In this document: in pieces, positions 1 through 64,000 of the stretch
Layout: each line of letters starts with the position of its first letter
How positions within the stretch are numbered: position 1 is the stretch's first letter
IMG/VR virus record: IMGVR_UViG_2565956520_000001
Direction: 5' to 3' (one strand)
DNA length: 64,000 bases
Origin: a virus
Taxonomy: Duplodnaviria > Caudoviricetes
Translations under genes and position numbers: made by a program
Notes under the pieces: model-generated
Database searches by the model: none
What the model was told of the DNA's origin: nothing
What the model saw: only the letters and a program-made list of their open reading frames with translations

Positions 1-95
1 ATTCTTCTGAATACTTTCGATTACTCATGAGTATTTCTCCTGCATGAGCTGACTTTAACCTCTCGAGCCGTGTCCGTCATCTATAGAGCACTTCA
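1..95 (-). mobile_element. Left end of an IS3-family insertion sequence (IRL plus start of orfA), running off the window
   Basis: The minus strand from 95 reads TGAAGTGCTCTATAGATGACGGACAC, i.e. TGA-N17-GGACAC as in the IS3 left IR. An AGGAG RBS and ATG at 28 then give MSNRKYSEE..., a typical IS3 OrfA start. Confidence 0.7.
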
Positions 96-295
96 GTCAT
101 TACCCCTGTGAGAGTGGCAAAACCAAACCCCCTACTAAGAGATTGAACAGGTTATTTGAGGGGTCCGTTTTTGTGCACTATAAAATGTTTTTACCACTGG
201 TCCGTAAAACAGCACTGATAACAGCTCTTTCAAGCTCAAGATTATGGGGAGGTGCAGATGTGTTCATGGGCGTACCTCAAAACACATTTCTGTAT

Positions 296-317
296 TTTGG
301 GTAGCATTTGGGTAGCA
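296..317 (+). repeat. Two tandem TTTGGGTAGCA repeats, putative integrase arm-type sites of the element 2 type
   Basis: Direct repeats at 296-306 and 307-317. The same 11-mer recurs at 40194-40234 just upstream of the element 2 integrase. Confidence 0.7.
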
Positions 318-319
318 AA

Positions 320-358
320 AATAAAAGGGTTTACGATGCTTTTGCAACGTAAACCCTT
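320..358 (-). terminator. Rho-independent terminator downstream of the tRNA 3' fragment
   Basis: Inverted repeat AAGGGTTTACG (325-335) / CGTAAACCCTT (348-358) followed by a T-rich run on the minus strand. Confidence 0.7.
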
Positions 359-366
359 GAATTATC

Positions 367-411
367 TGGTGGGCAATACAAGATTCGAACTTGTGGCTTC
401 CAGCTCCGGAG
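367..411 (-). repeat. Left attachment core: 3' half of tRNA-Arg(CCG) (anticodon loop to CCA)
   Basis: 45 bp identical to 40034-40078. The minus strand reads CTCCGGA (CCG anticodon loop), T-arm ACAAG-TTCGAAT-CTTGT, acceptor strand ATTGCCC-A-CCA. No tRNA 5' half is adjacent. Confidence 0.9.
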
Positions 412-493
412 TCCACGAAAGGGAATGTGCATCATGTTAATTCAGCGAGTTAACACCCATTCTATTCCCTTGAAATATGGTTATTGCTGGTGG

Positions 494-528
494 AAAGGTG
501 AGTAAATCGTGAGTAGAATTTTGACTCA
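494..528 (+). repeat. Prophage 1 integrase arm-type sites (left end)
   Basis: AAAGGTGAGTAAA (494-506), GTGAGTAG (509-516) and an inverted GACTCA (523-528). The same arrangement occurs at 39965-40006. Confidence 0.65.
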
Positions 529-546
529 TTTTCCATAAGTTTTAAT

Positions 547-1269
547 TCATATCTGGTACACTTCCTCACTGCACTTAAAAGTAGGTATTTGTAATTTATT
601 CTCCATATACAACCTAACGGCAGGCTTTAGAATAAAATAAAATTTTTCGATTCTATGGTAGTCATGAAAAGTATGAACATTGATACTATCCTTACCGTGC
701 GCGACAGCACAACGTCCTTGCCTCCACATATCAATTGAAAGCTGTTCAGCATCATCATACTGTTTCTTTACCAAATACTCTTTTAACCACCTTGACCTTT
801 GCTTACCATCCATGCCTATTTCAAGAATTTTAAATAAACCAAGATACTTAAAAAAAATACTATTACTGCTTATAGCTTCTTTATAAAGACCTAAAGCAAG
901 AAGCTGTTCATCTGTTTTTTTTGAATACGAATAACTTTCAAGGTCAACAGGTACACGGCTCCTGCTATGCCCCACAAAATCGGTTATCCCTTTTATTGGA
1001 ATTGAACCACCTGTATGCATAATATCATATATCGCAACATCAAATAGCCATGAAAATTCACTCAAAAACATCCTGCCAGCGATATGAGCCTGATGCTCTT
1101 TATGTGATTTTATGATGATTTGATTAGACAATGCTCTCGGATTTCGGGCTTCATCTTCCCTCTCAATCTTCTCCCTAACAATTTTTAAACTATACTCGCC
1201 ATAAGGAATTCTTATTTCTTCTTGCTTCAAGTAAGCCGCTGAATCAAACGCAATAACAGAAAACATCAC
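547..1269 (-). CDS. HEPN/MauJ-like protein (moron, candidate RNase effector)
   Basis: 240 aa, AT-rich. Helical C-terminal part LGLYKEAISSNS...YLGLFKILE followed by an R-x4-H motif (RCAVAH). Confidence 0.55.
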   Translation of the reverse strand: MMFSVIAFDSAAYLKQEEIRIPYGEYSLKIVREKIEREDEARNPRALSNQIIIKSHKEHQAHIAGRMFLSEFSWLFDVAIYDIMHTGGSIPIKGITDFVGHSRSRVPVDLESYSYSKKTDEQLLALGLYKEAISSNSIFFKYLGLFKILEIGMDGKQRSRWLKEYLVKKQYDDAEQLSIDMWRQGRCAVAHGKDSINVHTFHDYHRIEKFYFILKPAVRLYMENKLQIPTFKCSEEVYQI

Positions 1270-1394
1270 AAATTCCCTACCTTATAATATCTTTATAGTA
1301 TTTCTCTTTTCCAATACCCACCCCACCATATTAATTCAACACAAAATTATAATTTCACATTGACAGACAAACATTACAGCATTACAGCTATACT

Positions 1395-1559
1395 ATGAAG
1401 AAAGAGCAAACCCTATTTTCTATGCGTTTAGACAAAGACCTTCACAAACGAATCAAAATCTTTTCCGCAGAGCAGGAAATGACCATCAAAGCCATGTTCA
1501 TAGAATGTATGGAAAAGCGAATGGCAGAGGCAAAGAAGAAAGAAAAAGACGAGAAGTAG
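1395..1559 (+). CDS. Small ribbon-helix-helix (Arc/ParG-like) regulator, 54 aa, missing from the ORF track
   Basis: Manual translation MKKEQTLFSMRLDKDLHKRIKIFSAEQEMTIKAMFIECMEKRMAEAKKKEKDEK. Paralog at 24608-24769. Confidence 0.75.
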   Translation: MKKEQTLFSMRLDKDLHKRIKIFSAEQEMTIKAMFIECMEKRMAEAKKKEKDEK

Positions 1560-1638
1560 CCCAAATAAAAACGGCCCGGAAAGGTGTTGAAGCACCAAAC
1601 CGAGCCTAACCACAAACGACCTTTACTGGAGGTACGTT

Positions 1639-2526
1639 ATGGCTGGAAAGAACGTAGCCAATTCACACACTTCTGACAACAGTTCAGTTGTCGGTTCCCC
1701 TACGCTTGTTATAGCAGACGGTAAGCCTGTTGTTTCATCCCTTACAATTGCCGAGCATTTTGGCAAACAACACAAGGATGTCCTGCGTAAAATTGAACTC
1801 CTTGATTTACCTGACGATTTCGGACAGCGCAATTTTGCGCCGTCCTCTTACGTCAATGCTCAGAACAAAAAACAGCCTTCCTTCAACCTCACCCGTGACG
1901 GCTTCGCCTACCTAGTAATGGGCTTCACAGGCAAAAAAGCATCAGCATGGAAAATTAGCTACCTTGAAGCTTTTAATGCAATGGAACAAGAACTGTTGCA
2001 AAAGCAAGCTAACACCAACGTATACATAGGCAAAATCGAAGCAGAGCATCCGCTATGGTACAACCATATTAATATGTTCGTTCAAAACGAATGCTGCCCT
2101 GCTCCTGACAGCACAATTTCAAAAGATGATATCTACACCCATTATTGCAACTTTTGCACTCGCAATAATGTTTCGCCAGTTCACCGCGCCCGTCTATTTA
2201 CGACTTTATATTGTCTCACAACCTATGTTCGTGAAACCCGTCCAAGAGTAAACGGAAAGCGGCCTCGTATTTTGGCAAATATTGCCATTACTCCACAACT
2301 GGAAGCTGTTTCAAAACTTTCACTTCGTGACAATCCGCCACCAAAAGTTGTGCAAAAAGCCGAGCCAGTAAGCTATAGCCATGTTCCACAGAACACGAAT
2401 TTAGCCACAGCAAAAAAAGTCATGCTCAAAAATCTGGAACAATTGCCGAGAGCAGAACGCCAAGCAATGCTAATGGCCTACGATGCCCTTATAGAAGCTG
2501 AACATATTTTGAATGGGGAGGCATAA
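1639..2526 (+). CDS. rha: Rha-family phage regulator with a C-terminal primase-like winged-helix domain
   Basis: N-terminal VVSSLTIAEHFGKQHKDVLRKI...LTRDGFAYLVMGFTGKKA..WK..Y..AFN.ME is the Rha signature. GGAGG RBS upstream. Confidence 0.85.
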   Translation: MAGKNVANSHTSDNSSVVGSPTLVIADGKPVVSSLTIAEHFGKQHKDVLRKIELLDLPDDFGQRNFAPSSYVNAQNKKQPSFNLTRDGFAYLVMGFTGKKASAWKISYLEAFNAMEQELLQKQANTNVYIGKIEAEHPLWYNHINMFVQNECCPAPDSTISKDDIYTHYCNFCTRNNVSPVHRARLFTTLYCLTTYVRETRPRVNGKRPRILANIAITPQLEAVSKLSLRDNPPPKVVQKAEPVSYSHVPQNTNLATAKKVMLKNLEQLPRAERQAMLMAYDALIEAEHILNGEA

Positions 2527-2527
2527 G

Positions 2528-2767
2528 ATGAATAGTGATGATTTATGCCACCACGTTTCGGATATGATGTCAGCGGCTTGTTCTCTCGAATACTTGCGAG
2601 ATCAAATGGAACAGGAACACCGCTATGGTGAAGCTTACATATTGGACTTAATACGGAAGACAATATCAGAGGGAGCCGAAGCTTTTAGTATGTACGAAGT
2701 GGAGGAACAAGTGAAGAAGGCGGGGAAGGGAAAACCTGCGGGGGGTCTGGAGTTGGTGCGGAAGTAA
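2528..2767 (+). CDS. Hypothetical protein, 79 aa (paralog of 23419-23658)
   Basis: Starts immediately after the rha stop codon. Strongly similar to the 23419-23658 product. Confidence 0.7.
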   Translation: MNSDDLCHHVSDMMSAACSLEYLRDQMEQEHRYGEAYILDLIRKTISEGAEAFSMYEVEEQVKKAGKGKPAGGLELVRK

Positions 2768-2770
2768 AAA

Positions 2771-2806
2771 AATCCCCCTCTAAAACAATCATTTTAGAGG
2801 GGGATT
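2771..2806. terminator. Bidirectional terminator hairpin
   Basis: Perfect 15-bp stem AATCCCCCTCTAAAA / TTTTAGAGGGGGATT with a 6-nt loop, between convergent genes. Confidence 0.8.
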
Positions 2807-2809
2807 ACT

Positions 2810-3451
2810 CTATCTACAGTCAATGCCTAAGAAATTTTTGCAAACACTGAGAAGTCCCTCTCTTAAAACATCATTTCTTTTAAAGATCTCTTGAATTAAA
2901 TCAATTTCACCGTACATCCCTTCATTACAATTAACTTCAATTTCTGACTCTTTTTGGAAATACGATTCGATTTCAGCACGGAAAAGGCTAGGCAAAAAAC
3001 AACTATATACGGACTTTAACTGTTTCAATTTTAGATTAAAATCCTTCAAAAAAGAATCATCTGGAACGGTTTCCAATTGAATACTCGGATCATTGAATGC
3101 CCCTGTGCTTACTAATATATTATGCTCAAGAGTGCTATAATAGTTATCTGCTTCATCTATAAGTTTTAATAAATCAATAAAAAAACTTTTACTAGTATCC
3201 CATAAGCGAGACTGCTTTTGCCATCTCAAATGCTCATAGTTAATCCACCCCGCAATGCAAGCGACTATTAACATAAAGAAACTACTTAAGATGCTAAGAT
3301 AATCCTTTGCTTCAACATCACCATTTGGTCCCGTAAAATATAAAATAAAAGCAGTTCCAGAAATTATACCCAGTACAAATAAAAATACTGAGTGATACGT
3401 CGGTTTAATCAATCTCATGTGTAAAAGCTCCGTTAGTTCGATTTGCTTCAT
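2810..3451 (-). CDS. AT-rich moron: hypothetical protein with two N-terminal TM helices
   Basis: 213-aa ORF with hydrophobic segments VFLFVLGIISGTAFILYF and YLSILSSFFMLIVACIAGWI. Composition differs from the adjacent tail genes. Confidence 0.65.
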   Translation of the reverse strand: MKQIELTELLHMRLIKPTYHSVFLFVLGIISGTAFILYFTGPNGDVEAKDYLSILSSFFMLIVACIAGWINYEHLRWQKQSRLWDTSKSFFIDLLKLIDEADNYYSTLEHNILVSTGAFNDPSIQLETVPDDSFLKDFNLKLKQLKSVYSCFLPSLFRAEIESYFQKESEIEVNCNEGMYGEIDLIQEIFKRNDVLREGLLSVCKNFLGIDCR

Positions 3452-3497
3452 CCTTAATTACATAATTGAAATCTATATGTTAAGACTTTTATATATA

Positions 3498-4481
3498 TTA
3501 AATTCTCTCTCCCTCAACACTAGTAACATACCCACCACTCCCCAATTTATGAGTCGCACGGGTAACACTCCAAAGACCATTAACCCCATCACGAAAACCA
3601 GAAAGCGAAAGCCTACACTCTGCCCTTAGCTCTGGCCTTCCCGGAAGGCTTACCGAAAGGGATTGCTTACCCCTTTGGAAAGCCTCTAGTTTAGCCTTTG
3701 CCGCTTTTGCCGCCGCTTCAAATGTTGGATAAATATGTCTAATGCGGTGAACTGGTTCCCCTGCTCCTGCAATCTCTTCAATATCTTTCGCGGATTCAAC
3801 AGAACGCCAGATAGCAACAACCTGATTATAGTCAGAACGAGCAGTTATATTTACGCGGTAATTTGTAACTTCTGAAGGGATCAGGGCCACGGTAGGCATC
3901 GCCTTGCCGGAAATAGTTTTACCCTGCCCTTTGTGAGCAAATACAAGCTTGCCACCGTTAGCCTTTGCTATGGCATCATGATCCGCCGCTATGCGGGTAA
4001 GCAGGTGCATATCTGATTCGTTTATCTGGTCGATATGCGGTAACCCTACGCCGGACAAATCAGAAGCAACGGCAGGGTCAAGCCCGTGGTCGGCTCCGAC
4101 GGTTGCCACCAATGCGCCTATAGTCTGCGGAAGCCATGAGCGAGTTTTCTGCGTTTGAAGATGGGAATAGGCCGCGCTCTTTTCCTGCGGTGCGCCAGCC
4201 GCTTTTATGTCCATTTTATCCGGCGGACCGGAAAGCGAAATTTCGTCCGAAACATACAGCCCCATGAAGGTTGCCGCCTGTCCGTACCCTAGCCATACTT
4301 TAAGTTGTCCACCTGCTTTCGGTAGCTTGTAGCCTCTGTCATGCAGGGAAATAGCCAAAGAATCAGACTTAACACCAGCTTCATCAGTTATGGTCAGAGA
4401 TATTAAATTTTCGCGAATGGCTTCGGTTATATCGTTGCCGTCGGCTTCAACTCTATATGCGGGCTTGTGCTTTAATCCCAT
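3498..4481 (-). CDS. Phage late control D / baseplate hub (P2 gpD-like)
   Basis: ITDEAGVKSDSLAISLHDR, VDEISLSGPPD and HIDQINESDMHLLTRIA motifs. Position after gpX and gpU. Confidence 0.85.
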   Translation of the reverse strand: MGLKHKPAYRVEADGNDITEAIRENLISLTITDEAGVKSDSLAISLHDRGYKLPKAGGQLKVWLGYGQAATFMGLYVSDEISLSGPPDKMDIKAAGAPQEKSAAYSHLQTQKTRSWLPQTIGALVATVGADHGLDPAVASDLSGVGLPHIDQINESDMHLLTRIAADHDAIAKANGGKLVFAHKGQGKTISGKAMPTVALIPSEVTNYRVNITARSDYNQVVAIWRSVESAKDIEEIAGAGEPVHRIRHIYPTFEAAAKAAKAKLEAFQRGKQSLSVSLPGRPELRAECRLSLSGFRDGVNGLWSVTRATHKLGSGGYVTSVEGERI

Positions 4482-4672
4482 AAGCTTATTCCTTGATCCG
4501 GTTCCGGCGTGGCAATTTCTGGCAAATTGATTTCAATGCCAGCTTCTAAAGTAGTACCCTTATCAGCAAGACCGGGATTAGCTTCAAGCACGATTACAAC
4601 CGCAGATTCAAAACCGTAATAGTCAAAACATATCCGGTCTAAAATATCGCCGTCTTTAGTTCTGTATATCAT
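4472..4672 (-). CDS. Tail protein X (P2 gpX-like)
   Basis: YRTKDGDILDRICFDYYG...VLEANPGLA...I.LP...LWD pattern. Confidence 0.85.
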   Translation of the reverse strand: MIYRTKDGDILDRICFDYYGFESAVVIVLEANPGLADKGTTLEAGIEINLPEIATPEPDQGISLWD

Positions 4673-5049
4673 TCTTCATACCGTTGAATCTTGAGAGTGA
4701 ATTCCATCTTGAGGGCAATGCCATCCTTTAAAAAAACACTGTCCTTTTCACCGACTGAAAGAATGCACCACTCGTCGTGAACATTACCCAGCCCGTCCAC
4801 CAGCATAAGCGGGTCGCCCTTCGCTTGCATTTTCCGCATTTTATCAATCTGCCCTAGACCGCCCTTGTAATGAGTGTAGATAACACCCGGCAAAGTAATT
4901 TCATCCTTGCCCGGCCCTAAATCCTGCATAGCGGCCCGTTTGCCAATACGCTCAATGGAGGCCCATTTCTGAGCCGTTGAACGTTGCAAAGTTTGATACG
5001 CGGCAGTATCAACACTGAAAATAAAATCGCCTAGTTTCAACATTCCCAT
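4669..5049 (-). CDS. Tail protein (P2 gpU-like)
   Basis: LGDFIFSVDTAAYQTLQRS...W...R.GKR...Q.LGPG.DEITL.G pattern. Confidence 0.85.
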   Translation of the reverse strand: MGMLKLGDFIFSVDTAAYQTLQRSTAQKWASIERIGKRAAMQDLGPGKDEITLPGVIYTHYKGGLGQIDKMRKMQAKGDPLMLVDGLGNVHDEWCILSVGEKDSVFLKDGIALKMEFTLKIQRYEE

Positions 5050-5058
5050 AAGCTATCC

Positions 5059-7659
5059 TTAGTCATGCATGGCAAGTCGTGAATTATCTCGGTCCTGCTC
5101 GTTCATTTTTTCGACAACCAGATTTGCAATATCTTCTTCAGATTGCCCCGGAGCGGAATTAATAACTATATTATTATGCTGGGTGCGCTGGTTATTATTG
5201 CGTGTAGAGGGCTGCACTGTATCGGGCACACGGATTTCCTTACCTTTAGCTGCACCGACTTCGGGTGTTGCTGTTTCAGATGCGCCGACTTCAGGCATTT
5301 CACCCTGTTTCAATCCATGCTTATCCCTAATACGTGTAGCCTTTTCCTTTTCTTCGTCTGAAGTCTGCATGTAGTAATCCTGCATAAGCTGATCGGCATC
5401 GTTATGGGCAGACTCGGCCAATTTGCGAAAATGCTCAGCGTTCAAATCCGCCTCTGCAAGTTGCTTTTTCTCACGTGCAGTCATGTTGCCAACTCCTGAT
5501 ACTGTTGAGCCGACTTCGGGTATTGCTGTTTCGGTTGCTGGAGCTTCGGTTACGCCGACTTCAGACTTTTCACCCTGTTTCAATCCATACTTATCCCTAA
5601 TACGTGCAGCCTTTTCCTTTTCTTCTTCTGAAGTCTGCATGTAGTAATCCTGCATAAGCTGATCGGCATCGTTATGGGCAGACTCGGCCAATTTGCGAAA
5701 ATGCTCAGCGTTCAAATCCGCCTCTGCAAGTTGCTTTTTCTCGCGAGCAGTCATGTTGCCAACTCCTGATGCTGTCGAGCCGACTTCGGGACGGGCATCA
5801 ACCGGATCAAGCAAGGCGGATGAGTCAGCAACCGCCGTGCCGACTTCAGGTGATTCTTTTGATCTAACTTTCGACTTTTCCTTATCCTCTTCATCATCAC
5901 CAAAGCCGAAAAAGCTTGCGACACTGGAAACAGCATCCCCAATACCTCCAAAAAGAGCGGAAGCCTTGTCACCTATCCAACCGAACAAATCACCAATCCA
6001 CGCCTTGATAGGTTCCCAATGCTGAATAACCAGCCCCAATGGGGTAAAGTTCATAAAAATGGACTTAATAAAATCAAACCCTGATGAAACAGCATCACCA
6101 ATCATCGAACCAATATTACAGAAAAAATCGCAAATCGGATCCCAATACTTCCAAACAAGCAACGCCACACCGATTACAGCAGCAATAGCAAGGCCAATAG
6201 GGTTAGCCATTACAGCCAGACCTATAGATCTTATTCCGCTAACGATTGCGGGGAAATACGATGAAACTAAAGGTATAATGGCCTTGCCCACCGTGAAAAG
6301 ATTAGTTGCAAACCGCCCAATTCCAAACGCGGCCTTAACTCCAAAGGCAAGCCCAATAATAATAGCCAAATTATCAAATCCACCAACCAGTGAAGCCACA
6401 GTAGAAACGACGCTTCCTATGCTTGAAACAACGGTATAGATCCCGCGTCCAAATGCCAGAAAGCCCGGAATAGCATTTTTTACAGCATCCCCTATGCCGA
6501 TCAAATCCTTTTTATGAGACTTCACCCAATCGGCAAGTTTTGGGCCATATTCATCAACAAGCGGAGCTAGTGCGCCCCCAATCAAGCCTGAAACTTCCGA
6601 CGCACAAGACCCCACAACTGTAGTAAGATGTGAAAAAGCAGTATTGTATGCAGATGCTCCAGCCCGCCCTTCGTCTGACATGACATTCAAACGCTTTTGC
6701 TGGGCAAGCAAAGCATTAATACCTTCCTTACGAGACCTGATATAACCGAAGAATTTATTAGCTTCACCACCGAAAATCATATCTGCCGCAGACACAGCCT
6801 GTTGCTGATCAGGCACATCTTTCATAGCTTTAGATATTTTTTCAAACTGTTCTTCAGGGCTTAAACCTTTAATTTCCTCATAGGACAATCCGAGCATGTC
6901 CAAGCCGTCTTTAACAGCGGTAACCTCTTCAACCCCGGCAGATTCACCGAGCTTGTTATTCATTTCCTCAAAAAGGTCACCAACAGTGTCTACTTCAAAC
7001 CCTGCTTCTTTCGCTATCCCGCCCCAAGCTTGCAACTTTTCAGCGGAGACCCCAAGAGAAGCAGCAAGGGCAACCTGTTCCCCAGTAGCCTTATTCGCCA
7101 TTGTGACCGCCGCGCCAATCACCCCAACGCCAGCGGCAACACCAGCACCAACACGAGCCGCGCTACCTATTTGGCTTTTCATCTTTCCGCCCGCTTCCAT
7201 AGCGCGATTAAGGCGGTCCATTTTATCTTTTGCTTTATCTAGCTCAGTTGAAAGACGGCGATGCTCCCCGGCAAGGTTATGAGTTGAAACTCCAGCCTTT
7301 TTCAAAGATTTGCTCATACTTTCGAGCTTATCGCGCCCAGCCTTATAAGCTTTGCCCGCTTTTTTAGCGGCTGCTTCGGCGCGGGCCAACTCCGCCGCCA
7401 TCTTTCTAGTGGGCTTAGCTGTGGCTTCGTACTCCTTACGCAACTTAGCAGCATCACGCCGCAGGGCGCGATATTCCTTGCCCATTTTACGAACACCTTG
7501 AGGATCGTACTTTTCTAACAAATCGAGCTTTTTCTTTGCATCCCGGACAGCATCGCCTACATCGGAAAGATCACCGCCCAAGACCTTAATGCTTGAGCGC
7601 AAAGATTCTTTCACGGCTCCGCCAATTTCAACTACTGCGGAAAACTTTTTACTTGCCAC
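5059..7659 (-). CDS. Tail tape measure protein
   Basis: 866 aa: Ala/Lys coiled-coil N-terminus, hydrophobic Gly-rich middle and W-containing repeats. Follows the tail chaperones. Confidence 0.88.
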   Translation of the reverse strand: MASKKFSAVVEIGGAVKESLRSSIKVLGGDLSDVGDAVRDAKKKLDLLEKYDPQGVRKMGKEYRALRRDAAKLRKEYEATAKPTRKMAAELARAEAAAKKAGKAYKAGRDKLESMSKSLKKAGVSTHNLAGEHRRLSTELDKAKDKMDRLNRAMEAGGKMKSQIGSAARVGAGVAAGVGVIGAAVTMANKATGEQVALAASLGVSAEKLQAWGGIAKEAGFEVDTVGDLFEEMNNKLGESAGVEEVTAVKDGLDMLGLSYEEIKGLSPEEQFEKISKAMKDVPDQQQAVSAADMIFGGEANKFFGYIRSRKEGINALLAQQKRLNVMSDEGRAGASAYNTAFSHLTTVVGSCASEVSGLIGGALAPLVDEYGPKLADWVKSHKKDLIGIGDAVKNAIPGFLAFGRGIYTVVSSIGSVVSTVASLVGGFDNLAIIIGLAFGVKAAFGIGRFATNLFTVGKAIIPLVSSYFPAIVSGIRSIGLAVMANPIGLAIAAVIGVALLVWKYWDPICDFFCNIGSMIGDAVSSGFDFIKSIFMNFTPLGLVIQHWEPIKAWIGDLFGWIGDKASALFGGIGDAVSSVASFFGFGDDEEDKEKSKVRSKESPEVGTAVADSSALLDPVDARPEVGSTASGVGNMTAREKKQLAEADLNAEHFRKLAESAHNDADQLMQDYYMQTSEEEKEKAARIRDKYGLKQGEKSEVGVTEAPATETAIPEVGSTVSGVGNMTAREKKQLAEADLNAEHFRKLAESAHNDADQLMQDYYMQTSDEEKEKATRIRDKHGLKQGEMPEVGASETATPEVGAAKGKEIRVPDTVQPSTRNNNQRTQHNNIVINSAPGQSEEDIANLVVEKMNEQDRDNSRLAMHD
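5283..5790. repeat. In-frame tandem duplication within the tape measure gene (two copies of about 238 bp, period 270 bp)
   Basis: 5283-5520 versus 5553-5790, about 9 mismatches by manual count. Both copies encode MTAREKKQLAEADLNAEHFRKLAESAHNDADQLMQDYYMQTS. Confidence 0.9.
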
Positions 7660-7798
7660 CTTGCAACCTCACTGCCTCATACAAATCATCAAGAAAGACT
7701 TCTGTGTCCATGTCCATAAGTTCGGCACGGCTCCAGCCCGTAAAATGGGCAAGGACCAGAACACCGCGCCGAACTTCAACAGGACTTAAGACAAAAAA
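7649..7798 (-). CDS. Tail chaperone -1 frameshift extension (P2 gpE+E'-like)
   Basis: Slippery T TTT TTG at 7798-7792 just before the chaperone stop. The -1 frame continues ...VLAHFTGWSRAELMDMD, typical of E'. Confidence 0.75.
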   Translation of the reverse strand, partial: FFVLSPVEVRRGVLVLAHFTGWSRAELMDMDTEVFLDDLYEAVRLQGGK

Positions 7799-8025
7799 TC
7801 GCGATACACTTGCTGAAGCTTGGAATAGTCTTTCATATCCATTTCTTCGATTACAGCCGGAGCAACTTCGCAAAGATTCGCAAAAAGCAGAACCTCTAGT
7901 TCGTCAGAAGATTTGCTAGTTTTTTTTGCTGTAATTTGATCTCGAACTTTCGGACGGCGCATTTCTAGTTTTTCAATTTTCCCGCCATTATCTTCAACCG
8001 GATATTCAAGTTTAATAGTAGTCAT
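7786..8025 (-). CDS. Tail assembly chaperone (gpE-like)
   Basis: IKLEYPV...LEMRRPKVRD...LFANLC...IEEMDMKDY..LQ pattern, located between the tube and tape measure genes. Confidence 0.85.
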   Translation of the reverse strand: MTTIKLEYPVEDNGGKIEKLEMRRPKVRDQITAKKTSKSSDELEVLLFANLCEVAPAVIEEMDMKDYSKLQQVYRDFLS

Positions 8026-8027
8026 TT

Positions 8028-8537
8028 TTATAATCCTAATGAGTTGCGTCTTTCAGCAAGCTGGTCAGTTCCGTTAATAAATCTTTTCATGTTTGGGATA
8101 TCGATTTCATGAAGCACAACTCCATTCTGTTCACGCTTGTAATATTCAAGCTTCATGGAAAAAGTCTGATTATTCTTTTCGCCGGGCTTCCATGTTCCAT
8201 CTTCAATCTCAGTGATAATGCCACGTAAATTGACCACCACCGGAATGACAGAACCATCATATGATTCAAGAGAACCGCGCGCGGTGAGCTGTGTTTTCTC
8301 GCCGACGGAAACTCCCCATTTTGTAAGAACTTCGGGGAAATGCCCAGTCAGAATAAAAGAAGATTCAAGTGCTTCCATACCCATTTCAATAGGTACGGAT
8401 GAATCCATACCCCCGGCGCGGTGGTCCTCGGTTTTCAAGACAAGCTTCGGCGGCTTGAACTCCTCAATGTTCCCGGCAAATCCGTACCCATCTACAGTCA
8501 GATTTAAATCTTTTAAAACTTTATCTGCTACGCCCAT
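8028..8537 (-). CDS. Major tail tube protein (P2 FII-like)
   Basis: EDHRAGGMD...MGME.LE...EID..NM...NG.DQL...R..LG pattern. Confidence 0.9.
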   Translation of the reverse strand: MGVADKVLKDLNLTVDGYGFAGNIEEFKPPKLVLKTEDHRAGGMDSSVPIEMGMEALESSFILTGHFPEVLTKWGVSVGEKTQLTARGSLESYDGSVIPVVVNLRGIITEIEDGTWKPGEKNNQTFSMKLEYYKREQNGVVLHEIDIPNMKRFINGTDQLAERRNSLGL

Positions 8538-9739
8538 TAGAAAATCTCCTCAAAGTAATCGTTAACCATACGACTACGGAAAGTTACGTGTTCAGCTGGT
8601 GCTGGCGGTGTGAAATCAAAATCAAAATAGACCTTCCCCGCCGCTATCTGATCCGTTGAATTAAGCTCTTCATCGGCCCAGCAAGTACCGCCAAGAATCG
8701 CGCCTATATTTGTAAGGTTGCGAAGATAGGCATTAACGCCTTCAACCACATCTTCCATGTATGTTTTGGTTATGTTGCGATCTACCGCCCATAAATGAGC
8801 TTGCAATAAAGACTCGTTAATCATGTCTGCTGTACGGCGAACTGAAAGGAAGGCCCATTTAGCATCAGCCGAACAAGTCCGGTTGCCCCAAAGCCTGAAT
8901 CCGTCTTCATTAATAATAGTGGTCACGTTCTTTTCATTGAGCAGATTAGCGCGACAATTTGCATCACCAAGTGCAAAATCAATAGGGCGGGCCGTACCGG
9001 ATATACCGCTGATTTCTTGATTAGAAGGCGACCACCAAAACCCTTTATCATTGTCGATCGAGGCAATAAGTCCTGCGGCGCGCGGGGAAGGAGGCTCATT
9101 TACATAAACCCCATCACGATAAACTTTGACCCAAGGGTCAATAAGGTAACAACGTCCACCAAGATCATTTTCCATGCTAATTGCGTCGGCATCGTTCGTA
9201 TTAGGGCCATCTACAATAATTATTGCCCGTAGACGCGGTGCCAATCCTTCAAGCTCTGCAACCACCGGATTCTTAAAGAAAGTACCAGGATTTTCGGAAT
9301 CCTCTTCTTGCTGGTGAGTAAAGCCCGGAGCAATCAAAATACGAGGGGTAAATCCTAAAGCAGACTTTGAACCAAGCAGAGCCTGAACTCCTAAATAATT
9401 ACCATTAAGCGGATCAACGCCCCCAATGACGTTTGTCATTGCTTCTACTTCATTGGCTCCTTCATCAACACGAATCACGATTACTACTGCCCCGATTTGG
9501 TCGAATATGGCATCTAAAGCATTAGGCAAAGTTCCAGCCCCATCTCCGACAGTATCCAACTTTGCAGCTTCAGTCCGATTACCCGCAATCATCACAGGAG
9601 TATTAAGCGGAAAGGTTGCCGGATCAGCATCAGGAGCAGTGCCTATGATACCAATCACCGAGGACCGAACGGTCCTAATAGTGCGCGGCCCATCGTCAAT
9701 TTCGATAACCTCAACACCATGTAAAAAATTATCAGCCAT
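8537..9739 (-). CDS. Tail sheath protein (P2 FI-like)
   Basis: FLHGVEVIEID.G.R.I, PRILIAPGF, WWSPSN, GFRLWGNRT and PAEHVTF motifs. Confidence 0.93.
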   Translation of the reverse strand: MADNFLHGVEVIEIDDGPRTIRTVRSSVIGIIGTAPDADPATFPLNTPVMIAGNRTEAAKLDTVGDGAGTLPNALDAIFDQIGAVVIVIRVDEGANEVEAMTNVIGGVDPLNGNYLGVQALLGSKSALGFTPRILIAPGFTHQQEEDSENPGTFFKNPVVAELEGLAPRLRAIIIVDGPNTNDADAISMENDLGGRCYLIDPWVKVYRDGVYVNEPPSPRAAGLIASIDNDKGFWWSPSNQEISGISGTARPIDFALGDANCRANLLNEKNVTTIINEDGFRLWGNRTCSADAKWAFLSVRRTADMINESLLQAHLWAVDRNITKTYMEDVVEGVNAYLRNLTNIGAILGGTCWADEELNSTDQIAAGKVYFDFDFTPPAPAEHVTFRSRMVNDYFEEIF

Positions 9740-9753
9740 AATTATTCTCCTAT

Positions 9754-10047
9754 TTAGTTATTGTGGCCCATTAAAATTACAGTGAAAATTTCAATGATTG
9801 ATTTAAGCGCATCTTTACGAGTTTCAACATTTGTCGCAGCCTCGTAAGCGGCCTTGGCTTCTGCCAGTTCGTTATGTGTTCCGGTTGATATTTTTCCGCT
9901 ATCAATAAGACGAACCTGAACCTTAACGGCTCTATCTGCCCCCGGAAGAATGATTTCAGAAGAGTTGCCAATTTCATCAAGAATGAACGGGGCCAGCTCT
10001 GCCGCAAGTATCTTTTTATCGGCAACAGTCATGTCATTTATATTCAT
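9754..10047 (-). CDS. Hypothetical protein (possible tail-fibre-associated)
   Basis: 97-aa ORF in an operon between the fibre and sheath genes. Confidence 0.55.
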   Translation of the reverse strand: MNINDMTVADKKILAAELAPFILDEIGNSSEIILPGADRAVKVQVRLIDSGKISTGTHNELAEAKAAYEAATNVETRKDALKSIIEIFTVILMGHNN

Positions 10048-10050
10048 GTG

Positions 10051-12615
10051 TTATGCTCCTGTTTTCCAAGTATCTATTTGCGTTTCAGACACACGACACT
10101 CGCTGTCCTTAGACAATTCAGACACGCCAAGGGCCACCCGGCGGAAAGATTCAGCCGGGATTTGCTTTATAGATTCAAGTAGAATGAAATCAGGGCGGTC
10201 AGGGTCGGAGTCTGTACCAAGAGTTGTGGTTTCGATTGGAATTTCAATGAAATCTTCTGAAACAAACGAAATTCCATCGGGTCCATAGGCGGCTGTGAGA
10301 GCGGGCATTACGTGAACCTTAGAAGGTGCACCGCTAAAATTGGCCGAACTTATATCAATCTCATAGCTTCCGACATTATATAGTGATTTGCCAATGCCAA
10401 CGTAACTATCATTTAAAGTGACATAGCTGTTTGTACTTAGGGTATATTCATAGGCTTTAGAGCTTCCGGCCCAAAGAATAAAAGTATCAGCGTCAACCAT
10501 ACCCAGTGAAAAATATCCCTGTGAAGGCGGCTTTGTTAACTCTACTAAGCTATTTGTACTTATAGTATATTTATACAAAGCATAGTCAGAGTAACCGATA
10601 GCAAGAAGCAGCGTGTCATCATCTACCGAGATAATTGCATGGTATGTTGTATCGTCTGTGGTTAAATTGCCTACTTTTAAAGTTATTGTGCCAGTAGCAA
10701 TGTCGTATTCATAAAACCCACTTTGAATTGCAAAATAAAATTTACCATCTACATTGTGCATAGTTTTACAAATACCCACAACGCTATCATTTAAAGCAAC
10801 ATAGCTGTTTGTACTCAGGGTAAACTCGTAGGCTTTAGAATTTCCTGCCCAAAGGATAAATGTATCAGAGTCAACCATACCCAATGAGAAATATCCCTGT
10901 GAAGGCGGCTTTGTTAACTCGACTAGGCTATTTGTACTTATAGTGTATTTATACAAAGCGTAATCAGAGTAACCAATTGCAAGAAGCAGCGTGTCATCAT
11001 CTACTGAGATAATAGCATGGTATGATGTCTCATCAGAGGTTAGATTCTCTACTTTTAAAGTAGTTGTGCCAGTAGCAATGTCGTATTCATAAAGTTCACT
11101 TTGAATTGCAAAAAAGAGCTTGTTATTAAAATTGTTAACGACATCTCCAGAAACAACGGCCCCTAGATTGGTTATGAGGTTTGTATTCGCTAAAACTTTT
11201 TTATTTGTAAAAAGAGTATCCGCATCAGTCTTTGCAAGAACGGGTATTCCCTTATCCCGCACTTTCGCCCGCATCGAAATTTCAGCCCAATCAGTTTCAG
11301 CCGCATCCTGATCTACGCCATTACTCCGAAGCGCAGCATTATCAGCAAGAGCAACACCCGCCGCACTTGCATCATCGTGCCCATTCCATGCAGAAAGAAA
11401 CACAGCTTCGTCACCTGTGATGAAAGCCGAGCTCGTGCGGAATCCTGTTGCCGTTGACCATTCAGACCAACTAAGCAACGTACCCTTATGGCGACACTCA
11501 AAAACATAATCAGTGGAAACCTGAAGCAATCCGGCAGGCATTAAGTATTCCAGCACCACGCCAAGTTCAGGCGATAAATGCAGAACTGTATCACCCTGCC
11601 TAATCCTAAACTGAATCCCCGCGTGAGTGTCCGCAGTATCACCAACAACGGCAAAGGGGCCTGACATTAAAGTAGGGCATTCCTGCACGTTGGTTGCATC
11701 GGCTACAGGCAAAGTATTTGCCGGACGTTCTGCATAATTAAAAATTGAACGAGTTGTGAAACTCTTAGGATCAGACCATGGCGACCATTGCCCAGTATTC
11801 AAACGGCGACGAGTCCGCACTTTGTAAAGAGTGCTTACCTGTAAATATCCGGCAGGAATTTCAAAGCTGTTCAAAGCAACGGAACTAGGACCAGAATCAA
11901 AAACAGGATTTGAAAAATTTCCCGATCCAAGATCAACCTGCCACTGGCTTGCTTGATGCTCAGTATTTGCAAACACAGGCACGAACTCATGGGCGGAAAT
12001 AATAGGAGTTTCACCGATATCAGTTGCCCCGTCTGCCGGGCTTATAATTTCAGGGATTCCGGTTGCGAGTCTTGCCAGCAAATCAGGATGGGCTTCAGAG
12101 TCAACATCATGGACAACAATGTCATCTTGCGTTGCTAAAAGTACCGGACTTTGCATGATAGTAATTTCAGCCGCATTGCCAGTTACAACATCAATACGAA
12201 ATTGCTTTTCAAGCGGCGCGGCCCCGGCAGGAAGTTGCGGTATATAATCGTATTGTTCACCCGCATAATCCACGGCGTAAAGAATTTCACCGCGCGACGG
12301 ATGGGTTGCAAAAATTCCTATTTCACGCAGAGCAAAACCCGAGACAAGGCCCGAATTGGTCAGCATTGCGTGAAGAGTATAACACCCTGCGGGTTCATCA
12401 GTATCCGGCACGGAACTAGGAGCAATTGAACCAATATCAAGGCTCATAGCTTCATCAAGCAACGCGGTTAGCTCCGCTGGTGCACTTAGTTGAGATTCAT
12501 TCCAAATGCCGGACCCTACAGCAATACGCGTAAAATCAAGCACGGTTCCCGCACCGACCAAGCCTAAAAGCTCCATGCCGTGCCGGGTAAGTTTCATACC
12601 TGTAAAATTAGGCAT
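10051..12615 (-). CDS. Tail fibre / receptor-binding protein
   Basis: N-terminal tail-collar region (LTRHGMELL...FTRIAVGSG; FALREIGIFA), two FN3/Ig-like segments ending WSPWS and WSEWS, and a duplicated distal beta-rich module. Confidence 0.8.
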   Translation of the reverse strand: MPNFTGMKLTRHGMELLGLVGAGTVLDFTRIAVGSGIWNESQLSAPAELTALLDEAMSLDIGSIAPSSVPDTDEPAGCYTLHAMLTNSGLVSGFALREIGIFATHPSRGEILYAVDYAGEQYDYIPQLPAGAAPLEKQFRIDVVTGNAAEITIMQSPVLLATQDDIVVHDVDSEAHPDLLARLATGIPEIISPADGATDIGETPIISAHEFVPVFANTEHQASQWQVDLGSGNFSNPVFDSGPSSVALNSFEIPAGYLQVSTLYKVRTRRRLNTGQWSPWSDPKSFTTRSIFNYAERPANTLPVADATNVQECPTLMSGPFAVVGDTADTHAGIQFRIRQGDTVLHLSPELGVVLEYLMPAGLLQVSTDYVFECRHKGTLLSWSEWSTATGFRTSSAFITGDEAVFLSAWNGHDDASAAGVALADNAALRSNGVDQDAAETDWAEISMRAKVRDKGIPVLAKTDADTLFTNKKVLANTNLITNLGAVVSGDVVNNFNNKLFFAIQSELYEYDIATGTTTLKVENLTSDETSYHAIISVDDDTLLLAIGYSDYALYKYTISTNSLVELTKPPSQGYFSLGMVDSDTFILWAGNSKAYEFTLSTNSYVALNDSVVGICKTMHNVDGKFYFAIQSGFYEYDIATGTITLKVGNLTTDDTTYHAIISVDDDTLLLAIGYSDYALYKYTISTNSLVELTKPPSQGYFSLGMVDADTFILWAGSSKAYEYTLSTNSYVTLNDSYVGIGKSLYNVGSYEIDISSANFSGAPSKVHVMPALTAAYGPDGISFVSEDFIEIPIETTTLGTDSDPDRPDFILLESIKQIPAESFRRVALGVSELSKDSECRVSETQIDTWKTGA
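10392..11125. repeat. Tandem duplication in the fibre gene, period 378 bp (126 aa)
   Basis: GTGCCAGTAGCAATGTCGTATTCATAAA at both 10688 and 11066. The protein block HAIISVDDDTLLLAIGYSDYALYKYTISTNSLVELTKPPSQGYFSLGMVD occurs twice. Confidence 0.9.
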
Positions 12616-13294
12616 TAATGCCTCCTATGGTAATGGTATCAATCACCTGTACAGCTCCGCCAAAAAACAACCCCACAGGGTCAACTTCCAGCGACGTAGC
12701 AGGTAAATTTATAGTAATAATGTCCGCTTCTCTGACACCTGCACCGCTGTAAAAAAGGGCTGGATCAGAAGAAATATTGATATGCACAGGAATATGCTGA
12801 ACTGAACCGGAGCGAACAGCCCCGCCAGTAAATGAAGGATTTATAAGCGTGGAATGAAACACAATTGAATCGAGGTGTGAACGGGTGTTTTTCGCAACCG
12901 CTACAGCTTCAAGCATGTCAAAATATACAGCTTCACTCGCGGTTGTTTCAGTGGAAACTTTGAACTTGTATTCATCTCCGTCATATTCAAACCATTCAAG
13001 TACGTCGGCAGAAATACCGAGGGCATCAAGATACCTTTCAACGGCAACCGGAGTTCCTTTAATACGATGAATAGCTATGCTTGTTTTAATGACCGCCCGC
13101 TTTGTTGCCTCGGGCCATGAGTCTTTCCACAGGTCCACGGAAAGCGACCACGCCAACCACGGCAAGAAAACAACCGGACATTTTTCAGGGTTCCATAAAT
13201 CACGGATATCAACCGGAACGGCTTCAATTCTAGCAACGGCGTTGGATAAATCCCGTTCCTGTTTAGTTGCGCTAATAGGCAAAAGGTCAGACAT
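12608..13294 (-). CDS. Tail protein I (P2 gpI-like)
   Basis: LWNP..CP..FLPWLAWSLSVD.W...W.E..KR..I......HR.KGT pattern. Confidence 0.9.
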   Translation of the reverse strand: MSDLLPISATKQERDLSNAVARIEAVPVDIRDLWNPEKCPVVFLPWLAWSLSVDLWKDSWPEATKRAVIKTSIAIHRIKGTPVAVERYLDALGISADVLEWFEYDGDEYKFKVSTETTASEAVYFDMLEAVAVAKNTRSHLDSIVFHSTLINPSFTGGAVRSGSVQHIPVHINISSDPALFYSGAGVREADIITINLPATSLEVDPVGLFFGGAVQVIDTITIGGINA

Positions 13295-14172
13295 TAGCCT
13301 TCCCCTACTTCAAACGAGGTGCAATAAGCCGCCTGTTCTGGTTGCATTGCTAAATCTGAAACAGGGGAAATAAGTTCAACTTTTGCCACGCCTTCAACGT
13401 GCAAAGCGGCATAAATACCGGAAAGCGGAACAGTTGAGCCAAGGCTATGCCTTTCGTTTGCATATTCAGTTACAGCGGCAAGGGCTGAATCAATAACAGA
13501 CGAAGGAGCCGGACCGGGCTGAATGTAAAGTGTTGCTTTAACTTCGTAGTTTACAATCACAGCAGGTTTTACGGTCACATGGTCAGTTAACGGCCTAACT
13601 TCGCGATCATTGACCACATCATCTACAGCAATAAGGGTTTCAGCATCCGGCAAGCCGTCACCGTCACGAGTTAAAACATAAACCTCGACCTCACCCGGCA
13701 ACGAACTCAAAGCCGCCGCACCACGCACAGCGGGTACTTTTAAAGCATGGAAAACATACGCCCCATCAGGACCAGCGGAAGAAAACCCTTCCGGGGCCAT
13801 TTGAACGCGGGCACGAAATTCATCATCACCTTCATAAGTAGGAAGAATAACGGGACGGGCTTCAGAATCACCCGCATCAATAAGCTTTCGCTCAACTGGC
13901 GCAAGAGCCGCCAGATTATCAAGGTCAGCACCCGGAGCATAAGCAACCATCACAGCGCGGGCGGCATCGTTAACGCGCTGGCGCAAGCCGAGTTCACGGT
14001 ATGCGGCAACTTCTAAAATTTTATAAGCGGGATCAGATTCAACAAGCGCAGTGAATTGCGGATCACGCGCGCGAAGGTCAGCCAGCAATTCAGCAAGGAT
14101 TGATTCAAAATCAAGCGGCTCGACAATATCAGGGGCCGGAACCTTGGACATATTAATAGGTTCAAAGGTCAT
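13294..14172 (-). CDS. Baseplate J protein
   Basis: ESDPAYKILEVAAYREL.LRQRVN, S.AGP.GAY.FHA and RPLTD.V motifs. Confidence 0.92.
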   Translation of the reverse strand: MTFEPINMSKVPAPDIVEPLDFESILAELLADLRARDPQFTALVESDPAYKILEVAAYRELGLRQRVNDAARAVMVAYAPGADLDNLAALAPVERKLIDAGDSEARPVILPTYEGDDEFRARVQMAPEGFSSAGPDGAYVFHALKVPAVRGAAALSSLPGEVEVYVLTRDGDGLPDAETLIAVDDVVNDREVRPLTDHVTVKPAVIVNYEVKATLYIQPGPAPSSVIDSALAAVTEYANERHSLGSTVPLSGIYAALHVEGVAKVELISPVSDLAMQPEQAAYCTSFEVGEG

Positions 14173-14510
14173 GATATTACTATCCCGTCTAAAGTGATTT
14201 CCTTTCCTTCCGGCAAGTACTTACCAACTAAATTGATAATGATTTCCCCGGCTGAATTTAGGCTTTCAACTATAACGCTGGTGAGCTTGTAACGTGGTTC
14301 CCATTTCTTAAGAGCTTCAGCAACGGCAGAATAGTATTCAACCAACAAGTCGGAGCTGTACGGCCTATCAACCAGCTTAAATAAGCGACTGCCATAAGTG
14401 CGCCGCATGATTCTTGAACCTATTGGAGTAGTAAGAATGTCAGTAATGGACTGGCGAAGGTGTGTAAGCCCCTCAACATGTTTGCCAGTTACAGCGCATA
14501 CACCTTTCAT
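14169..14510 (-). CDS. Baseplate wedge protein W (gp25-like)
   Basis: HLRQSITDILTTPIGSRIMRR.YGS.L..LVD.P...WEPR pattern. Confidence 0.92.
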   Translation of the reverse strand: MKGVCAVTGKHVEGLTHLRQSITDILTTPIGSRIMRRTYGSRLFKLVDRPYSSDLLVEYYSAVAEALKKWEPRYKLTSVIVESLNSAGEIIINLVGKYLPEGKEITLDGIVIS

Positions 14511-15346
14511 GATGCACCTCCAGTGGGTTCATCAGTGACGGTGCCGTTTTCACCGTGAACATGATGTTGTAGGGAAACACCCTCGGAAATGGTATCGCCG
14601 TCATGCTGAATAAAATCACCTTCGCGGTGGATAATTTCACCGTAAAGTTCTGCCCCGCCACCGTGGGTGCTGTTGCCGTGGGTGATAGGACCATCAAAAA
14701 CAAGTTGCGGAGCGGAAAGGGTTACACGGGTTGCGCTGTTGATTACAATTTCACCAACAACATCAAGTATTACCTTACCGCCGACGGCACGGTTAACATC
14801 CCCGCCAATATCATCTGAAACATTGCCGCCGATAATATCAGTGCGGTTGCCGCCAATATCATTAAAAACATCACGCCCGACCTGCTTAAACTCATCACGA
14901 TCAATGGTCATGGAAACATCCCTGTGAACCTGAACAGTCATATCCTTATCAATTTCGCGATTCTCAAAACCGGGAATGTAAGCGTGTAAAATATGATTCA
15001 AGCGGTCATACTCGATAATCGCGCCATCTTCATAAGTAGTACGATGAATAGTAGGTCGATCCGCCGGGGCCGGATGATTAGTGGAAAAGAGAGAACCCAA
15101 AACAGCACCGCCGGAAATCTCACCGGACGGAGCCAAAACAATCACCTGTTCGCCGACTTCCGGTGCCCACCAAGTGTGGTCGCCACCAGCGCGAAATGTA
15201 ACCCACGGAAGCCAATCAGAAACAGCTTCACCAAAGGACACACGAACACGTGCCTTGCTGTAATCAGCTTCGGCAACGGTTCCTATGCGGATCATGTTTG
15301 ATAAGCGGCGGTCAATTTCTGACTTATGGAAGTTCGAATTCTGCAA
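14507..15346 (-). CDS. Baseplate spike V
   Basis: SDWLPW...RAG....WWAP.VGEQV OB-fold, short DIGG-type beta-helix repeats and a C-terminal HxH (QHHVH). Start placed at the TTG at 15346 after GGAGG; the ORF track extends to 15424. Confidence 0.88.
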   Translation of the reverse strand: MQNSNFHKSEIDRRLSNMIRIGTVAEADYSKARVRVSFGEAVSDWLPWVTFRAGGDHTWWAPEVGEQVIVLAPSGEISGGAVLGSLFSTNHPAPADRPTIHRTTYEDGAIIEYDRLNHILHAYIPGFENREIDKDMTVQVHRDVSMTIDRDEFKQVGRDVFNDIGGNRTDIIGGNVSDDIGGDVNRAVGGKVILDVVGEIVINSATRVTLSAPQLVFDGPITHGNSTHGGGAELYGEIIHREGDFIQHDGDTISEGVSLQHHVHGENGTVTDEPTGGAS

Positions 15347-15905
15347 TGACCTGCCCTCCGCTTTCCTGTGTTGGAATTTCACCATCTGTAACCACTTGAT
15401 ATTCCGGCTCATGGTCCGCGCCAATCAATGGCGAATAGCCAAGAAAAACCGTTTGCGGTGTATTGCCTTCACCAGTCCAAATAGATTCGCCAAGCAAGCC
15501 ACTGAACTCAAATTCAACCCGCCACTCTTCATATCCATCCTTTGAAGGCTTGAAGTCTTCAGGATAACCACCAATAAACTTTGTCGCTGAAACCGGAAGC
15601 CCAAAGCGGTTCCCGTCGATAAACTTAGCAAGAGAACAAACTAGGGCGGCAACTTCACGGGCCGCATCCTTCACTTTGAAATGGATAAGCGGATAGACAA
15701 CCCAACGCATGTTTATTTCAAGCTGGCCTGTACCGGGATCTTTTTCGCCCGGCTCAACATGGGCAAGCTCAAGAGCAAGGGCCGGAGCAACCACCGTTCC
15801 GCTTTCACGGCGATAGTCACCCACGGAACAAGCGGGAAAAGCTTCTTTAAGCTTTTGAACAATCGCTTCATGCGCTTCGGATATGTCTATTTGCTCGATT
15901 CCCAT
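15324..15905 (-). CDS. Tail completion/terminator-like protein
   Basis: 193 aa. Position between the neck gene and gpV; PALALEL and YEEWRVEF pattern. Confidence 0.55.
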   Translation of the reverse strand: MGIEQIDISEAHEAIVQKLKEAFPACSVGDYRRESGTVVAPALALELAHVEPGEKDPGTGQLEINMRWVVYPLIHFKVKDAAREVAALVCSLAKFIDGNRFGLPVSATKFIGGYPEDFKPSKDGYEEWRVEFEFSGLLGESIWTGEGNTPQTVFLGYSPLIGADHEPEYQVVTDGEIPTQESGGQVIAEFELP

Positions 15906-16417
15906 TTCATTTCCCTTTCAAAAAATATGTAAAATTTGCGTTCAAAAGCTTTGAGGATATCGGCCTCAATTACATGTTTAATGGCCTGATCAATTTTCGC
16001 TGTTTGTATGGCGATGGGTAGCCGGTTATCTGTTCCCTTCTCTAATGTAACTCGCCTATAAACCTCAGTTTTACCGCCACGCTGTTGAATGAAACCGTGT
16101 TTACGTTCAATCTTTCCAGCCTGAACACCTGTCCGATTCTGGTTAGGGTTCATTTCCCGCAAAGGAACTCCATACAATCCAAACCAAAGCCGAGAGGTAT
16201 TGCGACCACCACCAAAAGATACAAATAAACGCTTTTTAAGAACGGCCTGCTTAATTCCAGTTACCTTGCTGGTTTCACGCAGAGCTACAGTTTTTAAATG
16301 CCGGGCAAGCTTTGAAATGGCTCTTTTGCAAGCAACATCAATTTGCTTTTCAGTTGCGGCAAAATCAGCGGCGATCAGCTCAAGTTTATCGCCATCTATC
16401 TTCAGAGCTGTAGCCAT
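15887..16417 (-). CDS. Minor tail/neck protein (lambda Z-like)
   Basis: Basic 176-aa protein with R.PI near the C-terminus, at the canonical position. Confidence 0.55.
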   Translation of the reverse strand: MATALKIDGDKLELIAADFAATEKQIDVACKRAISKLARHLKTVALRETSKVTGIKQAVLKKRLFVSFGGGRNTSRLWFGLYGVPLREMNPNQNRTGVQAGKIERKHGFIQQRGGKTEVYRRVTLEKGTDNRLPIAIQTAKIDQAIKHVIEADILKAFERKFYIFFEREMKWESSK

Positions 16418-16728
16418 TACTGAGCCAAAGTAAGTTCAATTTTTCCAAGTCCGGAGCCATCAGGGCGAAAAGCATACACATCGTAAGTTTTGCTTTCCAA
16501 AACCACCTGGGAACCTTGTTCAAGACCAGACGCGTCAATTTCCTTACATGTCAAAACAGGGCTGTCAGGATTAAAAACCATTGCCCTGCCTAGCATTGCT
16601 TCATCCATGTCAGCATCTTTGTAGGCTTTAAATGTTCGATTCTCGGCAATGACAAGAATTTCATGTGCATCCAGCCCATCAAAGAATATATCTAGGTCGT
16701 CTTCCATATCAGCTAGAAAATCGTTCAT
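16417..16728 (-). CDS. Head-tail joining protein (lambda FII-like)
   Basis: Acidic N-terminus and C-terminal Y.V....PDGSG...L.L. ATG at 16728 overlaps the spanin stop. Confidence 0.6.
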   Translation of the reverse strand: MNDFLADMEDDLDIFFDGLDAHEILVIAENRTFKAYKDADMDEAMLGRAMVFNPDSPVLTCKEIDASGLEQGSQVVLESKTYDVYAFRPDGSGLGKIELTLAQ

Positions 16729-17003
16729 TGTTCCGCCTGCGTCTCGTAACATCTGATGGTTGCATTTTGATCTTTGATCAACTTGTCCTGATTGATGACA
16801 TTGTCGGTCAGAATCTTAACATTATAGGGTGAACCGAGGTGTTGTTCGGAATCCAGACGACTGAATTCATAGACTCCTGGGCCGGGGCATTTCTCAAGCT
16901 TTGCTACAACCTCGATAACTTCAACCTGAGGTTCAGGAATCTCGAGCTTACTGCTGCAGGAACACAGAATTAAGCAGGCCAACAGCAGAGTTGCTTGTCG
17001 CAT
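16725..17003 (-). CDS. Outer-membrane spanin (Rz1-like lipoprotein)
   Basis: Signal peptide with lipobox (LILCSC), Pro-rich linker and C-terminal CYE. Overlaps the 3' end of the i-spanin gene. Confidence 0.75.
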   Translation of the reverse strand: MRQATLLLACLILCSCSSKLEIPEPQVEVIEVVAKLEKCPGPGVYEFSRLDSEQHLGSPYNVKILTDNVINQDKLIKDQNATIRCYETQAEQ

Positions 17004-17406
17004 CGTCGATTACTCCGGTTGTTTGTTCAGGCTTAACCGCCACGGCCTTCCGGCTGATCTCCTGACTAGTGGCCAAGCGAACAACATACTCACGATTATT
17101 CGTCCGCTCATCTTCCAACAAATTATTAAGTCCGGCGTTTACCCTATGCAGTCGATTCTCATCCGCTTCAGCAAGATTAGCCCTTGTCTCAGCGTTTGCA
17201 CGTAGCCCCTGCTCCGTTACAATCGTAGCGTTCAGAGCTACCTTTTCGCCTTTCAGAGTGGTGATGTCGGCTTTCAAAAACGCAATTCTCACGAGCATGC
17301 CGACCAGAAGTAATGCCACCACGACTACGCCGCCAATGCAGGCAATAAGTTTTCCTTTGCCACCAAAAAGACCGAGAAGGATGGAGATCATGACATCAAG
17401 TTCCAA
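16948..17406 (-). CDS. Inner-membrane spanin (Rz-like)
   Basis: N-terminal TM helix followed by a coiled coil, immediately after the endolysin. Confidence 0.7.
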   Translation of the reverse strand: MELDVMISILLGLFGGKGKLIACIGGVVVVALLLVGMLVRIAFLKADITTLKGEKVALNATIVTEQGLRANAETRANLAEADENRLHRVNAGLNNLLEDERTNNREYVVRLATSQEISRKAVAVKPEQTTGVIDDATSNSAVGLLNSVFLQQ

Positions 17407-17828
17407 AGTCGATCTCTGATTTCAGCCACTTCCTGATTCGGACAGGTCTTGTGATCATCTAGTTCGTTGTGACCGTAAACAGCGTCCGCATCGAGTCCGT
17501 AGTGCTGGAGTATTTCAAGCAGAACTTGCGTCAAAGTTTCCATCTGATTTTCGGTAAAAGTCTCTTTACCAATCAGGCAAACACCAATGGACCTACTGTT
17601 AAATCCTTTGCAGTGCGCACCCTTGACTTCAATATCGCGCCCAAGTTCAACAATACCATCAAGCGAAGGATCATACTCTCCGCGGCTTGTGGGGTGGCCG
17701 TTCAGAATTACCATGTGGTATCCGATCCCGCTCCACCCCCTTTCCAGATGCCACTCGTTGATTACTGCCGCGTTGCCCCAAGCCGAGTCCGAGCAATGAA
17801 CCACCACCATATCTACCTGACGTCCCAT
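17388..17828 (-). CDS. Endolysin, N-acetylmuramoyl-L-alanine amidase (T7 lysozyme-like)
   Basis: VVVHCS, GW..IGYH, GAHCKGFNSRSIGVCLIG and GH.E....KTCP zinc-amidase motifs. AGGAG RBS before the ATG at 17828. Confidence 0.92.
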   Translation of the reverse strand: MGRQVDMVVVHCSDSAWGNAAVINEWHLERGWSGIGYHMVILNGHPTSRGEYDPSLDGIVELGRDIEVKGAHCKGFNSRSIGVCLIGKETFTENQMETLTQVLLEILQHYGLDADAVYGHNELDDHKTCPNQEVAEIRDRLWNLMS

Positions 17829-18270
17829 AACGACTCCTGTCTTGAATCGGATCAAATTCATCCCTGAAGGACTTAATCCTGTCTGTAAGTTTACGCGGAA
17901 TCACATGCACATCCATTTCAGCTAGATGCACAGCCACGCTTAAAAATTCATTAGAAGCCAAATACATAACCAAGAATTCGCGAACATATGCACAAACCGA
18001 GGGCAGAGATTCATCAAGTGTGACATCAAGCATATTTGCCATGATGATTGCCACGGCATAGACCACAAATTTGCTTACGCCATGCCTGAATTTCGCACTG
18101 CTATATGAACCGTTCTTCAATGCTCTTCCGAGTCCAAGAGCGAAATCAGACAGATAGAGAACAATCAAAGCAAGCAAGGCTTTATCGAATCCACCTAAAA
18201 GCCATGAGGCCGCAGAACATCCGACTGCAAGGCAAGCTTTGATTGTAATATTGTCGAAAAGTTGGTTCAT
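17671..18270 (-). CDS. Holin (three predicted TM helices) with a C-terminal extension overlapping the endolysin gene
   Basis: LLGGFD..L..L..L...DF..G...A....SS.KFRHG..K...E..S...HL pattern, directly upstream of the amidase. Confidence 0.78.
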   Translation of the reverse strand: MNQLFDNITIKACLAVGCSAASWLLGGFDKALLALIVLYLSDFALGLGRALKNGSYSSAKFRHGVSKFVVYAVAIIMANMLDVTLDESLPSVCAYVREFLVMYLASNEFLSVAVHLAEMDVHVIPRKLTDRIKSFRDEFDPIQDRSRYGTSGRYGGGSLLGLGLGQRGSNQRVASGKGVERDRIPHGNSERPPHKPRRV

Positions 18271-18332
18271 ATCTGTCTCTAATATTTCTTTCAGGTTCGG
18301 CCCCGATAAGACGGAACCGAACCTAAATAGTA

Positions 18333-18659
18333 TTAAGCGTTAAGCTTCACCCGAACAGTTTCATCAGCATCAGCCGCAGAAGCGAAAGCGATTCCCGCTC
18401 TTACGTTATCAGGAGCCAAAACAGTGATAGCTCCATCCCCATCAAGGTAAACAACGGTCCCTTGCAAGATTTCCCCGGCGATCTTTGGAAACTCCCAAAC
18501 CTCTTCCGTTGCAAGTTCACCAATTGCGCCATCTGGAATATCTACAAGAGCGACACCCACCAAAACCCCGACAGGAACCGGAGAACCAGACAGAACATCC
18601 GCTCCGGTGCTGTTTGTCCATGTCATGGTTTTGCCAATCTGAACGTGATTACCAGCCAT
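18333..18659 (-). CDS. DUF2190-like capsid-associated protein
   Basis: N.VQ.G.T......GADV.SG..V.VG...GVA..DI..G..G......V...PK pattern, following the capsid gene. Confidence 0.75.
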   Translation of the reverse strand: MAGNHVQIGKTMTWTNSTGADVLSGSPVPVGVLVGVALVDIPDGAIGELATEEVWEFPKIAGEILQGTVVYLDGDGAITVLAPDNVRAGIAFASAADADETVRVKLNA

Positions 18660-18670
18660 GTTAATTCTCC

Positions 18671-20758
18671 TTATTTACCGGGGTTCTTCTGGAATCCGCG
18701 ATGATCCATAAGCCCTGCACCAGCTTCGAGACGAACCTTTATTTTAAGGCCGTCTGAATCAAAATCAGGCTCTTCATCAACAAATGGGGATTCAATACCG
18801 TCAAGGAATGCCACTTCAATAGTATCCACCTGTGCAGGATCACCGATCAGATAATGTGCATCGACATCAAAATCATCAAGACGAGGTTCGGAAATAGGTT
18901 GGAGCTTTCCGGCCCAAGGATTGTGAACACCGGAAGACATATTTGCATCTGGCAGAGCCGCAGAACGGATAAGAACTTCTGCTTCGGTTTCCTGTGCGAC
19001 TGGAGTCAGTAGAAAGCGTGGACGCAAATCAAGACGCGCCCCATTCGGACCTTTCTGCATACGCATAGACTTACGACCAGCATTCAAAGTGGCAGCAGAA
19101 ACACGCCCCTTAACAGTGGCTTCAAGGTTGTTATGCTTTGCATGGAATAGGTTGTAATTGTCGCTCATTTTAGGATTGGAAAGCAGCAAACCATAAACAA
19201 TATCCGCAACTTTGCGGGCCGAAGCATTACCGAACAGTTGCGGAATACGGGTGAAGACTCGTAGATCATCATTAACCAGCATTTCACGGGTAAGGCGCAC
19301 GTTTTTGCCATAACGGGCAATGCGGTAGCTTTCCATGGAATCCTTGAATGATCCTGTCTTGTATTCACCGTGTTCGTTGATAAGTTCCAGATCAGGAGCT
19401 TCGGACAGACTCACACCGTGGATTTCTTTAAAATCATTGGCGGGGATGATGTTCACCCAAGGCCGCCAAGTTGCCGGAGCTTCTGCATAAGCTTTAAGCA
19501 ACACTTTGTTAGTTATTGCCGCAAAGATTGACGGAAAATCACTTGTGGATGCTCCGAATTGCTGAGGCCTAAGAACCTGCGATGCAAGTTTTGACTGGGA
19601 CATTCCACGGGTTGAAACACCGCTTCTTTCCAGAATATCCCTTGCAAGATCGGTAAGACGCATCACTCTGAAATCTTCATAGCCCGGTGCGGGTTTTTCT
19701 TCGGTTATTCCAGCGCGGAAAAGCATTCCAGATACAGCGGCATCATGAAGCTTTTCACCCTCAGTACGTCCGGCAAAAATATGACCGGAAGGTGCAAGTG
19801 GCTGGTGCTGGGAACTTAGTTCCGACAGGATCAGCTTATTCAAATCACTTGCCCCTTTTCCGCCATCAACCAGCTTTTTGCGGAAATCAGCAGATAGCCC
19901 GAACATGGTAACCTGATCATCAATAAAATTAATGCGCTGGCGTTCAGCTAGGGCAACTTCCTGTTCGTTAACTAACGGTGGTTGAGGCGTAGCACTTTGA
20001 TTCGCAGGTGCTTGCGGGGTTTGAGCTTGTGCGGGATCTACTTTCGGAGCACCATCCGCGCTCAACCATGCAGGTGCATCTTCAAGGTTATTCAGGGCTT
20101 CGTAATCTAGTCCCATTTCTTTTAATAAGGTGCGGGCAGAGTCCTCAGTGACATTTTCAAGGCCATTAGCCCGCAGGAAAAGTTTCAACCATTTCTTCAT
20201 GACCGATTCCTCCGGTTTAGGTTTTGGCCGTTCATTCATCGCCACGGCCTCGGTATCTCCATCCGCGCCAAGAACGCAGAAGGATGTTTCACGCACAAAC
20301 GACTTGCGCCACACATATAAAGGTCCAACAAGCTCTTCACCGTTAACGGTAACGGTTGCACCTACTTTTACTTCTTCAACAGCTTCAGGCCACACCCCTA
20401 TGGATGCTTGCCACGGAAATTTCTGGTCAGAGAGTTTAATGACTTCCTTCGCATCGTCCGTATCCAGAAAGAACCCTTCCAGCACCAAGCCGGATTCTTC
20501 CAGCTTGATAGAATCAGCAATGCCGATCTTCTTTTTAGGGTCATGTTCCTCAAGAATAGGAATGCGCTTTTCTGTACGGATGCCGGAAAGCTCAATGACA
20601 AAACGCATGAAACAACGCTGAACAATTGATCCGGTGTAACCGACAATATGAAAGCGGCGCGGCTTGCCTTCTTCCTGTTCTGATAGATTCAGCCCCGCAG
20701 TTAGTTGCAGTGGTGCATTCTCACTTTCTGCAAGGTTCAATGGGAAAATTTTATTCAC
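18671..20758 (-). CDS. Prohead protease - major capsid fusion protein
   Basis: N-terminal protease-like region (YTG, HD, WQASIG, RETSFCVLGAD), linker, then capsid region (STSDFP.I, Y.I..YGK...LTREM.VNDDL, EPDFDSDG.K.KVRL). Confidence 0.85.
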   Translation of the reverse strand: MNKIFPLNLAESENAPLQLTAGLNLSEQEEGKPRRFHIVGYTGSIVQRCFMRFVIELSGIRTEKRIPILEEHDPKKKIGIADSIKLEESGLVLEGFFLDTDDAKEVIKLSDQKFPWQASIGVWPEAVEEVKVGATVTVNGEELVGPLYVWRKSFVRETSFCVLGADGDTEAVAMNERPKPKPEESVMKKWLKLFLRANGLENVTEDSARTLLKEMGLDYEALNNLEDAPAWLSADGAPKVDPAQAQTPQAPANQSATPQPPLVNEQEVALAERQRINFIDDQVTMFGLSADFRKKLVDGGKGASDLNKLILSELSSQHQPLAPSGHIFAGRTEGEKLHDAAVSGMLFRAGITEEKPAPGYEDFRVMRLTDLARDILERSGVSTRGMSQSKLASQVLRPQQFGASTSDFPSIFAAITNKVLLKAYAEAPATWRPWVNIIPANDFKEIHGVSLSEAPDLELINEHGEYKTGSFKDSMESYRIARYGKNVRLTREMLVNDDLRVFTRIPQLFGNASARKVADIVYGLLLSNPKMSDNYNLFHAKHNNLEATVKGRVSAATLNAGRKSMRMQKGPNGARLDLRPRFLLTPVAQETEAEVLIRSAALPDANMSSGVHNPWAGKLQPISEPRLDDFDVDAHYLIGDPAQVDTIEVAFLDGIESPFVDEEPDFDSDGLKIKVRLEAGAGLMDHRGFQKNPGK

Positions 20759-22214
20759 TTTTATTCTCCGTCATTTGCCATTTCTTGATGTCTTCATTTT
20801 CGCGCGCCAACTCTTCAACAACTTCATCGTAATCTTCGCCCCGCTCCGCGCATATTTTGCGACGGGTAGTACAGCCCATGCGGAGCATGAGGTCTGCGGA
20901 CTTGGCATCTTTCATAGGATCAACCCAAGGCCAGCCGGGGAACTGACAACTTGCCGGAACAACCGGACCAGTCATCAAAGGTTCAAGCCCGCCCAGCCAG
21001 AGCATCCGGCAGAACATTTTCCAAGTAGGCATAACGCCCTTACGACCTAGAAGATTTTGTTGAACGCGATAGCCGCGCCGTTCTTCCAGAGTGGCGGAAC
21101 GAGCGGACGCAAAGGAGGCATCTGAATAATCGTTTGAAAAAGCTTCGTAAGACATTCCGAAACCAGTAGAACTACCGCGCAAGCTTGTTTTCACATACGG
21201 CTCATAAGTCGGGCCGGGGTGCGTAAACTGGGCTTCATGAACCTTGGTTCCTTGCGGCAAGGTCACAATCTGCCCCGGTTCAACATAGTCGGGAATGTAC
21301 CCTTCCACGCCTTCGGCCTGATCACCCATTTCGCCGCCAAGCGGATTAACCATTTCTGCATAAGGTGTTTCAACGAAGAAACCGAAAGCCGCCATCAGCC
21401 GTGCAACAATACGGTGCGAGTCCTGAAATTCGCTGAAATCGCGCATTTCCATAACAACCGGAGCCATCCACGAAATGCCACGGTTCTGGCTGGAGCGAAT
21501 AGGCCGAAAAATATGACGCACCCACTGAGCCGAAACTCGAACAGATTCGCGGCTCATCAAGCGGCGCATATCGCCGGGGTGTTCGCTGAATAAATGATAA
21601 GCGACAGGATGCCCTTTACGGTTGAACTCAACGCCTCGCATGGCATAACCGCCACCCTCTAAAGGACCATCAACCGAGCTGTCCAAGTGATCGCATTCCA
21701 GAAGTTCAACGCCCAAAGGTGCAATACCAAGATCAAGTAAATCAGGATCAGGATAGAAACGGAGAAGGCATTCTCCGTCCTGCCAAAGGTGGTTCATAAT
21801 CAAACGCTGAATATCTTCAAAACCAACTTCGTCCGATTCCGCCCAGTCTTTCCAGTGCTGTTCGATTTTACGGTTAAAGGTGTGGTCAAGATCACCATCA
21901 GCATTGAGCTGTGCGGCCTGCGGTTTGATTCCAGTATAGATAACGTTGTTTGCTATGCGTTCCAGCGCACCGGAAACATGGGTAGAATTGCGAACCAGAT
22001 CACGCGCACGGGCCACAATCAAAGCATGTTCGTGTCTAGAAAGGTTATCGGCACTGCGGTTGGTTGGTCGCCAATTAGAATTGGGACCACGACGGGAAGC
22101 CGCAGAGTAAGCAGAAAGATTCGCACGGCTACGACACCAGCTTGCAGCAGCATCCGGCGAGACTGCACCGACACACTGAGCAACAAAGGAAGTCCAGCCA
22201 TTATAGACGTTCAT
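20751..22214 (-). CDS. Portal protein, lambda family
   Basis: ARARDLVRN, DGECL, GVEF...G.PVAYH, RGISW.APV and WVDP.KD motifs. Confidence 0.92.
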   Translation of the reverse strand: MNVYNGWTSFVAQCVGAVSPDAAASWCRSRANLSAYSAASRRGPNSNWRPTNRSADNLSRHEHALIVARARDLVRNSTHVSGALERIANNVIYTGIKPQAAQLNADGDLDHTFNRKIEQHWKDWAESDEVGFEDIQRLIMNHLWQDGECLLRFYPDPDLLDLGIAPLGVELLECDHLDSSVDGPLEGGGYAMRGVEFNRKGHPVAYHLFSEHPGDMRRLMSRESVRVSAQWVRHIFRPIRSSQNRGISWMAPVVMEMRDFSEFQDSHRIVARLMAAFGFFVETPYAEMVNPLGGEMGDQAEGVEGYIPDYVEPGQIVTLPQGTKVHEAQFTHPGPTYEPYVKTSLRGSSTGFGMSYEAFSNDYSDASFASARSATLEERRGYRVQQNLLGRKGVMPTWKMFCRMLWLGGLEPLMTGPVVPASCQFPGWPWVDPMKDAKSADLMLRMGCTTRRKICAERGEDYDEVVEELARENEDIKKWQMTENKSE

Positions 22215-22453
22215 TTACGCCCCCGAAACGAAGCACGGGCAATGAACCCCTTGCCGCCGTTACCAGCAAAGGCAAGGCGCATTTCCACTTTGTCACGCTC
22301 AGAATAAAGCGACTGCAAAGAACCACGGGTGAGAGTCCGACCATTCAAGGTATAGGACTGTGCGCCGCTTTCGATTGCTTCGATTGCCTTATTTAGAGAG
22401 TCCAGCCGTTTCTGGAGCATTAAAAAACCTCGATTATTATGGTTGTCCTTCAA
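22211..22453 (-). CDS. Head-tail adaptor (gpW-like)
   Basis: AI.AI.SGAQSYT.NGRTLTRG.L..L pattern, upstream of the portal. Confidence 0.75.
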   Translation of the reverse strand: MKDNHNNRGFLMLQKRLDSLNKAIEAIESGAQSYTLNGRTLTRGSLQSLYSERDKVEMRLAFAGNGGKGFIARASFRGRK

Positions 22454-22518
22454 GTTGGGACAATCATAACAATCGAGGTGGTTATTTTGGAATAGGGTTG
22501 TTTACTGGGGAGTAAAAT

Positions 22519-23346
22519 TTACTGAGAAGAATTTGTAAAAACAACTGAAGTTTTATTACTAATTGAGTAAGTTTTTAACTTCAACTCATTATGATAAAAA
22601 GCAGAAAACCACCATTTAATATCATTAAAATAACCAGTAAATGGTCTGTAATTTGTTTTTTGAACAATAGATGAAATATCTGAATAAAAAATGAACTCAA
22701 GTTTTGAAATATTATTATCATACACAATAACACCTTTCTCAAGAAACCTAATAACATAACGCTTTACAACTTTTTCATTCTTAAATTGTATCTCTATCTG
22801 CGATCCTAAATATTTCTTAACTTGATCAGCCTCAGTTACACCTGTAAAATACGACAGAGAAATTAATAAGAGTGAGAACTGAAGCATTATTATATATTTT
22901 TTTTTATTACCTATATTCCTTGGTCCAAACATGACAGCAAATGGCACAATTGCTAATGCAAATGTAAAAAACATTATCATATTAAATCTTCCACCAAACA
23001 AAACATAAAACATTACAGAGATAAGAAAAATTAAAATCATAAATTTAACAATGAACATTCCAGCCTTACTCTTATAGACCGAACCAGAATCGCCTTTTTT
23101 TTCAATTATTTTTGAAAAACATAACTCGGTAAACAAATATGTGAGGAAAGTCGCACCGAGGACAGCAATAATACTTAATGAACTCATTATAATATCAGAC
23201 ACATTCACAGGCCATAACGTAATAGACGTTCCCAACTCATTGTAGAAAGCAACTTCATGAACTAAAGCAAAAATAAAATATATAGTTAAAGAACTAAAAA
23301 GAGCTACAACAAACGTTTTCAAAATAGTGTCAGATTCATTTTCCAT
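22519..23346 (-). CDS. AT-rich moron: multi-pass membrane protein
   Basis: 275 aa with about five hydrophobic helices, inserted in the packaging module. Confidence 0.65.
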   Translation of the reverse strand: MENESDTILKTFVVALFSSLTIYFIFALVHEVAFYNELGTSITLWPVNVSDIIMSSLSIIAVLGATFLTYLFTELCFSKIIEKKGDSGSVYKSKAGMFIVKFMILIFLISVMFYVLFGGRFNMIMFFTFALAIVPFAVMFGPRNIGNKKKYIIMLQFSLLLISLSYFTGVTEADQVKKYLGSQIEIQFKNEKVVKRYVIRFLEKGVIVYDNNISKLEFIFYSDISSIVQKTNYRPFTGYFNDIKWWFSAFYHNELKLKTYSISNKTSVVFTNSSQ

Positions 23347-23418
23347 ATTACGACTCCATAAAAATTGAATAAGATTAGTGCAATTAGCTCACACCCACAC
23401 GCGGGTTTTCCATTTTAC

Positions 23419-23658
23419 TCACTTCCGCACCAACTCCAAAACCCCAGCAGGCTTACCCTTCCCCGCCTTCTTCCTCTGCTCCTGCGTCTCATACATACTA
23501 AAAGCCTCGGCCCCTTCTGAAATTGTCTTTTTAATCAAACCCAGCATAAAAGCTTCGCCATAACGGTGATCATCTTCTAGCTTTTCTTGCAAGTACTCAA
23601 GCGTACAGGCCGCAGACATCATATCCGAAACATGGTGACATAAATCATCTTTAAGCAT
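23419..23658 (-). CDS. Hypothetical protein, 79 aa (paralog of 2528-2767)
   Basis: DDLCHHVSDMMSAAC...KAGKGKPAG.LELVRK is shared with copy 1. Confidence 0.7.
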   Translation of the reverse strand: MLKDDLCHHVSDMMSAACTLEYLQEKLEDDHRYGEAFMLGLIKKTISEGAEAFSMYETQEQRKKAGKGKPAGVLELVRK

Positions 23659-24526
23659 GACGCACCTCCCCGCAAAGTCCCTGTTCCGCTTCTATCAGGG
23701 CATCATAAGCTAGGAGCATGGCTTGTCTTTCCGGCCTTGGGAGGCTGGACAGGTTTTTAAGCAGGAGTTCTTTTGCGGTGGCAATGCAGGATTCTGGAGA
23801 ATTCAGGCTGTAATCAGGATTTGCGGATGCAGGAAGCTCTAACGGTTCCGATCCTGCCGGAAGCGGATTGTATGGAGCAATGCCTAAGAGCATACGAGGC
23901 CGTTCTCCGTTCACCCGTGGGCGGGTTTCTTTAACGCTTCTAATCATGGCGTAAAGGTCACTAAAAAATCTTGCGCGGTGCACAGAACGGCATTGTGTGC
24001 GCTTGCAATAAATCTGGTAGCTTTCGTAAAGCTCAGTTTTTGAAACCCTGCCCCATGAGGCTACTTCGCAAGCTTCTTCAATAAAGGCATGCACTGAGTT
24101 GTCACGGATCAGGCAATCCGAGATTGCTTTTATAGTTTTATTTTCTAGCGGCCTGTTCCGCACACGTAGAAGTTCCTGCTCCATTGCATTGAAAGCTTCG
24201 ATATAGCGAATCTTCCATTGCATGGCTTTCTTTCCGGTGAAGCCCATTACTAGCAGGGTGAAGCCATCGCGAGTTATATTGTAAGCGGGAAGTTTGCGGC
24301 CTGTTCTGTCTACATATTCACTAACCTCAAAATTGAGGGCAGTGAAATCTTGAGGAACTTCTAGATTTTCAATAGTTCGTAAAACATTATCGTGCCGCTT
24401 ACCAAAATGCTCGGCAATTGTAAGAGACGAAACAACGGGCTTGCCATCAGAGATAACAAGCGTAGGGGAACCGACAACTGAACTGTTGTCAGAAGTGTTT
24501 GAATTGGCTAAGTTCTTTCCAGCCAT
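23651..24526 (-). CDS. rha: Rha-family regulator, second copy, with primase-like winged-helix domain
   Basis: Rha signature (AEHFGKRHDNVLR; TRDGFTLLVMGFTGKKAMQWKIRYIEAFNAME). GGAGG RBS before the ATG at 24526. Confidence 0.85.
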   Translation of the reverse strand: MAGKNLANSNTSDNSSVVGSPTLVISDGKPVVSSLTIAEHFGKRHDNVLRTIENLEVPQDFTALNFEVSEYVDRTGRKLPAYNITRDGFTLLVMGFTGKKAMQWKIRYIEAFNAMEQELLRVRNRPLENKTIKAISDCLIRDNSVHAFIEEACEVASWGRVSKTELYESYQIYCKRTQCRSVHRARFFSDLYAMIRSVKETRPRVNGERPRMLLGIAPYNPLPAGSEPLELPASANPDYSLNSPESCIATAKELLLKNLSSLPRPERQAMLLAYDALIEAEQGLCGEVRHA

Positions 24527-24607
24527 AACGCACCTCCTTTGAAGGTCGTTTGTGGTTAGGCTCGGTTCTGGTGTTGGTAGCACCTTTCCGGGCCGTTTTT
24601 ATTTAGG

Positions 24608-24769
24608 CTACTTTTCTTTCTTTTGCTTTTCTGCTTCGGCTATTCTTCTTTCCATTTCCTCTATGAATATCTCTTTAAAAGTTATTTCATGCTCCACGGC
24701 GTATAGTTTGTAACGCTTGTGGTCTGCCTTATCTAATCGAATAGAGACGGCTACTTTTTCTTTGATCAT
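24608..24769 (-). CDS. Small ribbon-helix-helix regulator, 53 aa, missing from the ORF track
   Basis: Manual translation MIKEKVAVSIRLDKADHKRYKLYAVEHEITFKEIFIEEMEKRIAEAEKQKKEK. Paralog of 1395-1559. Confidence 0.75.
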   Translation of the reverse strand: MIKEKVAVSIRLDKADHKRYKLYAVEHEITFKEIFIEEMERRIAEAEKQKKEK

Positions 24770-24933
24770 GTGAAGTTTGTACGTACGAGCGTTTAGAATG
24801 TCAAGTGGGGATTATATTTTGGAGGTGTAAAAATATAGCTACAGTTCAACCAATAATGTTTTTAGTTGTAAAATCATCTACGCTAAATTATAGACTAAAG
24901 AATTACGAATAAGGATTTAACTGGAGAAATTCA

Positions 24934-27342
24934 ATGAATATGCAGCTTGATACAACCGCGACACTACTTGATATATGCGATTCATTCTGGGACCAAGACT
25001 TTGAAGAAAAAGCTACGTTTCTTGATGTAGTTGATACGGCTACTTTTACCACTTTTGAAAAAAACTTAGCGACGTTAGTCAAGGCTCGCATTATAAGCAA
25101 AAGTAAAGGATACGATGTTGGTTTAGAATTTGTAGCAAAAATATCATCTCTTGACTCCACTTTTGCGTTCAATGATTTTTGGTGTAATGCACTCTTTGCA
25201 CTATCAAGATACGAAGAGATGCTTCCATATATAGAAAAATGTAAGACTCTTGCAAAAAGCGATAAACAGAAAAGTTATCATTCTGTGAACAAAGGTTTCT
25301 ACTATCAATATGTTGAAAAAGAAATCTATATGGCACTTGAATGCTATATTGAAGCAGCTAGGCTTTATCCAAACTATTGGGCACACAGTAATGCATACAC
25401 GATACTACTAGAAAAATATAATTATGATGAAGCGGAAAAGTTCCTAAATAAATGTAAAGAACTAGCATCGAGTGATTTAGAGAGAAGCAACTACGCTCTC
25501 AATAAAGGTCTTTATTGCGACCACGCAAATGATAACAGTGAAAAGGCATTGAAACACTATATACAGGCTGCAGAAAAACATCCTAACTTTTGGGCAAACA
25601 ACAATGCTTTCTTAAAACTAAGAGATAAAGGTGATTATAATAAAGCTGAAAAATACTTAAATAAATGTAAAAAATTATTTTCTAATGATAGAGAAAAAGG
25701 TGAATTCCAATACAACAGTGGTTCTTATTGCGAAAATAAAAATAAAGACACCGAAGCATTAAATTATTATATACAGTCCGCTAAAAAACATTCTAACTTT
25801 TGGGCTTCAAGCAAATTATTTAATATATATTTAGATAAAGGGGAATACACAGAAGCATTACTACATCTAAAAAAATCGAGTAAAATAGCTACAACGCGTA
25901 AAGAAAAAGAACATTTCCTCACCAATAAGGAGCATTGCATTTGGGAAATGCCACATGAAGAGTGGTTTTCCGCTAACTACTGTAGAGAATTTTCATCAAA
26001 AATGAACTTTTCATCAGAGATAGATGCTTTCACTCTTTTTCACCTACTTTACAGCAACAATTCCACATATCTTTTAAGTTATAGACTTATACGTGAGCAC
26101 CCAGAACTTTTAGCACATAGAGAATGGATTGAATTTAAAAAACGTCTTCTAAAAGGCCGTGGACAGCAACTAATCAAGCTACACGAAATTATTAGATCTA
26201 ATAAAAAACATTCTATTATTGATATAGCAACCCTTGGAATACTTAACTACTATGGCGGAGACCACTTCGTTGCAGAGAAATACTTTTCTTCGATCACCCC
26301 AAATAGTGGATTCTTAAATTTATCAACCTATTACATCATAAAATGTAGACAAGGTCAGAACAAAAAATATGATGATATCATTAGTAGATACTTAAAAAGA
26401 GACAATGCAAAATTATTTAGCAGCGATAGTGAAAATTACTACCGAGGAATGATTTTAATTTTAAACAATGATTTGAATAAAGCCCGCAAAACAGTTCCTA
26501 TAAATATAAGACATATCCCATCTTTACTTCTTTTGGCATACATATATGATCAGCTAAAAATGAATAATCAAAAAAACAAGTGTATAAATTTAATCCTTAG
26601 CCACGAAGTTATCAAACTACCTAAAAGTAGAATCGTAGGAAAAAGTTTATCCCAATTCCATAAACTTCCACATAAAACAAGCTTCAAAACATTTGAACAT
26701 TTACTATATTATATCAAACCATATGAATTGCATGAGCCGCTTAAAATGATTTATATAACCTCTAAAACGATTACAAGAAAAGAAAGCTGGTTTAGATTCA
26801 AGCATATATTTCAAAACTACACTTTCTATGAAGAATACCCACTTAACTTTAACTGTGGATTAGATTCTAAATTCGATCAATTGTGGGAAAAAATTGGAAA
26901 CGAAAAAACAAATATTGCTCAAAATATTTCAAAACTCACTGCATTAAACTGGCCTATTTACAGTTTATCCAAGATGTCTTCAGATGATTTAGAACAAAGA
27001 ATAGGCCTTTATATACAACATAATAAATACCCCTATGACGAGATAGAACTTGCGATCTCATCATTTTATATGATGAAGACACTATCATTTGAAGCAACAT
27101 TACGATTATATAGTTACCTTAAACTTAAAACAAACAGATTTATACTTACACCTCAACAAATAACGACTCTTTTAGCTGGATATTTAACACTAATGTATGG
27201 TGATACTTTTACACGCCCAATACAGGCCTTTTTAACAGTATCTCCTCTTATTGCTGACTATATAACATCTAAAAAAAATAACGAAATGACTTATGAAGAG
27301 TACCATAACTTAATATGTTCTAATAGCTCAATTTACAACTAA
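24934..27342 (+). CDS. AT-rich moron: TPR-repeat protein, 802 aa
   Basis: Three periodic units AL..YI.AA..(Y/H)(P/S)N(Y/F)WA...A...L.KC..L of about 70 aa. Oriented opposite to the late operon. Confidence 0.7.
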   Translation: MNMQLDTTATLLDICDSFWDQDFEEKATFLDVVDTATFTTFEKNLATLVKARIISKSKGYDVGLEFVAKISSLDSTFAFNDFWCNALFALSRYEEMLPYIEKCKTLAKSDKQKSYHSVNKGFYYQYVEKEIYMALECYIEAARLYPNYWAHSNAYTILLEKYNYDEAEKFLNKCKELASSDLERSNYALNKGLYCDHANDNSEKALKHYIQAAEKHPNFWANNNAFLKLRDKGDYNKAEKYLNKCKKLFSNDREKGEFQYNSGSYCENKNKDTEALNYYIQSAKKHSNFWASSKLFNIYLDKGEYTEALLHLKKSSKIATTRKEKEHFLTNKEHCIWEMPHEEWFSANYCREFSSKMNFSSEIDAFTLFHLLYSNNSTYLLSYRLIREHPELLAHREWIEFKKRLLKGRGQQLIKLHEIIRSNKKHSIIDIATLGILNYYGGDHFVAEKYFSSITPNSGFLNLSTYYIIKCRQGQNKKYDDIISRYLKRDNAKLFSSDSENYYRGMILILNNDLNKARKTVPINIRHIPSLLLLAYIYDQLKMNNQKNKCINLILSHEVIKLPKSRIVGKSLSQFHKLPHKTSFKTFEHLLYYIKPYELHEPLKMIYITSKTITRKESWFRFKHIFQNYTFYEEYPLNFNCGLDSKFDQLWEKIGNEKTNIAQNISKLTALNWPIYSLSKMSSDDLEQRIGLYIQHNKYPYDEIELAISSFYMMKTLSFEATLRLYSYLKLKTNRFILTPQQITTLLAGYLTLMYGDTFTRPIQAFLTVSPLIADYITSKKNNEMTYEEYHNLICSNSSIYN

Positions 27343-27364
27343 CCCTGCTCCGGCGGGGTTTTCT
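27341..27364 (+). terminator. Terminator after the TPR gene
   Basis: AACCCTGC-TCCG-GCGGGGTT hairpin followed by TTCT. Confidence 0.6.
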
Positions 27365-27599
27365 ATTCCCCCTGAATACTCTTAACCCCCTGCCCCATCT
27401 GAGCCAGCAAACAACCATGCTCCTTACACTTATGATACCGAATCTTAATCCCAGCATCCCACTTAGGCGATGAAGTAACCGGAATCCGCACAGCCCCGCA
27501 CCACGGACACACCGCGCCATCCTTCGGGCTGAATATCACGCCCTCTTTCGCTTTAGCCATTGCCGCCGCAATTAACTTGGCTGACATACTATCTACCAC
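27363..27599 (-). CDS. Ogr/Delta-like zinc-finger late activator
   Basis: CPWCG...V.SS......IRYHKC...C four-Cys pattern. Confidence 0.7.
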   Translation of the reverse strand: MVDSMSAKLIAAAMAKAKEGVIFSPKDGAVCPWCGAVRIPVTSSPKWDAGIKIRYHKCKEHGCLLAQMGQGVKSIQGE

Positions 27600-29550
27600 C
27601 GTTAGTGTAAGGGTTTACTTTCTTTTTCGGAGCTTGCTTCCTAGGCTTCATGCCCGCTTGCTTGTAGGATTTAACGCCCAGCAGGTCCGCAGCAGCAAGG
27701 TTGTATCCGGCAATATCCCATGCATGGTTGGGCCTTCCTTTCGGACATTCCCAATACCCTTTTTCATTCACGTATTCAGCGGTCATTTCCCGCGCCCACG
27801 CATCCGAAACTTCACTGTGCAGGTGATACGCTCCCGGATCAGCGGGATTAATGGCAAGGCGGTTGGATAAAGCGTTCTTGTAATGCGTCACATTCACCCG
27901 CAAAAGCTTAAGGCCGCCGGGTATAGGCTTGTTTGAACCGGGGAAAATATCAATCTGGCTGTATGAAAACGGGCGCGCCATTGTCTGCTCACCTTTTAGC
28001 GGCAGAATGCGGCCCCGATTAAGTCGGCAAAAATCGTAAACTTCATCTGTCCGATGCCCCATTGCATCTATTAGAGCCAGCCGCACAAGATATGAATTGC
28101 CTTCTGCGTCCTTGTATTCCCGATCCCATAGAACTTCCGCCAAAGCTTCAAAGCTATCCACTTCACCATCAGCAACCAGCCATGATTCATGCGTCATGCC
28201 GTAACCCCACGCGCGGATTTCATAGGGGAAATAACCGCCCCTGCCGGACTGCGTATCAATAGCGGCAGTGAGACAGGCCACCACGTCACCACCGGGAACA
28301 AGCAACCGCGGACGATCATCTTTAAGCGCAAGAATCTTATCTTCACTACGCTCCTGCTGATAATTAACCCACGGTTCCGCCTTGTGAGAGTTCATGAAGT
28401 CTTTCAACTTTTCGCGCCATTCAGGGTTAAGGCCGGACTTCTGACCCCGCAAAAATGCGGCGGCAACTTCAGACAACGAAACGAATCTTGATAGCCAGCT
28501 AGGAATATGGAAGCCGATCTTCTTAGGCCGTTTAGATTTAAGGTAAGCTTCAAGTGGAGTGCCGGACACACGATCAAACCATGCGCCATAACTCACGGCC
28601 TTATCCCGTGTTCCATCATCCCACTTGCAACCCATGTTCGGGCATTCGTACCACGCCAGCTTTTCAGCCTCGACCCGTTCGGCATGCTGGGAAGGATCAG
28701 CCGTTTCTCTTTCAGGCCATTTAATCTGGTCAAAATCCATTTCATGCACATAGCCGCAAATCGGACAACGCACCTTAAAACCGAATACGGCTTGCGCTTC
28801 GATATTCAGAGCCGTCCAGATAGGGCCGCTTTCATTTGTCGGTGTGGAAATTTTCAAAAATTTGCGATTGCGATAAGTACGCCCGCGCTTTTCCGCCAGA
28901 CTGAGCGGATCAGCTTCTTTCTTGTTTGCGGTGGTGGGATATTTATCAATCTCATCAAAGAAAACATACCGGATAGGCTTCGATGCCAGACGGGATGCAG
29001 AATGCGCCCAGCCCATATAGATCGGCATATGCCGTAAGTTTATGCGGAGCGATGCTTCATCATCCGTTGAGCCAGTCAAATACTTAGAAAGTTTCGGTGA
29101 AGTTTTGAGCATTGGCAGAACTCTATCCCTGCTCGAATCCTTCGCCGCTGTCATATCGGGATAGATGATCATTGCCGGACTCGGTTCACGATCCACGGCA
29201 TAGCCCAGCGCATTAAGCAGCACTTCGGTTTTACCAACCTGCGGAGCGGCACAAACAACAACGGTCTGAACTCCGCTATGGAAAAGACTATCCATTATGT
29301 CGGTAAGGTACGGCGTTACATCATTACGCCACATGCCCGGCAAGGAACTGGATTCAGGAACCAGAATTCGCGACTGCTCCGCCCACTTGCTGACCTTGAT
29401 CTTTTTACGCTTCCGCAAAATCTGCTTTTCACCCCTGCTAAATGAAAAGGTGAACCGCTTCCCTATCATTTCTGGAGGTAATGAAAAGCGACCTACCGGA
29501 ACGGGTATGAGCTTTCCGACCATTTTTTTAACTATCGAACTGGCTTCCAC
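27589..29550 (-). CDS. Terminase large subunit (lambda GpA family)
   Basis: APQVGKTE Walker A, FFDEIDKY Walker B, ISTPT, two CxxC motifs, AAIDTQ nuclease motif and NHAWD. Confidence 0.93.
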   Translation of the reverse strand: MEASSIVKKMVGKLIPVPVGRFSLPPEMIGKRFTFSFSRGEKQILRKRKKIKVSKWAEQSRILVPESSSLPGMWRNDVTPYLTDIMDSLFHSGVQTVVVCAAPQVGKTEVLLNALGYAVDREPSPAMIIYPDMTAAKDSSRDRVLPMLKTSPKLSKYLTGSTDDEASLRINLRHMPIYMGWAHSASRLASKPIRYVFFDEIDKYPTTANKKEADPLSLAEKRGRTYRNRKFLKISTPTNESGPIWTALNIEAQAVFGFKVRCPICGYVHEMDFDQIKWPERETADPSQHAERVEAEKLAWYECPNMGCKWDDGTRDKAVSYGAWFDRVSGTPLEAYLKSKRPKKIGFHIPSWLSRFVSLSEVAAAFLRGQKSGLNPEWREKLKDFMNSHKAEPWVNYQQERSEDKILALKDDRPRLLVPGGDVVACLTAAIDTQSGRGGYFPYEIRAWGYGMTHESWLVADGEVDSFEALAEVLWDREYKDAEGNSYLVRLALIDAMGHRTDEVYDFCRLNRGRILPLKGEQTMARPFSYSQIDIFPGSNKPIPGGLKLLRVNVTHYKNALSNRLAINPADPGAYHLHSEVSDAWAREMTAEYVNEKGYWECPKGRPNHAWDIAGYNLAAADLLGVKSYKQAGMKPRKQAPKKKVNPYTNGGR

Positions 29551-30097
29551 TTACAAACTCCATTGTGATTTGATCAGTACGCGCAAACTCGCTCAGTAAT
29601 TCGTCCAGCTCGTCATTCATAAGCTGGATGAATGTTTCCTCATGTTCCGGTTTACCTTCAACAGCATGGATAAATTCACGCCCTTTCATCAAAAACAATT
29701 GGCGAAGGCCCGTATCCAGCACCGAAGTCTTACCAGCCATGAGCATTTCCACGCTTTCACGGTCAATGAGCTTGCCTTGTGTCTGTTCAAGTTTCAGCCT
29801 TCTAAGCTCCGCTTCGTATTCCTTGTCCTTGGCTTTTGCTTCCTGAAAACGCTTTGCTGAATCTCCGGTTAAGCCTTCCTCGTCCGGCTGTTCGGCTTCA
29901 ACCTTTTTACCGATGGGAACCCAGCCGATTTGCTGGGCAAGTTCTGAAATATCATCTTCGTAATATTTGCCGCCGATGGGCTTCACCTGTTTATTCTTAC
30001 CGACGTAATTGAAGAAGGTTCGCCGCGAAATTTGCCAGTTCTCTTGCCCGAACTGAACCCACGCCTGATTTATCGAATTGTAAAATTTTTCAGCCAT
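29528..30097 (-). CDS. Terminase small subunit-like protein
   Basis: N-terminal HTH-like segment and coiled coil EAELRRLKLEQ..GKLID, directly upstream of the large subunit. Confidence 0.75.
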   Translation of the reverse strand: MAEKFYNSINQAWVQFGQENWQISRRTFFNYVGKNKQVKPIGGKYYEDDISELAQQIGWVPIGKKVEAEQPDEEGLTGDSAKRFQEAKAKDKEYEAELRRLKLEQTQGKLIDRESVEMLMAGKTSVLDTGLRQLFLMKGREFIHAVEGKPEHEETFIQLMNDELDELLSEFARTDQITMEFVSGSQFDS

Positions 30098-30188
30098 TTA
30101 AGTAGCACCTGAATTGTGAAAGTGACACGTTTGATACAGTTTGTGCAGTGTGCATATTTTTTAAAACATTCCGTGTGCAAAAGACCCG

Positions 30189-30231
30189 AGGTCGATACTA
30201 CCCGTGTTTCGGGAACCGCCGGGGAGGACCC
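30189..30231 (-). other. Putative cos packaging site (cosQ and cosN-like)
   Basis: The minus strand reads GGGTCCT-N30-CGACCT just upstream of the small terminase. Lambda has cosQ GGGTCCT followed about 29 nt later by CGACCT of cosN. Confidence 0.6.
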
Positions 30232-30632
30232 AAATTTAACATGGTGCTTGTAATTCTCTTCGGTGGTTCATCACCATGAAAAGGTAAGCGATTTAGGTAG
30301 CATAAACAGATCAACGGCGCGGCTTGTTCGAACAGCTCCCACATTTGCCACACGGTTTCACCATTAGCTCTGCCCCACGCTTCATCAATCACCACAACCA
30401 ACTCATCCGCCTTGTTCCGTTTAACCATGAACATCTGCCGATGCTCCCGAATCATTGCGCCTAGCTTCTTCATTGCCTTGTGTCCGTCTTCGAATGTTTT
30501 CCAATGCTTCTCGAATTCTTCTTTCTGCATGGGAATAAGATCATCCTGCCGACACATACGGCTATACCTGCTGAAAAGGGATTCAGGTTCCAGCTCTTTG
30601 TATTTGCTTTGAAGCTTTGTCAGTGCATTCAT
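30198..30632 (-). CDS. Hypothetical phage protein
   Basis: 144-aa ORF with a coding-like helical composition. Confidence 0.6.
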   Translation of the reverse strand: MNALTKLQSKYKELEPESLFSRYSRMCRQDDLIPMQKEEFEKHWKTFEDGHKAMKKLGAMIREHRQMFMVKRNKADELVVVIDEAWGRANGETVWQMWELFEQAAPLICLCYLNRLPFHGDEPPKRITSTMLNLGPPRRFPKHG

Positions 30633-30635
30633 TTC

Positions 30636-30903
30636 GGTACCATGTCCCAGTCTTGGTCCAACTCAATTAAAACCAAAAGTACCTGATAACTCTTACTTTT
30701 TTTAACTTCAGTCCAAGTGGTCCATGTACCAGACCAGAAAACCAAATGCTCAGAATCTCGCGTGTACGGGTACATATACGCACACACGCATGTAAGGAGA
30801 TTTACCGAATGGACGTGGACCGCTGGTACCACGTGGACAGAGCCAGTATTCATGCGGGTTAACAAAATTACATGCGGGACCAAATGGACCAGACACATGG
30901 ACC
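30636..30903. repeat. Putative replication origin: converging GGTCCA/TGGACC iterons
   Basis: (G)GTCCA at about 30655, 30711 and 30719; TGGAC(C) at about 30810, 30816, 30834, 30885 and 30898; AT-rich stretch at 30661-30710; lies just downstream of the primase. Confidence 0.55.
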
Positions 30904-31005
30904 GTCTCACCAAGGGAGCGGATATTTGCATACATGAATCAAAATGTCGGGCAGTCGAGGCGCGGGCACGCCGCCGTGTTGAAAGGGGTACGGGGAAAAC
31001 AGACA

Positions 31006-33375
31006 TCATGAAGCCGTTAGTTCAAACTTAGTTTTAATACCCGTAATCATCCGACACCGCCGACCATCTACCCGTGGGCGCGTCTCTCTAAGAGTCTTCA
31101 CCGCTGAATAGAGTTCCCTGAAAAAGTTCTCCTTATGCATGGGCTGATAGCCATTCTTTGCGCTGTATTCGCGATAGGCTTTATAGAGCGAGTCTTTCGA
31201 CTCCTTAACGCCGTCTGACAGTTCGCAAGTATCCTCAACAAACGCCTGAACAGGGTTATTAAGCCGCCTGTAATCCATCAGTAGATCAATTGTTTCATCT
31301 GATGCCGTGAACCGCCCCTGCTCATAGAGCCGATGCAGACCAACCAACGCCCAATGAAATATTTCCGATAGCTCGTTCTCTTTCAATTCTTTGAATAGAT
31401 TTGGATTGCGATCAGGATCATCTTCTAGATATTGCCGTTTAAATTTGATCGGCAACATGCGCCTGAAAAAGCCATCCGTATTATCAAGCACACGTGGCAG
31501 TTTATTAGCCGCAAATGCCAGCTTACAGAACGGCGGGAACTCAAATGAATCTTTATGCTTGAATGCGCCCTGAATCGTGTCACCGGATACAACAGCCTTA
31601 AAGGTCGGTGTTTCCATAGCGGCAGAGCCTATTTCAGTCGAAATATTGAGAAGCTTATTATAGAGGCTAGCGCGTCGGAACTGGTCTTCCAAATCCTGAA
31701 AAGCAACTGCCGAACAGTTAGCAGGTGCAACCAACTCCCGCGCAATTTTCAAATATGTTGATTTACCGTCCGATCCGTCACCAAGAAGCAGCAAACACTT
31801 TTCATAATGCACGTCGCGAGTCAGACAATAGCCCATGAACTCTTGGAGCTGGGCAATAGGTCCGGGAGTCTGAACCGTTTCATCCAGATACTTTAACCAG
31901 CGATTACATTTAGCTTTTGAATCCGGATTAAACGAAACACCGAGGCAAATTGTAGAATAGTAATCCGTATCGTGCGGTTTGAGCTCGAGCGTTTTTAAAT
32001 TGAGCATGCCATTTTGTAGACACACCCATTCACCCTGATCATTTACTTCGCGACCATGCGGAAGATTCGCAAGATTAATCGCAAGTGACGTTGCATCGTT
32101 CACCCTGCTTGTTGTGGCCTCGATGCCGAGATAATTGGTAGCCGACTGTTGCAGATTGCCCCTTGAAATTTGTTCCCAGTATTTTCCGTTCCAGCGATAG
32201 AGCAAACCTGTAAGATCATCATAAAGCAAAGGCTGATCCTGAAGCAGTTGATCCGCCAGTAGTCGAGGTTTGAAGGTACGTTCCCTAAAAAACGCCCATT
32301 CGCTACCGCTTTCACCAACTTTAGGAATCTCAACCTTGCGGGCCGAAGCAAACAGAGCTTGCAAAGCTTTTGCATTCTGTTTGAACTTCACAAAGTAATC
32401 AGTCAGATCAAGGCCATCTTTCGCGGGCAATGAACCATCTTTATTACGCCCCATAAAATCAGGCCATTCAATAACCCGAACAGAGCGCGCAACCTGTACC
32501 AGAGAACGAGCCGCATTATCTGCATGCTCTTGTCCCGGCTGATCCGCATCATAAGCAATAATTACATCGCGCCCATTAAACGGTTCTAAATGCTCATTTG
32601 ACCATCTAACGGTCTTTGATGTTTGGGTTATGGCATTAAAACCATTCGACAGAGCGCAAATAGTATCCGGTTCCCCTTCGCAAAGCAGAACAGGGCCGGA
32701 CTTACCAAGTAGAGCTGGAGCAGGAAACAAACGAGCATTCCCATATCCCCTACCCCATGACATAATCTTCTTTTGCAGATTAGTGCCGGGCTTGCGATAC
32801 AAGCGGATATTATGAAGCCTGCCGTCATTGCCGCGAATAGGGATAGCAATACGCATAGATTGCCCGTTAATTGGGCGAACCATGTTTTCCTTATCCCTGA
32901 ATACCATCTGCATACGCAGATCAAGCCGCTTGATAATTTCAGGATTCCAGCCGCGCTCTTTCTGCAACAGTTGAAACCAATCATCCGGCAACAGGTGCAT
33001 ATGACCCCAAATATCTTCAGGGATAACCGCACCGCCGCCACGTTTCGATTCCTTGCGCTTTTTCTGCACAGTGGGCTTAACCTTCGGCGCGTCGTTAACA
33101 CCATGCCCGTACTTATCTTTGAATTCCTTAAAGGCTACTTCATTGGGCAAGCCAGTAACCAAACTATAAAGCTTAATCAGGTCGCCACAATCAGTGCATC
33201 CGGCAAGGCATTTGAAATAGTCATCTTCAAAATTATATCCAAAGGACGGATTATCATCATTATGAAGCGGACATTTGCCGTTCAGCCATTTACCTTCTTC
33301 CTTGGCAACTTCAAACAATGAACGCGCTATAGTATTGCGTTCACTTTCGGAAAGATTTGTTCCGGCCCAGCCCAT
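31006..33375 (-). CDS. P4/D5-family primase-helicase
   Basis: CPLHNDD...C..GC zinc finger, TOPRIM CEGEPD and AYDAD, Walker A GDGSDGKST, SF3 motifs, C-terminal winged helix. Confidence 0.92.
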   Translation of the reverse strand: MGWAGTNLSESERNTIARSLFEVAKEEGKWLNGKCPLHNDDNPSFGYNFEDDYFKCLAGCTDCGDLIKLYSLVTGLPNEVAFKEFKDKYGHGVNDAPKVKPTVQKKRKESKRGGGAVIPEDIWGHMHLLPDDWFQLLQKERGWNPEIIKRLDLRMQMVFRDKENMVRPINGQSMRIAIPIRGNDGRLHNIRLYRKPGTNLQKKIMSWGRGYGNARLFPAPALLGKSGPVLLCEGEPDTICALSNGFNAITQTSKTVRWSNEHLEPFNGRDVIIAYDADQPGQEHADNAARSLVQVARSVRVIEWPDFMGRNKDGSLPAKDGLDLTDYFVKFKQNAKALQALFASARKVEIPKVGESGSEWAFFRERTFKPRLLADQLLQDQPLLYDDLTGLLYRWNGKYWEQISRGNLQQSATNYLGIEATTSRVNDATSLAINLANLPHGREVNDQGEWVCLQNGMLNLKTLELKPHDTDYYSTICLGVSFNPDSKAKCNRWLKYLDETVQTPGPIAQLQEFMGYCLTRDVHYEKCLLLLGDGSDGKSTYLKIARELVAPANCSAVAFQDLEDQFRRASLYNKLLNISTEIGSAAMETPTFKAVVSGDTIQGAFKHKDSFEFPPFCKLAFAANKLPRVLDNTDGFFRRMLPIKFKRQYLEDDPDRNPNLFKELKENELSEIFHWALVGLHRLYEQGRFTASDETIDLLMDYRRLNNPVQAFVEDTCELSDGVKESKDSLYKAYREYSAKNGYQPMHKENFFRELYSAVKTLRETRPRVDGRRCRMITGIKTKFELTAS

Positions 33376-33378
33376 AGG

Positions 33379-33846
33379 TTACCCCTTCACCATAGCTTTG
33401 ATTCCATCCCGCCAGTACAAAGCAGTTGAAACGAGTTCCATGATTTCCTTGTCGAATTCAGCAAATTCTTCGGGCTTGATTTCGCCGTCTTCCATAATGG
33501 CGGAAAACTTGACCACGGCATCACCGAATTCCTTAGTGGTTCGGTTCATGTCGTTTTCTAAGTGGCCTGTACAAACTCTCGCTTCCGGCAACGGGATAAC
33601 CACCATATTCATCTGATGGGCAATTGCTTCAAGAGGTGCAGGTGATCCGCATGTTTTCATGAGCGGCACAAGGTCCAGAACGCCCATCTTCGCTGTAGAA
33701 TCTTCGGGGTTCAGTTCCTTGTATAATGTCCAATGGCTTTTGGCAGAGCCGAAAGTTAATTCGCTTATTTGCTCTACTGATAAAGCCCGATGCCGTAGCA
33801 CCATGTTTTGAATTTCTACTGCTACGCTTTTGCGTGATTTATTCAT
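33379..33846 (-). CDS. Phage regulatory CII-family protein
   Basis: TLYKELNP......K.G......LM.......PL..IA pattern followed by helical EFGD.V..F...MEDGEI...E. Confidence 0.7.
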   Translation of the reverse strand: MNKSRKSVAVEIQNMVLRHRALSVEQISELTFGSAKSHWTLYKELNPEDSTAKMGVLDLVPLMKTCGSPAPLEAIAHQMNMVVIPLPEARVCTGHLENDMNRTTKEFGDAVVKFSAIMEDGEIKPEEFAEFDKEIMELVSTALYWRDGIKAMVKG

Positions 33847-34021
33847 GGATATATTCCTCTTCCAAAGATAGCCGCTATCTGTAGTAGATAGAACTTCACT
33901 CCGGTGCTATTTTGTCTTTGCTATAGTTAATCCGATCTTTGACATTGCCCTTCAGAGTCTCCTTCTGATAATGAATCAAACAACAAATAAATTTATAATT
34001 TAATCAGAAGGAGAACCCAAG

Positions 34022-34222
34022 ATGTTCACTATTAAAACCTGTCCAATTACAGAAAAACAAATCAATGTAATTGGGGCCAGATTTATAAGCAGCTGCAACG
34101 AAACCAACTGTAAGTTCCACCATGAAGGAGTATGCGTTCTGGTCCACAGTTTCATCGTTGAAAGAAATAATGAACAGCGACTTGATGAAATCGAAAGAAA
34201 ACTCGGAAGAATCAGCCGCTAA
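34022..34222 (+). CDS. Small hypothetical Cys-rich protein
   Basis: 66 aa with CP...C....C..H..G.C. AGGAG RBS upstream. Confidence 0.55.
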   Translation: MFTIKTCPITEKQINVIGARFISSCNETNCKFHHEGVCVLVHSFIVERNNEQRLDEIERKLGRISR

Positions 34223-34523
34223 CGGTTTTGTCGGAGTCGGGATTAAACTTAGTTGAACGGTACAACCCGACTCTTTCCCCTTCAAATGCACTTCTGACAT
34301 ATTCAATTGCAGCATCAAGTTCTGCGAAACTTAGTCCACTTGCCGAACCAATCATTTTTGCAGCAACTTCTTTGGCACGGACTTCCTCTTCATCACTCAA
34401 ATGGATAAGCGGTAGCATCTTTCCTCCTTCACTTTTAACAGGACGTACGAGCCCCGTTATCATCATATTTTTTAGGCTCCCTCTCCCGACATTCACACTC
34501 ACCGCACGACAAAGGTGGGTCAT
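34212..34523 (-). CDS. Hypothetical protein (start uncertain, probably MLPL)
   Basis: GGAGGAAAG precedes the internal Met; downstream of the Cro-like gene. Confidence 0.45.
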   Translation of the reverse strand: MTHLCRAVSVNVGRGSLKNMMITGLVRPVKSEGGKMLPLIHLSDEEEVRAKEVAAKMIGSASGLSFAELDAAIEYVRSAFEGERVGLYRSTKFNPDSDKTVSG

Positions 34524-34592
34524 GAGTGTGTTTAATATGGTATAGAGGGCAGTCTTCGTTGCAGATTTGGAATTGATGGGATGGAGGGAACA

Positions 34593-34823
34593 CTAGTGCG
34601 CCTCCATTAATGAAGCCTCAGAAGGCAAAGGAAATTTTTCGGGATAAGCGATATGTTGCGCTAATCGAACAACTGTAGAATCTGCTCGATTTGTGGATTT
34701 GATACGACGAAAGGATGCAGGATGGATTGATAGCGCATTGGCTACATTATCCCTGCCTAACTTTCTCTCTAACTGGGAGATCAATTCTAGTGTAAATGGT
34801 TCGCTTCGTTTCATAGAGTTCAA
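34593..34823 (-). CDS. Cro-like HTH protein
   Basis: 76 aa with GRDNVANALSIHPASFRRIK HTH pattern, divergent from the repressor-like gene. Confidence 0.6.
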   Translation of the reverse strand: MNSMKRSEPFTLELISQLERKLGRDNVANALSIHPASFRRIKSTNRADSTVVRLAQHIAYPEKFPLPSEASLMEAH

Positions 34824-34824
34824 A

Positions 34825-34843
34825 ATAGAACCATTGGCTCCAT
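34825..34843. promoter_or_regulatory. Putative repressor operator O1
   Basis: ATAGAACCATTGGCTCCAT. The 18-mer 34823-34840 matches 36689-36706 at 17 of 18 positions. Confidence 0.6.
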
Positions 34844-34900
34844 TTTGTAAAGAGAAATTTGAACAATGACACTTACACCTTTATATGATGATTAATAATA

Positions 34901-35209
34901 ATGAATAGTGAACTACTTGAAAGAATTATTGTGGATGAATTTGCCCAAATAGCTAAAGATCAAGGTATTCATAAAACCAAGGTCGGACGGAAAGCATTTG
35001 GCGACAGCGAATCTGGCAGTAAAAAATGGATATATATCCTTGAAGGTAGAAAGGACCGACGCCCACAATCTCTTACAATTGCTGACATGTCAGATCTTTG
35101 TAATGCGTTAGGTGTTCCTATTGAATCAATTATGTTTAATGCTATTCAACGCTGTAAAAATGAAGTGCAAGAGTTGGCTAATACCCAGCAAACGAAGAAA
35201 TCAGCTTAA
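34901..35209 (+). CDS. CI-like XRE HTH repressor
   Basis: 102-aa helical protein, KDQGI....VGRKAFG and LT...M..LC.ALGV pattern, divergent from the Cro-like gene. Confidence 0.6.
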   Translation: MNSELLERIIVDEFAQIAKDQGIHKTKVGRKAFGDSESGSKKWIYILEGRKDRRPQSLTIADMSDLCNALGVPIESIMFNAIQRCKNEVQELANTQQTKKSA

Positions 35210-35333
35210 AGCTTATATATTCGTCTGGCACGGCTATTCGACTAAAAAACAAGAATCATTATAATGGCCCAGCTACAAACCAGACTAGAAAACTATTAAA
35301 TTTCTATATTGACTCGACTAAAGGCGGTGTATA

Positions 35334-35624
35334 GTGGTATCACTAAGTGATGGCATTGAGTTGAACACGAAAAATAGAAAGCTACTTGCTAAACTTTTTC
35401 GACAACCAAAACCTAAAGATATTAAGTACCAAGAGGTTGAAAGACTACTACTCGGCCTTGGAGCAATAAAAAGTGAGAAAGCCGGAAGCAATGTTGCTTT
35501 TTTCTATAACGGACATATCACACAGCTCCACATTCCGCACCCGGACCCAACATTTTGCGGGGGGCGGATAAAAGCCATAAAAGAGTACTTAATTACAGCG
35601 GGAGTCGTAAATGAAAACATTTGA
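35334..35624 (+). CDS. hicA: HicA toxin (start may be the TTG at 35361)
   Basis: F..P....IKY.EVE.LL..LGA...E..GS.V.F......H.PHP signature. Confidence 0.88.
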   Translation: MVSLSDGIELNTKNRKLLAKLFRQPKPKDIKYQEVERLLLGLGAIKSEKAGSNVAFFYNGHITQLHIPHPDPTFCGGRIKAIKEYLITAGVVNENI

Positions 35625-36111
35625 ATACAAGACCTACACAGGCCAAATTGAGCCAGACACAGAACAAGACATTCTGTATGGTAGAATACTCAATATTAAT
35701 GATGTTGTTGATTTCCAAGGCACAACCATTTCAGAAGCAAGAAAAGCATTTGAGGAATCAGTAGATTCCTATCTTGAGGTATGCAAAGAATTTGGCAAAG
35801 AACCAGATAAGCCTTTTTCTGGAAAAACAACATTAAGAATGGGGACTGATCTTCATAAAAAACTAAATAAGGCTTTCATAACAGGTGGATATAAAAGCTT
35901 AAACAGCTATATAGTTACAGCCCTTGAAAAAAATCTTGAGGAAGAACAGCGAGGAAATCTCGAATGTTCCAAGTGTAAACACAGTGCCGCAATAAACGAA
36001 ATGCAAAGTCAAATTTTCAAGTTCAAAACGGCATTTACAAGCATACCTTCAAGCTCAGCCCCAAACCTCCTCGTTACAGACGACAAAGGTTGGAGCAACT
36101 CGATACAATAA
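35611..36111 (+). CDS. hicB: HicB antitoxin with a C-terminal extension
   Basis: YK.YTG.IE.D.E..ILYG.IL.I.DVV.FQG...AFEESVD.YL..C...GKEP.KPFSG...LR....LH signature, plus a tail of about 55 aa beyond the RHH domain. Confidence 0.9.
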   Translation: MKTFEYKTYTGQIEPDTEQDILYGRILNINDVVDFQGTTISEARKAFEESVDSYLEVCKEFGKEPDKPFSGKTTLRMGTDLHKKLNKAFITGGYKSLNSYIVTALEKNLEEEQRGNLECSKCKHSAAINEMQSQIFKFKTAFTSIPSSSAPNLLVTDDKGWSNSIQ

Positions 36112-36555
36112 ATGAGGCATAAGATGAACCCCATAAGCACCATATTCACCATTATAGACTTGAATTACAAAACATATGAACTCAAATCGGCAACTTACAC
36201 TGGCCAAAATGATATAAGTACTAAATTTAGAATAAATAAGACCAGCAACCTAATATCCGTGAGACTCACCTACACAACGGCTGAAAATGCATTCCCCTTT
36301 TTCTTGAATACAACAGGAGAACTTACAAGTCAGTATAAAAAATTAGGCAATGCAAACCAAATAGTAGAAAGCTTAATAACAGTACTGATACCCATTTTGT
36401 ATGACAACATAAGAGCTACAATTGGATCATTGACACTCATTGGAGGTCATCAAGCTTTTTTAGGTGCATCACGCTCTGAGATCATTGCAAACCACTCAAC
36501 ACCTGACCACAAAAAACTCCTAAAGCAACAAGCAACCCAAATGCTCAAGTCATAA
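36112..36555 (+). CDS. Divergent SecB-like chaperone candidate
   Basis: ATG abuts the hicB stop. Beta-rich N-terminus, then VLIPILYDNIRATIGSLTLIGG, resembling the SecB-like (I/L)L(F/Y)PY.R..I..LT...G helix. Confidence 0.5.
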   Translation: MRHKMNPISTIFTIIDLNYKTYELKSATYTGQNDISTKFRINKTSNLISVRLTYTTAENAFPFFLNTTGELTSQYKKLGNANQIVESLITVLIPILYDNIRATIGSLTLIGGHQAFLGASRSEIIANHSTPDHKKLLKQQATQMLKS

Positions 36556-36577
36556 CTACCCCTCACGAATTCAACTT

Positions 36578-36608
36578 AGAAACCCCCGCCCCCGCGGGGT
36601 TTTCTTTT
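36578..36608 (+). terminator. Terminator of the hicAB-chaperone operon
   Basis: CCCCGC-CCCC-GCGGGG stem-loop followed by TTTTCTTTT. Confidence 0.75.
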
Positions 36609-36657
36609 GCCCAATTACCAGTGTAATCCCCACAGATAGCAAAACTGCCCCATGTAT

Positions 36658-36712
36658 TTTGAGCCAATGGATCTATTTTTATGTTGACAAATAGATCCAT
36701 TGGCTCTATTTT
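36658..36712 (+). promoter_or_regulatory. Promoter with two flanking operators (O2 and O3) for the rightward early operon
   Basis: Perfect 18-bp inverted repeat (36661-36678 / 36689-36706) around TTGACA (36684-36689), with TATTTT 17 bp downstream. Confidence 0.65.
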
Positions 36713-36853
36713 TAATTCTACACAACGACCACAAGACCAAACGCACCGCGCGAAACATCCGGAACAAGTACGCCTTGAATCAACGTGTGAATTGATTTTC
36801 AAATTATTCGAAGTCTGTGAAGGACTGCATAGATACAGATACCTCCTCACAAC

Positions 36854-37159
36854 TTGGGTGTGCCGGAAACTCCCCTTTCCGGCCTCCTCACAGGCTTCGA
36901 ACAAGAAAACGGAGATAAGATGTGCCTACATGTAATCTTTCACCGCACAGTCACCTTTGAAGCGACATGCACTTATTGCGGCGCACATGAATGGCTGACC
37001 ACTGAAAAGGCAGTGACGAAGTTCACCAAAGACCACGCAGACTGCAACAAGCTTTACGAGGCCGAGTATGAGCAATCCTTATGTGAATTACGAATTGGCG
37101 AAAATACAGAAGCAACTTCAAGAATTGCGCCCACACATGACGAACAAAGGCATGTGTAA
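36854..37159 (+). CDS. Hypothetical protein (CxxC motif; start probably at MCLHV)
   Basis: GGAG RBS before the internal Met; CTYCG motif. Confidence 0.5.
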   Translation: MGVPETPLSGLLTGFEQENGDKMCLHVIFHRTVTFEATCTYCGAHEWLTTEKAVTKFTKDHADCNKLYEAEYEQSLCELRIGENTEATSRIAPTHDEQRHV

Positions 37160-37271
37160 AATTGGCGGATTAATAGTGGAACTTACGGACTTGCAGAACT
37201 TTGCGGCTCCGCAGGATCAATACCCGACAGACGAAAACAACTGTCATCGCGGGTTTCATCACAACAGGTAG
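37068..37271 (+). CDS. Hypothetical protein
   Basis: 67 aa, helical, within the early operon. Confidence 0.5.
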   Translation: MSNPYVNYELAKIQKQLQELRPHMTNKGMCKIGGLIVELTDLQNFAAPQDQYPTDENNCHRGFHHNR

Positions 37272-37279
37272 GAGTAACT

Positions 37280-37594
37280 ATGTCAGAATTAAAAATCATA
37301 GATTTGTTCATCATCTGTCACGAATGCCGCAAGGTTTTCACTGGCAAAAATATAACCCTCAACACCCCTTGCCCTGATTGCGGAACAACCGACTTCGCAT
37401 ACATCAAAGCTGAAGGCATTGTGGATGCCGTTGAAAACGAAATGGCCCTTGAAGCTATCCTTGCTCACTCAAACTGTGCCGTAGTTCACGAAGTTGCAAA
37501 TGTAATGGGCTACTCGGAATCCGGCGGCAGAGATTCGCGTAATAACGACAGCCATTTGAAAAACCTGAAAGAATGGCTTGAAGATCAGGAGTAA
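37280..37594 (+). CDS. Hypothetical zinc-ribbon protein
   Basis: CHEC...CPDCG motifs; GGAG RBS. Confidence 0.65.
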   Translation: MSELKIIDLFIICHECRKVFTGKNITLNTPCPDCGTTDFAYIKAEGIVDAVENEMALEAILAHSNCAVVHEVANVMGYSESGGRDSRNNDSHLKNLKEWLEDQE

Positions 37595-37596
37595 CC

Positions 37597-37881
37597 ATGT
37601 ATCGCGCAGAAGATTTTATCAGAAACTGCCCACTGCTGAAAGAAGGTGGCGTTGTGAACAGACTAAATAAAGCTAAAGCCCTTAATCCTTTTAATGCCAA
37701 AAAGGTTGCAAACCTTGGGTGTAGTTCCAGCGAAAAGGCTTGTCTGAATTTCGCTCTCACCCTCTATAATCCCGGCAACTATCCTTTTGAAATAGGAAAA
37801 CTTCTTATCAACGTTTCCGACCAACCGACACTTGATCATGTTGCAGAATGGATTCGTAAGGGCAGTCTAGGGCTGGACTAG
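37597..37881 (+). CDS. Hypothetical protein
   Basis: 94 aa; AGGAG RBS; within the operon. Confidence 0.6.
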   Translation: MYRAEDFIRNCPLLKEGGVVNRLNKAKALNPFNAKKVANLGCSSSEKACLNFALTLYNPGNYPFEIGKLLINVSDQPTLDHVAEWIRKGSLGLD

Positions 37882-37888
37882 ATAGGCC

Positions 37889-38107
37889 ATGTTGAAAGCA
37901 GGACTGCGAGTGCAGGTTAAAACAAGCATCCGGAGACGGTCATACCTAGCATATGTTGATAGGCTCGACCCTCGCGGCTTTTGGGTAGGATTCAAAATTG
38001 TAAATGGACGCATGAATAAAACAAGGCTCTGCATATTCAGACCTAAACATGTAACCGCTATAGAAACCGAAGCTGGTTTGCGGTGCGTTTTACAGGAAAC
38101 TTTATGA
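37889..38107 (+). CDS. Hypothetical protein
   Basis: 72 aa basic, beta-rich ORF within the operon. Confidence 0.5.
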   Translation: MLKAGLRVQVKTSIRRRSYLAYVDRLDPRGFWVGFKIVNGRMNKTRLCIFRPKHVTAIETEAGLRCVLQETL

Positions 38108-38622
38108 AAAAAGAAATCAAAGAAAGATACAAGATTAAAGGCTTTGATTATGAGGTCGATGAAAAAGGCCGCGTGTTCAGCACTAAGCACCATCCCGGTT
38201 ACGGCATAGGCTGGCAGATGATGCCCACTAAGCCGGGCTTAACTCGTATTCCGCAGTATACCCTGCGCCGAGACGGTGAAAGTTTCGTTTTCCGTATTGA
38301 TTTACTGGTAGATAAATATTTTGATTCAACCGAAGTTTTTGACGGCAATTGGTTCCGCAAAATGCGCTCAGAATCTAAAAAGCATAAAGCCCTAATGCGC
38401 GCGACATTCCTTGAAGAGAAAAGACAGACGAAGGAAGCAGGAAAGGCACTAGTAAGACCTACGCCTGAAACGGATATTATCATTGAACAAAAGTCAGCTC
38501 CAAACACTTACATACCTTGGTCGAACACAGAACAGCTTATAGAAAATTGCCGTTTTGATGAAAGCTACTCTGCCGCAATTGGTGGAGATTCAAGAGACGC
38601 TCAAATGTGCCCACTTAGATAA
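38083..38622 (+). CDS. Hypothetical protein with a NUMOD4-like N-terminus
   Basis: Y.V...GRVFS and Y.LRRDG......I..LV resemble NUMOD4-type segments. Confidence 0.45.
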   Translation: MRFTGNFMKKEIKERYKIKGFDYEVDEKGRVFSTKHHPGYGIGWQMMPTKPGLTRIPQYTLRRDGESFVFRIDLLVDKYFDSTEVFDGNWFRKMRSESKKHKALMRATFLEEKRQTKEAGKALVRPTPETDIIIEQKSAPNTYIPWSNTEQLIENCRFDESYSAAIGGDSRDAQMCPLR

Positions 38623-38634
38623 GGACAATTCACC

Positions 38635-39033
38635 ATGAATCTTACAAGCACCCTGCAATCCCACTTAGGCCGCCGCTATTCTGCCGAAGACGTCGCAACA
38701 GCATTTGCGAAATCTAAAAACTGGGTCTATAGAAATGCAACCGCTATCGGCGGTGTTCGCATGGGAAAAGAATGGGTGTTCTTTGAAATAAACATGGTCA
38801 ATTGCCTCACCAGAGGAACAGACGATGCCAATACAGCGAAAAAACAAGACCACGCAGAAGAAGGAATGGTTCGGAAGGATAACCTTGCCGAATGGAAAGC
38901 AGAAAGAAAAGAAAGCTTCGACCAAAAAGGAAGCGTTGGATTGGGAATGTATGATGAGGCAGAGGTTGAGCGAATTATCAGCGACCCCGACCCTTTCAAT
39001 CTCATTACACAGTCTCACCACCAGACACCTTGA
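38635..39033 (+). CDS. xis: Excisionase-like HTH protein, 3' part overlapping int
   Basis: YSAEDVA..F.KS.NWVYR......G.R.G..WVF winged-helix pattern, upstream of the integrase. Confidence 0.7.
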   Translation: MNLTSTLQSHLGRRYSAEDVATAFAKSKNWVYRNATAIGGVRMGKEWVFFEINMVNCLTRGTDDANTAKKQDHAEEGMVRKDNLAEWKAERKESFDQKGSVGLGMYDEAEVERIISDPDPFNLITQSHHQTP

Positions 39034-39961
39034 AGCACAAGTAGCCAAAGGAATCAGCGAAAGTTGGTTTCAGGATAAAAAGCTTGTGCTTAAGGAACTT
39101 CTAAACGCTTCTGGTGTAAAGCCCTTTCAACCTGCGGTTAATCTTGAACACGAAACCGTCCGCAAATTCCTTGATAAAATTGCCACGCTAAAAACGGGGC
39201 ATAGGGCCAACAGATACCGCCGCCATATTCTTAGAATGTGGTCATGGGGCAAGACGGCCCGACTTATATCCGGCGAGTGCCCTTGGGATGTTGAGAAATA
39301 CAAAGAAGTGCGGAACCCTCGTTATATCCCTTCTGAAGACGACTTCTGGAAGGTGTACGAAATAGCTGATCAGGTTCCGGACGGTTCAAGCCACAGAACA
39401 GGTGTTTACAATTCTGAGCCGCACCGTAAAACGATCCTGCTTACATTCCTTCATACAGCCGCCAGAAAATCAGAGATATTTGATCTCAAAAAAGAAGACC
39501 TCGACTTATCAGCCCGTAAAATACGTTTATGGACTGCCAAGCGTGACGGCGGCGTGGAATATGATTGGGTTCCAATGACTGGAATTCTGCACGATGAGCT
39601 TGAAAAGCACCTTGCCCGGCAAAAGCTTGAATTCCCATTCACGGATTACGTGTTCGTGAACCCTGCAACCGGACTCAATTATTCCAGCGTAAGCAAAATG
39701 ATGGAAAGATTGTGTAAACGGGCTGGAGTAAAGCATTTTGGCTTCCACGCTATCCGACACCTCACCGCGTCGATTCTAGATAGCAAGATGGTGCCTATGG
39801 CTGATATTCAGGCCATACTACGGCACAAGTCTATGGAAGTGACCGCAAAGTACGTTCATTCCATAAGAGGCGCGCGCGTTGAGCTGGATAAGGTGTTTGG
39901 AACAGGCAAAGTGATTCAGTTTGAGGACATAAAAAAAGCCCCCGCAAAAGCGGAGGCTTGA
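38825..39961 (+). CDS. int: Tyrosine integrase of prophage 1
   Basis: TAARKSEI (R), TAKR (K), FHAIRH (HxxR), LRHK and KYVH (Y). Adjacent to the right att. Confidence 0.93.
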   Translation: MPIQRKNKTTQKKEWFGRITLPNGKQKEKKASTKKEALDWECMMRQRLSELSATPTLSISLHSLTTRHLEAQVAKGISESWFQDKKLVLKELLNASGVKPFQPAVNLEHETVRKFLDKIATLKTGHRANRYRRHILRMWSWGKTARLISGECPWDVEKYKEVRNPRYIPSEDDFWKVYEIADQVPDGSSHRTGVYNSEPHRKTILLTFLHTAARKSEIFDLKKEDLDLSARKIRLWTAKRDGGVEYDWVPMTGILHDELEKHLARQKLEFPFTDYVFVNPATGLNYSSVSKMMERLCKRAGVKHFGFHAIRHLTASILDSKMVPMADIQAILRHKSMEVTAKYVHSIRGARVELDKVFGTGKVIQFEDIKKAPAKAEA

Positions 39962-39964
39962 AAT

Positions 39965-40006
39965 AAAGGTGAGTAAAGCAGTGAGTAAAGCTTACAACCG
40001 ACTCAC
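39965..40006 (+). repeat. Prophage 1 integrase arm-type sites (right end)
   Basis: AAAGGTGAGTAAA (39965-39977), GTGAGTAAA (39981-39989) and an inverted GACTCAC (40000-40006). Confidence 0.65.
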
Positions 40007-40033
40007 TATTTAGCTCTAAACCCTTGAAATAAT

Positions 40034-40078
40034 TGGTGGGCAATACAAGATTCGAACTTGTGGCTTCCAGCTCCGGAG
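40034..40078 (-). repeat. Right attachment core: 3' half of tRNA-Arg(CCG)
   Basis: Identical to 367-411. No tRNA 5' half follows. Confidence 0.9.
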
Positions 40079-40185
40079 GCTGTTTTCGCAGTTGTTTCAC
40101 ACATAGCACTCAAGTCAATATCCACTCTATTCATTAATATTATTGATTTTATTTCAAAGACATTGTTTACTGAATCTACGAGCAA

Positions 40186-40234
40186 GGGTAGCATTTGGGT
40201 AGCAATTCCGCATTTGGGTAGCATTTGGGTAGCA
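40186..40234 (+). repeat. Four (TTT)GGGTAGCA repeats, putative arm-type sites of integrase 2
   Basis: Copies at 40186-40193, 40194-40204, 40213-40223 and 40224-40234, immediately before the integrase ATG at 40240. Confidence 0.75.
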
Positions 40235-40239
40235 AAAAA

Positions 40240-41346
40240 ATGATCCGTATTAAGACAAGATATATTGGCGTTTATCATAGAGAATCTGACACTCGTAGGT
40301 TCAGAGGAAAGCCTGACATTTGCTATGAGATAACCTACAAGCTTAAGAACCGCAAAAAGATATGGGAAAAGATCGGCTGGAAAAGTGAAGGCTTTTCCGC
40401 TGTCATGGCCAACAACCTGCGCAGTGAGCGTTTGGTGAAAATTAAGACCGGAACTGTCTCGGTTATCATCAACATTACATATGCAAAAGCATGGCAAAAT
40501 TATTGCGATAGACATTTGACCGAAGGAAAATCTAAGGCCACCGACATATACCGTCATAACAAGCATATTGAAAACACTCTCGGACACTTCAGGCTGGATC
40601 AAATAACACCGGACATTCTCCAAACCTTCATGAATCGTTTGTCGGACACACTCAGTCCGCAGAGTGTTAAACATGTCCTTGCCCAGGTCAGAAGAGTCAT
40701 CAACAAGGCCATTAAGTGGGGCCACTGGGACGGAGTAAACCCTGTCACTAGAATCACAATGCCCACTATCAATAATAGTAGAACACGATACTTCACACCT
40801 AATGAAGCAGCTCAAGTGCTTGAAGAGCTCCAATACCGCAGCCCTCAAACACATTCCATGGCCACCGTCAGCCTCCACACCGGGATGAGATTCGGAGAGA
40901 TCGCAGCTATTCGCTGGGCAGATGTAAATTTTGATGCCGGAACCATCTCTATTTTTGACGCCAAAACAGGTGATAGACACGCCTTGATGACTGACACCGT
41001 TAAGAAAATGCTTTCTGATATGCCCAACAAAGTTCCAAGCGATTACCTTTTCTTTTCTAGAAAAGGCGACAAGATAAAAGCAGCCAGCCCCACCTTTGAG
41101 CGAGTTGTAAATGAACTCGGGCTTAATGCCGACATAACTGATCGACGCCAAAAAATTGTATTTCATTCTCTTAGACACACCTACGCCTCCTGGATGGCAA
41201 CTAAAGGAATCCCGCTTTATGTTATCGCAGAACTGCTTGGCCACAGTACTTTAGAAATGGCCAGCCGCTATGCTCACCTCTGCCCTGACCAAAAACGAGA
41301 AGCCTCAAACATGGTGCAGGAAGTTTTCAACTCGGCTGGTCAATAG
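40240..41346 (+). CDS. int: Tyrosine integrase of element 2
   Basis: TGMRFGEI (R), DAKTG (K), FHSLRH, LLGHS and RYAH (Y). Confidence 0.93.
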   Translation: MIRIKTRYIGVYHRESDTRRFRGKPDICYEITYKLKNRKKIWEKIGWKSEGFSAVMANNLRSERLVKIKTGTVSVIINITYAKAWQNYCDRHLTEGKSKATDIYRHNKHIENTLGHFRLDQITPDILQTFMNRLSDTLSPQSVKHVLAQVRRVINKAIKWGHWDGVNPVTRITMPTINNSRTRYFTPNEAAQVLEELQYRSPQTHSMATVSLHTGMRFGEIAAIRWADVNFDAGTISIFDAKTGDRHALMTDTVKKMLSDMPNKVPSDYLFFSRKGDKIKAASPTFERVVNELGLNADITDRRQKIVFHSLRHTYASWMATKGIPLYVIAELLGHSTLEMASRYAHLCPDQKREASNMVQEVFNSAGQ

Positions 41347-41674
41347 TTCTAACCAAACCCGAAGTGTAAAATTTCTCCAGATCTGACTTTCTATACAATA
41401 TTTTACTGCCCCTTCTAGTATACATAGGCCCACGCCCTTCTCCCCTGAGCTTTCGTAATGAAGCCGCACTTTCACCATAAAGAAGAGCAACTTCATTAGT
41501 ATTCAGGTTTTCTTTACGCTTAAGGAATTCCATTTCAAACACCGGCTTCATATTTTCGCCCACAACTTCGCGCAGCACACTTTGCATTTCCTGCGGGAAT
41601 CCGGAAGAGACTGGTGCTAAATGTTTTTCACATAGCTTAGACAGCTCTGCTTCAAATTCTTCTTTGCCCATCAC
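41327..41674 (-). CDS. Excisionase-like HTH protein
   Basis: LNTNEVA.LYG.S..SLRK.R..GRGP.Y...G.KILYRKSDLE.F pattern. Confidence 0.78.
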   Translation of the reverse strand: MMGKEEFEAELSKLCEKHLAPVSSGFPQEMQSVLREVVGENMKPVFEMEFLKRKENLNTNEVALLYGESAASLRKLRGEGRGPMYTRRGSKILYRKSDLEKFYTSGLVRTIDQPS

Positions 41675-42198
41675 TCACTCCATACGATATTGGTTAAAGC
41701 CATTCCAACCTCAGTTCCGAGCAACGGATCAGTGGTTGCCGCATCGCCACACTCATACAACTCATGCTCCCTCTCTCCGGCCAGATCCTTAATCAAGGAA
41801 AGAACTGACATTTCCAAATACCGCCACGGTTTCTTTCTGCCAGTTTGAAGCTTAACAATGAGCGCATCGCAAACCAGCATATGAACCGCCAGCCAGTAGT
41901 GCATCCATTCATCGGCCTCAAATTCATTATCTGGAAACATTACTTCCACGATATCTTTGACCTGAGCGAAAGATTTCTTCACGGCCTTGTCAGCTCTGGT
42001 ACTGGTTATTGGATCAAGCCGCCCCTTTGCTTCAGAATACCATTTACGGATTTTCTCTGAAGCAGAACGACCGCGCGCAGATCTACAAACAGACTCGTCC
42101 ATCAGATCAAGGCCGGTATCAATCATGGACAGCACAACATGAAGCTGCCTGTTTGTTATGGCCTGCCGTTTGCGCCGGTTGTTTAAATTATTTGTCAT
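41671..42198 (-). CDS. Hypothetical phage protein
   Basis: 175-aa helical ORF coupled to its neighbours. Confidence 0.65.
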   Translation of the reverse strand: MTNNLNNRRKRQAITNRQLHVVLSMIDTGLDLMDESVCRSARGRSASEKIRKWYSEAKGRLDPITSTRADKAVKKSFAQVKDIVEVMFPDNEFEADEWMHYWLAVHMLVCDALIVKLQTGRKKPWRYLEMSVLSLIKDLAGEREHELYECGDAATTDPLLGTEVGMALTNIVWSE

Positions 42199-42539
42199 GA
42201 GATCTCCCTTATAAAATCTTCCAGCCCACTACCTTTCATATCCTTCAGACAAATCCTTAACGATCCTTCCACCAATTTCGATTTGGTAACTACTCCGAAT
42301 TTTCGCTTAAGCTTTACCTGCATCAGCTCCAAATCTTCATTTACATCTTCATCTACATAGATAGTAAGTTTGTAAGGCTTAGCTTTTGCCGTCTTGACGT
42401 CAGGACGTCCAAGCGGTTTAACGTCTGGACGGTTTGCCGTTTGGTCGCTTTGCTGCTCTGACGGCTTACCGCCACCCTGATCTCCCAACACGCTACCCAA
42501 AATATCAGGAGTCTTCTCCCTCTTGCTACCGCCTGGCAT
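42195..42539 (-). CDS. ParA partner: ParG-like RHH centromere-binding protein candidate
   Basis: ATG at 42539 overlaps the parA end. Flexible N-terminus and C-terminal KLTIYVDEDV.EDL...KSKLVE.SL RHH-like pattern. Confidence 0.65.
   Translation of the reverse strand: MPGGSKREKTPDILGSVLGDQGGGKPSEQQSDQTANRPDVKPLGRPDVKTAKAKPYKLTIYVDEDVNEDLELMQVKLKRKFGVVTKSKLVEGSLRICLKDMKGSGLEDFIREIS
42388..42475. repeat. 8-bp-period tandem array (about 11 units, GACGTCTT-like) inside the ParA-partner gene
   Basis: gccgtctt gacgtcag gacgtcca agcggttt aacgtctg gacggttt gccgtttg gtcgcttt gctgctct gacggctt accgccac. Confidence 0.8.
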
Positions 42540-43275
42540 ATTCATCCACCGTGCGGACCAGCACTTCATACATTTTAGCTCCTGTGCATTCAGGAGAGTA
42601 TTCAAAAATAGTCTGTCCATGACCAAAGCTTTCAGCCAGTCGCACGTTAACGGGGATTGGTTCCCGCACTATTTCACCGAAATGATCCTGCAACTGGATC
42701 AAAGTCTCTTCCGACTGTTTCACCCTGCCATCCAAAAAAGTAGGGACAATGTGATCAATTATTATATCTTCACGATACTTCTGAACCTTTTTGAAGTTCT
42801 TAATGAACTCCGCAACTCCATTCAGAGTCATAGGCATGAGAGAAATGGGACACACCAATTCATCTACGTAAAAGAACACGTTAATATTCAGAACATCCCA
42901 ACCTGGCGATGTATCAAAAATCACGTAATCAAAATTCATGGATTCAAGAGGCTCAAGCAGCTCTGTAAGAGCCATTTCCCGCTTCATGTCTTTGTTAGAT
43001 ATCCATTCCTTAAGAATGGCCAAATCAGCCCCACCCGCTATAACCTGTAAATTTTCCCGGGCCTGCACCAAACAATCTTCTAACGCGACACCACGAGTCA
43101 CATCAGTCAAACAGTATTTGGGCTGCAAACCCAAATACGGACTCACCTGCCCTTGGGTATCCAGATCAATCAGCACCACAGACTTACCGCGCCGCGCCAG
43201 CCCATGAGCCAAGTTAACGGCGGTAGTAGTTTTACCTACCCCGCCCTTTGACAAACAAACGGCTATTTTCCGCAT
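42526..43275 (-). CDS. parA: ParA/Soj-family partition ATPase
   Basis: KGGVGKTT deviant Walker A, IDLDTQG and DYVIFDTSP motifs. Confidence 0.92.
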   Translation of the reverse strand: MRKIAVCLSKGGVGKTTTAVNLAHGLARRGKSVVLIDLDTQGQVSPYLGLQPKYCLTDVTRGVALEDCLVQARENLQVIAGGADLAILKEWISNKDMKREMALTELLEPLESMNFDYVIFDTSPGWDVLNINVFFYVDELVCPISLMPMTLNGVAEFIKNFKKVQKYREDIIIDHIVPTFLDGRVKQSEETLIQLQDHFGEIVREPIPVNVRLAESFGHGQTIFEYSPECTGAKMYEVLVRTVDEYARR

Positions 43276-43679
43276 GACTGTCCACCCTGACCACCGTACT
43301 GAATACTAATGAATGCTCCTGGCAATTTTACCAGCAAAGCATCCATCAGTTCCTGTGAAGACATTTCCCGCTGGTTTTCCTCAGCGATCCTTTTTTTCAG
43401 CTCAGTAATGGTCAAAGCTCCCGTGGCTTCATCAGATAGAACTCTGAACTTCGGGCCTTCACCTGTTCGAATCCAATCTGGATCCACGCCGCCGATCTCA
43501 AGAGCTTTAACAAACCACTCTGCCGGAATTGAGTTCCGACGCTTGGCATCAGATATTGACGATTGGCGAATTCCCAAAGCTTCAGCCAGCTTAACCTGAG
43601 TCGGTCTTCCTTCTATAAGAAACGCTTCACCAAGCCTCAGCAGTACCGCTTCAAATTCGATTGTGCCTCTCATAAGCAT
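43263..43679 (-). CDS. Phage CI-repressor-like HTH protein (186/P2 type)
   Basis: TQVKLAEALGIRQSSISDAKRRNSIP..W......DWI.TGEG. GGAGG RBS before the ATG at 43679. Confidence 0.82.
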   Translation of the reverse strand: MLMRGTIEFEAVLLRLGEAFLIEGRPTQVKLAEALGIRQSSISDAKRRNSIPAEWFVKALEIGGVDPDWIRTGEGPKFRVLSDEATGALTITELKKRIAEENQREMSSQELMDALLVKLPGAFISIQYGGQGGQSCGK

Positions 43680-43821
43680 GAAAACCTCCGTTTTGTTTTG
43701 CTTTATTCCTCGCCGGAATACAGAATCACTTCCATTTTCCGGCCAGAAATAAAACTTGCCAAATCTGCAAACATAACCACCTGAAATAATGGCTTTATGA
43801 TTAGAAAACCCAACATTGCCA

Positions 43822-44145
43822 TTAATCACCGTCCAGAATATCTACTATACTGGGGTTATCTTTAAGTGTCGGGAGAGCCAGACGCACAGAAGCGCGAATG
43901 TATTTTGATTGCTGTCCACCTGAAATTTTAAGGAGGTCATCCTTCATCTTTGCAGACATGGCTACAGATACATTTTCAGTAAGGGGACTTTTGCGTTTGC
44001 GGGAGAAGCTGGTGGCAGTGAGAAGGTCCGTAGCGTGCGCTTCTTTGCGATTCTTAAAAGACAGAACAATCGCAGCAATAACTACAGCAGCCAGCGTACA
44101 ACAAATGATGGTTAGGGAAACGTCAATTCCACTACCTTGCATCAT
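43822..44145 (-). CDS. Hypothetical protein (N-terminal TM, RHH-like C-terminus)
   Basis: Hydrophobic aa 9-29; VSVAMS..MK..L.......SKYIR..V.LAL. Confidence 0.5.
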   Translation of the reverse strand: MMQGSGIDVSLTIICCTLAAVVIAAIVLSFKNRKEAHATDLLTATSFSRKRKSPLTENVSVAMSAKMKDDLLKISGGQQSKYIRASVRLALPTLKDNPSIVDILDGD

Positions 44146-44531
44146 GCTACCCTCGCTTTTGGGCCGGTCTTTTGAGCTTTTGTAGGTAGAGGAACCAGAT
44201 GTTTTGGAATTTTAAAACCCTCTTCACCTAACTCTACACTGCAAAGTTTCTCGTAAACAGATAGCTTTGTGTACTGGCTATTCAAAAACTGGGACAGCTG
44301 CTGAGGAGTAATATCTAGCTCTTTAGCTACATCCTTTTTTTTAATTCCATTGGCCACAAACCATGCATCCAAAGCACGCTTTCTGCTTTGACTGAGATTA
44401 TCGTTTAGTGCTAAAGACAAAAGTGCTCCCAAGTTATCGGTTACAGGGTGTTTGTTCAAAGGCCACCCCGAGTAACTAAATATTAATTTAACTCTAAAGT
44501 TGTGATTATCCAACTTACTACTAAAAATCAA
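44142..44531 (-). CDS. Cro-like XRE HTH protein (start uncertain)
   Basis: NGIKKKDVAKELDITPQQLSQFLN HTH. Confidence 0.7.
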   Translation of the reverse strand: MIFSSKLDNHNFRVKLIFSYSGWPLNKHPVTDNLGALLSLALNDNLSQSRKRALDAWFVANGIKKKDVAKELDITPQQLSQFLNSQYTKLSVYEKLCSVELGEEGFKIPKHLVPLPTKAQKTGPKARVA

Positions 44532-44547
44532 GAAGAAAAGTAGATTT

Positions 44548-44937
44548 ATGAAAGACTTTATAGGAGATGGCTTCCCAGAACGCCTTCAACAGATCATAGA
44601 TTCTAAAGAATGGAACAAGGGTGAATTTGCCAAAGTAGGTGATGTTACAGGAAAAAGTATGTCCACTTATGTTGGTGGTACTGCTTTGCCTAAAGCGAAG
44701 ACTTTGGCGAACTGGGGTACTTTTGCAGATATAAGTATTGATTGGCTGCTGCTTGGCCGTGGTGAAATGTACTATTCTAAAAGAGCTAAAGAAGAATTAG
44801 ATCCTATAATTCGCAGAATCCACGAAACACGGAAAGTTCTTGAAGAGCTAGGGGCAGACCCTGAAACCATCCAACAAGCGATTCTGAACATCACTAAAAG
44901 CTCAGGTGATGAGCTTCAAGAAAATTTCGCGAGTTAA
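44548..44937 (+). CDS. XRE-family repressor
   Basis: ERLQ.II......K.EFAK..DVT..S.S.Y..G...P....L.......SIDWLLLGRG pattern. Confidence 0.82.
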   Translation: MKDFIGDGFPERLQQIIDSKEWNKGEFAKVGDVTGKSMSTYVGGTALPKAKTLANWGTFADISIDWLLLGRGEMYYSKRAKEELDPIIRRIHETRKVLEELGADPETIQQAILNITKSSGDELQENFAS

Positions 44938-44950
44938 AGAAAAAAGAATA

Positions 44951-44996
44951 CCCCTTCTGGTTCAAAGGATTGTTTGGACCGGAGGGGGAAATTTTT
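44951..44996 (+). terminator. Terminator after the repressor gene
   Basis: 16-bp stem (with G-U pairs) CCCCTTCTGGTTCAAA / TTTGGACCGGAGGGGG followed by a T run. Confidence 0.65.
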
Positions 44997-45119
44997 TAGG
45001 ATTTGATATAGGTAGTTGGATTGAAATATGGAATAAGCATTGACAATTATAAGTATAATGACTCTAACAAAATTGAAATTGAAAACAATTATTTTTACAT
45101 TCTAACATACACAAATACT

Positions 45120-46709
45120 ATGAAATCAATACAAGTTGAAAATCTAAAAAGTCTTGTCAAAACACCTAAAATTGAAATTAAACCTATTACTATTCTTGTT
45201 GGCAAAAATAGCAGTGGGAAAAGCACCTTTTTAAGAACCTTCCCACTTTTTAAACAGAGCGTAGAGGAAAACATAAAAGCTCCAATACTTTTTTGTGGAA
45301 ACTATGTAGATTTTGGTGAATTTGGTGAAATCAGAAATAAGAGCACTAAAAATGATTCTATAACATTCACTATTGAATCAGAAATTGATCAAAAATCGCT
45401 ACTAAATAATGCTTATAGATATAGTTTTAACTTAAGCAAATTTATGGATCAAAATAGTAATGAAATTCTTCCTATAAAATTCATATCAAAAATAAAAAAC
45501 AAAGTAAAAAATGTCCGTAATACTTATTTAGAATCTTTTAAAATATCTATAGCAGACCAGAATTTAGACTTTAAATTTGACGAAGACTCGAAGTTGATTG
45601 ATCTCAATATTAATGATGAAAGCTTTAAAGATTTTTTAGCTGACATATATAGTACAAATTCTGGATTAGTACCGAATCTCATAACTAAAATATCCTTAGA
45701 TAAAAATTACATATACAGCCATAGCTGGGTCTTTCCGCAATTCCAGGAACAATCTCGTTACGAACGCTTGGTGAAAATAATTAAGAAACACGTCTATAAT
45801 ACAACTAGTGATGAAAATATTGCCGACATTGTGCGCTCCATATCAATCGGATCCAAATCTTTCACCTTATCAAGCTGTAAAAACGATTTTCTAAAAACTA
45901 AAACTTGGATTAAAAAAGCTAAAACGTGGACTACCGATTCCAAAGAATTTCAAAGCGTTAACAATGCTTTATTGTTTGAAAATTTTATGAGTATGGTAAA
46001 TTTTATTGGTAACCATTTTAAATTATACTCTCAAAGAATTAACTATATAAGTCCTTTTAGAGCTTCTCCAGAAAGGTACTATCGCCATCAAGAATTAGCT
46101 GTCCATAACATAGATCCGCAAGGTAAAAATACAGCAATATTCCTTGACAATCTAACCAACAGGCAAAAAAAGAATTTAGAAGAATGGACCGACAACAATT
46201 TTGATATAAAACTTAAAACAACATACAAATCAGGTCATCTTTCTATTGAACTTAAAGAGAATAAATCTGATTTTTACATAAATATTGCTGACATAGGATT
46301 TGGTTATTCTCAACTTCTGCCTATTATTATCCAACTTTGGTTCAAAACTACTAAAGATCATAAAGACATAATCTTTGAAACTGGATACGAAACATTCGCT
46401 ATTGAGCAGCCAGAGTTGCACCTACACCCTAAAATGATAGGTCATTTTACGGATTTACTAGTAAAACTGATATCTTCAAATCATTTAAAAGAAACAAATA
46501 TAAAACTAATTATCGAAACTCATAGCAAGTCACTTATTAATAGAATTGGTCAACACATAGCTAAAAAAAACATTACTCCTGACTCAGTAAACGTAGTTAT
46601 ATTCGACAATAAAAACGGCTACGAATCAAACATAGACATTGCCAAATTCAATGATAAAGGAATGTTAAATAACTGGCCTGCTAATTTCTTTCTTCCGGAG
46701 CGATTTTAA
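45120..46709 (+). CDS. ABC/AAA_15-type ATPase with a DUF3696-like C-terminus (defence-type)
   Basis: GKNSSGKS Walker A, IGFGYSQLLP signature, IEQPELHLHP Walker B, IETHS H-loop and C-terminal G.L.NWP..FF. The ORF track starts at 45021. Confidence 0.85.
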   Translation: MKSIQVENLKSLVKTPKIEIKPITILVGKNSSGKSTFLRTFPLFKQSVEENIKAPILFCGNYVDFGEFGEIRNKSTKNDSITFTIESEIDQKSLLNNAYRYSFNLSKFMDQNSNEILPIKFISKIKNKVKNVRNTYLESFKISIADQNLDFKFDEDSKLIDLNINDESFKDFLADIYSTNSGLVPNLITKISLDKNYIYSHSWVFPQFQEQSRYERLVKIIKKHVYNTTSDENIADIVRSISIGSKSFTLSSCKNDFLKTKTWIKKAKTWTTDSKEFQSVNNALLFENFMSMVNFIGNHFKLYSQRINYISPFRASPERYYRHQELAVHNIDPQGKNTAIFLDNLTNRQKKNLEEWTDNNFDIKLKTTYKSGHLSIELKENKSDFYINIADIGFGYSQLLPIIIQLWFKTTKDHKDIIFETGYETFAIEQPELHLHPKMIGHFTDLLVKLISSNHLKETNIKLIIETHSKSLINRIGQHIAKKNITPDSVNVVIFDNKNGYESNIDIAKFNDKGMLNNWPANFFLPERF

Positions 46710-46710
46710 A

Positions 46711-47850
46711 ATGATTTTTGAAATTGACTCCAGCATATCTGATTTTCTTAAAAATGAGACCGGAAATCGTGATTTAACCATGAAATGTTTAAAGAAGGTC
46801 GAGGCTCTTCTATTAAATGCTAGCGATGGAAAAAATGTTATCTTTTTTGAAGATATTGAAATTATAGAATCATTAATTGACTGCGGAAAATTTTCAGAAC
46901 CGACGGGTTATTTCCTTGAATACCTAAGAGAAAACTTTGCATCTACAGGATCATTTATAGAATTAACAAGTAGACACATCAAAATTGTTTTAGAATGTGA
47001 ACCCGAAATCATTATTAACGACAAAAATCATACTGTAGTAACATTACCTATTTTTAAACTCGATCAATCTTTTTTTGGTAAAAGCGTGCTGCTAACAGAA
47101 AATCTGGTAGACGGTAAATTTTATAAGAGAATGACACAGTGTTATTGCAAAAATTACGGACAAAATATAGATTTTGATTTTGAACTAAAACATGGCGGTG
47201 GCAACAGCACAGGGACAGTATTTAAAGAAACTTTTAACAATCAAGATAAAAATTGCTTATGCATTGTTGATTCTGATAAATCTCACCCCGAATGTAACTT
47301 TAAAGAAACGGCTAAATCAGTTTTAGACGAGCATAACAATTCAGATTTAGCTAAATTTATATCCGACTTCTACATCTTAGAAGTAAAAGAGGCTGAAAAT
47401 TTGATCCCAACGGAAGTCATCGAAAAAGTAATCGATCCTCAACAAACTGATAATTTTAATACTTATAAAAGTTTAAGTAACGAGGGCGCACAATTTTTTG
47501 ACTGCAAAAAAGGAATTAATCGACGGTCTTTTTCAAAAAATAGAGATCAACTTCATCTCGAGTTTTGGAGAAAAGAGCTTGAAGGAATTGATCCAAATGC
47601 AAATGACTTTTTATCCCAAATTGCCAATAAACCTGCGGGTTGCATGACAAACTGTACAGGTTGCCTTAATAGAAATTGCAAGCAACCTTACTGCGGAGGA
47701 ATTGGAAGCAAAATCTTAGATAACTCTATTGATATAATCAATAATGACGAACAATACTCATTACGCGAGAATATTCAAAAAGAATGGGAAACCATTGCTA
47801 AGAAAATAATTACTTGGTCAATTGTTCAACCAGAATATCGATTTTCATAA
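46711..47850 (+). CDS. TOPRIM-like nuclease partner of the ATPase
   Basis: LLTEN..D, HGGG, IVDSD (DxD) and EAENLIP motifs in OLD/TOPRIM order. Starts 2 nt after the ATPase stop. Confidence 0.6.
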   Translation: MIFEIDSSISDFLKNETGNRDLTMKCLKKVEALLLNASDGKNVIFFEDIEIIESLIDCGKFSEPTGYFLEYLRENFASTGSFIELTSRHIKIVLECEPEIIINDKNHTVVTLPIFKLDQSFFGKSVLLTENLVDGKFYKRMTQCYCKNYGQNIDFDFELKHGGGNSTGTVFKETFNNQDKNCLCIVDSDKSHPECNFKETAKSVLDEHNNSDLAKFISDFYILEVKEAENLIPTEVIEKVIDPQQTDNFNTYKSLSNEGAQFFDCKKGINRRSFSKNRDQLHLEFWRKELEGIDPNANDFLSQIANKPAGCMTNCTGCLNRNCKQPYCGGIGSKILDNSIDIINNDEQYSLRENIQKEWETIAKKIITWSIVQPEYRFS

Positions 47851-47886
47851 ATTTTTAAGAAATAATACGAGAAATACTATCCATAT

Positions 47887-48582
47887 CTAGCGATTAAATT
47901 CAAACGGATCAGGAACATTCTCATAGAACACCTGTTCCAGCTCATGCAGATCAACTTTGAAATATTCTCTTTTGCGGTTAATTCTGCAAGCATCTAGTTT
48001 GACATGAAGTAACTGTTCGGTCTGGAATGGCTCCATGCACTTAAAATAAAACTCAACCTTAAAAGGCATAGGGACTCCTGTCCCACTCCCGTCACGGCCT
48101 TTGTACAGATCTTCTGCTCTTCTATGTGGACAATGCTTTGTATATCCAACTTTATACAATCCCGGCATTGCGGGATTAGAAAGGCAATACACACAGCCCT
48201 CATATTCAATTTCACGCCACGCGCTAGGGGTAAAAACTTGCCGTGCAGTTGGAGTAAAAACGACATTTTTATTTGTAAGCAGTTTTGGTTTTACAATGTC
48301 ATCCTCTACAGCCTTTCTCTCCTGAATATTCACATCAGGCATACTTCGGTTGACTGAAACAGGAAAAAACCTTGATTCAAGATGGTTATAGCTTTTAAAG
48401 TATCCCCACAAAACCAAGATAACCCCAACAATTTCGGCAATGGATTCAAACCCCTGACCTAGCAATGGAGTAATTATCAAGTCTGATATATTTACCCCGA
48501 ATATCAAACCACAATATATTGCAAAGACAAAACCACATACTCCAAAAATCCAGTCCCATAATAACTTAAAAAAATAGCGCAT
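47887..48582 (-). CDS. Membrane-anchored T5orf172 (GIY-YIG-like) domain protein
   Basis: Two N-terminal TM helices; VYCLSNP.MPGLYKVGYT...R...L...TGVP.PF...EQ..H..L..R....REYF. Confidence 0.82.
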   Translation of the reverse strand: MRYFFKLLWDWIFGVCGFVFAIYCGLIFGVNISDLIITPLLGQGFESIAEIVGVILVLWGYFKSYNHLESRFFPVSVNRSMPDVNIQERKAVEDDIVKPKLLTNKNVVFTPTARQVFTPSAWREIEYEGCVYCLSNPAMPGLYKVGYTKHCPHRRAEDLYKGRDGSGTGVPMPFKVEFYFKCMEPFQTEQLLHVKLDACRINRKREYFKVDLHELEQVFYENVPDPFEFNR

Positions 48583-48674
48583 TATAGCAGTCCTTTACAC
48601 CGAGAATACTCACAAGATTGTATGCCAACAAGAACCTATTTTTAAACAATATTCACCATAATCAGCAAGACAAC

Positions 48675-48709
48675 AAAAAAAGCCGGAACGCACGACGGCA
48701 GTTCCGGCT
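48675..48709 (-). terminator. Terminator for the minus-strand Hailong-like operon
   Basis: AGCCGGAAC / GTTCCGGCT stem with an adjacent A7 tract (T7 on the minus strand). Confidence 0.7.
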
Positions 48710-48852
48710 ATATCTTTATTAAGATATATTTCAATACCATCAACACATAAAGCGGCAATAGTTAAAGACTCTACATCATACACTCAAAAAGACTTTCCGA
48801 CTCACATGAAACACACTGAATATTCATTTCATAATACTTGAGTGATTTACAA

Positions 48853-49155
48853 TTAATTTTCTGAACAAAAGTAGTCTTCTAATCCTTCAATCTGCCTATT
48901 CACTGCATTTTCAAGTTCAACATACTCACCAGTTATCTGCTGCTGACTTTGGTTCGCCAAAAAAAGAAGACTGCTAGATAATCCTTGAATCAACAAGACC
49001 AATTTGTCGTTTTGATCCAATTTATTCTTTAGCACCCACCTAGAAATTGAATTCTGCGACAAACCAAAAAGAGGTTCGCTGCTATCTAAAAAACGATCAT
49101 TAATGATCGTTAAAACACACCGTTGTTTATTAAGACGACTTTTAAAATCACCCAT
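48853..49155 (-). CDS. Hypothetical protein, 100 aa, translationally coupled to the NTase
   Basis: Its ATG lies within TAT GGG TGA at the NTase end, with GAGGT upstream. Confidence 0.7.
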   Translation of the reverse strand: MGDFKSRLNKQRCVLTIINDRFLDSSEPLFGLSQNSISRWVLKNKLDQNDKLVLLIQGLSSSLLFLANQSQQQITGEYVELENAVNRQIEGLEDYFCSEN

Positions 49156-49777
49156 AAAAACTATCTACCTCCTTTATCAATCTTCTCATCCAATCATCAA
49201 CGATAGGTAAAGAATCAATCGTTTCACAAATCAATTCTCTAGATGGAACACTTCCTACCCCACGAACACTAAGAATCCGTGCAGACTGTAAGCATTCATA
49301 TGCGTTCTTGGAAATGATCAAACTTTTTTCAGCCAACTCCAAAGCCGAATTTCTCGAAAAAGTTGGTTTAGTACCTAAGGCCAACGAATAGCAAGTTGCT
49401 AGATTCCTTACTGCCAAAAAAAGCGTTGAAAGCTCAAACACCTGACTATTAGTTATTTTTACAGTAGCCCTAGCAACTTCGAAAATATTGTAGAATTTCC
49501 TACAATCACTTATCGAAGAAGTATATTTATTCGGCATGCCCAAAGACTCAATGTAATCTATACCATCTTCTGAATACAACAGCCTAGATTCATAATAAAG
49601 ATGCCATGCAAAAGGATTTCCTTGCTTCCAAAGTAATTTAATTTTTTCCGGTGAATAGATAGAAAATGTTAGCGGATCAATGCGAGACAAATTAGTGTCT
49701 ACAATGGCCAACAAATCAATATCAGAACTTAAATCAATTTCACCTCGACAGACTGACCCAAAAGCATAAATGTGCAT
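49148..49777 (-). CDS. Pol-beta-family nucleotidyltransferase, Hailong HalB-like
   Basis: YAFGS..RG..D..SD.DLL motif, helical C-terminal domain, and a terminus ...SFYG with a penultimate Tyr. Confidence 0.75.
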   Translation of the reverse strand: MHIYAFGSVCRGEIDLSSDIDLLAIVDTNLSRIDPLTFSIYSPEKIKLLWKQGNPFAWHLYYESRLLYSEDGIDYIESLGMPNKYTSSISDCRKFYNIFEVARATVKITNSQVFELSTLFLAVRNLATCYSLALGTKPTFSRNSALELAEKSLIISKNAYECLQSARILSVRGVGSVPSRELICETIDSLPIVDDWMRRLIKEVDSFYG

Positions 49778-49778
49778 T

Positions 49779-50594
49779 TTATCTTTTATTAAACCTTTTA
49801 AGAATTATTGACATAAAAAATCCAAACATAACTAGTCGAACGAATTTTATCACTGTTAAGGATACAGAACTATAGCTTTTAGGGGAGAATGTGCCTAAAA
49901 ATATTTGTGGAGCCACCTCCACCGACTCCCATAATTCAGAAACGAGTTTTGATTCGGTATGATATATAAAATTAAAAAAAGCGATGCTCACGAACACCAG
50001 CCCCACAGCTCTACACAATTTATATGTACTTTCACCATTTCCCCAAATAAAATCTAAGCTAATAAAATTAACATAGCTCATAAAAGATTTTAGACGAGCA
50101 AAGCCTTTATATTTTCTCCTATAGTAAGACTCTTTAGAAAGACATGACTTACGTAGATGAACCTTAGTAGATTCTAGTTCTATCTTTATTGCCTTATTAA
50201 CTGACTGGACTTCGCCCAGAGATTGATAATTTTTACGTAAAGTTCGTGCAAATGAACTTTTTAAATTATCATATGCAGGACAACATACATCAAGAATTTC
50301 ACTAGTGATAATTGTTTTATCAAAGTAAGAATAATCAAAAGAGCATCCTTCAAACGTGCTACCATTAAAATTTGAATTAATAAAACGACATCCAGTAAAA
50401 TTACATGAATCAAAATTGCAATTTCTTAGATACGAAGAATCAAATATACAGTATTTGAAATCAACTTCTTTAAAAGTTTTCCCCTTTACAACTAGCCGCA
50501 AAAATAATTTATTAGCTAAATCTATATTTGCAAGATCCTCATTTATTTTTTTATCTGTTTCAATAATCCTATCGCTATCGGTTAGAATATCCAT
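49779..50594 (-). CDS. Pentapeptide-repeat + 2-TM pore-loop membrane protein, Hailong HalA-like
   Basis: Pentapeptide repeats (FKEVD FKYCI FDSSY LRNCN FDSCN FTGCR FINSN FNGST), then WGNGE, TM1, a pore-like segment and TM2. Confidence 0.75.
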   Translation of the reverse strand: MDILTDSDRIIETDKKINEDLANIDLANKLFLRLVVKGKTFKEVDFKYCIFDSSYLRNCNFDSCNFTGCRFINSNFNGSTFEGCSFDYSYFDKTIITSEILDVCCPAYDNLKSSFARTLRKNYQSLGEVQSVNKAIKIELESTKVHLRKSCLSKESYYRRKYKGFARLKSFMSYVNFISLDFIWGNGESTYKLCRAVGLVFVSIAFFNFIYHTESKLVSELWESVEVAPQIFLGTFSPKSYSSVSLTVIKFVRLVMFGFFMSIILKRFNKR

Positions 50595-50673
50595 AATCTA
50601 TTTAAGCCTTGATTTAGATGTTAAAATCAACCTTTCTTTTAAGAAGAACTAACCTGTTATAATAAAATCAACT

Positions 50674-51399
50674 CTATAATTTATCAACATTAAGAATAGA
50701 ATATAAATCAATTTCTTTTGGATCTAAACCTGCGAGATGCAAAGCAATCTGAGCCTTAACAACAGCAGAAATATCCTTATTTTCAATACTCTCAACTAAA
50801 CATTGAGATTTCAACATTTGATTATCAGACCTCAACCTATCGTAAAGAGCAGTTGCTCTTTCTCTAGTTTGCTCAGACTGTTTAAAGAATAACAGCGCAA
50901 CACCATCAATTACAACTCCAGGCATAATTTGCATATAGCTACTAAAAACATCTGGTGAAATTAATGCTGCTTTATAGATTATCAAAACAAAACCAACAGT
51001 AGCAGCTACTACACTAAACCAAAATTGAACTTTAGCTTGAGCAAGAGCCTGATGATGATAACCTTTAACAAGATCTTGAATAACCCTTCCGTCATAATTG
51101 AGCGTTTCATTAACTCCTCGCCCCAACTCGCTGGATCTATTCAAACCAGCCCTTCCCCCAGCAGCCATACCGCAACCGGCCACTTCCCCACTACTAAAGT
51201 CATCAGTTTTTTTTACCTTTAAAACTTGGGATTTTGCCTTCTCAGCAATGCTTTCTATCTCGTCTTCTTTCTCTTTTTGTTGCTTTCGATAAAATGAAGA
51301 GAGTAGAGAAGTTACTAGTCCTAAGACAGCAGATATCAATCCAGCCATAATTGTTACAACAGATTCAGATGCTAGCGAAGCGACTATATCCAAGCTCAT
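50674..51399 (-). CDS. Membrane protein resembling the TRADD-N-associated 2-TM domain
   Basis: YH.QALAQA..QFWFS..AA..GF..II...G...D.VA.LFF.Q pattern, recalled from that family and not verified. Confidence 0.5.
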   Translation of the reverse strand: MSLDIVASLASESVVTIMAGLISAVLGLVTSLLSSFYRKQQKEKEDEIESIAEKAKSQVLKVKKTDDFSSGEVAGCGMAAGGRAGLNRSSELGRGVNETLNYDGRVIQDLVKGYHHQALAQAKVQFWFSVVAATVGFVLIIYKAALISPDVFSSYMQIMPGVVIDGVALLFFKQSEQTRERATALYDRLRSDNQMLKSQCLVESIENKDISAVVKAQIALHLAGLDPKEIDLYSILNVDKL

Positions 51400-51470
51400 A
51401 ATTTAATATCCTGCTTAACTTTGTTTAACTTTATTATTCATATAAAAATATTACATACAAAGTCAAATAA

Positions 51471-51526
51471 TCACTTCCCGATCACCCGTCTCACAACCAA
51501 ATTCCGCTTCTCCAAAAGCCCATCAA
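51471..51526 (-). pseudogene. Orphan remnant of the giant gene's 3' end
   Basis: 51484-51526 matches 52075-52117 at 40 of 43 positions and encodes DGLLEKRNLVVRRV. Confidence 0.8.
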
Positions 51527-51528
51527 GC

Positions 51529-51573
51529 AAAAAAAGGCCGAAACCACCCAAGAAAGGATAGTTCCGGCCTTTT
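51529..51573 (-). terminator. Terminator after the 130-aa membrane gene
   Basis: AAAAGGCCG / CGGCCTTTT outer stem flanked by A and T tracts. Confidence 0.6.
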
Positions 51574-51653
51574 AAATTTCTTTTACTAAACTCAATCAAG
51601 CACAAAAATGAAGTTCTTCACACGTCCGCAAATATAATTACACTAGGATATTG

Positions 51654-52046
51654 TCATACCTTCACTTGCTTCTTTCTTAACTTCAAAACCCCTGCTCCAA
51701 ATTCTATTTCTTCATAATCTTTATATAACGCAACAAGAACAGTCACCCCTATAGCTACAGCTGGTATTATTGCGGCTATTTCCATGCCAGATAAAGCGGC
51801 AACCGAAGTGACCGCTGCAGCTCCAATCGGGCCTGTTAATGCGGCAACACCTCCAAGACCCAACATTGCAGCAATGCCTGCGGCACCAACTAATGCAATT
51901 TTTTTTGTACTATGAAGCTTGTCAGCGAATTCACCATAAACGATGATTTGATCGGCTCCACTACTCATAGCTTCTTCAAGTTCTTCTTTCGTATAAACTA
52001 CAACTTCTTCCAAAATAGCACTCCTTATATTCATAAATAAAAACAA
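51654..52046 (-). CDS. Small Gly/Ala-rich membrane protein (glycine-zipper-like); real start probably the TTG at LEEVVV
   Basis: GAAGIAAMLGLGGVAALTGPIGAAA and a following hydrophobic helix. AAGGAG upstream of the internal TTG. Confidence 0.65.
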   Translation of the reverse strand: MFLFMNIRSAILEEVVVYTKEELEEAMSSGADQIIVYGEFADKLHSTKKIALVGAAGIAAMLGLGGVAALTGPIGAAAVTSVAALSGMEIAAIIPAVAIGVTVLVALYKDYEEIEFGAGVLKLRKKQVKV

Positions 52047-52064
52047 CTAAGCCTATTCAAACTA

Positions 52065-55000
52065 TCACTTCATAACCCGCCTCACAACCAGATTCCGCTT
52101 CTCCAAAAGACCATCAATCCGCACCCGCTTCTCATCAGGTGTAAGCTTCCTGGAACGATGAATCTGTCGCATAGCAGTTTCAATCTGAGCAAGCGCACGG
52201 CGTAGCTGATTGTATGGCTGGCGTTTAGCAAGAATCTTTCTGTTATCCGGATCTTTCACCAGAGCTTTGGCTTTATCCGCTTCGCCAGTTTTTGCGTAGT
52301 TCATTACCGTTGAATAGAGTTCATCGGCTTGCTCAACCATGTCGTACAATTCTGTCAGATGGCAGCTATGCCTTGAGGGTGTAGATCTAAAGAAACTTTT
52401 AATTAGCGGCATGTCGTCTAGACGTCTGGACGGCAATTCCGGTGCATCCACCATTTCGCGGGTTACAATGTCCGCCATGCTCATCACGTAAACACCCAGC
52501 GTTCCGAAATAGCCATTAACAAGATGCTCGATGCGCTTAGGACTAGTTCCTGTCTTCTCACCAATCAAAGCTGCTGTCTCGCTGGTACGATGATCGCGTT
52601 GCGCTCCAGGCTGAAGCCTTTTCAAACGCATAGGAACGATCGCTCTGCCAGTGAAGAAACTCTTGTCTGCCCACTGCTCAAGAATCGGCGTTACAATCTG
52701 CGGAGTGCCTACAGAGAATGTCTGCGTCAGCATAAACTGAAGACGTTCACGAAGCAGATCCCCGTCCTTACCATCCAGCGAATACTCGGTTAACCTTTCC
52801 GGAAGAGTTCCAAATATGGCTCCAATCTCAAAAGGTTTAGGCATTCTGAAATGTTTTTCATCCACAAAGAAGTGATAGTAATTGTCCCGATCCCAATGTT
52901 CCAGTCCCTTAAATTCTTCCCGATCCCGATTATTCAGATAGAGCAACACAGAAGCCAGCGCGACCATTGCGCCCTTGGTCATAAATCCGGACGGATTCTC
53001 ATACGCCCCTCTACCCAATCTATTCAGCCCGACCATTCTTGCACCGAAGAACGGGACAGTTTCACAAAGGAACCGTGTGGCCAGCCAGTCACCGCCCATG
53101 GAATAATCCATGATGTCCTTGGCTTCATACGCAGCTTCAAGATGACTACCGCCCTTTTTCTTTACACCTTCATAAAGGCGCGCACGGGTCGCATTCTCAA
53201 ATGCAGAACCTAAGTCCTGCCATTTCATCCAGCCCAGTTTAGCAAAGTTGGCCAACTTTTTAGGAGTATCGAGAATTGAGTCACGATCAATTTTATGCTT
53301 CTTTACCAGCTTCTCAACCAACAGCTTTGCAGCCGCAGGATCATGCCCAAAAGCATAACCACCATGGAAAGCTGCTCCGGCGGCCATCATTTTAATAGTG
53401 TCTTCATCCTTACTCAGAGTTTTGATTGCACCCTTGAATGACCCGACCACAGGCAAAAAAGTTCCAGTCCGATCGACGCCCCAACCGTGGACCGTATCGC
53501 GCACAAGGTTGCGAACCATGAAGTCAGGAGTGGAAGTAATTCCAGTTGTAAGCATCCGCTTAAACAGCCGAGCTGTTTTCATTCCGAAGTTATTCCAGCT
53601 CTGCATATTTACCGAAGTCAGCGATCGGAGCAGGAGCGGATCAGCGATGTGGTAATAGACAGGCTTGCCGTCACGAAGCACAGAAACAACATCCTTTGCA
53701 TCCGGCTTTACCATCCTAAAAACAGTCTGCAATGAATCACGCTGCGCCTTGGTCATTTTGGCAACAGCATCTTCATCCCCGAACACTTTAACCAAGGAAG
53801 AGCGCAAAGCCTGCCCCTTCAGCTTAAGTGCTTCCCACTTAAATTCTGCATTGGTTGCAATGCCGATATTCTCAGCATGAACCATGGAAAGTTCCATAGC
53901 TCTGTTCTTCACAGAAGTGTCGATCAAATGCGAAAAGTTGCGGATGATATTTTCAAACGGATCACCGAGATTCGAAGTTCCACCCCGTAGCCGGCGAATG
54001 CCAGAATACTGATTTGCAATTCCCTTGCTACCGTGTGGCGACTTAACACTTGCCTTCTCTTCACCAGTTTCATTGATACGATAGAAAGGAATATACTCGT
54101 CATGTTCCCAAAGAGTGCGACCAGCTGCGTTAATAACTCCGGCATCCTGAGCAAAGTCCAGAACCTTGGTTTTGAACTCGATATACTTCTTCTGAACCGC
54201 TTCATATTGCGCTTCACGGCCAGAATTCAGTTTGCAAAGTTCATCTATTTCCTCTTCGGTAAACAGATTCTCGCGCCCTTCAGCCATAAGCTTTTTAGCT
54301 CGAAGCCCCACAAGCCAGCCAGTGAATCTATCCAACTCATGTGCAACCGGCTCAAATATCGTTGCCAGCCCTTCGCCCTCAACATCCATAGCCCCTTCAC
54401 GCCAGATAGGTGCGCCGTGCTCGATGACAGCCGCAATCTGATCAGCATGTGAAGTAGACATTCTAGCCGCCACATAAGCGGACTCTTCCATATCCGTAAC
54501 TCCAGCCGCTTTATCAAGATCCTTGAGCGAATCAAAACGATCAAACATGCCCTGGTTAAACTCAGTGGCCATAAATTCACGAATGCGCCCTATGCGTTCA
54601 CCAATGGTAGTTTTTTCTTTAACTTGTCCGATCTTGGCCATAGCAGATTCACGAACAGGATTTGAACGGGAATAAGAAACGGCTTCAGCTCCACCTCTAG
54701 GTGAAGGAGAATGTAAACCGTCACCTTGCACTGTCCAGAAAACAGCATCAGCAACTATACGGTTAATCTCACGGCGAGTCAGCGAACCGGGCAGACGTAT
54801 GCGAAGCTTGGCCAGCCATTTCATGACGGCATCAACAACCTTACGCCACACCCCTTTTTCACGCTGAGTCAGAACCTTATTCTGATCCACCTTTTCAGCA
54901 AGCTGAGCCAAATATTCATGACTGGCCATATCTCTGCCGGAATCAGTGGCAAGATCAAAATCGTAATCCAAAGCTATATCTTTAAATTCTTTACTACGCT

Positions 55001-58000
55001 TTGCAGATCTCCCAACCTTGCGGAGCATCTGCACATAATCGCTGTCACCAAGAAGCCCACGCAATCCGTGATGCGCTCCTTGTTCATGCATCCAGAGTTC
55101 CACGGCCCGTTTGCGTGAAGAAATGTTCTCCGCAACCATCCAGACCTTTCCGGTCTTAGGATCATTGCAGGCTTCACAATAGCCGCCACCCTGCGCATTA
55201 AATGCCTTACGGATATGTTCAGGAAGATCTTCGAAAAGACTAACCACTTCCAAAGGCAGCGCGTTTTCAGCTCGTGCCTGAAGTTCCTGCACAGCTCCGC
55301 GCACGGATCTAACAGAAGTAGGATTACGAATAGTGGATGTCTTGGAGAAATGGATTGGATTATCAGAATCTGAGGATTGACGTTTAGACGCTTTGACGTC
55401 TTGACGTCCTGACGTTGTGCCGCTTTGACGGTCGGACGGCTTGCCGCTTTGTTGGCTTGCATACTCTGCGAGTACGGAAACAAGGGAATCACGGACTTTT
55501 TGAATATCTCTAAAATAACGGCTCGACTGATCATGTTTACCAAACACAGCCAGAACCTTATCAATCATGCGGCGTATTTTACGAGCTACACGGCGAAAAA
55601 GAGTAGGGTTTGCAGCTTCCAGTTCATGCCAGAAATCAGGGTCCATGAACTGTTCACCGGATAAATTGCCAAGCAGCTCTTCATTAGCTTGCCCTGAAGA
55701 CAACCCCTTTCCACCCGCTTTTCTAGTCGTGGCGTCAATATCTTTATGAAACCCACGCCAAGCTTCACCTTTGCGCTGAGACTGAGCAACCATAAGATAT
55801 TTATTGTAAAGAGCCGGGGCATCACGCTTTAAAAAATGGATTATTTCGTGACCAAGAAGGAAAAGATGGGGTTCATTGGCATCTGGGCGCATAAAGACAA
55901 CGCCCTGTTTTAGATCCGCATGAGCATCACCTGGGAGAATAGGTAGATCAGAAGCTACATAAGTAATTTCCTTACCGAACAAACCAGCAAGCTTGTCCAA
56001 CAAAGCAAAATCACCAGTTCTTACTCCTGACTCACTCTTTACTGATGCTGCTGGCAGGCTTCCTGTTTCAGTCTCTCGCTTTCTTCCGCCCCTAGAATCT
56101 GTTCCGGACGGAATTCCTTGCGTTTCTGTGAACTGACTTTCAGCCTCTCGAGTCTGGCTGCCTCCTGCTCTGCTACTTCCTCTGGATCTGGAAACGGAAA
56201 CATGCAAGTCAACCGGGTCGACTTCGAAGATGGATCCATCTGCGAATTCGAGTCCGTATTCCCTGCGGATTTTTTCCGCGTAAATATCTGTTCGTCTTGT
56301 TCTTCGTGGGTTTTCATAACTACTCCGCTTAACGAGATCAATATCACCAAGTGAAGCCGGAAGTCTATCCAGTTCTTGAGCTATACTTTCAAGCGGATTT
56401 TCACCCTGATAGAAAGCCCAGCCCTTTTCGGTTCTGTTCCATTTGGCTCCGGCATCCTTCAGAACTTTTTTGTTAGCATACGTCTCGCCAGTGACTACCC
56501 AGAAACCACCTTTTGAATTCGTAATTCTTTCCAGTTCAAGACCGGCATCATTAAATATAGTCTCGCTATCAACTGTCTTAACGAATCTTTCTGGAGCTGT
56601 TACGTCCTGAATCCGCTCAAATAGTTCTTCAACTTTGCCAGCGTTAAAATCAATTCTTGATTTGGTCTGTAAATTCTCAGCACCTTCGCTAACCTTATCA
56701 ATTATGACGATTCTGGTTTTAACTTTAGTACCGGCACGACCGAAAGTCTCAGGAGGTAAACCGAATTCGGCAACCTTATGCGCGTGCTCTGCTTCCTCAG
56801 ATTCATACCACTTATCAAACTTGCGATCTGCCGCCGGACCTTCAGGGAGAATACAAACAACTCGGCCACCCTCACGTAAATGAATGAATGCTTTGGCAAG
56901 ATGATCAACCGCCATTTTGCCACCGCTACCAAACGGCGGATTCATGGCGATCCCGTCAAACTTATTTACGGCCGCAAGAGTTTCAAACTGATCATTGATT
57001 TTGCGCCCGTCACAAATAACAGACATCTTGGAAAACAATTCGTCAGAAGGTTCAACTACCGTTATCTCAGCTGATTCAGGAAAGTACCTGGCAATAGCGC
57101 CATGTCCGGCTGAAGGCTCCAGAACAGATTGCCCAGGCAACAGATTTAACCATTCAGCCATCTTAAAACCTAGCGGTTCAGGAGTAGCGAAATAGTCCGC
57201 GCCTTCTCTGGCCTTGTTGCGTGAGGTCCGCTTTTGCTGGGAATAGTAATGGGTTTTAGCCTGATCGAATGGAGAAGACTTGCCGCTAAATGAATCTGAC
57301 TCTTTGCCTCCCTGCCCTTGTTTCATGCTGGGAGAGCTTGAAGATGAATCAAGATATCCTTCACGAAAAGCAGTACGCAGATCACGGGCAAGATCACCCA
57401 TTGCAAGATTCTCAGCTGCTCCGGCACGTTCAGAAATTTTCTGCCCAAACGCTCTGGACTCAAAAGAAAGCCCAGTCTTCAGATACTCAATAACTGCGTC
57501 TGACTTTAGGCCGAGGCGATATATCCGTCCTTCAGTTTGAATTGCATCAGTGGGCTTTGTGGGCAGGTAAAGCGAAACTAGAGCGCGCTGTTTCTCACCA
57601 GCTTTATCATGCAGTGAAATTCCTTCCTTCCCTGCATCCTTCTGAACAACAATGACATCAACACCGCTCCGATCGTCATTGAAATCATTAACAGCTTTAA
57701 TTCGATCCCTCTTAGACTCTTTACCGGAAAAGAATGCAGCCTTATCAGTGAAAGCCTTGTTCATTTCATCGCGCACATTCAAAAGACCACGCAGATCCAT
57801 CCGTGAATATGCCGGATTGCTTGCAGCCCAAGCATCAAACTGCTTCATAATTTTGGGATCACCACTTGCAAACCTTGCAAATCGTGCTCGATTAAATGGA
57901 TGATCCGGAAGACCTTTATTTCTAGAATGGAAAACAACAACCTTTCGGCCAATATCCAGATGCTGTTGAACCCTCTCAACCGCATTCTTGGCTTTCAATG

Positions 58001-61000
58001 CCTCCAGCAAACTCATGGTGTAATGGTAGTCAAAAGCCTTATGTACTATTCCAGATAAGGCTGGATATTTTTTATGATCCCACATGGATTCGATCCCGGA
58101 CTGAATCCTTTGCCCCAGCTCAGCCGGAACATCTACGAACTGCCGTGAATAATCTTTATCTAGATTCAAACTCCGACCGGAAAGCGCACCTTTCTTTTTC
58201 AACCACTCATTGAACGCCCTTTCCATCAATGCGGAATCAACACCGGCTTCAGGAGTCGTAAGTTTATTGTAGCGCATTCTGTAGCCGAACTTGCTCATCA
58301 TAAACTGATCCCAGTTCGATCCACTGTTATATGAACTGTTGGTGTCGCCACCTTTACCCATATCGCTATCAAACAAAAAACCGTCCGCATAACGAATCGT
58401 TTTATCGTAGGCAAAAGGAGAAGCAGAAAGGAATACAACCTTGGTATTCATGATGCGGGCTACTTTGTCATCGATGCGCTTCAGCAGTGCTTCAGATAGA
58501 TATTTGTCGGGGATGTTCCAAGGAGTTTCTTCAAAATTCTCAGTGAGCTTAAAATCCTTTAGCTTTTTGGCTTCCTTCAGCATGTCACTTTGAAAGACTT
58601 TTCTAGCACTGATATCAGGACGATTTGGTCCAGCCAGCCTGTGCATCATATTCAAAGCATGGGTATCATTACCCTGAGCATTTTCGCAAAGTTTGTGGGA
58701 TTCATCGAATACGAGAAGATCAAAGTCACGAGCAAACAAGGCTTCGTTCTGCCCAAAATTAGCATAGCTTGTGACAATAATGCCTTCACCAGAATCTTTA
58801 AGACCTTCAAGCTGGGTAATATCAAGGTGAAGATTTTGACCGTCTTCAATCCAATCCTGAGCTTTTTTATCGGTCGGAACAACTACGGCTATATTTGTCT
58901 TACCCTGCCGGACAAAACGCTTCATAACACCGAGTCCGGTGTACGTTTTTCCCGTACCAGTCCCGTTGGTGAAAATGATTCCACGGTTTGTATCATCTTT
59001 AGTATTGGAAAAACGTGCTTCAGCTTTGGCAACGTCTTCCTGTTGCTCCGAAAAGAGAACGGGAAGAGTTTCGCGAATATTGCTTAGATCTTCAGTGCGA
59101 ACCTGAGTGGAGGAATCCGCTTCTTGTTGAAGACGGACTTTATCGGCTAACGGTAAATGTTGATCTGTAGATGTTTTTCGAAGGGCATCGCCCACACTTC
59201 CAGAGAGTTCGCTGGATAATCCGGACTTAGATCCCTGAGCTGTTCCTGATGCTCTGGAGTCAGTCGATTTTCCAGCGTCATCAGTTCTATGGATTCTTCC
59301 AGGCTCAACAGTTCCGGAAGCGCGTTCCGCAGTTCCATCCGGCCGCTCTGTTCCAGATATGCTGTTATCGCTTCCCGTTCCAGTAGAAGAGGTAGAACCT
59401 GAGTGTAGGAGGTTATCGTCTTGCTCAAGTAACCCTGTTTCTCCATATCGTTCTCCATTTCCTGAATCACTAGATCCGCCAGTTCCGGACTCGCCGGAAA
59501 CAGTCCCTTCGCCCAGTTGGTTCTGAGTTTTTGAGTCTGAGCTATCTGATTCCAAATGGCTTGAGGTACTTGATACATCTTTAATAATCTCCTTCTTGTC
59601 ATTTATACTCTCAATAAAAGCCTTGTCAAAACTTTCTTCCGGCTTCGGAATAGACACACCGGGAAGTAGCCCCTGACCGCCATCCGTCATACTTGCAAAT
59701 TTTGCATATTCTTCACAAAAAAACTGGAACTTCTGTGCTTTTACACCTTCCCATTGTCTTGCTCCCAACGCATCAGCAAGAACTCTTGTCTTCTTATCAT
59801 TTAAGCCGGGAACAGTTTCAATAAGTTGTCCCTGATTAAGAAACTGCTTAACCGAAATAGATTCACTTCTGGCTTTTCCGGCAATCCTTAAAGCATCTTG
59901 AATAGGGGAATTAAGACTCCAACCTTCCCCTCTACTATTTGCCTGAATAAGGGCAGGTAAAGCTCTATCCAACTTAGCTAAAGCAGATGGAGGAGCCATA
60001 TCAAGAACATCATAGTTATCAACCACAACACCACGCAAGGTAGACTCAACAAAATCTTTTCCATCACTGTTTAAAAGTCCGGTTTCTTTGTTGAACAAAC
60101 GTCCATGCTGTGTATCCTCAATTACACCATCATTTTTTAAACTACTGACAAAATCAGTTGATCTTGTTGAATCAAGAAACTGACGCAAAGTATCAAAAGA
60201 ACCGAGTCCACGGCCAAGACTAGCAAGGGAATCTCTGGAGAGCATCCTTCCACGCGAAACAGCTTCAGCTTTTGGATCCAATCCTTGAGTAAAATCCTGA
60301 TTGTAGATTCTGGAGGATCTGGAAAGGTCATTTACTTCATCCTGAAGGACTCTAACCAAAACAGGATTTTTCATTGTTTTGAGCTCTTCAGGCTTAAGGC
60401 CAAACTGTTTAGCCTTTCGTCTTAGCGTATTCTTATACTTAGTAGACTGGCCATTATCCTGGTCATAAGCGAGAGCCAAAGACATAATACGGGAATTACC
60501 GCCAAGCGTAATTCCATCAGAAGTAATAATCGGAGGACCACTTGCAGCTGTAGGATTATCATTTATAAAGTGACGAGGCTTAAGCGGTGAAGCATGTTTT
60601 TTAACCTTTTGCTGCTCAGCTGCATCAGAGTGATAAGGGCGTTCCTGCGCTTCTTTAGGATATGAAGGATGTCTGATAAAATTTTTATGAACGTCATGAG
60701 AAGGCACGACGTCTTCAAGTTCTCGAACTTCATACCTAATTGCATCTTGCCCGTCTGTATGTTCCAGCACAGATTCATTACCTTTTAAGCCTGCCGTCTT
60801 GACGTCAAGACGTTCTGACGGCAAACCGCCTGTAACTTCGTCTTGCAATTCCTGAACAGCAGTATCAAAAACGTCTTCACTTCCCAGCTCCGGCAAAGCA
60901 TCAAGCTCTGACGTCTGGACGTCTGGACGGTTTAACGGCAAAGCGTCTTGCTGCCCTGACGCTTCAATAACCTCCGGACTTTCAAGCTGTTCCAGTTCAC

Positions 61001-62567
61001 GCACGGCAATATCCCATACGTCTTCCAGAGATCCGCCCTGATCTCTGTTAGAACTCACTCCTTCATGCTGCTGAAGATCATAATCAGGCTGAGACACAAC
61101 CTCCGGATCCGCGCCTCTAAATAGATCTTCCCGTTCAAACGGAGTATAAACATCAGGCTCCTGCGAAGGTGACAGCGAACTTGAATCATCAAAAGACGAT
61201 GGCCGCCAGCCATCGCGCATTGCCATTTCACGCTCAATGCGGACCTCAAGCTCCGGTTCAGGCTTGAATCTGTAACGTTCCTGAATGTCACCTTTCAGGC
61301 CAGCCATACCTTGCGGAGTCTCGTGCTCAGAATCAATTAAATCTATCGGTCCGGATTCTTTTAGCGTTTCTTTGCCAAGTATTTTTTCCTGCTTTCCATA
61401 GAACTCACTCATTTTTTGAACAGGAGTACGGGTATCGGGCGCAGCGGCTTTTTCAGGTTGAACAGTTTTATCATCAGCAAGCAGATCAACAGTCATTCCC
61501 TGCTTAACCTGTTCGATGTTGGCTATCATCTTATCATCAGAAACCTTGGTTTCCTCAGACAATCCGGCAGGACCAGACATGACCGAACCGCCTGCGCCTG
61601 TCAGTGCAGCCGGACCAATAACGTTCACACCTTCTTTGGCGGCCTGCTTCACGCGCTCAAAAACACCGGGTTTCATTTCCCCGGTCGTTATATAATGAGC
61701 AAGATCCTTTGAAATAGACTCAGTCGGCTCTTCTGCCCATTCGCTAATTCCTTCGACAGCCCCAGAACTAACATGCTTGGCTGTTTTAGCTGCAACACCT
61801 TGCCCAGCTTTGGAGAACATTTTCCCAAATGAAACTGCATTCAGCCCCGCACTGGCCAAAGACATCATTTCACCAGCACGAGCTGCTTCCTCTTCACTGC
61901 CGCCTTTCTCTAAAACTTCACGGTATGTGCTGGAACCTTCCATAGCACCACCGCCTGCTCCAGCTCCAACAGCCTGCCCGATCCGCGCAAGCCGCTCGAT
62001 AAGTTGCGGGGTTAGACTCATAGCCTTACCACCAATATTAATAAGCTTACCCACTGCCGCACCAGGAATCATGGCCGCGCCAAGTGAAGGCGCAAGATTA
62101 CCAATCTGAGAAGTCCACCAATCGCCCTTGGCTAAAAGTGATGGATCATCCATCACGTTACCTTGTAGACGTTTAGGAGCTGCGTAAGATTCACGCACAG
62201 GCTTATAATAGTCAGCGATCGACTCACCGGCTTCAGCAACAGAATCACTTCCAATGCGGTTACCCAGCCATTGCATACCGCCACCGAACGATTCACCAAG
62301 TCCGGCTTGGCCAGCAGCAACACCGCGCCCCATTTCAACAACAGGAGCGACAAGTGGATCAAACATTCCGAATCCATATCCTGCGTCATCACCAGCTGGG
62401 GAATCTTTTGGAATTAGTTCAGGACCATTCTGATTTGTAGTTTCAAAAGAATAAACCGGACTTCCCTTTTCAGGAGAGTCCGGCATTACATTCTTTCTAT
62501 TTCCTTCTGCTTGCAGTTCACTGACAGCCTGATCGAAAAGTGTATTCATATCCATATTAACCACCAT
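52065..62567 (-). CDS. Large polyvalent protein, 3500 aa (ParB-like, SF2 helicase, N6-adenine methyltransferase, HExxH-type and LPD38-like C-terminal regions)
   Basis: Uninterrupted ORF. GTGTGKT (about 58950), FDESH (about 58700), QTEGRIYR, VLEPSAGHG, NPPF (56931-56942), HEIIH (55836-55850), and a GPP...DG...GGNSR ParB-like motif. The LPD38 assignment is from recall. Confidence 0.85.
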   Translation of the reverse strand: MVVNMDMNTLFDQAVSELQAEGNRKNVMPDSPEKGSPVYSFETTNQNGPELIPKDSPAGDDAGYGFGMFDPLVAPVVEMGRGVAAGQAGLGESFGGGMQWLGNRIGSDSVAEAGESIADYYKPVRESYAAPKRLQGNVMDDPSLLAKGDWWTSQIGNLAPSLGAAMIPGAAVGKLINIGGKAMSLTPQLIERLARIGQAVGAGAGGGAMEGSSTYREVLEKGGSEEEAARAGEMMSLASAGLNAVSFGKMFSKAGQGVAAKTAKHVSSGAVEGISEWAEEPTESISKDLAHYITTGEMKPGVFERVKQAAKEGVNVIGPAALTGAGGSVMSGPAGLSEETKVSDDKMIANIEQVKQGMTVDLLADDKTVQPEKAAAPDTRTPVQKMSEFYGKQEKILGKETLKESGPIDLIDSEHETPQGMAGLKGDIQERYRFKPEPELEVRIEREMAMRDGWRPSSFDDSSSLSPSQEPDVYTPFEREDLFRGADPEVVSQPDYDLQQHEGVSSNRDQGGSLEDVWDIAVRELEQLESPEVIEASGQQDALPLNRPDVQTSELDALPELGSEDVFDTAVQELQDEVTGGLPSERLDVKTAGLKGNESVLEHTDGQDAIRYEVRELEDVVPSHDVHKNFIRHPSYPKEAQERPYHSDAAEQQKVKKHASPLKPRHFINDNPTAASGPPIITSDGITLGGNSRIMSLALAYDQDNGQSTKYKNTLRRKAKQFGLKPEELKTMKNPVLVRVLQDEVNDLSRSSRIYNQDFTQGLDPKAEAVSRGRMLSRDSLASLGRGLGSFDTLRQFLDSTRSTDFVSSLKNDGVIEDTQHGRLFNKETGLLNSDGKDFVESTLRGVVVDNYDVLDMAPPSALAKLDRALPALIQANSRGEGWSLNSPIQDALRIAGKARSESISVKQFLNQGQLIETVPGLNDKKTRVLADALGARQWEGVKAQKFQFFCEEYAKFASMTDGGQGLLPGVSIPKPEESFDKAFIESINDKKEIIKDVSSTSSHLESDSSDSKTQNQLGEGTVSGESGTGGSSDSGNGERYGETGLLEQDDNLLHSGSTSSTGTGSDNSISGTERPDGTAERASGTVEPGRIHRTDDAGKSTDSRASGTAQGSKSGLSSELSGSVGDALRKTSTDQHLPLADKVRLQQEADSSTQVRTEDLSNIRETLPVLFSEQQEDVAKAEARFSNTKDDTNRGIIFTNGTGTGKTYTGLGVMKRFVRQGKTNIAVVVPTDKKAQDWIEDGQNLHLDITQLEGLKDSGEGIIVTSYANFGQNEALFARDFDLLVFDESHKLCENAQGNDTHALNMMHRLAGPNRPDISARKVFQSDMLKEAKKLKDFKLTENFEETPWNIPDKYLSEALLKRIDDKVARIMNTKVVFLSASPFAYDKTIRYADGFLFDSDMGKGGDTNSSYNSGSNWDQFMMSKFGYRMRYNKLTTPEAGVDSALMERAFNEWLKKKGALSGRSLNLDKDYSRQFVDVPAELGQRIQSGIESMWDHKKYPALSGIVHKAFDYHYTMSLLEALKAKNAVERVQQHLDIGRKVVVFHSRNKGLPDHPFNRARFARFASGDPKIMKQFDAWAASNPAYSRMDLRGLLNVRDEMNKAFTDKAAFFSGKESKRDRIKAVNDFNDDRSGVDVIVVQKDAGKEGISLHDKAGEKQRALVSLYLPTKPTDAIQTEGRIYRLGLKSDAVIEYLKTGLSFESRAFGQKISERAGAAENLAMGDLARDLRTAFREGYLDSSSSSPSMKQGQGGKESDSFSGKSSPFDQAKTHYYSQQKRTSRNKAREGADYFATPEPLGFKMAEWLNLLPGQSVLEPSAGHGAIARYFPESAEITVVEPSDELFSKMSVICDGRKINDQFETLAAVNKFDGIAMNPPFGSGGKMAVDHLAKAFIHLREGGRVVCILPEGPAADRKFDKWYESEEAEHAHKVAEFGLPPETFGRAGTKVKTRIVIIDKVSEGAENLQTKSRIDFNAGKVEELFERIQDVTAPERFVKTVDSETIFNDAGLELERITNSKGGFWVVTGETYANKKVLKDAGAKWNRTEKGWAFYQGENPLESIAQELDRLPASLGDIDLVKRSSYENPRRTRRTDIYAEKIRREYGLEFADGSIFEVDPVDLHVSVSRSRGSSRAGGSQTREAESQFTETQGIPSGTDSRGGRKRETETGSLPAASVKSESGVRTGDFALLDKLAGLFGKEITYVASDLPILPGDAHADLKQGVVFMRPDANEPHLFLLGHEIIHFLKRDAPALYNKYLMVAQSQRKGEAWRGFHKDIDATTRKAGGKGLSSGQANEELLGNLSGEQFMDPDFWHELEAANPTLFRRVARKIRRMIDKVLAVFGKHDQSSRYFRDIQKVRDSLVSVLAEYASQQSGKPSDRQSGTTSGRQDVKASKRQSSDSDNPIHFSKTSTIRNPTSVRSVRGAVQELQARAENALPLEVVSLFEDLPEHIRKAFNAQGGGYCEACNDPKTGKVWMVAENISSRKRAVELWMHEQGAHHGLRGLLGDSDYVQMLRKVGRSAKRSKEFKDIALDYDFDLATDSGRDMASHEYLAQLAEKVDQNKVLTQREKGVWRKVVDAVMKWLAKLRIRLPGSLTRREINRIVADAVFWTVQGDGLHSPSPRGGAEAVSYSRSNPVRESAMAKIGQVKEKTTIGERIGRIREFMATEFNQGMFDRFDSLKDLDKAAGVTDMEESAYVAARMSTSHADQIAAVIEHGAPIWREGAMDVEGEGLATIFEPVAHELDRFTGWLVGLRAKKLMAEGRENLFTEEEIDELCKLNSGREAQYEAVQKKYIEFKTKVLDFAQDAGVINAAGRTLWEHDEYIPFYRINETGEEKASVKSPHGSKGIANQYSGIRRLRGGTSNLGDPFENIIRNFSHLIDTSVKNRAMELSMVHAENIGIATNAEFKWEALKLKGQALRSSLVKVFGDEDAVAKMTKAQRDSLQTVFRMVKPDAKDVVSVLRDGKPVYYHIADPLLLRSLTSVNMQSWNNFGMKTARLFKRMLTTGITSTPDFMVRNLVRDTVHGWGVDRTGTFLPVVGSFKGAIKTLSKDEDTIKMMAAGAAFHGGYAFGHDPAAAKLLVEKLVKKHKIDRDSILDTPKKLANFAKLGWMKWQDLGSAFENATRARLYEGVKKKGGSHLEAAYEAKDIMDYSMGGDWLATRFLCETVPFFGARMVGLNRLGRGAYENPSGFMTKGAMVALASVLLYLNNRDREEFKGLEHWDRDNYYHFFVDEKHFRMPKPFEIGAIFGTLPERLTEYSLDGKDGDLLRERLQFMLTQTFSVGTPQIVTPILEQWADKSFFTGRAIVPMRLKRLQPGAQRDHRTSETAALIGEKTGTSPKRIEHLVNGYFGTLGVYVMSMADIVTREMVDAPELPSRRLDDMPLIKSFFRSTPSRHSCHLTELYDMVEQADELYSTVMNYAKTGEADKAKALVKDPDNRKILAKRQPYNQLRRALAQIETAMRQIHRSRKLTPDEKRVRIDGLLEKRNLVVRRVMK
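52413..52436. repeat. Short 8-bp-period array (3 units)
   Basis: gtcgtcta gacgtctg gacggcaa. Confidence 0.45.
55379..55458. repeat. 8-bp-period array (about 10 units) inside the giant gene
   Basis: gacgttta gacgcttt gacgtctt gacgtcct gacgttgt gccgcttt gacggtcg gacggctt gccgcttt gttggctt. Confidence 0.8.
56039..56317 (-). CDS. Possible overprinted 92-aa ORF in the +1 frame of the giant gene
   Basis: GGAG-N5-ATG at 56317; charged helical C-terminal half; overlies a low-complexity linker of the host frame. Confidence 0.35.
   Translation of the reverse strand: MKTHEEQDEQIFTRKKSAGNTDSNSQMDPSSKSTRLTCMFPFPDPEEVAEQEAARLERLKVSSQKRKEFRPEQILGAEESERLKQEACQQHQ
59147..59578 (-). CDS. Overprinted 143-aa gene in the +1 frame of the giant gene
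   Basis: AAGGAG-N10-ATG; protein-like helical sequence MYQVPQAIWNQIAQTQKLRTNWAKGLF...; the host frame over the same span is an S/G/T/D/E low-complexity linker. Confidence 0.7.
   Translation of the reverse strand: MYQVPQAIWNQIAQTQKLRTNWAKGLFPASPELADLVIQEMENDMEKQGYLSKTITSYTQVLPLLLEREAITAYLEQSGRMELRNALPELLSLEESIELMTLENRLTPEHQEQLRDLSPDYPANSLEVWAMPFEKHLQINIYR
60793..60832. repeat. 8-bp-period array (5 units) inside the giant gene
   Basis: gccgtctt gacgtcaa gacgttct gacggcaa accgcctg. Confidence 0.7.
60910..60965. repeat. 8-bp-period array (7 units) inside the giant gene
   Basis: gacgtctg gacgtctg gacggttt aacggcaa agcgtctt gctgccct gacgcttc. Confidence 0.7.
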
Positions 62568-64000
62568 AACCCTGTTGGCTTACTCCAGCGGGAATCTGTT
62601 TAGATCTGATCTCAGACTTACTTTCAAGAATCCTACGAGCACCTTGAATTCCGTGCTGTTTAATAAGCAACTTAACTTCATCAACCTGCTTGCGCTGTTC
62701 TGGATCTTCAGCCGGAACAAAATCAGAACCAGCTTTCAAAACCTGCTCATATATTTCAATTGCCTGCCATGCGGATTTCAGTCTGGCCTTGTCAGTTTGG
62801 GATTTAGGAACCCACTGTCCACCTTTGTAGTCATCGACTAACTTTGATGCATCGTTAAAAGCGTTATTACCCTCACTGGTAAATTCACCTGTATCTAAAT
62901 CTAGAAGAGTAGTTCCTTTCAAATGGAACGGCTTAAGCGCATCACCTAGAGCTTTTCGCATATCACCAACTTTCTCACGCGCTTGCTTATCTGGAAGCCC
63001 TTGAGTTTCCGCTAAAGTCTTCTGAGTATCAGCATCAGTTTTTCGAGTATCAGCACGACTTTTACCTGTATCAGCATAAACTTTACCAGTTTGAGCTTCG
63101 GTATGAGCAATATCCGCCCCGGTCTTGGCAAGTCCTGCACGTTTTTCGCGCAGATCAACTGAAGTGCGAACATAGCCGGGTAGCTTATCTAATGAATCAA
63201 CAATTGAAGTACTGCCGTTATCTTCATCAAGCACTACGTATTGAACGCCCTGCGAATAATCGGGACTGTTCTGCGGCACTGCGTGAACGAGATGCCCTTG
63301 CTTATTAACCAGCGGGATCCACTTTGAAGGATCTTTCATCACTTCAGCATTTCCCTGGCGAGTAGCTTCCATGTAACGGTCAGCTGCTCCAGCAAAAACA
63401 GGGTTATAAGCTTTACCGTCAAGAGCTACCTTTTCGCCGGATAAAAACTCTCTGATTGCATCCCCGGTTTGCCCTACGGTCAGCCGCCTGCCTGTGCCAG
63501 TCCAGCCGCCCTCTTTATCAGAACGAAATTCAATGCCGTATGTTTTAGAACGCTGATCAAAATCTGTAAGGCGATAGGGCATGGGAGCCATTTCAGAAGC
63601 TCTTTTCATATCGATAACTGCCCCGTCAAAGTTGCCTTCGTCTAAAGACTTAAGTGCATCCCCGCCTACCTTTCGAAAATCCTGATACTCTTTATCGATT
63701 CTACCCATACGCTTTTTACGCAGAGCTTCTTTGCCGTCTTGAAATTTAGTGGCCACATCTGCGGCATGACCAAACGCAGAAATTCCGGCCAAGGTTGTAG
63801 GAGCTTTAACGGCATCAAAGTCCCAATTATTAGTTTGCAATTCGCCAACAAGCCGCTCTGTTTCCAGCCGAACAGACTTATTGAATTGCGACTGTTCTGC
63901 CGCCTCACGTTCACGATGCATTGCATAGGCTTTACTCTGACTTCTTTGACTTACGTTCTTCGGCATTCCATTACCCGAAGCCAAAGAATTAAATGCCCGA
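62557..64000 (-). CDS. Probable internal virion / DNA ejection protein, 5'-truncated by the window edge
   Basis: The frame is open to position 64000. Heptad ADT.K repeats (VYADTGKSRADTRKTDADTQKTLAETQ). Coupled to the giant gene. Confidence 0.5.
   Translation of the reverse strand, partial: RAFNSLASGNGMPKNVSQRSQSKAYAMHREREAAEQSQFNKSVRLETERLVGELQTNNWDFDAVKAPTTLAGISAFGHAADVATKFQDGKEALRKKRMGRIDKEYQDFRKVGGDALKSLDEGNFDGAVIDMKRASEMAPMPYRLTDFDQRSKTYGIEFRSDKEGGWTGTGRRLTVGQTGDAIREFLSGEKVALDGKAYNPVFAGAADRYMEATRQGNAEVMKDPSKWIPLVNKQGHLVHAVPQNSPDYSQGVQYVVLDEDNGSTSIVDSLDKLPGYVRTSVDLREKRAGLAKTGADIAHTEAQTGKVYADTGKSRADTRKTDADTQKTLAETQGLPDKQAREKVGDMRKALGDALKPFHLKGTTLLDLDTGEFTSEGNNAFNDASKLVDDYKGGQWVPKSQTDKARLKSAWQAIEIYEQVLKAGSDFVPAEDPEQRKQVDEVKLLIKQHGIQGARRILESKSEIRSKQIPAGVSQQGYGG

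Follow-up and report, generated by a model that had tools for sequence, protein, structure and literature searches.

The 64,000-nt stretch of DNA analysed here (the window, part of contig C12) lies in a tandem array of prophages of the ordinary kind, at a hot-spot tRNA gene. The array was probably built by successive integrations into tRNA-Arg(CCG), with an old element followed by prophage 1 and then by element 2; we infer this order, which is not readable from the sequence. Integrases of the PF00589 type are encoded by prophage 1 (Int1) and element 2 (Int2) and none by the remnant of the oldest element, so that the array comprises two full members and a relic (Table 1). Reading the locus as an array removes the more exotic interpretation of a phage inserted into the attP of a plasmid.

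Table 1. Features of the tRNA-Arg(CCG) prophage array (window positions unless a contig or locus is named).
Feature	Position	Strand	Description
IS3-like element, left end	1-94	-	Terminal inverted repeat and transposase start; multicopy; the contig begins here
Unique DNA at remnant break point	96-183		88 nt, single-copy depth 375.5
DnaB-like helicase gene, 5' fragment	184-267	-	28 codons (84 nt); putative vestige of an older element-2-type prophage
P-arm	296-317	+	Two TTTGGGTAGCA copies, 11 nt apart; putative Int2-type arm sites, remnant attR
Terminator hairpin	325-358	-	Inverted repeat AAGGGTTTACG...CGTAAACCCTT; element-supplied, downstream of the tRNA 3' end
Left core	367-411	-	Displaced tRNA-Arg(CCG) 3' fragment; attL of prophage 1 and core of remnant attR
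Prophage 1	412-40033		Tailed phage of ~39.6 kb; PHROG matches
Prophage 1 left arm	498-515	+	GTGAGTA twice, 11 nt apart; kept in G077, G122, G009
int1, tyrosine integrase	38825-39961	+	PF00589 1e-20; phrog_1 integrase
Prophage 1 right arm	39969-39987	+	GTGAGTA twice, 12 nt apart; kept in relatives
Right core	40034-40082	-	tRNA-Arg(CCG) 3' fragment; attR of prophage 1 and attL of element 2
Element 2, left ~24 kb	40083-64000		Part of a ~53-kb prophage
P'-arm	40186-40234	+	Four GGGTAGCA in two pairs, starts 40186, 40197, 40216, 40227
int2, tyrosine integrase	40240-41346	+	PF00589 9.4e-31
HTH_17 protein	41327-41674	-	PF12728 3.9e-08; candidate excisionase of element 2, by position
ParA-type ATPase	42526-43275		Partition gene of element 2
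Intact tRNA-Arg(CCG)	C11; L001 1500-1576	-	On a different contig from the window

Prophage 1 has PHROG matches to tape measure, tail fibre, head/protease, portal, terminase, primase and Int1 genes, and its last 1.5 kb are 97.7% identical to a prophage-1-like element in genome G077. It is bounded by an exact repeat (368-411 and 40035-40078), which with the preceding T measures 45 nt (367-411 and 40034-40078). On the minus strand, both copies read as the 3' portion of tRNA-Arg(CCG), beginning in the anticodon loop and ending with CCA. The tRNA identity of the left core ends at ...CTCCGGAG, while the right core reaches 4 nt further (GCTG) into the anticodon stem. ARAGORN detected no tRNA in the 64-kb window, and neither core therefore runs into a 5' half, as had been noted in the first-pass annotation. 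A third copy of the core, at C11 24002-24067, runs into an intact tRNA-Arg(CCG), the gene that the same annotation had proposed to seek beyond the window. This tRNA gene is flanked on the left by a complete DnaB-like gene (445 aa), the twofold TTTGGGTAGCA repeat and a terminator hairpin, and on the right by DNA that is 85.6% identical to the right flank of the G077 tRNA. The intact tRNA expected at one end of a tDNA array is thus present on C11, by way of a putative join to C12, and displaced fragments on the tRNA strand are present for prophage 1 (367-411) and element 2 (40034-40082); for the remnant, no tDNA fragment of its own is on record. Downstream of the tRNA sequence, both the left core and C11 have a flank of the element type (GAATTATC) and the right core has one of the prophage-1 type (GAAATAAT), which is the pattern predicted by successive crossovers inside the tRNA part.

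The DNA to the left of prophage 1 derives from an element, with dnaB, arm and terminator, and is not the ordinary chromosome that the first-pass annotation had named as the observation that would count against it. Window positions 184-411 are 97.4% identical to C11 23836-24063, including a 142-nt exact repeat (270-411 and C11 23922-24063), and the homology breaks off at 184, after 28 dnaB codons; positions 184-267 are also 98.8% identical to C6 3948-4031. The full gene on C11 matches DnaB-like helicases in PHROG (5.7e-89) and is 33.6% identical to P1 Ban. Judged by these alignments, 184-349 is a truncated copy of the right end of element 2, and the left element is a remnant of ~250 nt (84 nt of dnaB, two arm copies and the terminator) with no second whole element. 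The earlier suggestion of two related tandem elements at one tRNA thus holds for the stacking but not for the left element, which is only a relic. Relatives have an equivalent hairpin that separates the arm pair from the tRNA. The remnant is bordered by 88 nt of unrelated DNA (96-183), for which no match was found in the genome or in any of the retrieved loci, and then by the IS end. The 94-95 nt of the IS end also start contigs C3, C6 and C15 (the last in reverse complement) and are seen again in C11; the flanks of these copies differ after ...CTTCA, and the k-mer depth of the IS end is 1808 compared to ~375 for single-copy DNA; the IS3-family call was made by eye from the TG...CA ends and the MSNRKYSEE start. 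A leftmost core copy or a chromosomal left flank of the array was looked for, and none was found.

Allowing for up to one mismatch, the 11-mer TTTGGGTAGCA had 8 matches in the window, with 1.34 expected and with none of 100 shuffled windows containing 8 or more. Exact copies start at 296 and 307 on the left and at 40194, 40213 and 40224 on the right, where a fourth copy, of the 8-mer GGGTAGCA, starts at 40186; the two left and four right copies previously counted outside the cores are thereby recovered. Ten copies of the 11-mer are present genome-wide (4.19 Mb), seven of them in the att flanks described here (among them C11 23948 and 23959). The TTTGGGTAGCA/GGGTAGCA repeats lie outside both tRNA-Arg(CCG) fragments that bound prophage 1, and the distinct GTGAGTA repeats reported on its inner sides were seen again, at both ends in relatives too. 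The offset of the P-arm from the core end (-113/-102) is equal in the window, C11, G154, G009, G122 and G208. The P'-arm ends 5 nt before the int2 ATG, an arrangement that recurs in L013, L014, L015, G154 and G156. Repeats are thus found on the element side of the core at both ends of element 2 (two at C11 23948-23969 and four at 40186-40234), and they are conserved in relatives.

Element 2 runs on to C12 78157 and presumably via C11 8630-24001 to the intact tRNA. It encodes ParA, a CI-like repressor and a 3500-aa gene, with TerL and DnaB on C11. Int2 is only ~25% identical to Int1, and its catalytic residues (R217, H309, R312, H335 and Y344) are invariant across 14 homologs. In an AF2 model (pLDDT 88.9), strands at residues 11-21, 24-34 and 40-47 are followed by a helix at 54-70 (pLDDT ~90) and a low-confidence linker. 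Foldseek aligned the model with full-length lambda Int (1z1g, 1z1b and 5j0n) over up to 371 columns; a Pfam arm-domain match was not obtained for Int2. Residues 1-70, with three strands and a helix, are predicted from the model to be an N-terminal arm-binding domain.

We examined whether the repeats accompany the integrase in other genomes. Pairs of the GGGTAG[C/A/G]A type were located between the displaced tRNA fragment and the int start in all 14 Int2 relatives examined (27-81% identity), and the motif varies alongside the integrase in distant relatives (GGGTAGAA, GGGTAGGA). There were 30 arm-pair loci in 21 of 201 family genomes; half of the loci (15/30) have the 3' end of an intact tRNA at a distance of 48-51 nt, with 7 anticodon types represented, and 4/30 are 5-39 nt upstream of an Int2 homolog. 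Because the pairs track the Int2 family over at least 7 tRNA targets at set positions, the GGGTAGCA pairs are very probably Int2 arm sites, to which the integrase would bind. The comparison of Int2 relatives thus strongly backs the first-pass view of TTTGGGTAGCA as an arm-type site of Int2. In G154, a 4.27-Mb contig from the same genus, the order is tRNA fragment, fourfold arm, int (63% identity to Int2), 49 kb, dnaB, twofold arm, terminator and intact tRNA-Arg(CCG). The G154 prophage is collinear by tblastx with C12 40017-78157 and C11 8630-24100, including just past an 8.6-kb repeat.

An unbiased scan of 26 genus genomes identified a prophage-1-type left joint at this core in 11. The GGGTAGCA arm is located left of the joint in 4 of these (G000, G009, G122 and G208) and other flanks in 7; since only 4 of the 11 adjoin an Int2-type arm, prophage 1 requires no element 2. 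The prophage-1-like element directly adjoins an intact tRNA in G122 and G077. Some flanks at tRNA-Arg(CCG) carry another repeat, of the GTACACAC type, which hints at a third integrase.

The assembly is of the short-read, graph type with contig ends overlapping by 95 nt, and read pairs are needed across the 142-nt repeat, where the K=31 contigs of the source run do not confirm linkage. The k-mer depth of prophage 1 is 377.6, compared to 375.5 for the unique part of the remnant. The join from C12 to C11 crosses the 8.6-kb repeat, which is common to C7, and is based on att-site logic and collinearity, not on reads. For a second prophage with this repeat, the tRNA-Leu(TAG) fragment is on C7 and the intact tRNA-Leu on C6; judged by the att sites, C12 therefore belongs with C11 and C7 with C6.

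The successive integrations probably proceeded as follows. With tRNA-Arg(CCG) on the minus strand and its 5' half to the right, an element-2-type prophage would have integrated and carried dnaB, the twofold GGGTAGCA arm, the terminator and a regenerated tRNA at its right end. Prophage 1 would have entered this regenerated tRNA via Int1 and its GTGAGTA arms, thereby shifting the arm and core copy of the older element to the left (window 296-411). Element 2, with Int2 and the fourfold GGGTAGCA arm by int2, would have integrated in the tRNA regenerated by prophage 1 and produced the joint at 40034-40234 as well as the twofold arm and intact tRNA at C11 23948-24095. Finally, a deletion and an IS insertion may have reduced the oldest element to ~250 nt. 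The layout of arm-core, prophage 1 and core-arm-int2 is the expected by-product of two elements of the same family flanking a foreign one. Excision of prophage 1 would leave an attP-like arm-core-arm-int2 junction, as had been deduced before, and this is right at the sequence level, with the junction located in the chromosome. An episomal or circular element 2, which the first-pass annotation favoured, is unsupported: its own right end, with twofold arm and intact tRNA, adjoins chromosomal DNA on C11, the closed chromosome of G154 contains a collinear relative in integrated form, and prophage-1-like phages occupy this tRNA without element 2 in 7 of 11 genus genomes. We also considered a phage-plasmid with prophage 1 in its attP and found it unsupported; a partition gene (ParA) is present, but a closed circle was not found and is opposed, with the caveat of the 142-nt repeat, by the left flank of prophage 1, which is a truncated relic and not the full end of element 2.

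A different order of events, which is also a tandem stack, is that prophage 1 entered not an intact tRNA before the arrival of element 2 but a pre-existing attP-like joint between two tandem element-2-type prophages, using the attP of another element as its attB. The sequences predicted are identical to those observed, and Int1 could plausibly use such a joint because the twofold arm-core-GCTG-fourfold arm sequence preserves the complete anticodon loop together with 4 of 5 bases of the half-site in the anticodon stem. We consider this order unlikely, as it is less parsimonious and 7 of the 11 prophage-1-type joints lack any Int2 arm; moreover, an arm remnant adjoins a prophage-1-like element in G122 and G208, and G122, which lacks the fourfold arm (one pair-pattern match only), has an intact tRNA right after this element, corresponding to the intermediate state of the sequential model. 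It is highly improbable that the exits of the 142-nt repeat were swapped in the assembly, in which case element 2 and prophage 1 would together make up a circular phage-plasmid of ~93 kb in which prophage 1 occupies the attP of element 2, while the chromosome would keep just the IS, remnant, arm and tRNA. The repeat does exceed the 95-nt graph overlap, read-level linkage was not obtained, and element 2 encodes both ParA and a CI-like repressor. Yet both contigs cross the repeat complementarily at ~375x, the assembler having halted at the IS and the 8.6-kb repeat, and the depth of prophage 1 equals that of the chromosomal remnant. Furthermore, chromosome-scale contigs of G009 and G122 contain the joint between remnant and prophage-1-like element, G154 carries integrated element-2-like elements, and 93 kb would presumably be too large for the packaging of a ~50-kb phage.

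A regulatory rather than recombinational role for TTTGGGTAGCA, in which a different element-2 protein would use it as an operator or iteron (for example to control expression of dnaB or int2, or as excisionase sites), appears very unlikely. The pairs could serve as operators because they are near the starts of int2 (5 nt before the ATG) and dnaB (30 nt upstream). However, the motif accompanies Int2 homologs (27-81% identity) regardless of tRNA target or cargo and drifts with the integrase in distant relatives, the spacing from the tRNA 3' end is constant at 15 loci, the pair is retained without dnaB in G122 and G208, and the modelled Int2 has the N-terminal fold expected for an arm-binding domain. 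The two roles are not mutually exclusive.

The cores suggest a further possible consequence. The tRNA identity of prophage 1 stops precisely where the anticodon loop ends (...CTCCGGAG followed by TCCAC), while the core of element 2 retains GCTG; the element-2-type prophage on the left thus has the 5' anticodon-stem half-site (GCTGG) of its attR replaced when prophage 1 integrates. This shorter core might trap the older element by disabling its excision by Int2, whereas Int2 might conversely excise prophage 1, a scenario that we regard as unlikely. Recombination between the relic attR (296-411) and attL2 (40034-40234), catalysed by Int2 with its excisionase, could release prophage 1 and leave a live attP in the chromosome. 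The element-2-type neighbour left of the prophage-1-like phage is decayed in all three genomes examined (G000, G009 and G122), which disabled Int2 excision would explain.

For an integrase family of Desulfovibrionaceae and Syntrophales that is still uncharacterised, the comparisons support a precise attP grammar: two GGGTAGCA sites are separated from the tRNA 3' end by 48-51 nt that include a terminator, 2-4 sites abut the int start, and the motif is constant while the tRNA target changes. The tRNA-Arg(CCG) core in the genus is common to at least two unrelated integrases (Int1 and Int2 types), and the locus is a natural set-up for asking whether one integrase can excise or immobilise the prophage of its neighbour. 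The Islander database contains 125 arrays of at least two and 4 of at least three among 3919 islands (PMC4383910). Like those tDNA arrays, this one has a single intact tDNA at the end, a 3' fragment in the same orientation and an integrase per island, and a crossover class centred on the anticodon loop; it differs in that two unrelated integrases (~25% identity) use exactly the same 45-nt core, in that the decayed third member consists of arm and core only, and in being split over two contigs. Similar cases, as summarised in PMC13651849, are phage-ICE tandems and, in Streptococcus thermophilus, the site-specific accretion of ICESt1/ICESt3 and related CIME islands (Pavlovic 2004 and Bellanger 2011, refs 24-25 of that paper), in that successive integration leaves internal att sites with arms of the resident integrase, decayed non-autonomous remnants keep att sites, and cross-excision of neighbours is possible in principle. 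Compared to ICESt1/ICESt3-CIME as outlined there, our case concerns tailed prophages at a tRNA in a sulfate reducer. With heterobivalent lambda Int and its attP (P and P' arms; PDB 1Z1G, 1Z1B, 5J0N), the locus shares a three-domain integrase, as predicted by the Int2 model, and direct repeats about one helical turn apart that flank the core (here two and four). The differences are that Int2 has only 16-20% identity to lambda Int, that its putative arm sites carry the motif GGGTAGCA, that a tRNA 3' half serves as the core, that the P' sites lie right beside the int start codon, and that a terminator hairpin separates the P sites from the core.

In the window, which makes up the initial 64 kb of contig C12, the repeat TTTGGGTAGCA was matched 8 times with at most one mismatch against an expectation of 1.34, confirming the repeats that the first-pass annotation had placed on both outer sides of prophage 1. 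Genome-wide, only 10 copies of this 11-mer were found, 7 of them at att flanks. A fourth right-hand copy, of GGGTAGCA, begins at 40186. The cores that bound prophage 1 are the 3' part of tRNA-Arg(CCG) on the minus strand, from the anticodon loop to CCA, and ARAGORN found no tRNA genes within the window. The integrases of prophage 1 (Int1) and of element 2 (Int2), the prophage that starts at 40083, are only about 25% identical.

Features of the window around the two edges of prophage 1
Feature	Position	Strand	Remark
Multicopy IS end	1-94		contig C12 begins here
Exact TTTGGGTAGCA copies	starts 296, 307, 40194, 40213, 40224		
Cores bounding prophage 1	367-411 and 40034-40078	minus	exact identity over 45 nt
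GTGAGTA pairs of prophage 1	498-515 and 39969-39987		just inside cores
Int1	38825-39961		tyrosine integrase
Int2	40240-41346		tyrosine integrase

A third copy of the core, at 24002-24067 on contig C11 of the same genome, continues into the intact tRNA-Arg(CCG) gene that the first-pass annotation had proposed to look for beyond the window. The DNA to the right of this tRNA matches, at 85.6% identity, what lies right of the same tRNA in a relative, G077, and to the left of the tRNA there are two TTTGGGTAGCA copies, a terminator hairpin and a complete gene for a 445-aa DnaB-like helicase. The hairpin (window 325-358; C11 23977-24010), located downstream of the regenerated tRNA, comes from the element and not from the chromosome; many members of the family have a similar hairpin that separates the tRNA from the arm pair.

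Positions 69529-78157 of C12 are identical to positions 1-8629 of C11 and to the end of contig C7. A displaced 3' piece of tRNA-Leu(TAG) is located on C7, 0.5 kb ahead of the homology to element 2, and the intact tRNA-Leu(TAG) is found on C6, adjoining a third dnaB-type right end. The att sites thus pair C7 with C6 and C12 with C11. By this pairing, C7 and C6 carry a second, IS-riddled relative of element 2 at tRNA-Leu, and element 2 itself is a prophage of about 53 kb that extends from 40083 to C11 24001. The proposed join of C12 to C11 is supported by a relative of the same genus (G154) in which a 4.27-Mb contig contains a 49-kb prophage at tRNA-Arg(CCG) that is collinear with C12 40017-78157 plus C11 8630-24100 in tblastx comparisons. 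Its order is tRNA-Arg(CCG) fragment, four GGGTAGCA copies, Int2 homolog (63% identity), dnaB, two GGGTAGCA copies, terminator and intact tRNA. Element 2 is a phage, with genes for a CI-like repressor, ParA and a 3500-aa product, and with TerL and DnaB encoded on C11. Among cultured phages there were no near relatives of Int2 or of the DnaB-like protein, the best matches being 31% and 34% identical, respectively. In the MAG G001 (locus L013) tRNA-Arg(CCG) is likewise occupied by an Int2-like island, which was not used to model the complete element because its right end has no 2x arm and the integrase match spans only residues 1-262.

The prophage at tRNA-Leu(TAG) (C7 267658-282266, L007, and C6 1-4293, L006) shares a segment of 8.6-8.8 kb that is 100% identical to element 2, is without the region from int to the giant gene, and is interrupted by IS copies. 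At dnaB, homology with the tRNA-Arg elements ends exactly at the start codon, which marks a swap of the att module at a gene boundary. The terminase region of element 2 is duplicated (C11 13053-15128 and 16128-17952, L005; 96% identity over 1.8 kb), with one terL copy truncated and followed by two nested IS-end fragments and the full 495-aa terL kept; G154 has this region in single copy.

The left flank of prophage 1 is 97.4% identical to the matching C11 stretch over window 184-411. This homology stops at 184, leaving just 28 dnaB codons; the 88 nt before it (96-183) had no match in the genome or in any fetched locus, and the IS body was not found in any of the contigs searched, which did not include C18 (1889 nt). 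Since the dnaB homology is cut short and preceded by unmatched DNA and an IS end, the flank is a relic, about 250 nt long, of an element-2-type prophage's right end. The earlier view that this flank derives from an element rather than from ordinary chromosome thus holds, whereas a whole second tandem element does not, only the short relic being present. We rejected the 2x arm as a part of prophage 1 or of the native chromosome, given that G077, G203 and five other genomes have prophage-1-type joints without it. Searches with the left flanks of G077, G175, G154, G122 and G009 gave only scattered or short matches, with no placement of the chromosomal left flank and no left boundary of the array.

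The array is best explained by successive integrations at one tRNA. An old element-2-type prophage would have entered tRNA-Arg(CCG), followed by prophage 1 and then by element 2, while the oldest member would have decayed. Just past the 3' end of the tRNA, the left core and the C11 copy are flanked by element-type sequence (GAATTATC), and the right core by prophage-1-type sequence (GAAATAAT), as predicted for crossovers inside the tRNA part. As had been proposed, loss of prophage 1 would leave arm, core, arm and int2 in succession, with a P side (270-411) that matches element 2's own at 100% identity. Identical sequences would arise by a less likely order of events, namely if two elements had already stood in tandem and prophage 1 had then inserted into their attP-like joint.

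The first-pass annotation had also proposed that prophage 1 may have integrated into an episomal or circular element 2. Such a circle of the two would result if the assembler had swapped the two exits of a 142-nt exact repeat (window 270-411 and C11 23922-24063), a length that exceeds the 95-nt overlaps of the contigs. However, C12 and C11 both traverse this repeat, in complementary ways and at high depth, and the assembler halted at repeats beyond its resolving. In the k=31 contigs of the source run on window 1-2000, which break at repeat edges and give depth but not long-range linkage, the k-mer depth of prophage 1 equals that of the unique relic, and the IS has a depth of 1808 versus about 375 for single-copy DNA. 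Moreover, the joint between relic and prophage 1 recurs in chromosome-scale contigs of other species, and the element-2-like elements of G154 are integrated. On the complementary traversal, the equal depth, the joints elsewhere and the integration in G154, we consider the circle very improbable.

An unbiased scan identified a prophage-1-type left joint in 11 of 26 genomes of the genus, every time at the tRNA-Arg(CCG) core. To the left of four of these joints (those of G000, G009, G122 and G208) lies a GGGTAGCA arm. The remaining seven are flanked differently, by native-looking terminators, by a further prophage-1-type end or by a stretch with GTACACAC-type repeats, perhaps those of a third integrase type. 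Prophage 1 therefore has no need of the attP of element 2. The prophage-1-like element directly abuts the intact tRNA in G077 and G122, and in G009 it has on its left the patchwork remains, 12.5 kb long, of an element-2-type prophage. All these genomes fit the rule that the newest member adjoins the tRNA while older members are displaced and decaying. The third repeat set (GTACACAC/GTGTAC, ATATACAC) occurs with a shared terminator (AAAGCCCCTGAAATTCAGGGGCTT) beside the same core in G009 (C1 1033752-1072176, L078-L080) and in the left flanks of G212, G215, G218, G219 and G154, which suggests that integrases of a third family also use this hot spot; the prophage-1-like element of G009 has a right end of this type and not an Int1 end. 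In G207 (L120), an apparent second prophage-1-type right end (ACTCAC motif, ...TTGAAATAATTGG) lies to the left of the joint, and two prophage-1-like phages may stand in tandem there.

We also examined the repeats as candidate arm sites. Each of the 14 relatives of Int2 that were examined (27-81% identity; Desulfovibrionales, Syntrophales and others) has pairs of the GGGTAG[C/A/G]A type in the interval from its displaced tRNA fragment to the start of int, and the target tRNAs vary among them. Scanning 201 Desulfovibrionaceae genomes for the pair pattern yielded 30 loci in 21 genomes. At 15 of these an intact tRNA (Met, Pro(TGG), Pro(CGG), Thr(CGT), Arg(CCG) or Arg(CCT)) has its 3' end 48-51 nt away from the pair, and at 4 an Int2 homolog begins 5-39 nt after the pair; in L060 a 4x array and tRNA-Arg(TCT) are about 150 nt apart, and both ends of a single element are seen at tRNA-Arg(CCT) in G156. 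The motif thus tracks the integrase rather than the tRNA or the cargo, and the GGGTAGCA pairs are very probably Int2 arm sites. The Int2 model (pLDDT 88.9) has an N-terminal domain of three strands plus a helix, which a linker joins to the core-binding and catalytic domains, and aligns along its length to full-length lambda Int; residues 1-87 matched no arm-binding family in Pfam, even at E = 5.

In Int2 (window 40186-40242) and its closer relatives (L013, L014, L015, L048, L041) 5 nt separate the end of the last GGGTAGCA site from the start codon of int (GGGTAGCAAAAAATG), and no Shine-Dalgarno sequence is obvious. Occupied arms would probably turn int expression off, a form of autoregulation. 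Three IMG/VR viral contigs (L085, L111 and L114) contain two GGGTAGCA pairs 209-262 nt apart around a tRNA-like 3' part, layouts that look like intact attP sites with arms oriented opposite to the tRNA. The integrase near the pairs in L085 and L111 is only distantly related to Int2 (23-28% identity), and none was found near those of L114. A comparable inverted layout is present at tRNA-Thr(CGT) in L039, L053, L055, L056 and L065.

It is possible that the shorter core of prophage 1 disables the attR of its older neighbour, or else that Int2 can excise prophage 1. Beyond its being a tandem array, the locus is of interest for these two possibilities and for the arm grammar that is conserved in the Int2 family. 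Tandem islands at tDNAs have been catalogued in Islander, with 125 arrays of two or more (PMC4383910), and PMC13651849 and its references 24-25 describe site-specific accretion that leaves relic att sites in ICESt1/CIME and in phage-ICE tandems. The array at tRNA-Arg(CCG) belongs to the same kind.

What the first reader, a model, noticed from the sequence alone, without database searches (positions are those of the whole stretch)
48853..50594. Hailong-like operon with a translationally coupled third gene
Seen: a pentapeptide-repeat/2-TM pore protein, an NTase starting 1 nt after it and ending ...SFYG, and a 100-aa ORF whose ATG overlaps the NTase's last codons, followed by a terminator. Established: Hailong uses an NTase (HalB) that primes oligo-dA synthesis from a C-terminal tyrosine to hold a membrane channel (HalA) inactive. 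Inference: this is a Hailong-family system. The priming Tyr codon itself supplies the third gene's ATG (TAT G), which would physically link the two. I cannot verify whether such a third gene is already described.
Basis: partly seen in the sequence, partly recalled or inferred. Interest (0 to 1): 0.7.

Follow-up and report, generated by a model that had tools for sequence, protein, structure and literature searches.

The report
Three-gene relative of Hailong defence
This three-gene operon on a prophage-like island encodes distant relatives of the Hailong anti-phage pair (a DNA-gated membrane channel and the enzyme that makes its DNA lock) plus a small third protein that always travels with them, and the tyrosine taken for the DNA-priming residue is a side effect of the third gene's overlapping start codon.

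Summary
On the minus strand lie A (50594-49779, 271 aa), B (49777-49148, 209 aa, ends SFYG) and C (49155-48853, 100 aa, 8-nt overlap ATGGGTGA), then a terminator.

A and B are real but distant Hailong relatives. B's best family and only significant PDB hits are HalB. A's model matches HalA (9nyi) over its full length. Both score far below NCBIfam's HalA and HalB cut-offs.

C is not incidental. A C homologue follows B in 85 of 85 related loci from many phyla and in more distant plasmid copies, and its start overlaps B's end in 75 of 82. It is missing from the three two-gene Hailong-like loci examined. C has no Pfam, NCBIfam, PADLOC or PHROG family and no informative fold match.

The "priming Tyr supplies the ATG" idea fails. 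At that position homologues carry Tyr, His, Asn or Asp, which are the four NAT codons. Only 23 of 82 have any Tyr in the last 10 residues. The codon is shaped by C's start.

Best reading: a three-gene variant of Hailong-type defence in which C is an obligate partner of B. C may supply the primer or carrier function that B's short tail lacks; this is inferred.

The scan reported this three-gene family before in four other genomes.

The parts
50659..50687 (-). Promoter-like site upstream of gene A (TTGATA, 17 nt, TATTAT)
   Evidence: Consensus scan, 10 of 12 matches. It lies between the stop of the upstream 2-TM gene (50674) and A's start (50594). This is a consensus match only.
49779..50594 (-). 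Gene A: HalA-like effector, 271 aa, with an N-terminal pentapeptide-repeat beta-helix, a helical linker and a C-terminal membrane pore domain carrying the conserved P-Q-I-F-L-G loop
   Evidence: Pfam PF00805 E 1.3e-12. NCBIfam HalA 25.5 bits, over the repeats only. AF2 model pLDDT 94.3. Foldseek's top hit is 9nyi_A HalA, E 1.8e-9. VIA-align gives Z 15.7 with 253 residues aligned, model 9-270 against chain 57-356, the only full-length match. An A homologue is conserved upstream of B in 75 of 85 loci; the rest are cut by contig ends or disrupted.
49148..49777 (-). Gene B: HalB-like nucleotidyltransferase, 209 aa, with motif G7-S8, D19, D21 and E63; it starts 1 nt after A's stop
   Evidence: Best NCBIfam hit is HalB NF051895, 48.6 bits, E 7.3e-13, residues 6-147 on profile 5-147/211, against a cut-off of 190. 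The only significant PDB hits are HalB 9dbj, 9dbh and 9dbi. More than 1200 homologues at about 50% identity. Catalytic residues are invariant in 36 homologues.
49148..49155 (-). 8-nt overlap ATGGGTGA: C's start codon uses B's Tyr208 codon (TAT) plus the G of Gly209
   Evidence: Read from the sequence. The same kind of overlap occurs in 75 of 82 homologous loci (classes 8, 14, 4, 17 and 26 nt). The B residue at that position is Tyr, His, Asn or Asp, the four NAT codons.
48853..49155 (-). Gene C: conserved 100-aa helical protein of unknown family, an obligate third component
   Evidence: An HMM of C hits directly after B in 85 of 85 loci, E 1e-17 to 1e-54. An exhaustive profile search finds 355 clusters, almost all 95-110 aa. 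Invariant residues are R7, R12, N19, L29, R39 and S70; Y78 is kept in 96%. AF2 model pLDDT 86.5 with four helices. No Pfam, NCBIfam, PADLOC or PHROG family.
48675..48709 (-). Intrinsic terminator closing the operon
   Evidence: RNA fold -22.8 kcal/mol, z -3.64, a 9-bp GC-rich stem followed by U7.

Best explanation
This is a member of a widespread, horizontally mobile, three-gene branch of Hailong-type anti-phage defence. By homology, A is a tetrameric HalA-like membrane channel whose basic cytosolic pentapeptide-repeat domain binds a nucleic-acid ligand. B is a HalB-like nucleotidyltransferase that constitutively makes that inhibitory ligand and so keeps A closed. When the ligand is lost during infection, the channel opens, the membrane depolarises and infection aborts. 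C is an obligate partner made in step with B through the overlapping start codon. B has only a short, unconserved C-terminal tail, unlike HalB with its long Tyr-bearing tail, and C is occasionally fused to B's C-terminus. I therefore infer that C acts with B, most likely as the primer or carrier (or hand-over subunit) for B's product. C's conserved loop from S70 to Y78 (consensus K-S-Q-E-Q-[IV]-[TS]-[ED]-[ED]-Y) is the candidate site. Tyr208 of B is incidental. Shown here: the homologies, the structural match, the conservation and coupling of C, and the non-conservation of the Tyr. Inferred: the ligand, the gating, the trigger and C's role.
For: - B is related to HalB. NCBIfam HalB is its best family hit (E 7.3e-13). 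HalB chains are the only significant PDB hits. The shared region goes beyond the generic NTase motif: G-N-P-F-A-W-H-L..E-S in B against G-D-L-F-A-I-H-L..E-G in HalB.
- A matches HalA over its full length. Foldseek E is 1.8e-9. VIA-align gives Z 15.7 with 253 of 271 residues aligned, while all other hits cover only the repeat domain.
- A's cytosolic part is basic, median pI 8.8.
- The A-B-C order and tight spacing are conserved in 85 loci from more than 10 phyla and on plasmids.
- C's start overlaps B's end in 75 of 82 loci. 60 of 82 have a Shine-Dalgarno-like (SD-like) ribosome-binding motif, most often 7-9 nt upstream.
- B-C fusion proteins exist: P0197, with A upstream and C's start codon changed to Ile, and P0262.
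- C is absent from the three two-gene Hailong-like loci examined: L098 near-canonical, L086, and L087 in this same genome. C-bearing B proteins fall on one side of a branch with 99% SH-aLRT support.
- The near-canonical HalB in L098 carries a 24-residue tail ending NHYR. The alignment to PDB HalB stops about 34 residues before its C-terminus. Window B has about 5 residues after its last conserved helix.
- The context fits defence cargo. The block at 45-51.5 kb has GC 0.28-0.38 against 0.44-0.48 in the flanks. It also holds an AAA_15/PDC-M55-like pair, a T5orf172 protein and a 2-TM protein, and sits next to an integrase, ParA, CI/Cro-type regulators and a 3500-aa polyvalent protein.
- The distribution is patchy: C was found in 2 of 251 genomes sampled from the same taxonomic family.
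Against: - No experiment exists for this family. Defence, oligo-dA synthesis and gating are all extrapolated from Hailong.
- Sequence similarity to HalA is confined to the pentapeptide repeats.
- Both proteins fail NCBIfam's equivalog cut-offs by a wide margin.
- C's role rests on indirect evidence. Y78 is replaced by Ser, His or Asp in three homologues and is not kept in the distant Salinivibrio copy.
- C is roughly neutral to acidic: median pI 6.25, and 4.8 in this window. That does not suggest a general DNA binder.
- Distance correlations give only a weak preference for B over A as C's partner: partial r 0.33 against 0.22.
- The two fusions come from single metagenomic contigs and could be assembly errors.
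- I could not read the primary Hailong paper.
Confidence: 0.7

Rival explanations
1. The canonical Hailong mechanism applies unchanged. B primes oligo-dA on its own C-terminal Tyr208, and C is a dispensable accessory or regulator.
For: Window B ends F-Y-G with the Tyr penultimate, like the near-canonical HalB in L098, which ends H-Y-R. 22 of 82 homologues also have a Tyr at this spot.
Against: The position is Tyr, His, Asn or Asp, the four NAT codons, depending on C's ATG. 59 of 82 homologues have no Tyr in their last 10 residues. The tail beyond the last helix is about 5 residues, against about 24-34 in HalB. C is present in 85 of 85 loci, which is not the pattern of a dispensable accessory.
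Confidence: 0.1
2. B works like the type VII toxin-antitoxin enzyme MntA. It transfers one or a few nucleotides onto a hydroxyl of protein C (S70, T/S75 or Y78). Modified or unmodified C, rather than free DNA, controls channel A.
For: B's second-best NCBIfam hit is MntA (E 0.0025). C has an invariant Ser and a 96%-conserved Tyr in a lower-confidence loop between helices 3 and 4. B and C are coupled and occasionally fused.
Against: B is far closer to HalB than to MntA (48.6 against 17.7 bits). A keeps the whole HalA architecture, whose known ligand is oligo-dA (review PMC13434031). C has no similarity to HEPN toxins.
Confidence: 0.12
3. C is a small DNA-binding transcription regulator that sets the operon's expression level.
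For: The motif E-E-L-x-G-L-S-x-x-A-I-x-R-W-x-x-x-N looks like a helix-turn-helix. Toxic effectors often need tight regulation.
Against: The model shows no helix before the R-W helix; residues 22-33 are coil. No HTH protein appears among the fold matches and there is no HTH Pfam hit in 77 members. C sits last in the operon and is translationally coupled to B, and B-C fusions exist, which is unusual for an autoregulator. C is neutral to acidic.
Confidence: 0.06

Closest known systems
Hailong anti-phage system, HalA/HalB (Tan et al., Nature 2025, doi 10.1038/s41586-025-09058-z; PDB 9nyi, 9dbh, 9dbi, 9dbj; summarised in PMC13434031)
   Same: The gene order is channel first, then NTase, tightly coupled. 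A shares HalA's full-length fold: pentapeptide beta-helix, helical linker and membrane pore. B is homologous to HalB across the NTase core and part of the helical domain. The system sits on mobile elements and in defence-cargo regions.
   Different: There are three genes, not two, with an obligate 100-aa protein C that has no counterpart in HalA or HalB. B lacks HalB's long tail and has no conserved C-terminal Tyr. A is about 70-100 residues shorter than HalA. Both proteins score far below NCBIfam's cut-offs. RefSeq names them only 'pentapeptide repeat-containing protein', 'nucleotidyltransferase' and 'hypothetical protein'.
Two-gene Hailong-like pairs with a potassium-channel-type filter (for example this genome's contig 13, locus L087; compare the P4-satellite 'Hailong' in PMC13586616)
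   Same: A pentapeptide-repeat channel plus a HalB-like NTase; one such pair is present in the same genome.
   Different: That pair keeps a T-T-L-G-Y-G filter and has a 290-aa NTase (77.6 bits to HalB). It has no gene C. The window's A has F-L-G-T at the corresponding loop.
MntA-HepT type VII toxin-antitoxin (a minimal NTase that adenylylates a Tyr of its partner)
   Same: A small Pol-beta-type NTase is paired with a small helical partner that carries a conserved hydroxyl residue. B has a weak MntA hit.
   Different: C is not a HEPN protein, and a HalA-like channel is the evident effector. This is a resemblance of idea only.
Protein-primed template-independent DNA synthesis in defence (HalB; DRT1, PMC13275509; DRT9, PMC12483538)
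   Same: If C is the primer, the chemistry would be the same: a protein hydroxyl starts a DNA chain that regulates an effector.
   Different: In those systems the primer residue lies in the polymerase itself. A separate primer protein for a Pol-beta NTase would be new. This was not tested here.

Membership tests
Hailong (HalB) | Scores above NCBIfam equivalog NF051895 cut-off (190 bits) | tested here: not met
   48.6 bits, E 7.3e-13, residues 6-147 on profile 5-147/211. Homologues from three other genomes score about 36-38 bits.
Hailong (HalB) | Homology to the HalB nucleotidyltransferase, with intact catalytic G-S and D-x-D motifs and the third acidic residue | tested here: met
   HalB is the best NCBIfam hit. 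HalB chains are the only significant PDB hits: E 2.4e-5 for the single sequence and 6.3e-8 for the family profile. G7, S8, D19, D21 and E63 are invariant in the family.
Hailong (HalB) | Tyrosine that primes DNA synthesis. The review says a HalB tyrosine hydroxyl; that it is C-terminal is my recollection of Tan et al. and fits the ...NHYR end of the near-canonical HalB in L098. | tested here: not met
   Window B has Y208. Across 82 homologues only 23 have any Tyr in the last 10 residues. At the aligned position the residue is Tyr 22, His 17, Asn 11, Asp 5.
Hailong (HalA) | Scores above NCBIfam equivalog NF051894 cut-off (250 bits) | tested here: not met
   25.5 bits, over the pentapeptide repeats only.
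Hailong (HalA) | Architecture of a cytosolic pentapeptide-repeat crown plus a membrane channel domain | tested here: met
   AF2 model pLDDT 94.3. 9nyi_A is Foldseek's top hit, E 1.8e-9. VIA-align gives Z 15.7, rmsd 5.8 and 253 residues aligned over model 9-270.
Hailong (system) | Two-gene operon, halA then halB | tested here: not met
   The A-then-B order is kept, but a third gene C is present in 85 of 85 loci. C is absent from near-canonical and other two-gene loci.
Hailong (system) | Oligo-dA synthesis, DNA gating of the channel, triggering by a phage exonuclease, and phage protection | not testable with these tools
   These need biochemistry and phage assays.
Type VII TA (MntA-HepT) | MntA equivalog score (60 bits) and a HEPN partner | tested here: not met
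   MntA 17.7 bits. C has no HEPN or other family hit and no informative fold match.

The most novel reading that the evidence does not exclude
Gene C encodes a detached protein primer or carrier. The HalB-like enzyme B starts its DNA chain on a hydroxyl in C's conserved S70-Y78 loop rather than on its own tail. The C-DNA conjugate, or DNA released from it, is what holds channel A shut. This would be the first Pol-beta-type nucleotidyltransferase found to use a separate primer protein in immunity.
Probability: 0.25. Interest if true: 0.8.

Novelty: new variant of a known kind. Interest (0 to 1): 0.6.

Why it matters
Hailong is the model for defence by a constitutively made DNA "lock" on a lethal channel. 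This branch is large: more than 1200 B homologues and 355 C clusters, spread over more than ten phyla. It replaces HalB's self-priming tail with an obligate extra protein, which shows that the mechanism is modular.

It also offers a natural experiment on three questions: how template-independent DNA synthesis is started, how the product reaches the channel, and what phages must attack to trigger the system.

On the practical side, no current annotation resource names the three genes, so these loci are invisible to defence-system finders. The NAT-G pattern is also a clear example of how an overlapping start codon can imitate a "conserved" functional residue.

Tried and rejected
- A word-seeded homologue search with C alone found only C itself. 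This was a sensitivity limit, not absence: synteny plus an HMM recovered C everywhere.
- I tested whether C is a split-off piece of HalA or HalB. hhalign of the C profile against the L098 HalA and HalB and the L087 NTase gave probabilities below 1%. Rejected.
- I tested whether C is an HTH regulator. The model, the fold searches and Pfam give no support.
- Fold searches with the C model returned only generic helical bundles. Foldseek's best E was 1.8. VIA-align's best Z was 8.8, within the noise range for helical proteins. The ESM Atlas gave no named relative.
- PADLOC gave nothing for A, a 12.5-bit NsnC hit for C that I treat as noise, and only generic MNT-like hits for B. PHROGs gave only families of unknown function.
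- I looked for bona fide HalB, above cut-off, in 301 genomes of the same class, 401 of the same phylum and 401 of the order containing genome G688 (the Pantoea locus L037). None passed the cut-off. The best was L098 at 162.8 bits.
- The system was not found in the E. coli genome collection by megablast with the enterobacterial copy, nor in the phage collection by tblastn.
- The primary Hailong paper is not held. Literature searches for a third Hailong gene or a three-gene pentapeptide/NTase system found nothing.
- Distance correlations (mirror tree) between A, B and C were too weak to assign C's partner.

Full report
**What is there**

Three genes lie head to tail on the minus strand.
- A runs from 50594 to 49779 (271 aa).
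- B runs from 49777 to 49148 (209 aa). It starts one base after A's stop.
- C runs from 49155 to 48853 (100 aa). Its ATG is built from the AT of B's Tyr208 codon and the G of Gly209, giving the 8-nt overlap ATGGGTGA. An AAGGAGG Shine-Dalgarno-like (SD-like) ribosome-binding motif lies 12 nt upstream, inside B.

A promoter-like site (10 of 12 matches) lies at 50687-50659. A strong hairpin followed by U7 lies at 48709-48675 (-22.8 kcal/mol, z -3.64).

**Are A and B Hailong proteins?**

B's best NCBIfam family is HalB (48.6 bits, E 7.3e-13, residues 6-147 on profile positions 5-147 of 211). That is far below the curated 190-bit cut-off. The only significant PDB matches, both for B and for a profile of 36 homologues, are the three HalB entries. 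The shared stretch includes a HalB-specific block after the catalytic aspartates. The catalytic residues G7, S8, D19, D21 and E63 are invariant in the family.

A matches the HalA model only over its pentapeptide repeats (25.5 bits against 250). Profile comparison with two HalA-like sequences extends only a little past the repeats. Structure settles the question. A's AlphaFold model (pLDDT 94.3) has HalA (9nyi_A) as its top Foldseek hit (E 1.8e-9). In the second-look alignment, 9nyi_A is the only chain that covers the whole protein: Z 15.7, 253 residues, model 9-270 against chain 57-356. Ordinary pentapeptide proteins stop near residue 150.

So A and B work like, and descend with, HalA and HalB. 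They are not members of the curated equivalog families.

**The third gene**

A word-seeded search with C alone found nothing. However, the contigs that carry B homologues from Legionella spiritensis and Enterobacteriaceae show the same layout: 268 aa, then 207 or 211 aa, then 104 or 102 aa. Their third proteins are 34-37% identical to C.

I fetched 80 loci from one-genome-per-species contigs spanning Pseudomonadota, Cyanobacteriota, Acidobacteriota, Verrucomicrobiota, Planctomycetota, Chloroflexota, Saccharimonadota and others. An HMM of C hit immediately downstream of B in 85 of 85 loci analysed, with E from 1e-17 to 1e-54. One further locus, L069, was skipped because my motif missed its NTase. 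A homologues precede B in 75 of the 85; the rest are cut by contig ends or disrupted.

An exhaustive profile search of 1.8 billion representatives found 355 C clusters, nearly all 95-110 aa. More distant three-gene copies on plasmids also carry C. These are Pseudomonas pGLE121P1, Salinivibrio and Piscirickettsia, with B only 27-35% identical to the window's. RefSeq labels C there as "hypothetical protein".

C is absent from the three two-gene Hailong-like loci I examined:
- L098, a near-canonical pair (HalA 225 bits, HalB 162.8 bits);
- L086;
- L087, a second Hailong-like pair on contig 13 of this same genome.

In a quick maximum-likelihood tree, all 86 C-bearing NTases sit on one side of a branch with 99% SH-aLRT support, against the three two-gene ones. 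That sample is small. The window's B groups with the Legionella copy, and the taxonomy is scrambled, which indicates horizontal transfer. In a sample of 251 genomes from the host's own taxonomic family, C occurs in only two, and one of those copies is split by an insertion.

**The tyrosine**

The overlap is real, and it is typical of the family. C's start overlaps B's end in 75 of 82 non-redundant loci, by 8, 14, 4, 17 or 26 nt.

In the 61 loci where B's codon provides the first two bases of the start codon, the residue is Tyr (TAT) 22 times, His (CAT) 17, Asn (AAT) 11, Asp (GAT) 5 and other 6. The next residue is Glu or Gly, both G-initial codons, in 59. That is the signature of selection on ATG in the other frame, not on tyrosine.

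The recurring B tails YERV and HERI(Q) are C's conserved N-terminus (M-S/N-E-F) read in B's frame. Only 23 of 82 B proteins have any Tyr in the last ten residues.

The near-canonical HalB of L098 has a 24-residue tail ending NHYR. The alignment to the crystallised HalB stops about 34 residues before its C-terminus. Window B has about five residues after its last conserved helix. This family therefore lacks the HalB-type priming tail as a conserved feature.

One caveat on sources. That HalB's primer is a tyrosine hydroxyl comes from the review PMC13434031. That it is C-terminal is my recollection of the primary paper, which is not held.

**What C might do**

C's model (pLDDT 86.5) has four helices: 2-21, 34-43, 51-69 and 76-99. 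It has no informative fold match, no Atlas lead and no family in four libraries. It is not a fragment of HalA or HalB.

Invariant or nearly invariant residues are mostly polar: R7, Q11, R12, N19, E27, R39, W40, N44, S70, Q71 and Y78. The loop between helices 3 and 4 has the consensus K-S-Q-E-Q-[IV]-[TS]-[ED]-[ED]-Y. It has lower model confidence. It holds the invariant S70, T/S75 (91%) and Y78 (96%). Y78 is replaced by Ser, His or Asp in three cases and is not kept in Salinivibrio.

Two proteins fuse B directly to C. One of them, P0197, has A upstream and an Ile in place of C's start Met.

Four facts point to a B-associated subunit: translational coupling, strict co-occurrence with tail-less B proteins, fusion at B's C-terminus, and a conserved flexible hydroxyl-bearing loop. 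The role I consider most likely is primer or carrier for B's product. This is inference. Distance correlations favour B over A as C's partner only weakly, and C is not basic.

**Context**

The operon sits in a low-GC block (0.28-0.38 against 0.44-0.48). Its neighbours are an AAA_15 ATPase with a PDC-M55B-like partner, a membrane-anchored T5orf172 protein and a TRADD-N-associated 2-TM protein. The block is flanked by a phage-type integrase, ParA, CI/Cro-type regulators and a 3500-aa polyvalent protein. This is what defence cargo on a temperate element looks like.

**Comparison and novelty**

The closest known system is Hailong. This operon shares its effector fold, its enzyme family and its gene order. 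It differs in the obligate third protein and in the missing conserved priming tail.

I found no description of this variant in the searchable literature. PADLOC 2.0 does not cover it. I rate it a new variant of a known kind.

The scan has reported the same three-gene family in four other genomes. Those notes agree with what I tested independently here.

Noticed in passing
Own genome, contig 13 (locus L087: 1156-2939, minus strand): A second, two-gene Hailong-like pair in the same genome. It has a 304-aa pentapeptide-repeat channel with a potassium-channel filter (T-T-L-G-Y-G; KirBac and NaK hits) and a 290-aa HalB-like NTase (77.6 bits). It has no gene C.
   Followed up: partly
window 45021-47850 (+): An AAA_15/AAA_21 ATPase (562 aa; PADLOC NsnB 6e-50, PDC-M55A 2e-45) is followed, with a 1-nt gap, by a 379-aa protein matching PDC-M55B (E 1.8e-9). 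This is a candidate two-gene defence module in the same low-GC block.
   Followed up: partly
window 47887-48582 (-): A 231-aa protein with hydrophobic N-terminal segments and a T5orf172/MUG113 (GIY-YIG-like) domain. PADLOC PDC-S57, E 4.5e-22.
   Followed up: no
window 50674-51399 (-) and 51654-52046 (-): Two small membrane proteins lie directly upstream of the operon. One carries the cyanobacterial TRADD-N-associated 2-TM domain (PF20712, E 2e-14). The other matches phrog_25580 (E 9e-25, function unknown).
   Followed up: no
B homologues across loci L006-L085 (last 4-8 codons of B): The apparently conserved B tail motifs YERV, HERI and NG are gene C's N-terminus (M-S/N-E-F) read in B's frame. 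This is a dual-coding artefact that imitates a functional motif.
   Followed up: yes
P0197 (locus L102: 1114-2091) and P0262: These are natural or assembly-derived fusions of B and C into a single protein of about 325 aa. In P0197, C's start Met is replaced by Ile and gene A lies upstream.
   Followed up: partly
G172 contig 27 (loci L089, L104): In a relative from the same taxonomic family, the B-like gene and the body of C lie about 1.7 kb apart, with only C's first 16 residues left next to B. The operon appears to have been disrupted by an insertion.
   Followed up: no
L003/L004 (Enterobacteriaceae) and L001 (Legionella spiritensis): The three-gene operon lies just downstream of a D5_N/DUF5906/Pox_D5 primase (P4-satellite-like) or a DUF927 primase-helicase. 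This suggests carriage in satellite or island cargo slots.
   Followed up: no

Follow-up and report, generated by a model that had tools for sequence, protein, structure and literature searches.

Positions 59147-59578 on the minus strand of the window, i.e. the whole stretch of 64,000 nt from IMG/VR record IMGVR_UViG_2565956520_000001, very probably represent a real, selected and separately initiated dual-coding gene, as judged from comparisons of related sequences. It would be a genuine protein-coding gene located wholly inside the DarB-like polyvalent gene of a Maridesulfovibrio mobile or phage element. A sequence-only reading of the window had suggested that a real gene is nested in the giant gene, or was engulfed by it through read-through. 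The nested gene is now supported by selection, by the conserved start, stop and Shine-Dalgarno (SD) motif, by a protein family and by a predicted fold, while the engulfment fits the codon usage and the disordered host frame.

The small gene and its giant host gene

The small gene lies in the +1 frame of a giant gene for a 3500-aa protein (52065-62567, minus strand) and overlaps the codons for residues 997-1140 of the host protein. It starts with an ATG at 59578-59576 and comprises 143 codons, which encode a product of 143 aa and are followed by a TAG stop at 59149-59147. It is a complete ORF with its own start inside another gene, in another frame of the same strand. The SD-like motif AAGGAG is located at 59589-59594 (minus strand), 10 nt 5′ of the ATG. 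The positions of motif and start, their spacing, the +1 frame and the product length were all as originally described.

Upstream, the small frame is closed by a TAA at 59603-59605, 8 codons before the conserved ATG, and this stop is found at the same place in all four Maridesulfovibrio orthologues analysed. The longest version of the ORF starts at an additional ATG at 59602 (151 aa), which is not conserved in the orthologues. The position of the GGAG is kept in the four orthologues, with variable adjacent bases. A promoter scan revealed no sigma-70-like promoter upstream of the small gene on the coding strand. Translation of the small protein most likely starts independently, at the conserved SD motif and ATG.

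Pfam and PHROGs identify the host protein as a phage-type polyvalent (DarB-like) protein, in which multiple conflict-related domains are present in one giant polypeptide. It contains a DdrB-ParB domain (aa 610-741; Pfam ddrB-ParB, 1.3e-19), a ResIII/SNF2-like helicase from about aa 1171 (Pfam ResIII, 4.5e-11, and PHROG helicase family matches), an N6A-methylase-like region (aa 1763-1965; PHROG methyltransferase family matches), and an LPD38 domain (aa 3217-3389; Pfam, 3.9e-39). The joining of DdrB-ParB, SNF2-type helicase, N6A methylase and LPD38 in one giant phage or prophage polypeptide is shared with the phage-type polyvalent proteins of Iyer et al. 2017 (PMC5512222). Neither overlapping nor frameshift turned up when the text of that article was searched, and the lone “reading frame” passage in it deals with neighbouring small ORFs, and not with a gene placed out of frame in a polyvalent gene. 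The giant frame is open at full length in three of the orthologues.

Read in the giant frame, the same nucleotides (59147-59579, minus strand; host aa 997-1140) would encode a low-complexity spacer directly before the SNF2-like helicase/N6-adenine methylase module. The spacer is open, and its sequence is not conserved. The Walker A motif of the helicase (GTGKT; 58944-58958, minus strand) follows 65 codons past the stop of the small gene. The host frame across the overlap contains 81% polar or small residues (S31, G23, T16, D14 and E11 of 153), which bears out the S/G/T/D/E linker that had been noticed over the span of the small gene. An AlphaFold2 (AF2) model of the host-frame segment, based on a four-sequence alignment, has no secondary structure over the overlap; it adds little, because the whole model is poor (mean pLDDT 37).

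Protein family, conserved position and translation start

The sequence-only reading had proposed a search for homologues of the product. A phmmer search against 1.84 billion representatives retrieved 341 matches with E<=1e-3, of which 115 reach E<=1e-10. The majority have lengths of 120-140 aa, and their residue 1 aligns to the ATG at 59578. Many of the 341 matches probably represent the same embedded gene, picked up accidentally by gene calling on contigs of 1-3 kb, and are therefore not independent proof of a stand-alone gene. However, free-standing homologues were confirmed at five loci, at which the host frame is broken by stops. The exhaustive phmmer search was needed to reveal the family; a word-indexed protein search retrieved no relatives, and no match to the region emerged when phage and plasmid collections were searched with blastn. 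Searches with 82 family members against Pfam, NCBIfam and PHROGs yielded no consistent family match. Ten of the longer family members (190-566 aa) were scanned, and a single Pfam domain was found, DUF6794, in one protein. No similarity to the giant protein was found for any of the longer members.

The AF2 model of the small protein is all-helical (pLDDT 89.2, pTM 0.81), in agreement with the globular product that had been suspected from its composition. Residues 1-120 form a conserved all-helical domain, and residues 121-143 a variable tail. A PDB profile search had a best E value of 0.019, i.e. no significant match, and Foldseek against PDB and BFVD gave only matches with E>0.7. The VIA wide fold search yielded no convincing match (best Z 4.1), and a protein atlas search found nothing above 0.89. 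The fold thus matches nothing known, and the structure therefore gives no functional lead. The product is predicted to be a globular domain of about 120 helical residues with a short variable tail, which belongs to an uncharacterised family. A conserved and confidently folding family is thereby added to widespread phages and prophages of ~50-65 kb.

The embedded arrangement has been kept among phages and prophages that span several bacterial phyla. At 37 of 37 IMG/VR loci the homologue occupies the +1 frame of an ORF of 1300-4900 codons, and at nine of ten genome loci it lies inside an ORF of 577-4286 codons; the loci are mutually related, and these counts therefore overstate their independence. 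The Walker A motif is found 44-65 aa past the stop of the small ORF at 47 of 49 loci, whereas the domains upstream vary. A six-frame profile search found no family match in Bcep22 gp75, in the P1 darB region, or in a second Maridesulfovibrio giant gene, and therefore not every DarB-like gene carries the small gene.

The carriers include the cultured, genetically tractable phages Skulduggery of Pseudomonas, Parlo of Serratia, and ZX1 of Klebsiella. The complete records of Skulduggery and Parlo show the homologue inside the giant CDS. For D274, 45A6, 1.232.O and ZX1, the tblastn match is covered by a single annotated feature, which is the giant CDS in the three records that were opened. None of the six cultured-phage records has a separate annotation of the small gene, as expected from the earlier suggestion that standard annotation would miss it. 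Long out-of-frame genes can hide in the linkers of giant phage genes, a blind spot of annotation in which gene callers cannot report them.

The sites of initiation were compared across the loci. An ATG is present within 3 codons of position 1 of the family model at all 49 loci, and an SD-like match of at least 4 nt at -18 to -5 precedes it at 93% of the 44 non-identical loci, compared with a background of 25%. These values have to be weighed against the view that no separate protein is made and that the domain is reached by programmed frameshifting. This could be a +1 shift from the giant frame, generating an N-terminal product that ends in the domain, or a -1 shift out of the small frame, generating a fusion of domain and helicase. 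Such shifts would be compatible with the end of the small ORF just before the helicase domain, and with locus L078, where no ATG is present in the giant frame from its opening up to the conserved helicase motif. They are difficult to reconcile with the conserved ATG and SD motif, and with the upstream stop of the small frame, which precedes the conserved ATG by 0-88 codons and adjoins it without a gap at nine other loci. In addition, the free-standing homologues begin at the same Met, and in-phase slippery heptamers are found in the last 45 codons at only two of 44 loci. Frameshifting therefore appears quite improbable as the route to the domain.

Selection on the two frames of the overlap

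The four Maridesulfovibrio orthologues, which are 66-69% identical over a 533-aa query spanning the ORF, were used to analyse selection. The ATG, the length of 143 codons and the TAG stop are identical in all four, and the +1 frame is open between identical stops; +1-frame stops in close relatives, which would have spoken against a gene, are absent from the 143 codons. In the overlap, the pairwise differences at host codon positions 1, 2 and 3 are 0.37, 0.21 and 0.13, compared with about 0.13, 0.10 and 0.45 elsewhere. Along 3320 gap-free codons, position 3 loses its rank as the most variable position in the overlap and nowhere else. Three independent clusters repeat this phase flip, and so do two of the four closely related pairs; the remaining two pairs have a nearly invariant overlap.

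The sequence-only reading had also asked for frame-specific dN/dS values. The naive values, which are biased in overlapping regions, are 0.185 for the small frame and 1.71 for the host frame, compared with controls of 0.10-0.17 for the flanking host regions and 2.9 for the +1 frame inside the helicase. The amino-acid identity in the overlap is 50-61% for the host frame versus 66-79% for the small frame. The phase flip, the naive dN/dS of the small frame and the conservation of the family show purifying selection on the embedded frame. In the overlap, the small frame has a codon-usage fit of 0.108 and the host frame one of -0.182; the reference values are 0.226 for normal coding sequence and -0.166 for an off-frame control.

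The openness of the host frame was analysed by resampling of codons, with the small protein kept. From 9 to 11 host-frame stops were expected, and none of 5000 resamples was open for any of the four genomes. The host frame is actually open in all four genomes and at 46 further loci, and it is broken in the free-standing homologues, indicating that it is maintained across the overlap. Thus, the host frame is held open while its amino-acid sequence drifts freely. Because the host frame is held open and the small frame is constrained, the stretch is very probably truly dual-coding. The small gene is the constrained partner of the pair, and it is probably also the older one. For at least one polyvalent protein, a “linker” is the shadow of another gene, which bears on the evolutionary assembly of giant proteins.

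These results also address the view that the giant ORF is not read through, i.e. that three genes follow one another, with the small gene between a gene upstream and a helicase gene downstream, and that the open host frame is incidental. The host frame in the overlap indeed evolves like an off-frame, considering its naive dN/dS and its codon-usage fit, and there are loci at which the opening of the giant frame precedes the small gene by only 15-300 codons. However, an incidental frame is hard to square with the lack of the expected stops in the four genomes and at the 46 other loci, while the free-standing homologues do carry them. Furthermore, no host-frame ATG is found right after the stop of the small gene, and a conserved helicase-leader motif starts immediately there. 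A split locus is thus very improbable.

The openness of the ORF in this single genome proves nothing. In 66% of trials with synonymous resampling of codons, the +1 frame was open over at least 151 codons somewhere in the giant gene, and the overlap segment itself stayed open in the +1 frame in 14% of trials. The same giant gene contains an even longer +1 ORF of 196 codons (54974-55564), without a selection signal. The linker is poor in hydrophobic residues and therefore has few T at codon position 2 (13% of the host-frame codons in the overlap versus 25% gene-wide), so that few stops and an open +1 frame are expected. For this reason, the compositional asymmetry of one sequence, which had been put forward as a signature of selection on the alternative frame, is not evidence alone. 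Shuffling of codons within the segment gave P=0.0004 for the lack of a stop, a value that was set aside because the segment had been picked for being open.

A chance ORF that encodes nothing, as a by-product of linker composition, would be compatible with the synonymous resampling, the few T at codon position 2 and the longer +1 ORF. Nevertheless, it is already refuted by the comparative data, which lift the small gene far above chance. The four diverged orthologues share the same start, stop and length, the substitutions switch their phase to the +1 frame at the overlap and nowhere else, and the small-frame dN/dS is low. A family of 341 members with a confident predicted fold is not expected for a chance ORF, and neither is its embedding at the same spot at more than 45 loci with 32-44% identity. 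A nucleic-acid element inside the linker, i.e. an RNA structure or DNA site instead of a second protein, would explain why the overlap is near-identical at the nucleotide level in two otherwise diverged pairs (L021/L022 and L065/L066), but it deserves next to no credence in view of the clean three-base phase of variation in the +1 register, the amino-acid similarity that persists at 32-44% identity where the DNA is unalignable, the confident predicted protein fold, and the existence of free-standing protein homologues.

Proposed role and comparison with known systems

The sequence-only reading had raised a chaperone, an inhibitor or a partner as perhaps the role of the small protein. The position of the small gene and an analogy with phage P1 Ulx are the basis for a tentative proposal, i.e. 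that the small protein might be an accessory factor of the helicase-methylase module, acting for example in assembly, capsid targeting or control. Ulx is a 17 kDa protein that is encoded next to darB and aids the localisation of DarB, as given in the table of virion proteins of PMC9024508. In both cases a small protein (17 kDa in P1, about 14-16 kDa here) is found beside a helicase/methylase anti-restriction protein, and P1 DarB is packaged into the capsid. In contrast to the small gene, P1 ulx is located downstream of darB without overlap, and the P1 darB region contains no family member. Membership in the Ulx family was rejected, as no sequence similarity was found (hhalign probability 0.2%, BLASTP E 7.5). 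JC1 gp69, a DarB-like relative of the host protein, was detected in virions by mass spectrometry (PMC9144972); the phage group of JC1 lacks the small gene, considering the result for Bcep22.

The engulfment that was mentioned above can be extended to a more general, rather doubtful scenario, in which giant polyvalent genes grow by engulfing small genes. Upstream modules would become fused to the helicase-methylase gene through read-through of the small gene in another frame, which would generate a disordered linker and leave the small gene intact. In that case, the engulfed protein could serve as an obligatory cofactor produced in cis, or as a counter-defence factor of a new kind. The location of its coding sequence on the mRNA, immediately before the helicase domain, would couple its production with that of the partner. 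A knockout of the small gene that leaves the giant protein unchanged is possible.

T7 Ocr is a small helical protein with an anti-restriction context, and DNA mimics are strongly acidic. The small protein has no similarity to T7 Ocr in hhalign, and T7 Ocr is not among the fold matches listed for it. A strong and consistent negative charge is not typical of the family, which is mildly acidic (median net charge -5, range -15 to +6). The idea of a DNA mimic of the Ocr/ArdA type is weakened by this modest charge.

The spanin genes Rz/Rz1 of lambda-like phages are a known case of a complete gene in the +1 frame inside another gene, with own starts and two functional products. Rz1 is a short proline-rich lipoprotein encoded inside a gene of ordinary size. 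The small gene resembles Rz1 in being embedded in the +1 frame of the same strand in a tailed phage, with the translation of its product predicted from sequence. In contrast, the embedded product is globular and conserved here, the host frame is of low complexity and unconstrained, and the host is a polyvalent protein of 3500 aa. Rz/Rz1 and the small gene are not related in sequence or function. PMC9144972 and PMC6606913 also mention the embedded Rz1.

Overprinted genes of small viruses, e.g. phiX174, have been reviewed (PMC8227390), and a bias of younger frames towards disorder has been described (bioRxiv 10.1101/229690). As in overprinting of the phiX174 type, two frames of one strand are used here, one of which is ordered and the other rich in disorder. 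Unlike phiX174, the carriers are dsDNA phages or prophages of ~50-65 kb, for which no size pressure is obvious. A further difference from small viruses is that, within the overlap, the younger frame appears to be that of the long host gene.

The small reading frame and its host gene

The small ORF runs on the minus strand from an ATG at 59578 to a TAG at 59149-59147, i.e. over 143 codons, and the motif AAGGAG (59594-59589, minus strand) lies 10 nt ahead of the ATG, exactly where a sequence-only reading had placed this gene. The frame is closed upstream by a TAA (59605-59603, minus strand); an alternative earlier ATG at 59602 on the same strand, the start in the ORF listing (151 aa), is not conserved in orthologues. 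The enclosing giant gene (52065-62567, minus strand, 3500 codons) has Pfam/PHROG matches to DdrB-ParB (host aa 610-741), a ResIII/SNF2-type helicase (from aa 1171), a DNA-methylase-like region (aa 1763-1965), and LPD38 (aa 3217-3389), and its product is a phage-type polyvalent, DarB-like protein. The small ORF is read in its +1 frame, with small-gene position 1 corresponding to host codon position 2. The host frame across the overlap (aa 997-1140) is rich in S, G, T, D and E, polar or small residues making up 81%, as in the linker described earlier for this span. Directly 3′ of the small-gene stop, a host-frame motif, roughly D-N-I-R-x-T-L-P ... Q-Q-E-D-V (59072-59146, minus strand), precedes the helicase domain; its equivalents are kept in nearly all loci.

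The contrast in composition between the two frames had been read as a signature of selection on the alternative frame. Upon synonymous-codon resampling, the small-gene segment stayed open in 14% of the trials, and a +1 run of 151 codons or more was present somewhere in the giant gene in 66%. The giant gene also contains a longer +1 ORF of 196 codons (54974-55564, minus strand; host aa 2334-2531). Therefore, the argument from a single sequence carries no weight. Stops in the +1 frame are few because hydrophobic residues are scarce in the linker and T is accordingly rare at host codon position 2 (13% versus 25%). The 196-codon ORF has no phase-shift signal, and we regard it as a chance ORF because the host frame varies normally at third positions there; it is a useful internal control.

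Maintenance of both frames

Three further Maridesulfovibrio genomes carry the giant gene, with 66-69% identity to a 533-aa query spanning the ORF. Across the four genomes the overlap aligns without gaps, and the upstream stop, the ATG, the 143 codons, the TAG, and the GGAG distance are the same in all; the frame is thus free of stops in close relatives. Over the overlap the small frame is 66-79% identical, the host frame 50-61%. Differences at host codon positions 1/2/3 amount to 0.37/0.21/0.13 in the overlap and to about 0.13/0.10/0.45 elsewhere, and among 3320 gap-free codons position 3 is the most variable everywhere except in the overlap. The frame-specific comparison proposed earlier gave naive dN/dS values of 0.185 for the small frame and 1.71 for the host frame in the overlap, compared with 0.10-0.17 for the host frame in the flanks and 2.9 for a +1 control inside the helicase.

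Preservation of the small protein alone should leave 9-11 stops in the host frame, which was open in none of 5000 resamples for each genome tested; in free-standing homologues, the equivalent frame contains stops. These comparisons indicate that both frames are kept across the overlap. A survey of 401 genomes from the window's class detected the small gene in the four Maridesulfovibrio genomes and in no other.

Embedded and free-standing family members

An exhaustive phmmer search retrieved 341 representatives at E<=1e-3 (115 of them at E<=1e-10), mostly of 120-140 aa, and the first residue of most members aligns to the ATG at 59578. Among the conserved positions are W9, N10, P63, L64, E67, A70, I71, and P88. 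No sequence match was found in Pfam, NCBIfam, PHROG, or PDB, and a fold search of PDB and BFVD yielded no convincing match. The AF2 model is all-helical (pLDDT 89.2, pTM 0.81) and confident over residues 1-120, in line with the globular product expected from composition.

All 37 IMG/VR contigs have the homologue (32-44% identity) nested within an ORF of 1300-4900 codons and shifted to its +1 frame. The same arrangement, inside ORFs of 577-4286 codons, is found at nine of ten genome loci, the tenth being interrupted by a contig end; the bacteria include Polaromonas, Rhodoferax, Methylomonas, and Chryseolinea. Homologues also occur in six cultured phages (Skulduggery gp28, Parlo gp081, Vibrio D274 and Vibrio 1.232.O, Ruegeria 45A6, and Klebsiella ZX1). 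Beneath each tblastn match lies a single annotated feature, a giant CDS of 9.5-11.7 kb in the five records examined (all except 1.232.O), so standard annotation does miss the gene, as predicted. Bcep22 gp75 and P1 darB were searched for the family without a match, and an open-access literature search revealed no account of genes lying out of frame within polyvalent or DarB-like genes.

Three independent clusters show the phase flip in substitutions again, as do two of four closely related pairs. The other two pairs have hardly any variation in the overlap but differ at 16-40% of flanking third positions: L021/L022 show zero nucleotide differences over 135 overlap codons, and L065/L066 less than 2% over 125. 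Dual coding is expected to produce such ultra-conservation, but a recent exchange of the segment may also account for it. The distance from the giant-gene start to the small ORF ranges from 218 to 2098 codons; its end always coincides with the start of helicase homology, and a Walker A motif follows 44-65 aa past its stop in 47 of 49 loci.

Most family members called as genes, on 1-3 kb contigs, are probably embedded copies. The stand-alone homologues that had been sought do exist, in small integrase/AlpA/primase islands. At five such loci (L013, L074-L077) the host frame is broken, and the islands, with integrase, AlpA, and primase-helicase, resemble phage satellites or small integrative elements. 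At another locus (L070:8529-9617), a free-standing 362-aa member, with the family domain at residues 1-119, immediately precedes a type I restriction-modification cluster (hsdM, hsdS, DarT, Macro, hsdR), in which DarT and a Macro-domain gene are inserted among the hsd genes. In a 566-aa protein of an integrative element (L071:3562-5262), the family domain occurs twice in full and a third time as a weak partial match, with DUF6794 at the C terminus.

In the overlap, the small frame has a codon-usage fit of 0.108 and the host frame one of -0.182 (normal coding 0.226, off-frame control -0.166). When the low complexity of the host frame and the separate homologues are also considered, the original reading is more probably that of the small gene; the host-frame spacer would then be a later read-through. 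Of the two origins envisaged earlier, nesting or engulfment by read-through, the nesting itself holds, and engulfment would fit the codon usage and the host-frame composition.

Initiation and putative function

An ATG lies within three codons of model position 1 in all 49 loci, and SD-like motifs are present in 93%, compared with a background of 25%. A much less likely alternative is that the small domain is reached by frameshifting: a stop directly abuts the ATG in nine loci, and in-phase slippery heptamers are nearly absent (2 of 44 loci); therefore, independent initiation fits better. On one MAG contig (L078:4155-4800), a family gene with a 54-aa N-terminal extension stands at an operon head. 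There, only 15 codons separate the opening of the giant helicase-RadC-LPD38 frame from the family Met downstream, and this frame has no ATG ahead of the conserved helicase-leader motif; it seems that the giant protein starts within the overlap and has no upstream modules.

Because the small gene is tightly linked to the helicase-methylase module, a small cofactor of that module is a possible, if rather doubtful, role for its product. A precedent for a small protein encoded beside darB is P1 Ulx (17 kDa), which aids DarB localisation (PMC9024508). Sequence comparison revealed no homology of the small protein to Ulx or to Ocr, and the family is only mildly acidic.

Downstream of the giant gene, the window contains a run of accessory genes (38825-51399), encoding a TRADD-N-associated TM protein (50674-51399), a pentapeptide-repeat protein (49779-50594), a nucleotidyltransferase (49148-49777), a T5orf172 protein (47887-48582), an AAA_15/AAA_21 ATPase with a 379-aa partner (45021-47850), a ParA-like protein (42526-43275), and an integrase (38825-39961). 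The ATPase and its partner may form a defence system.
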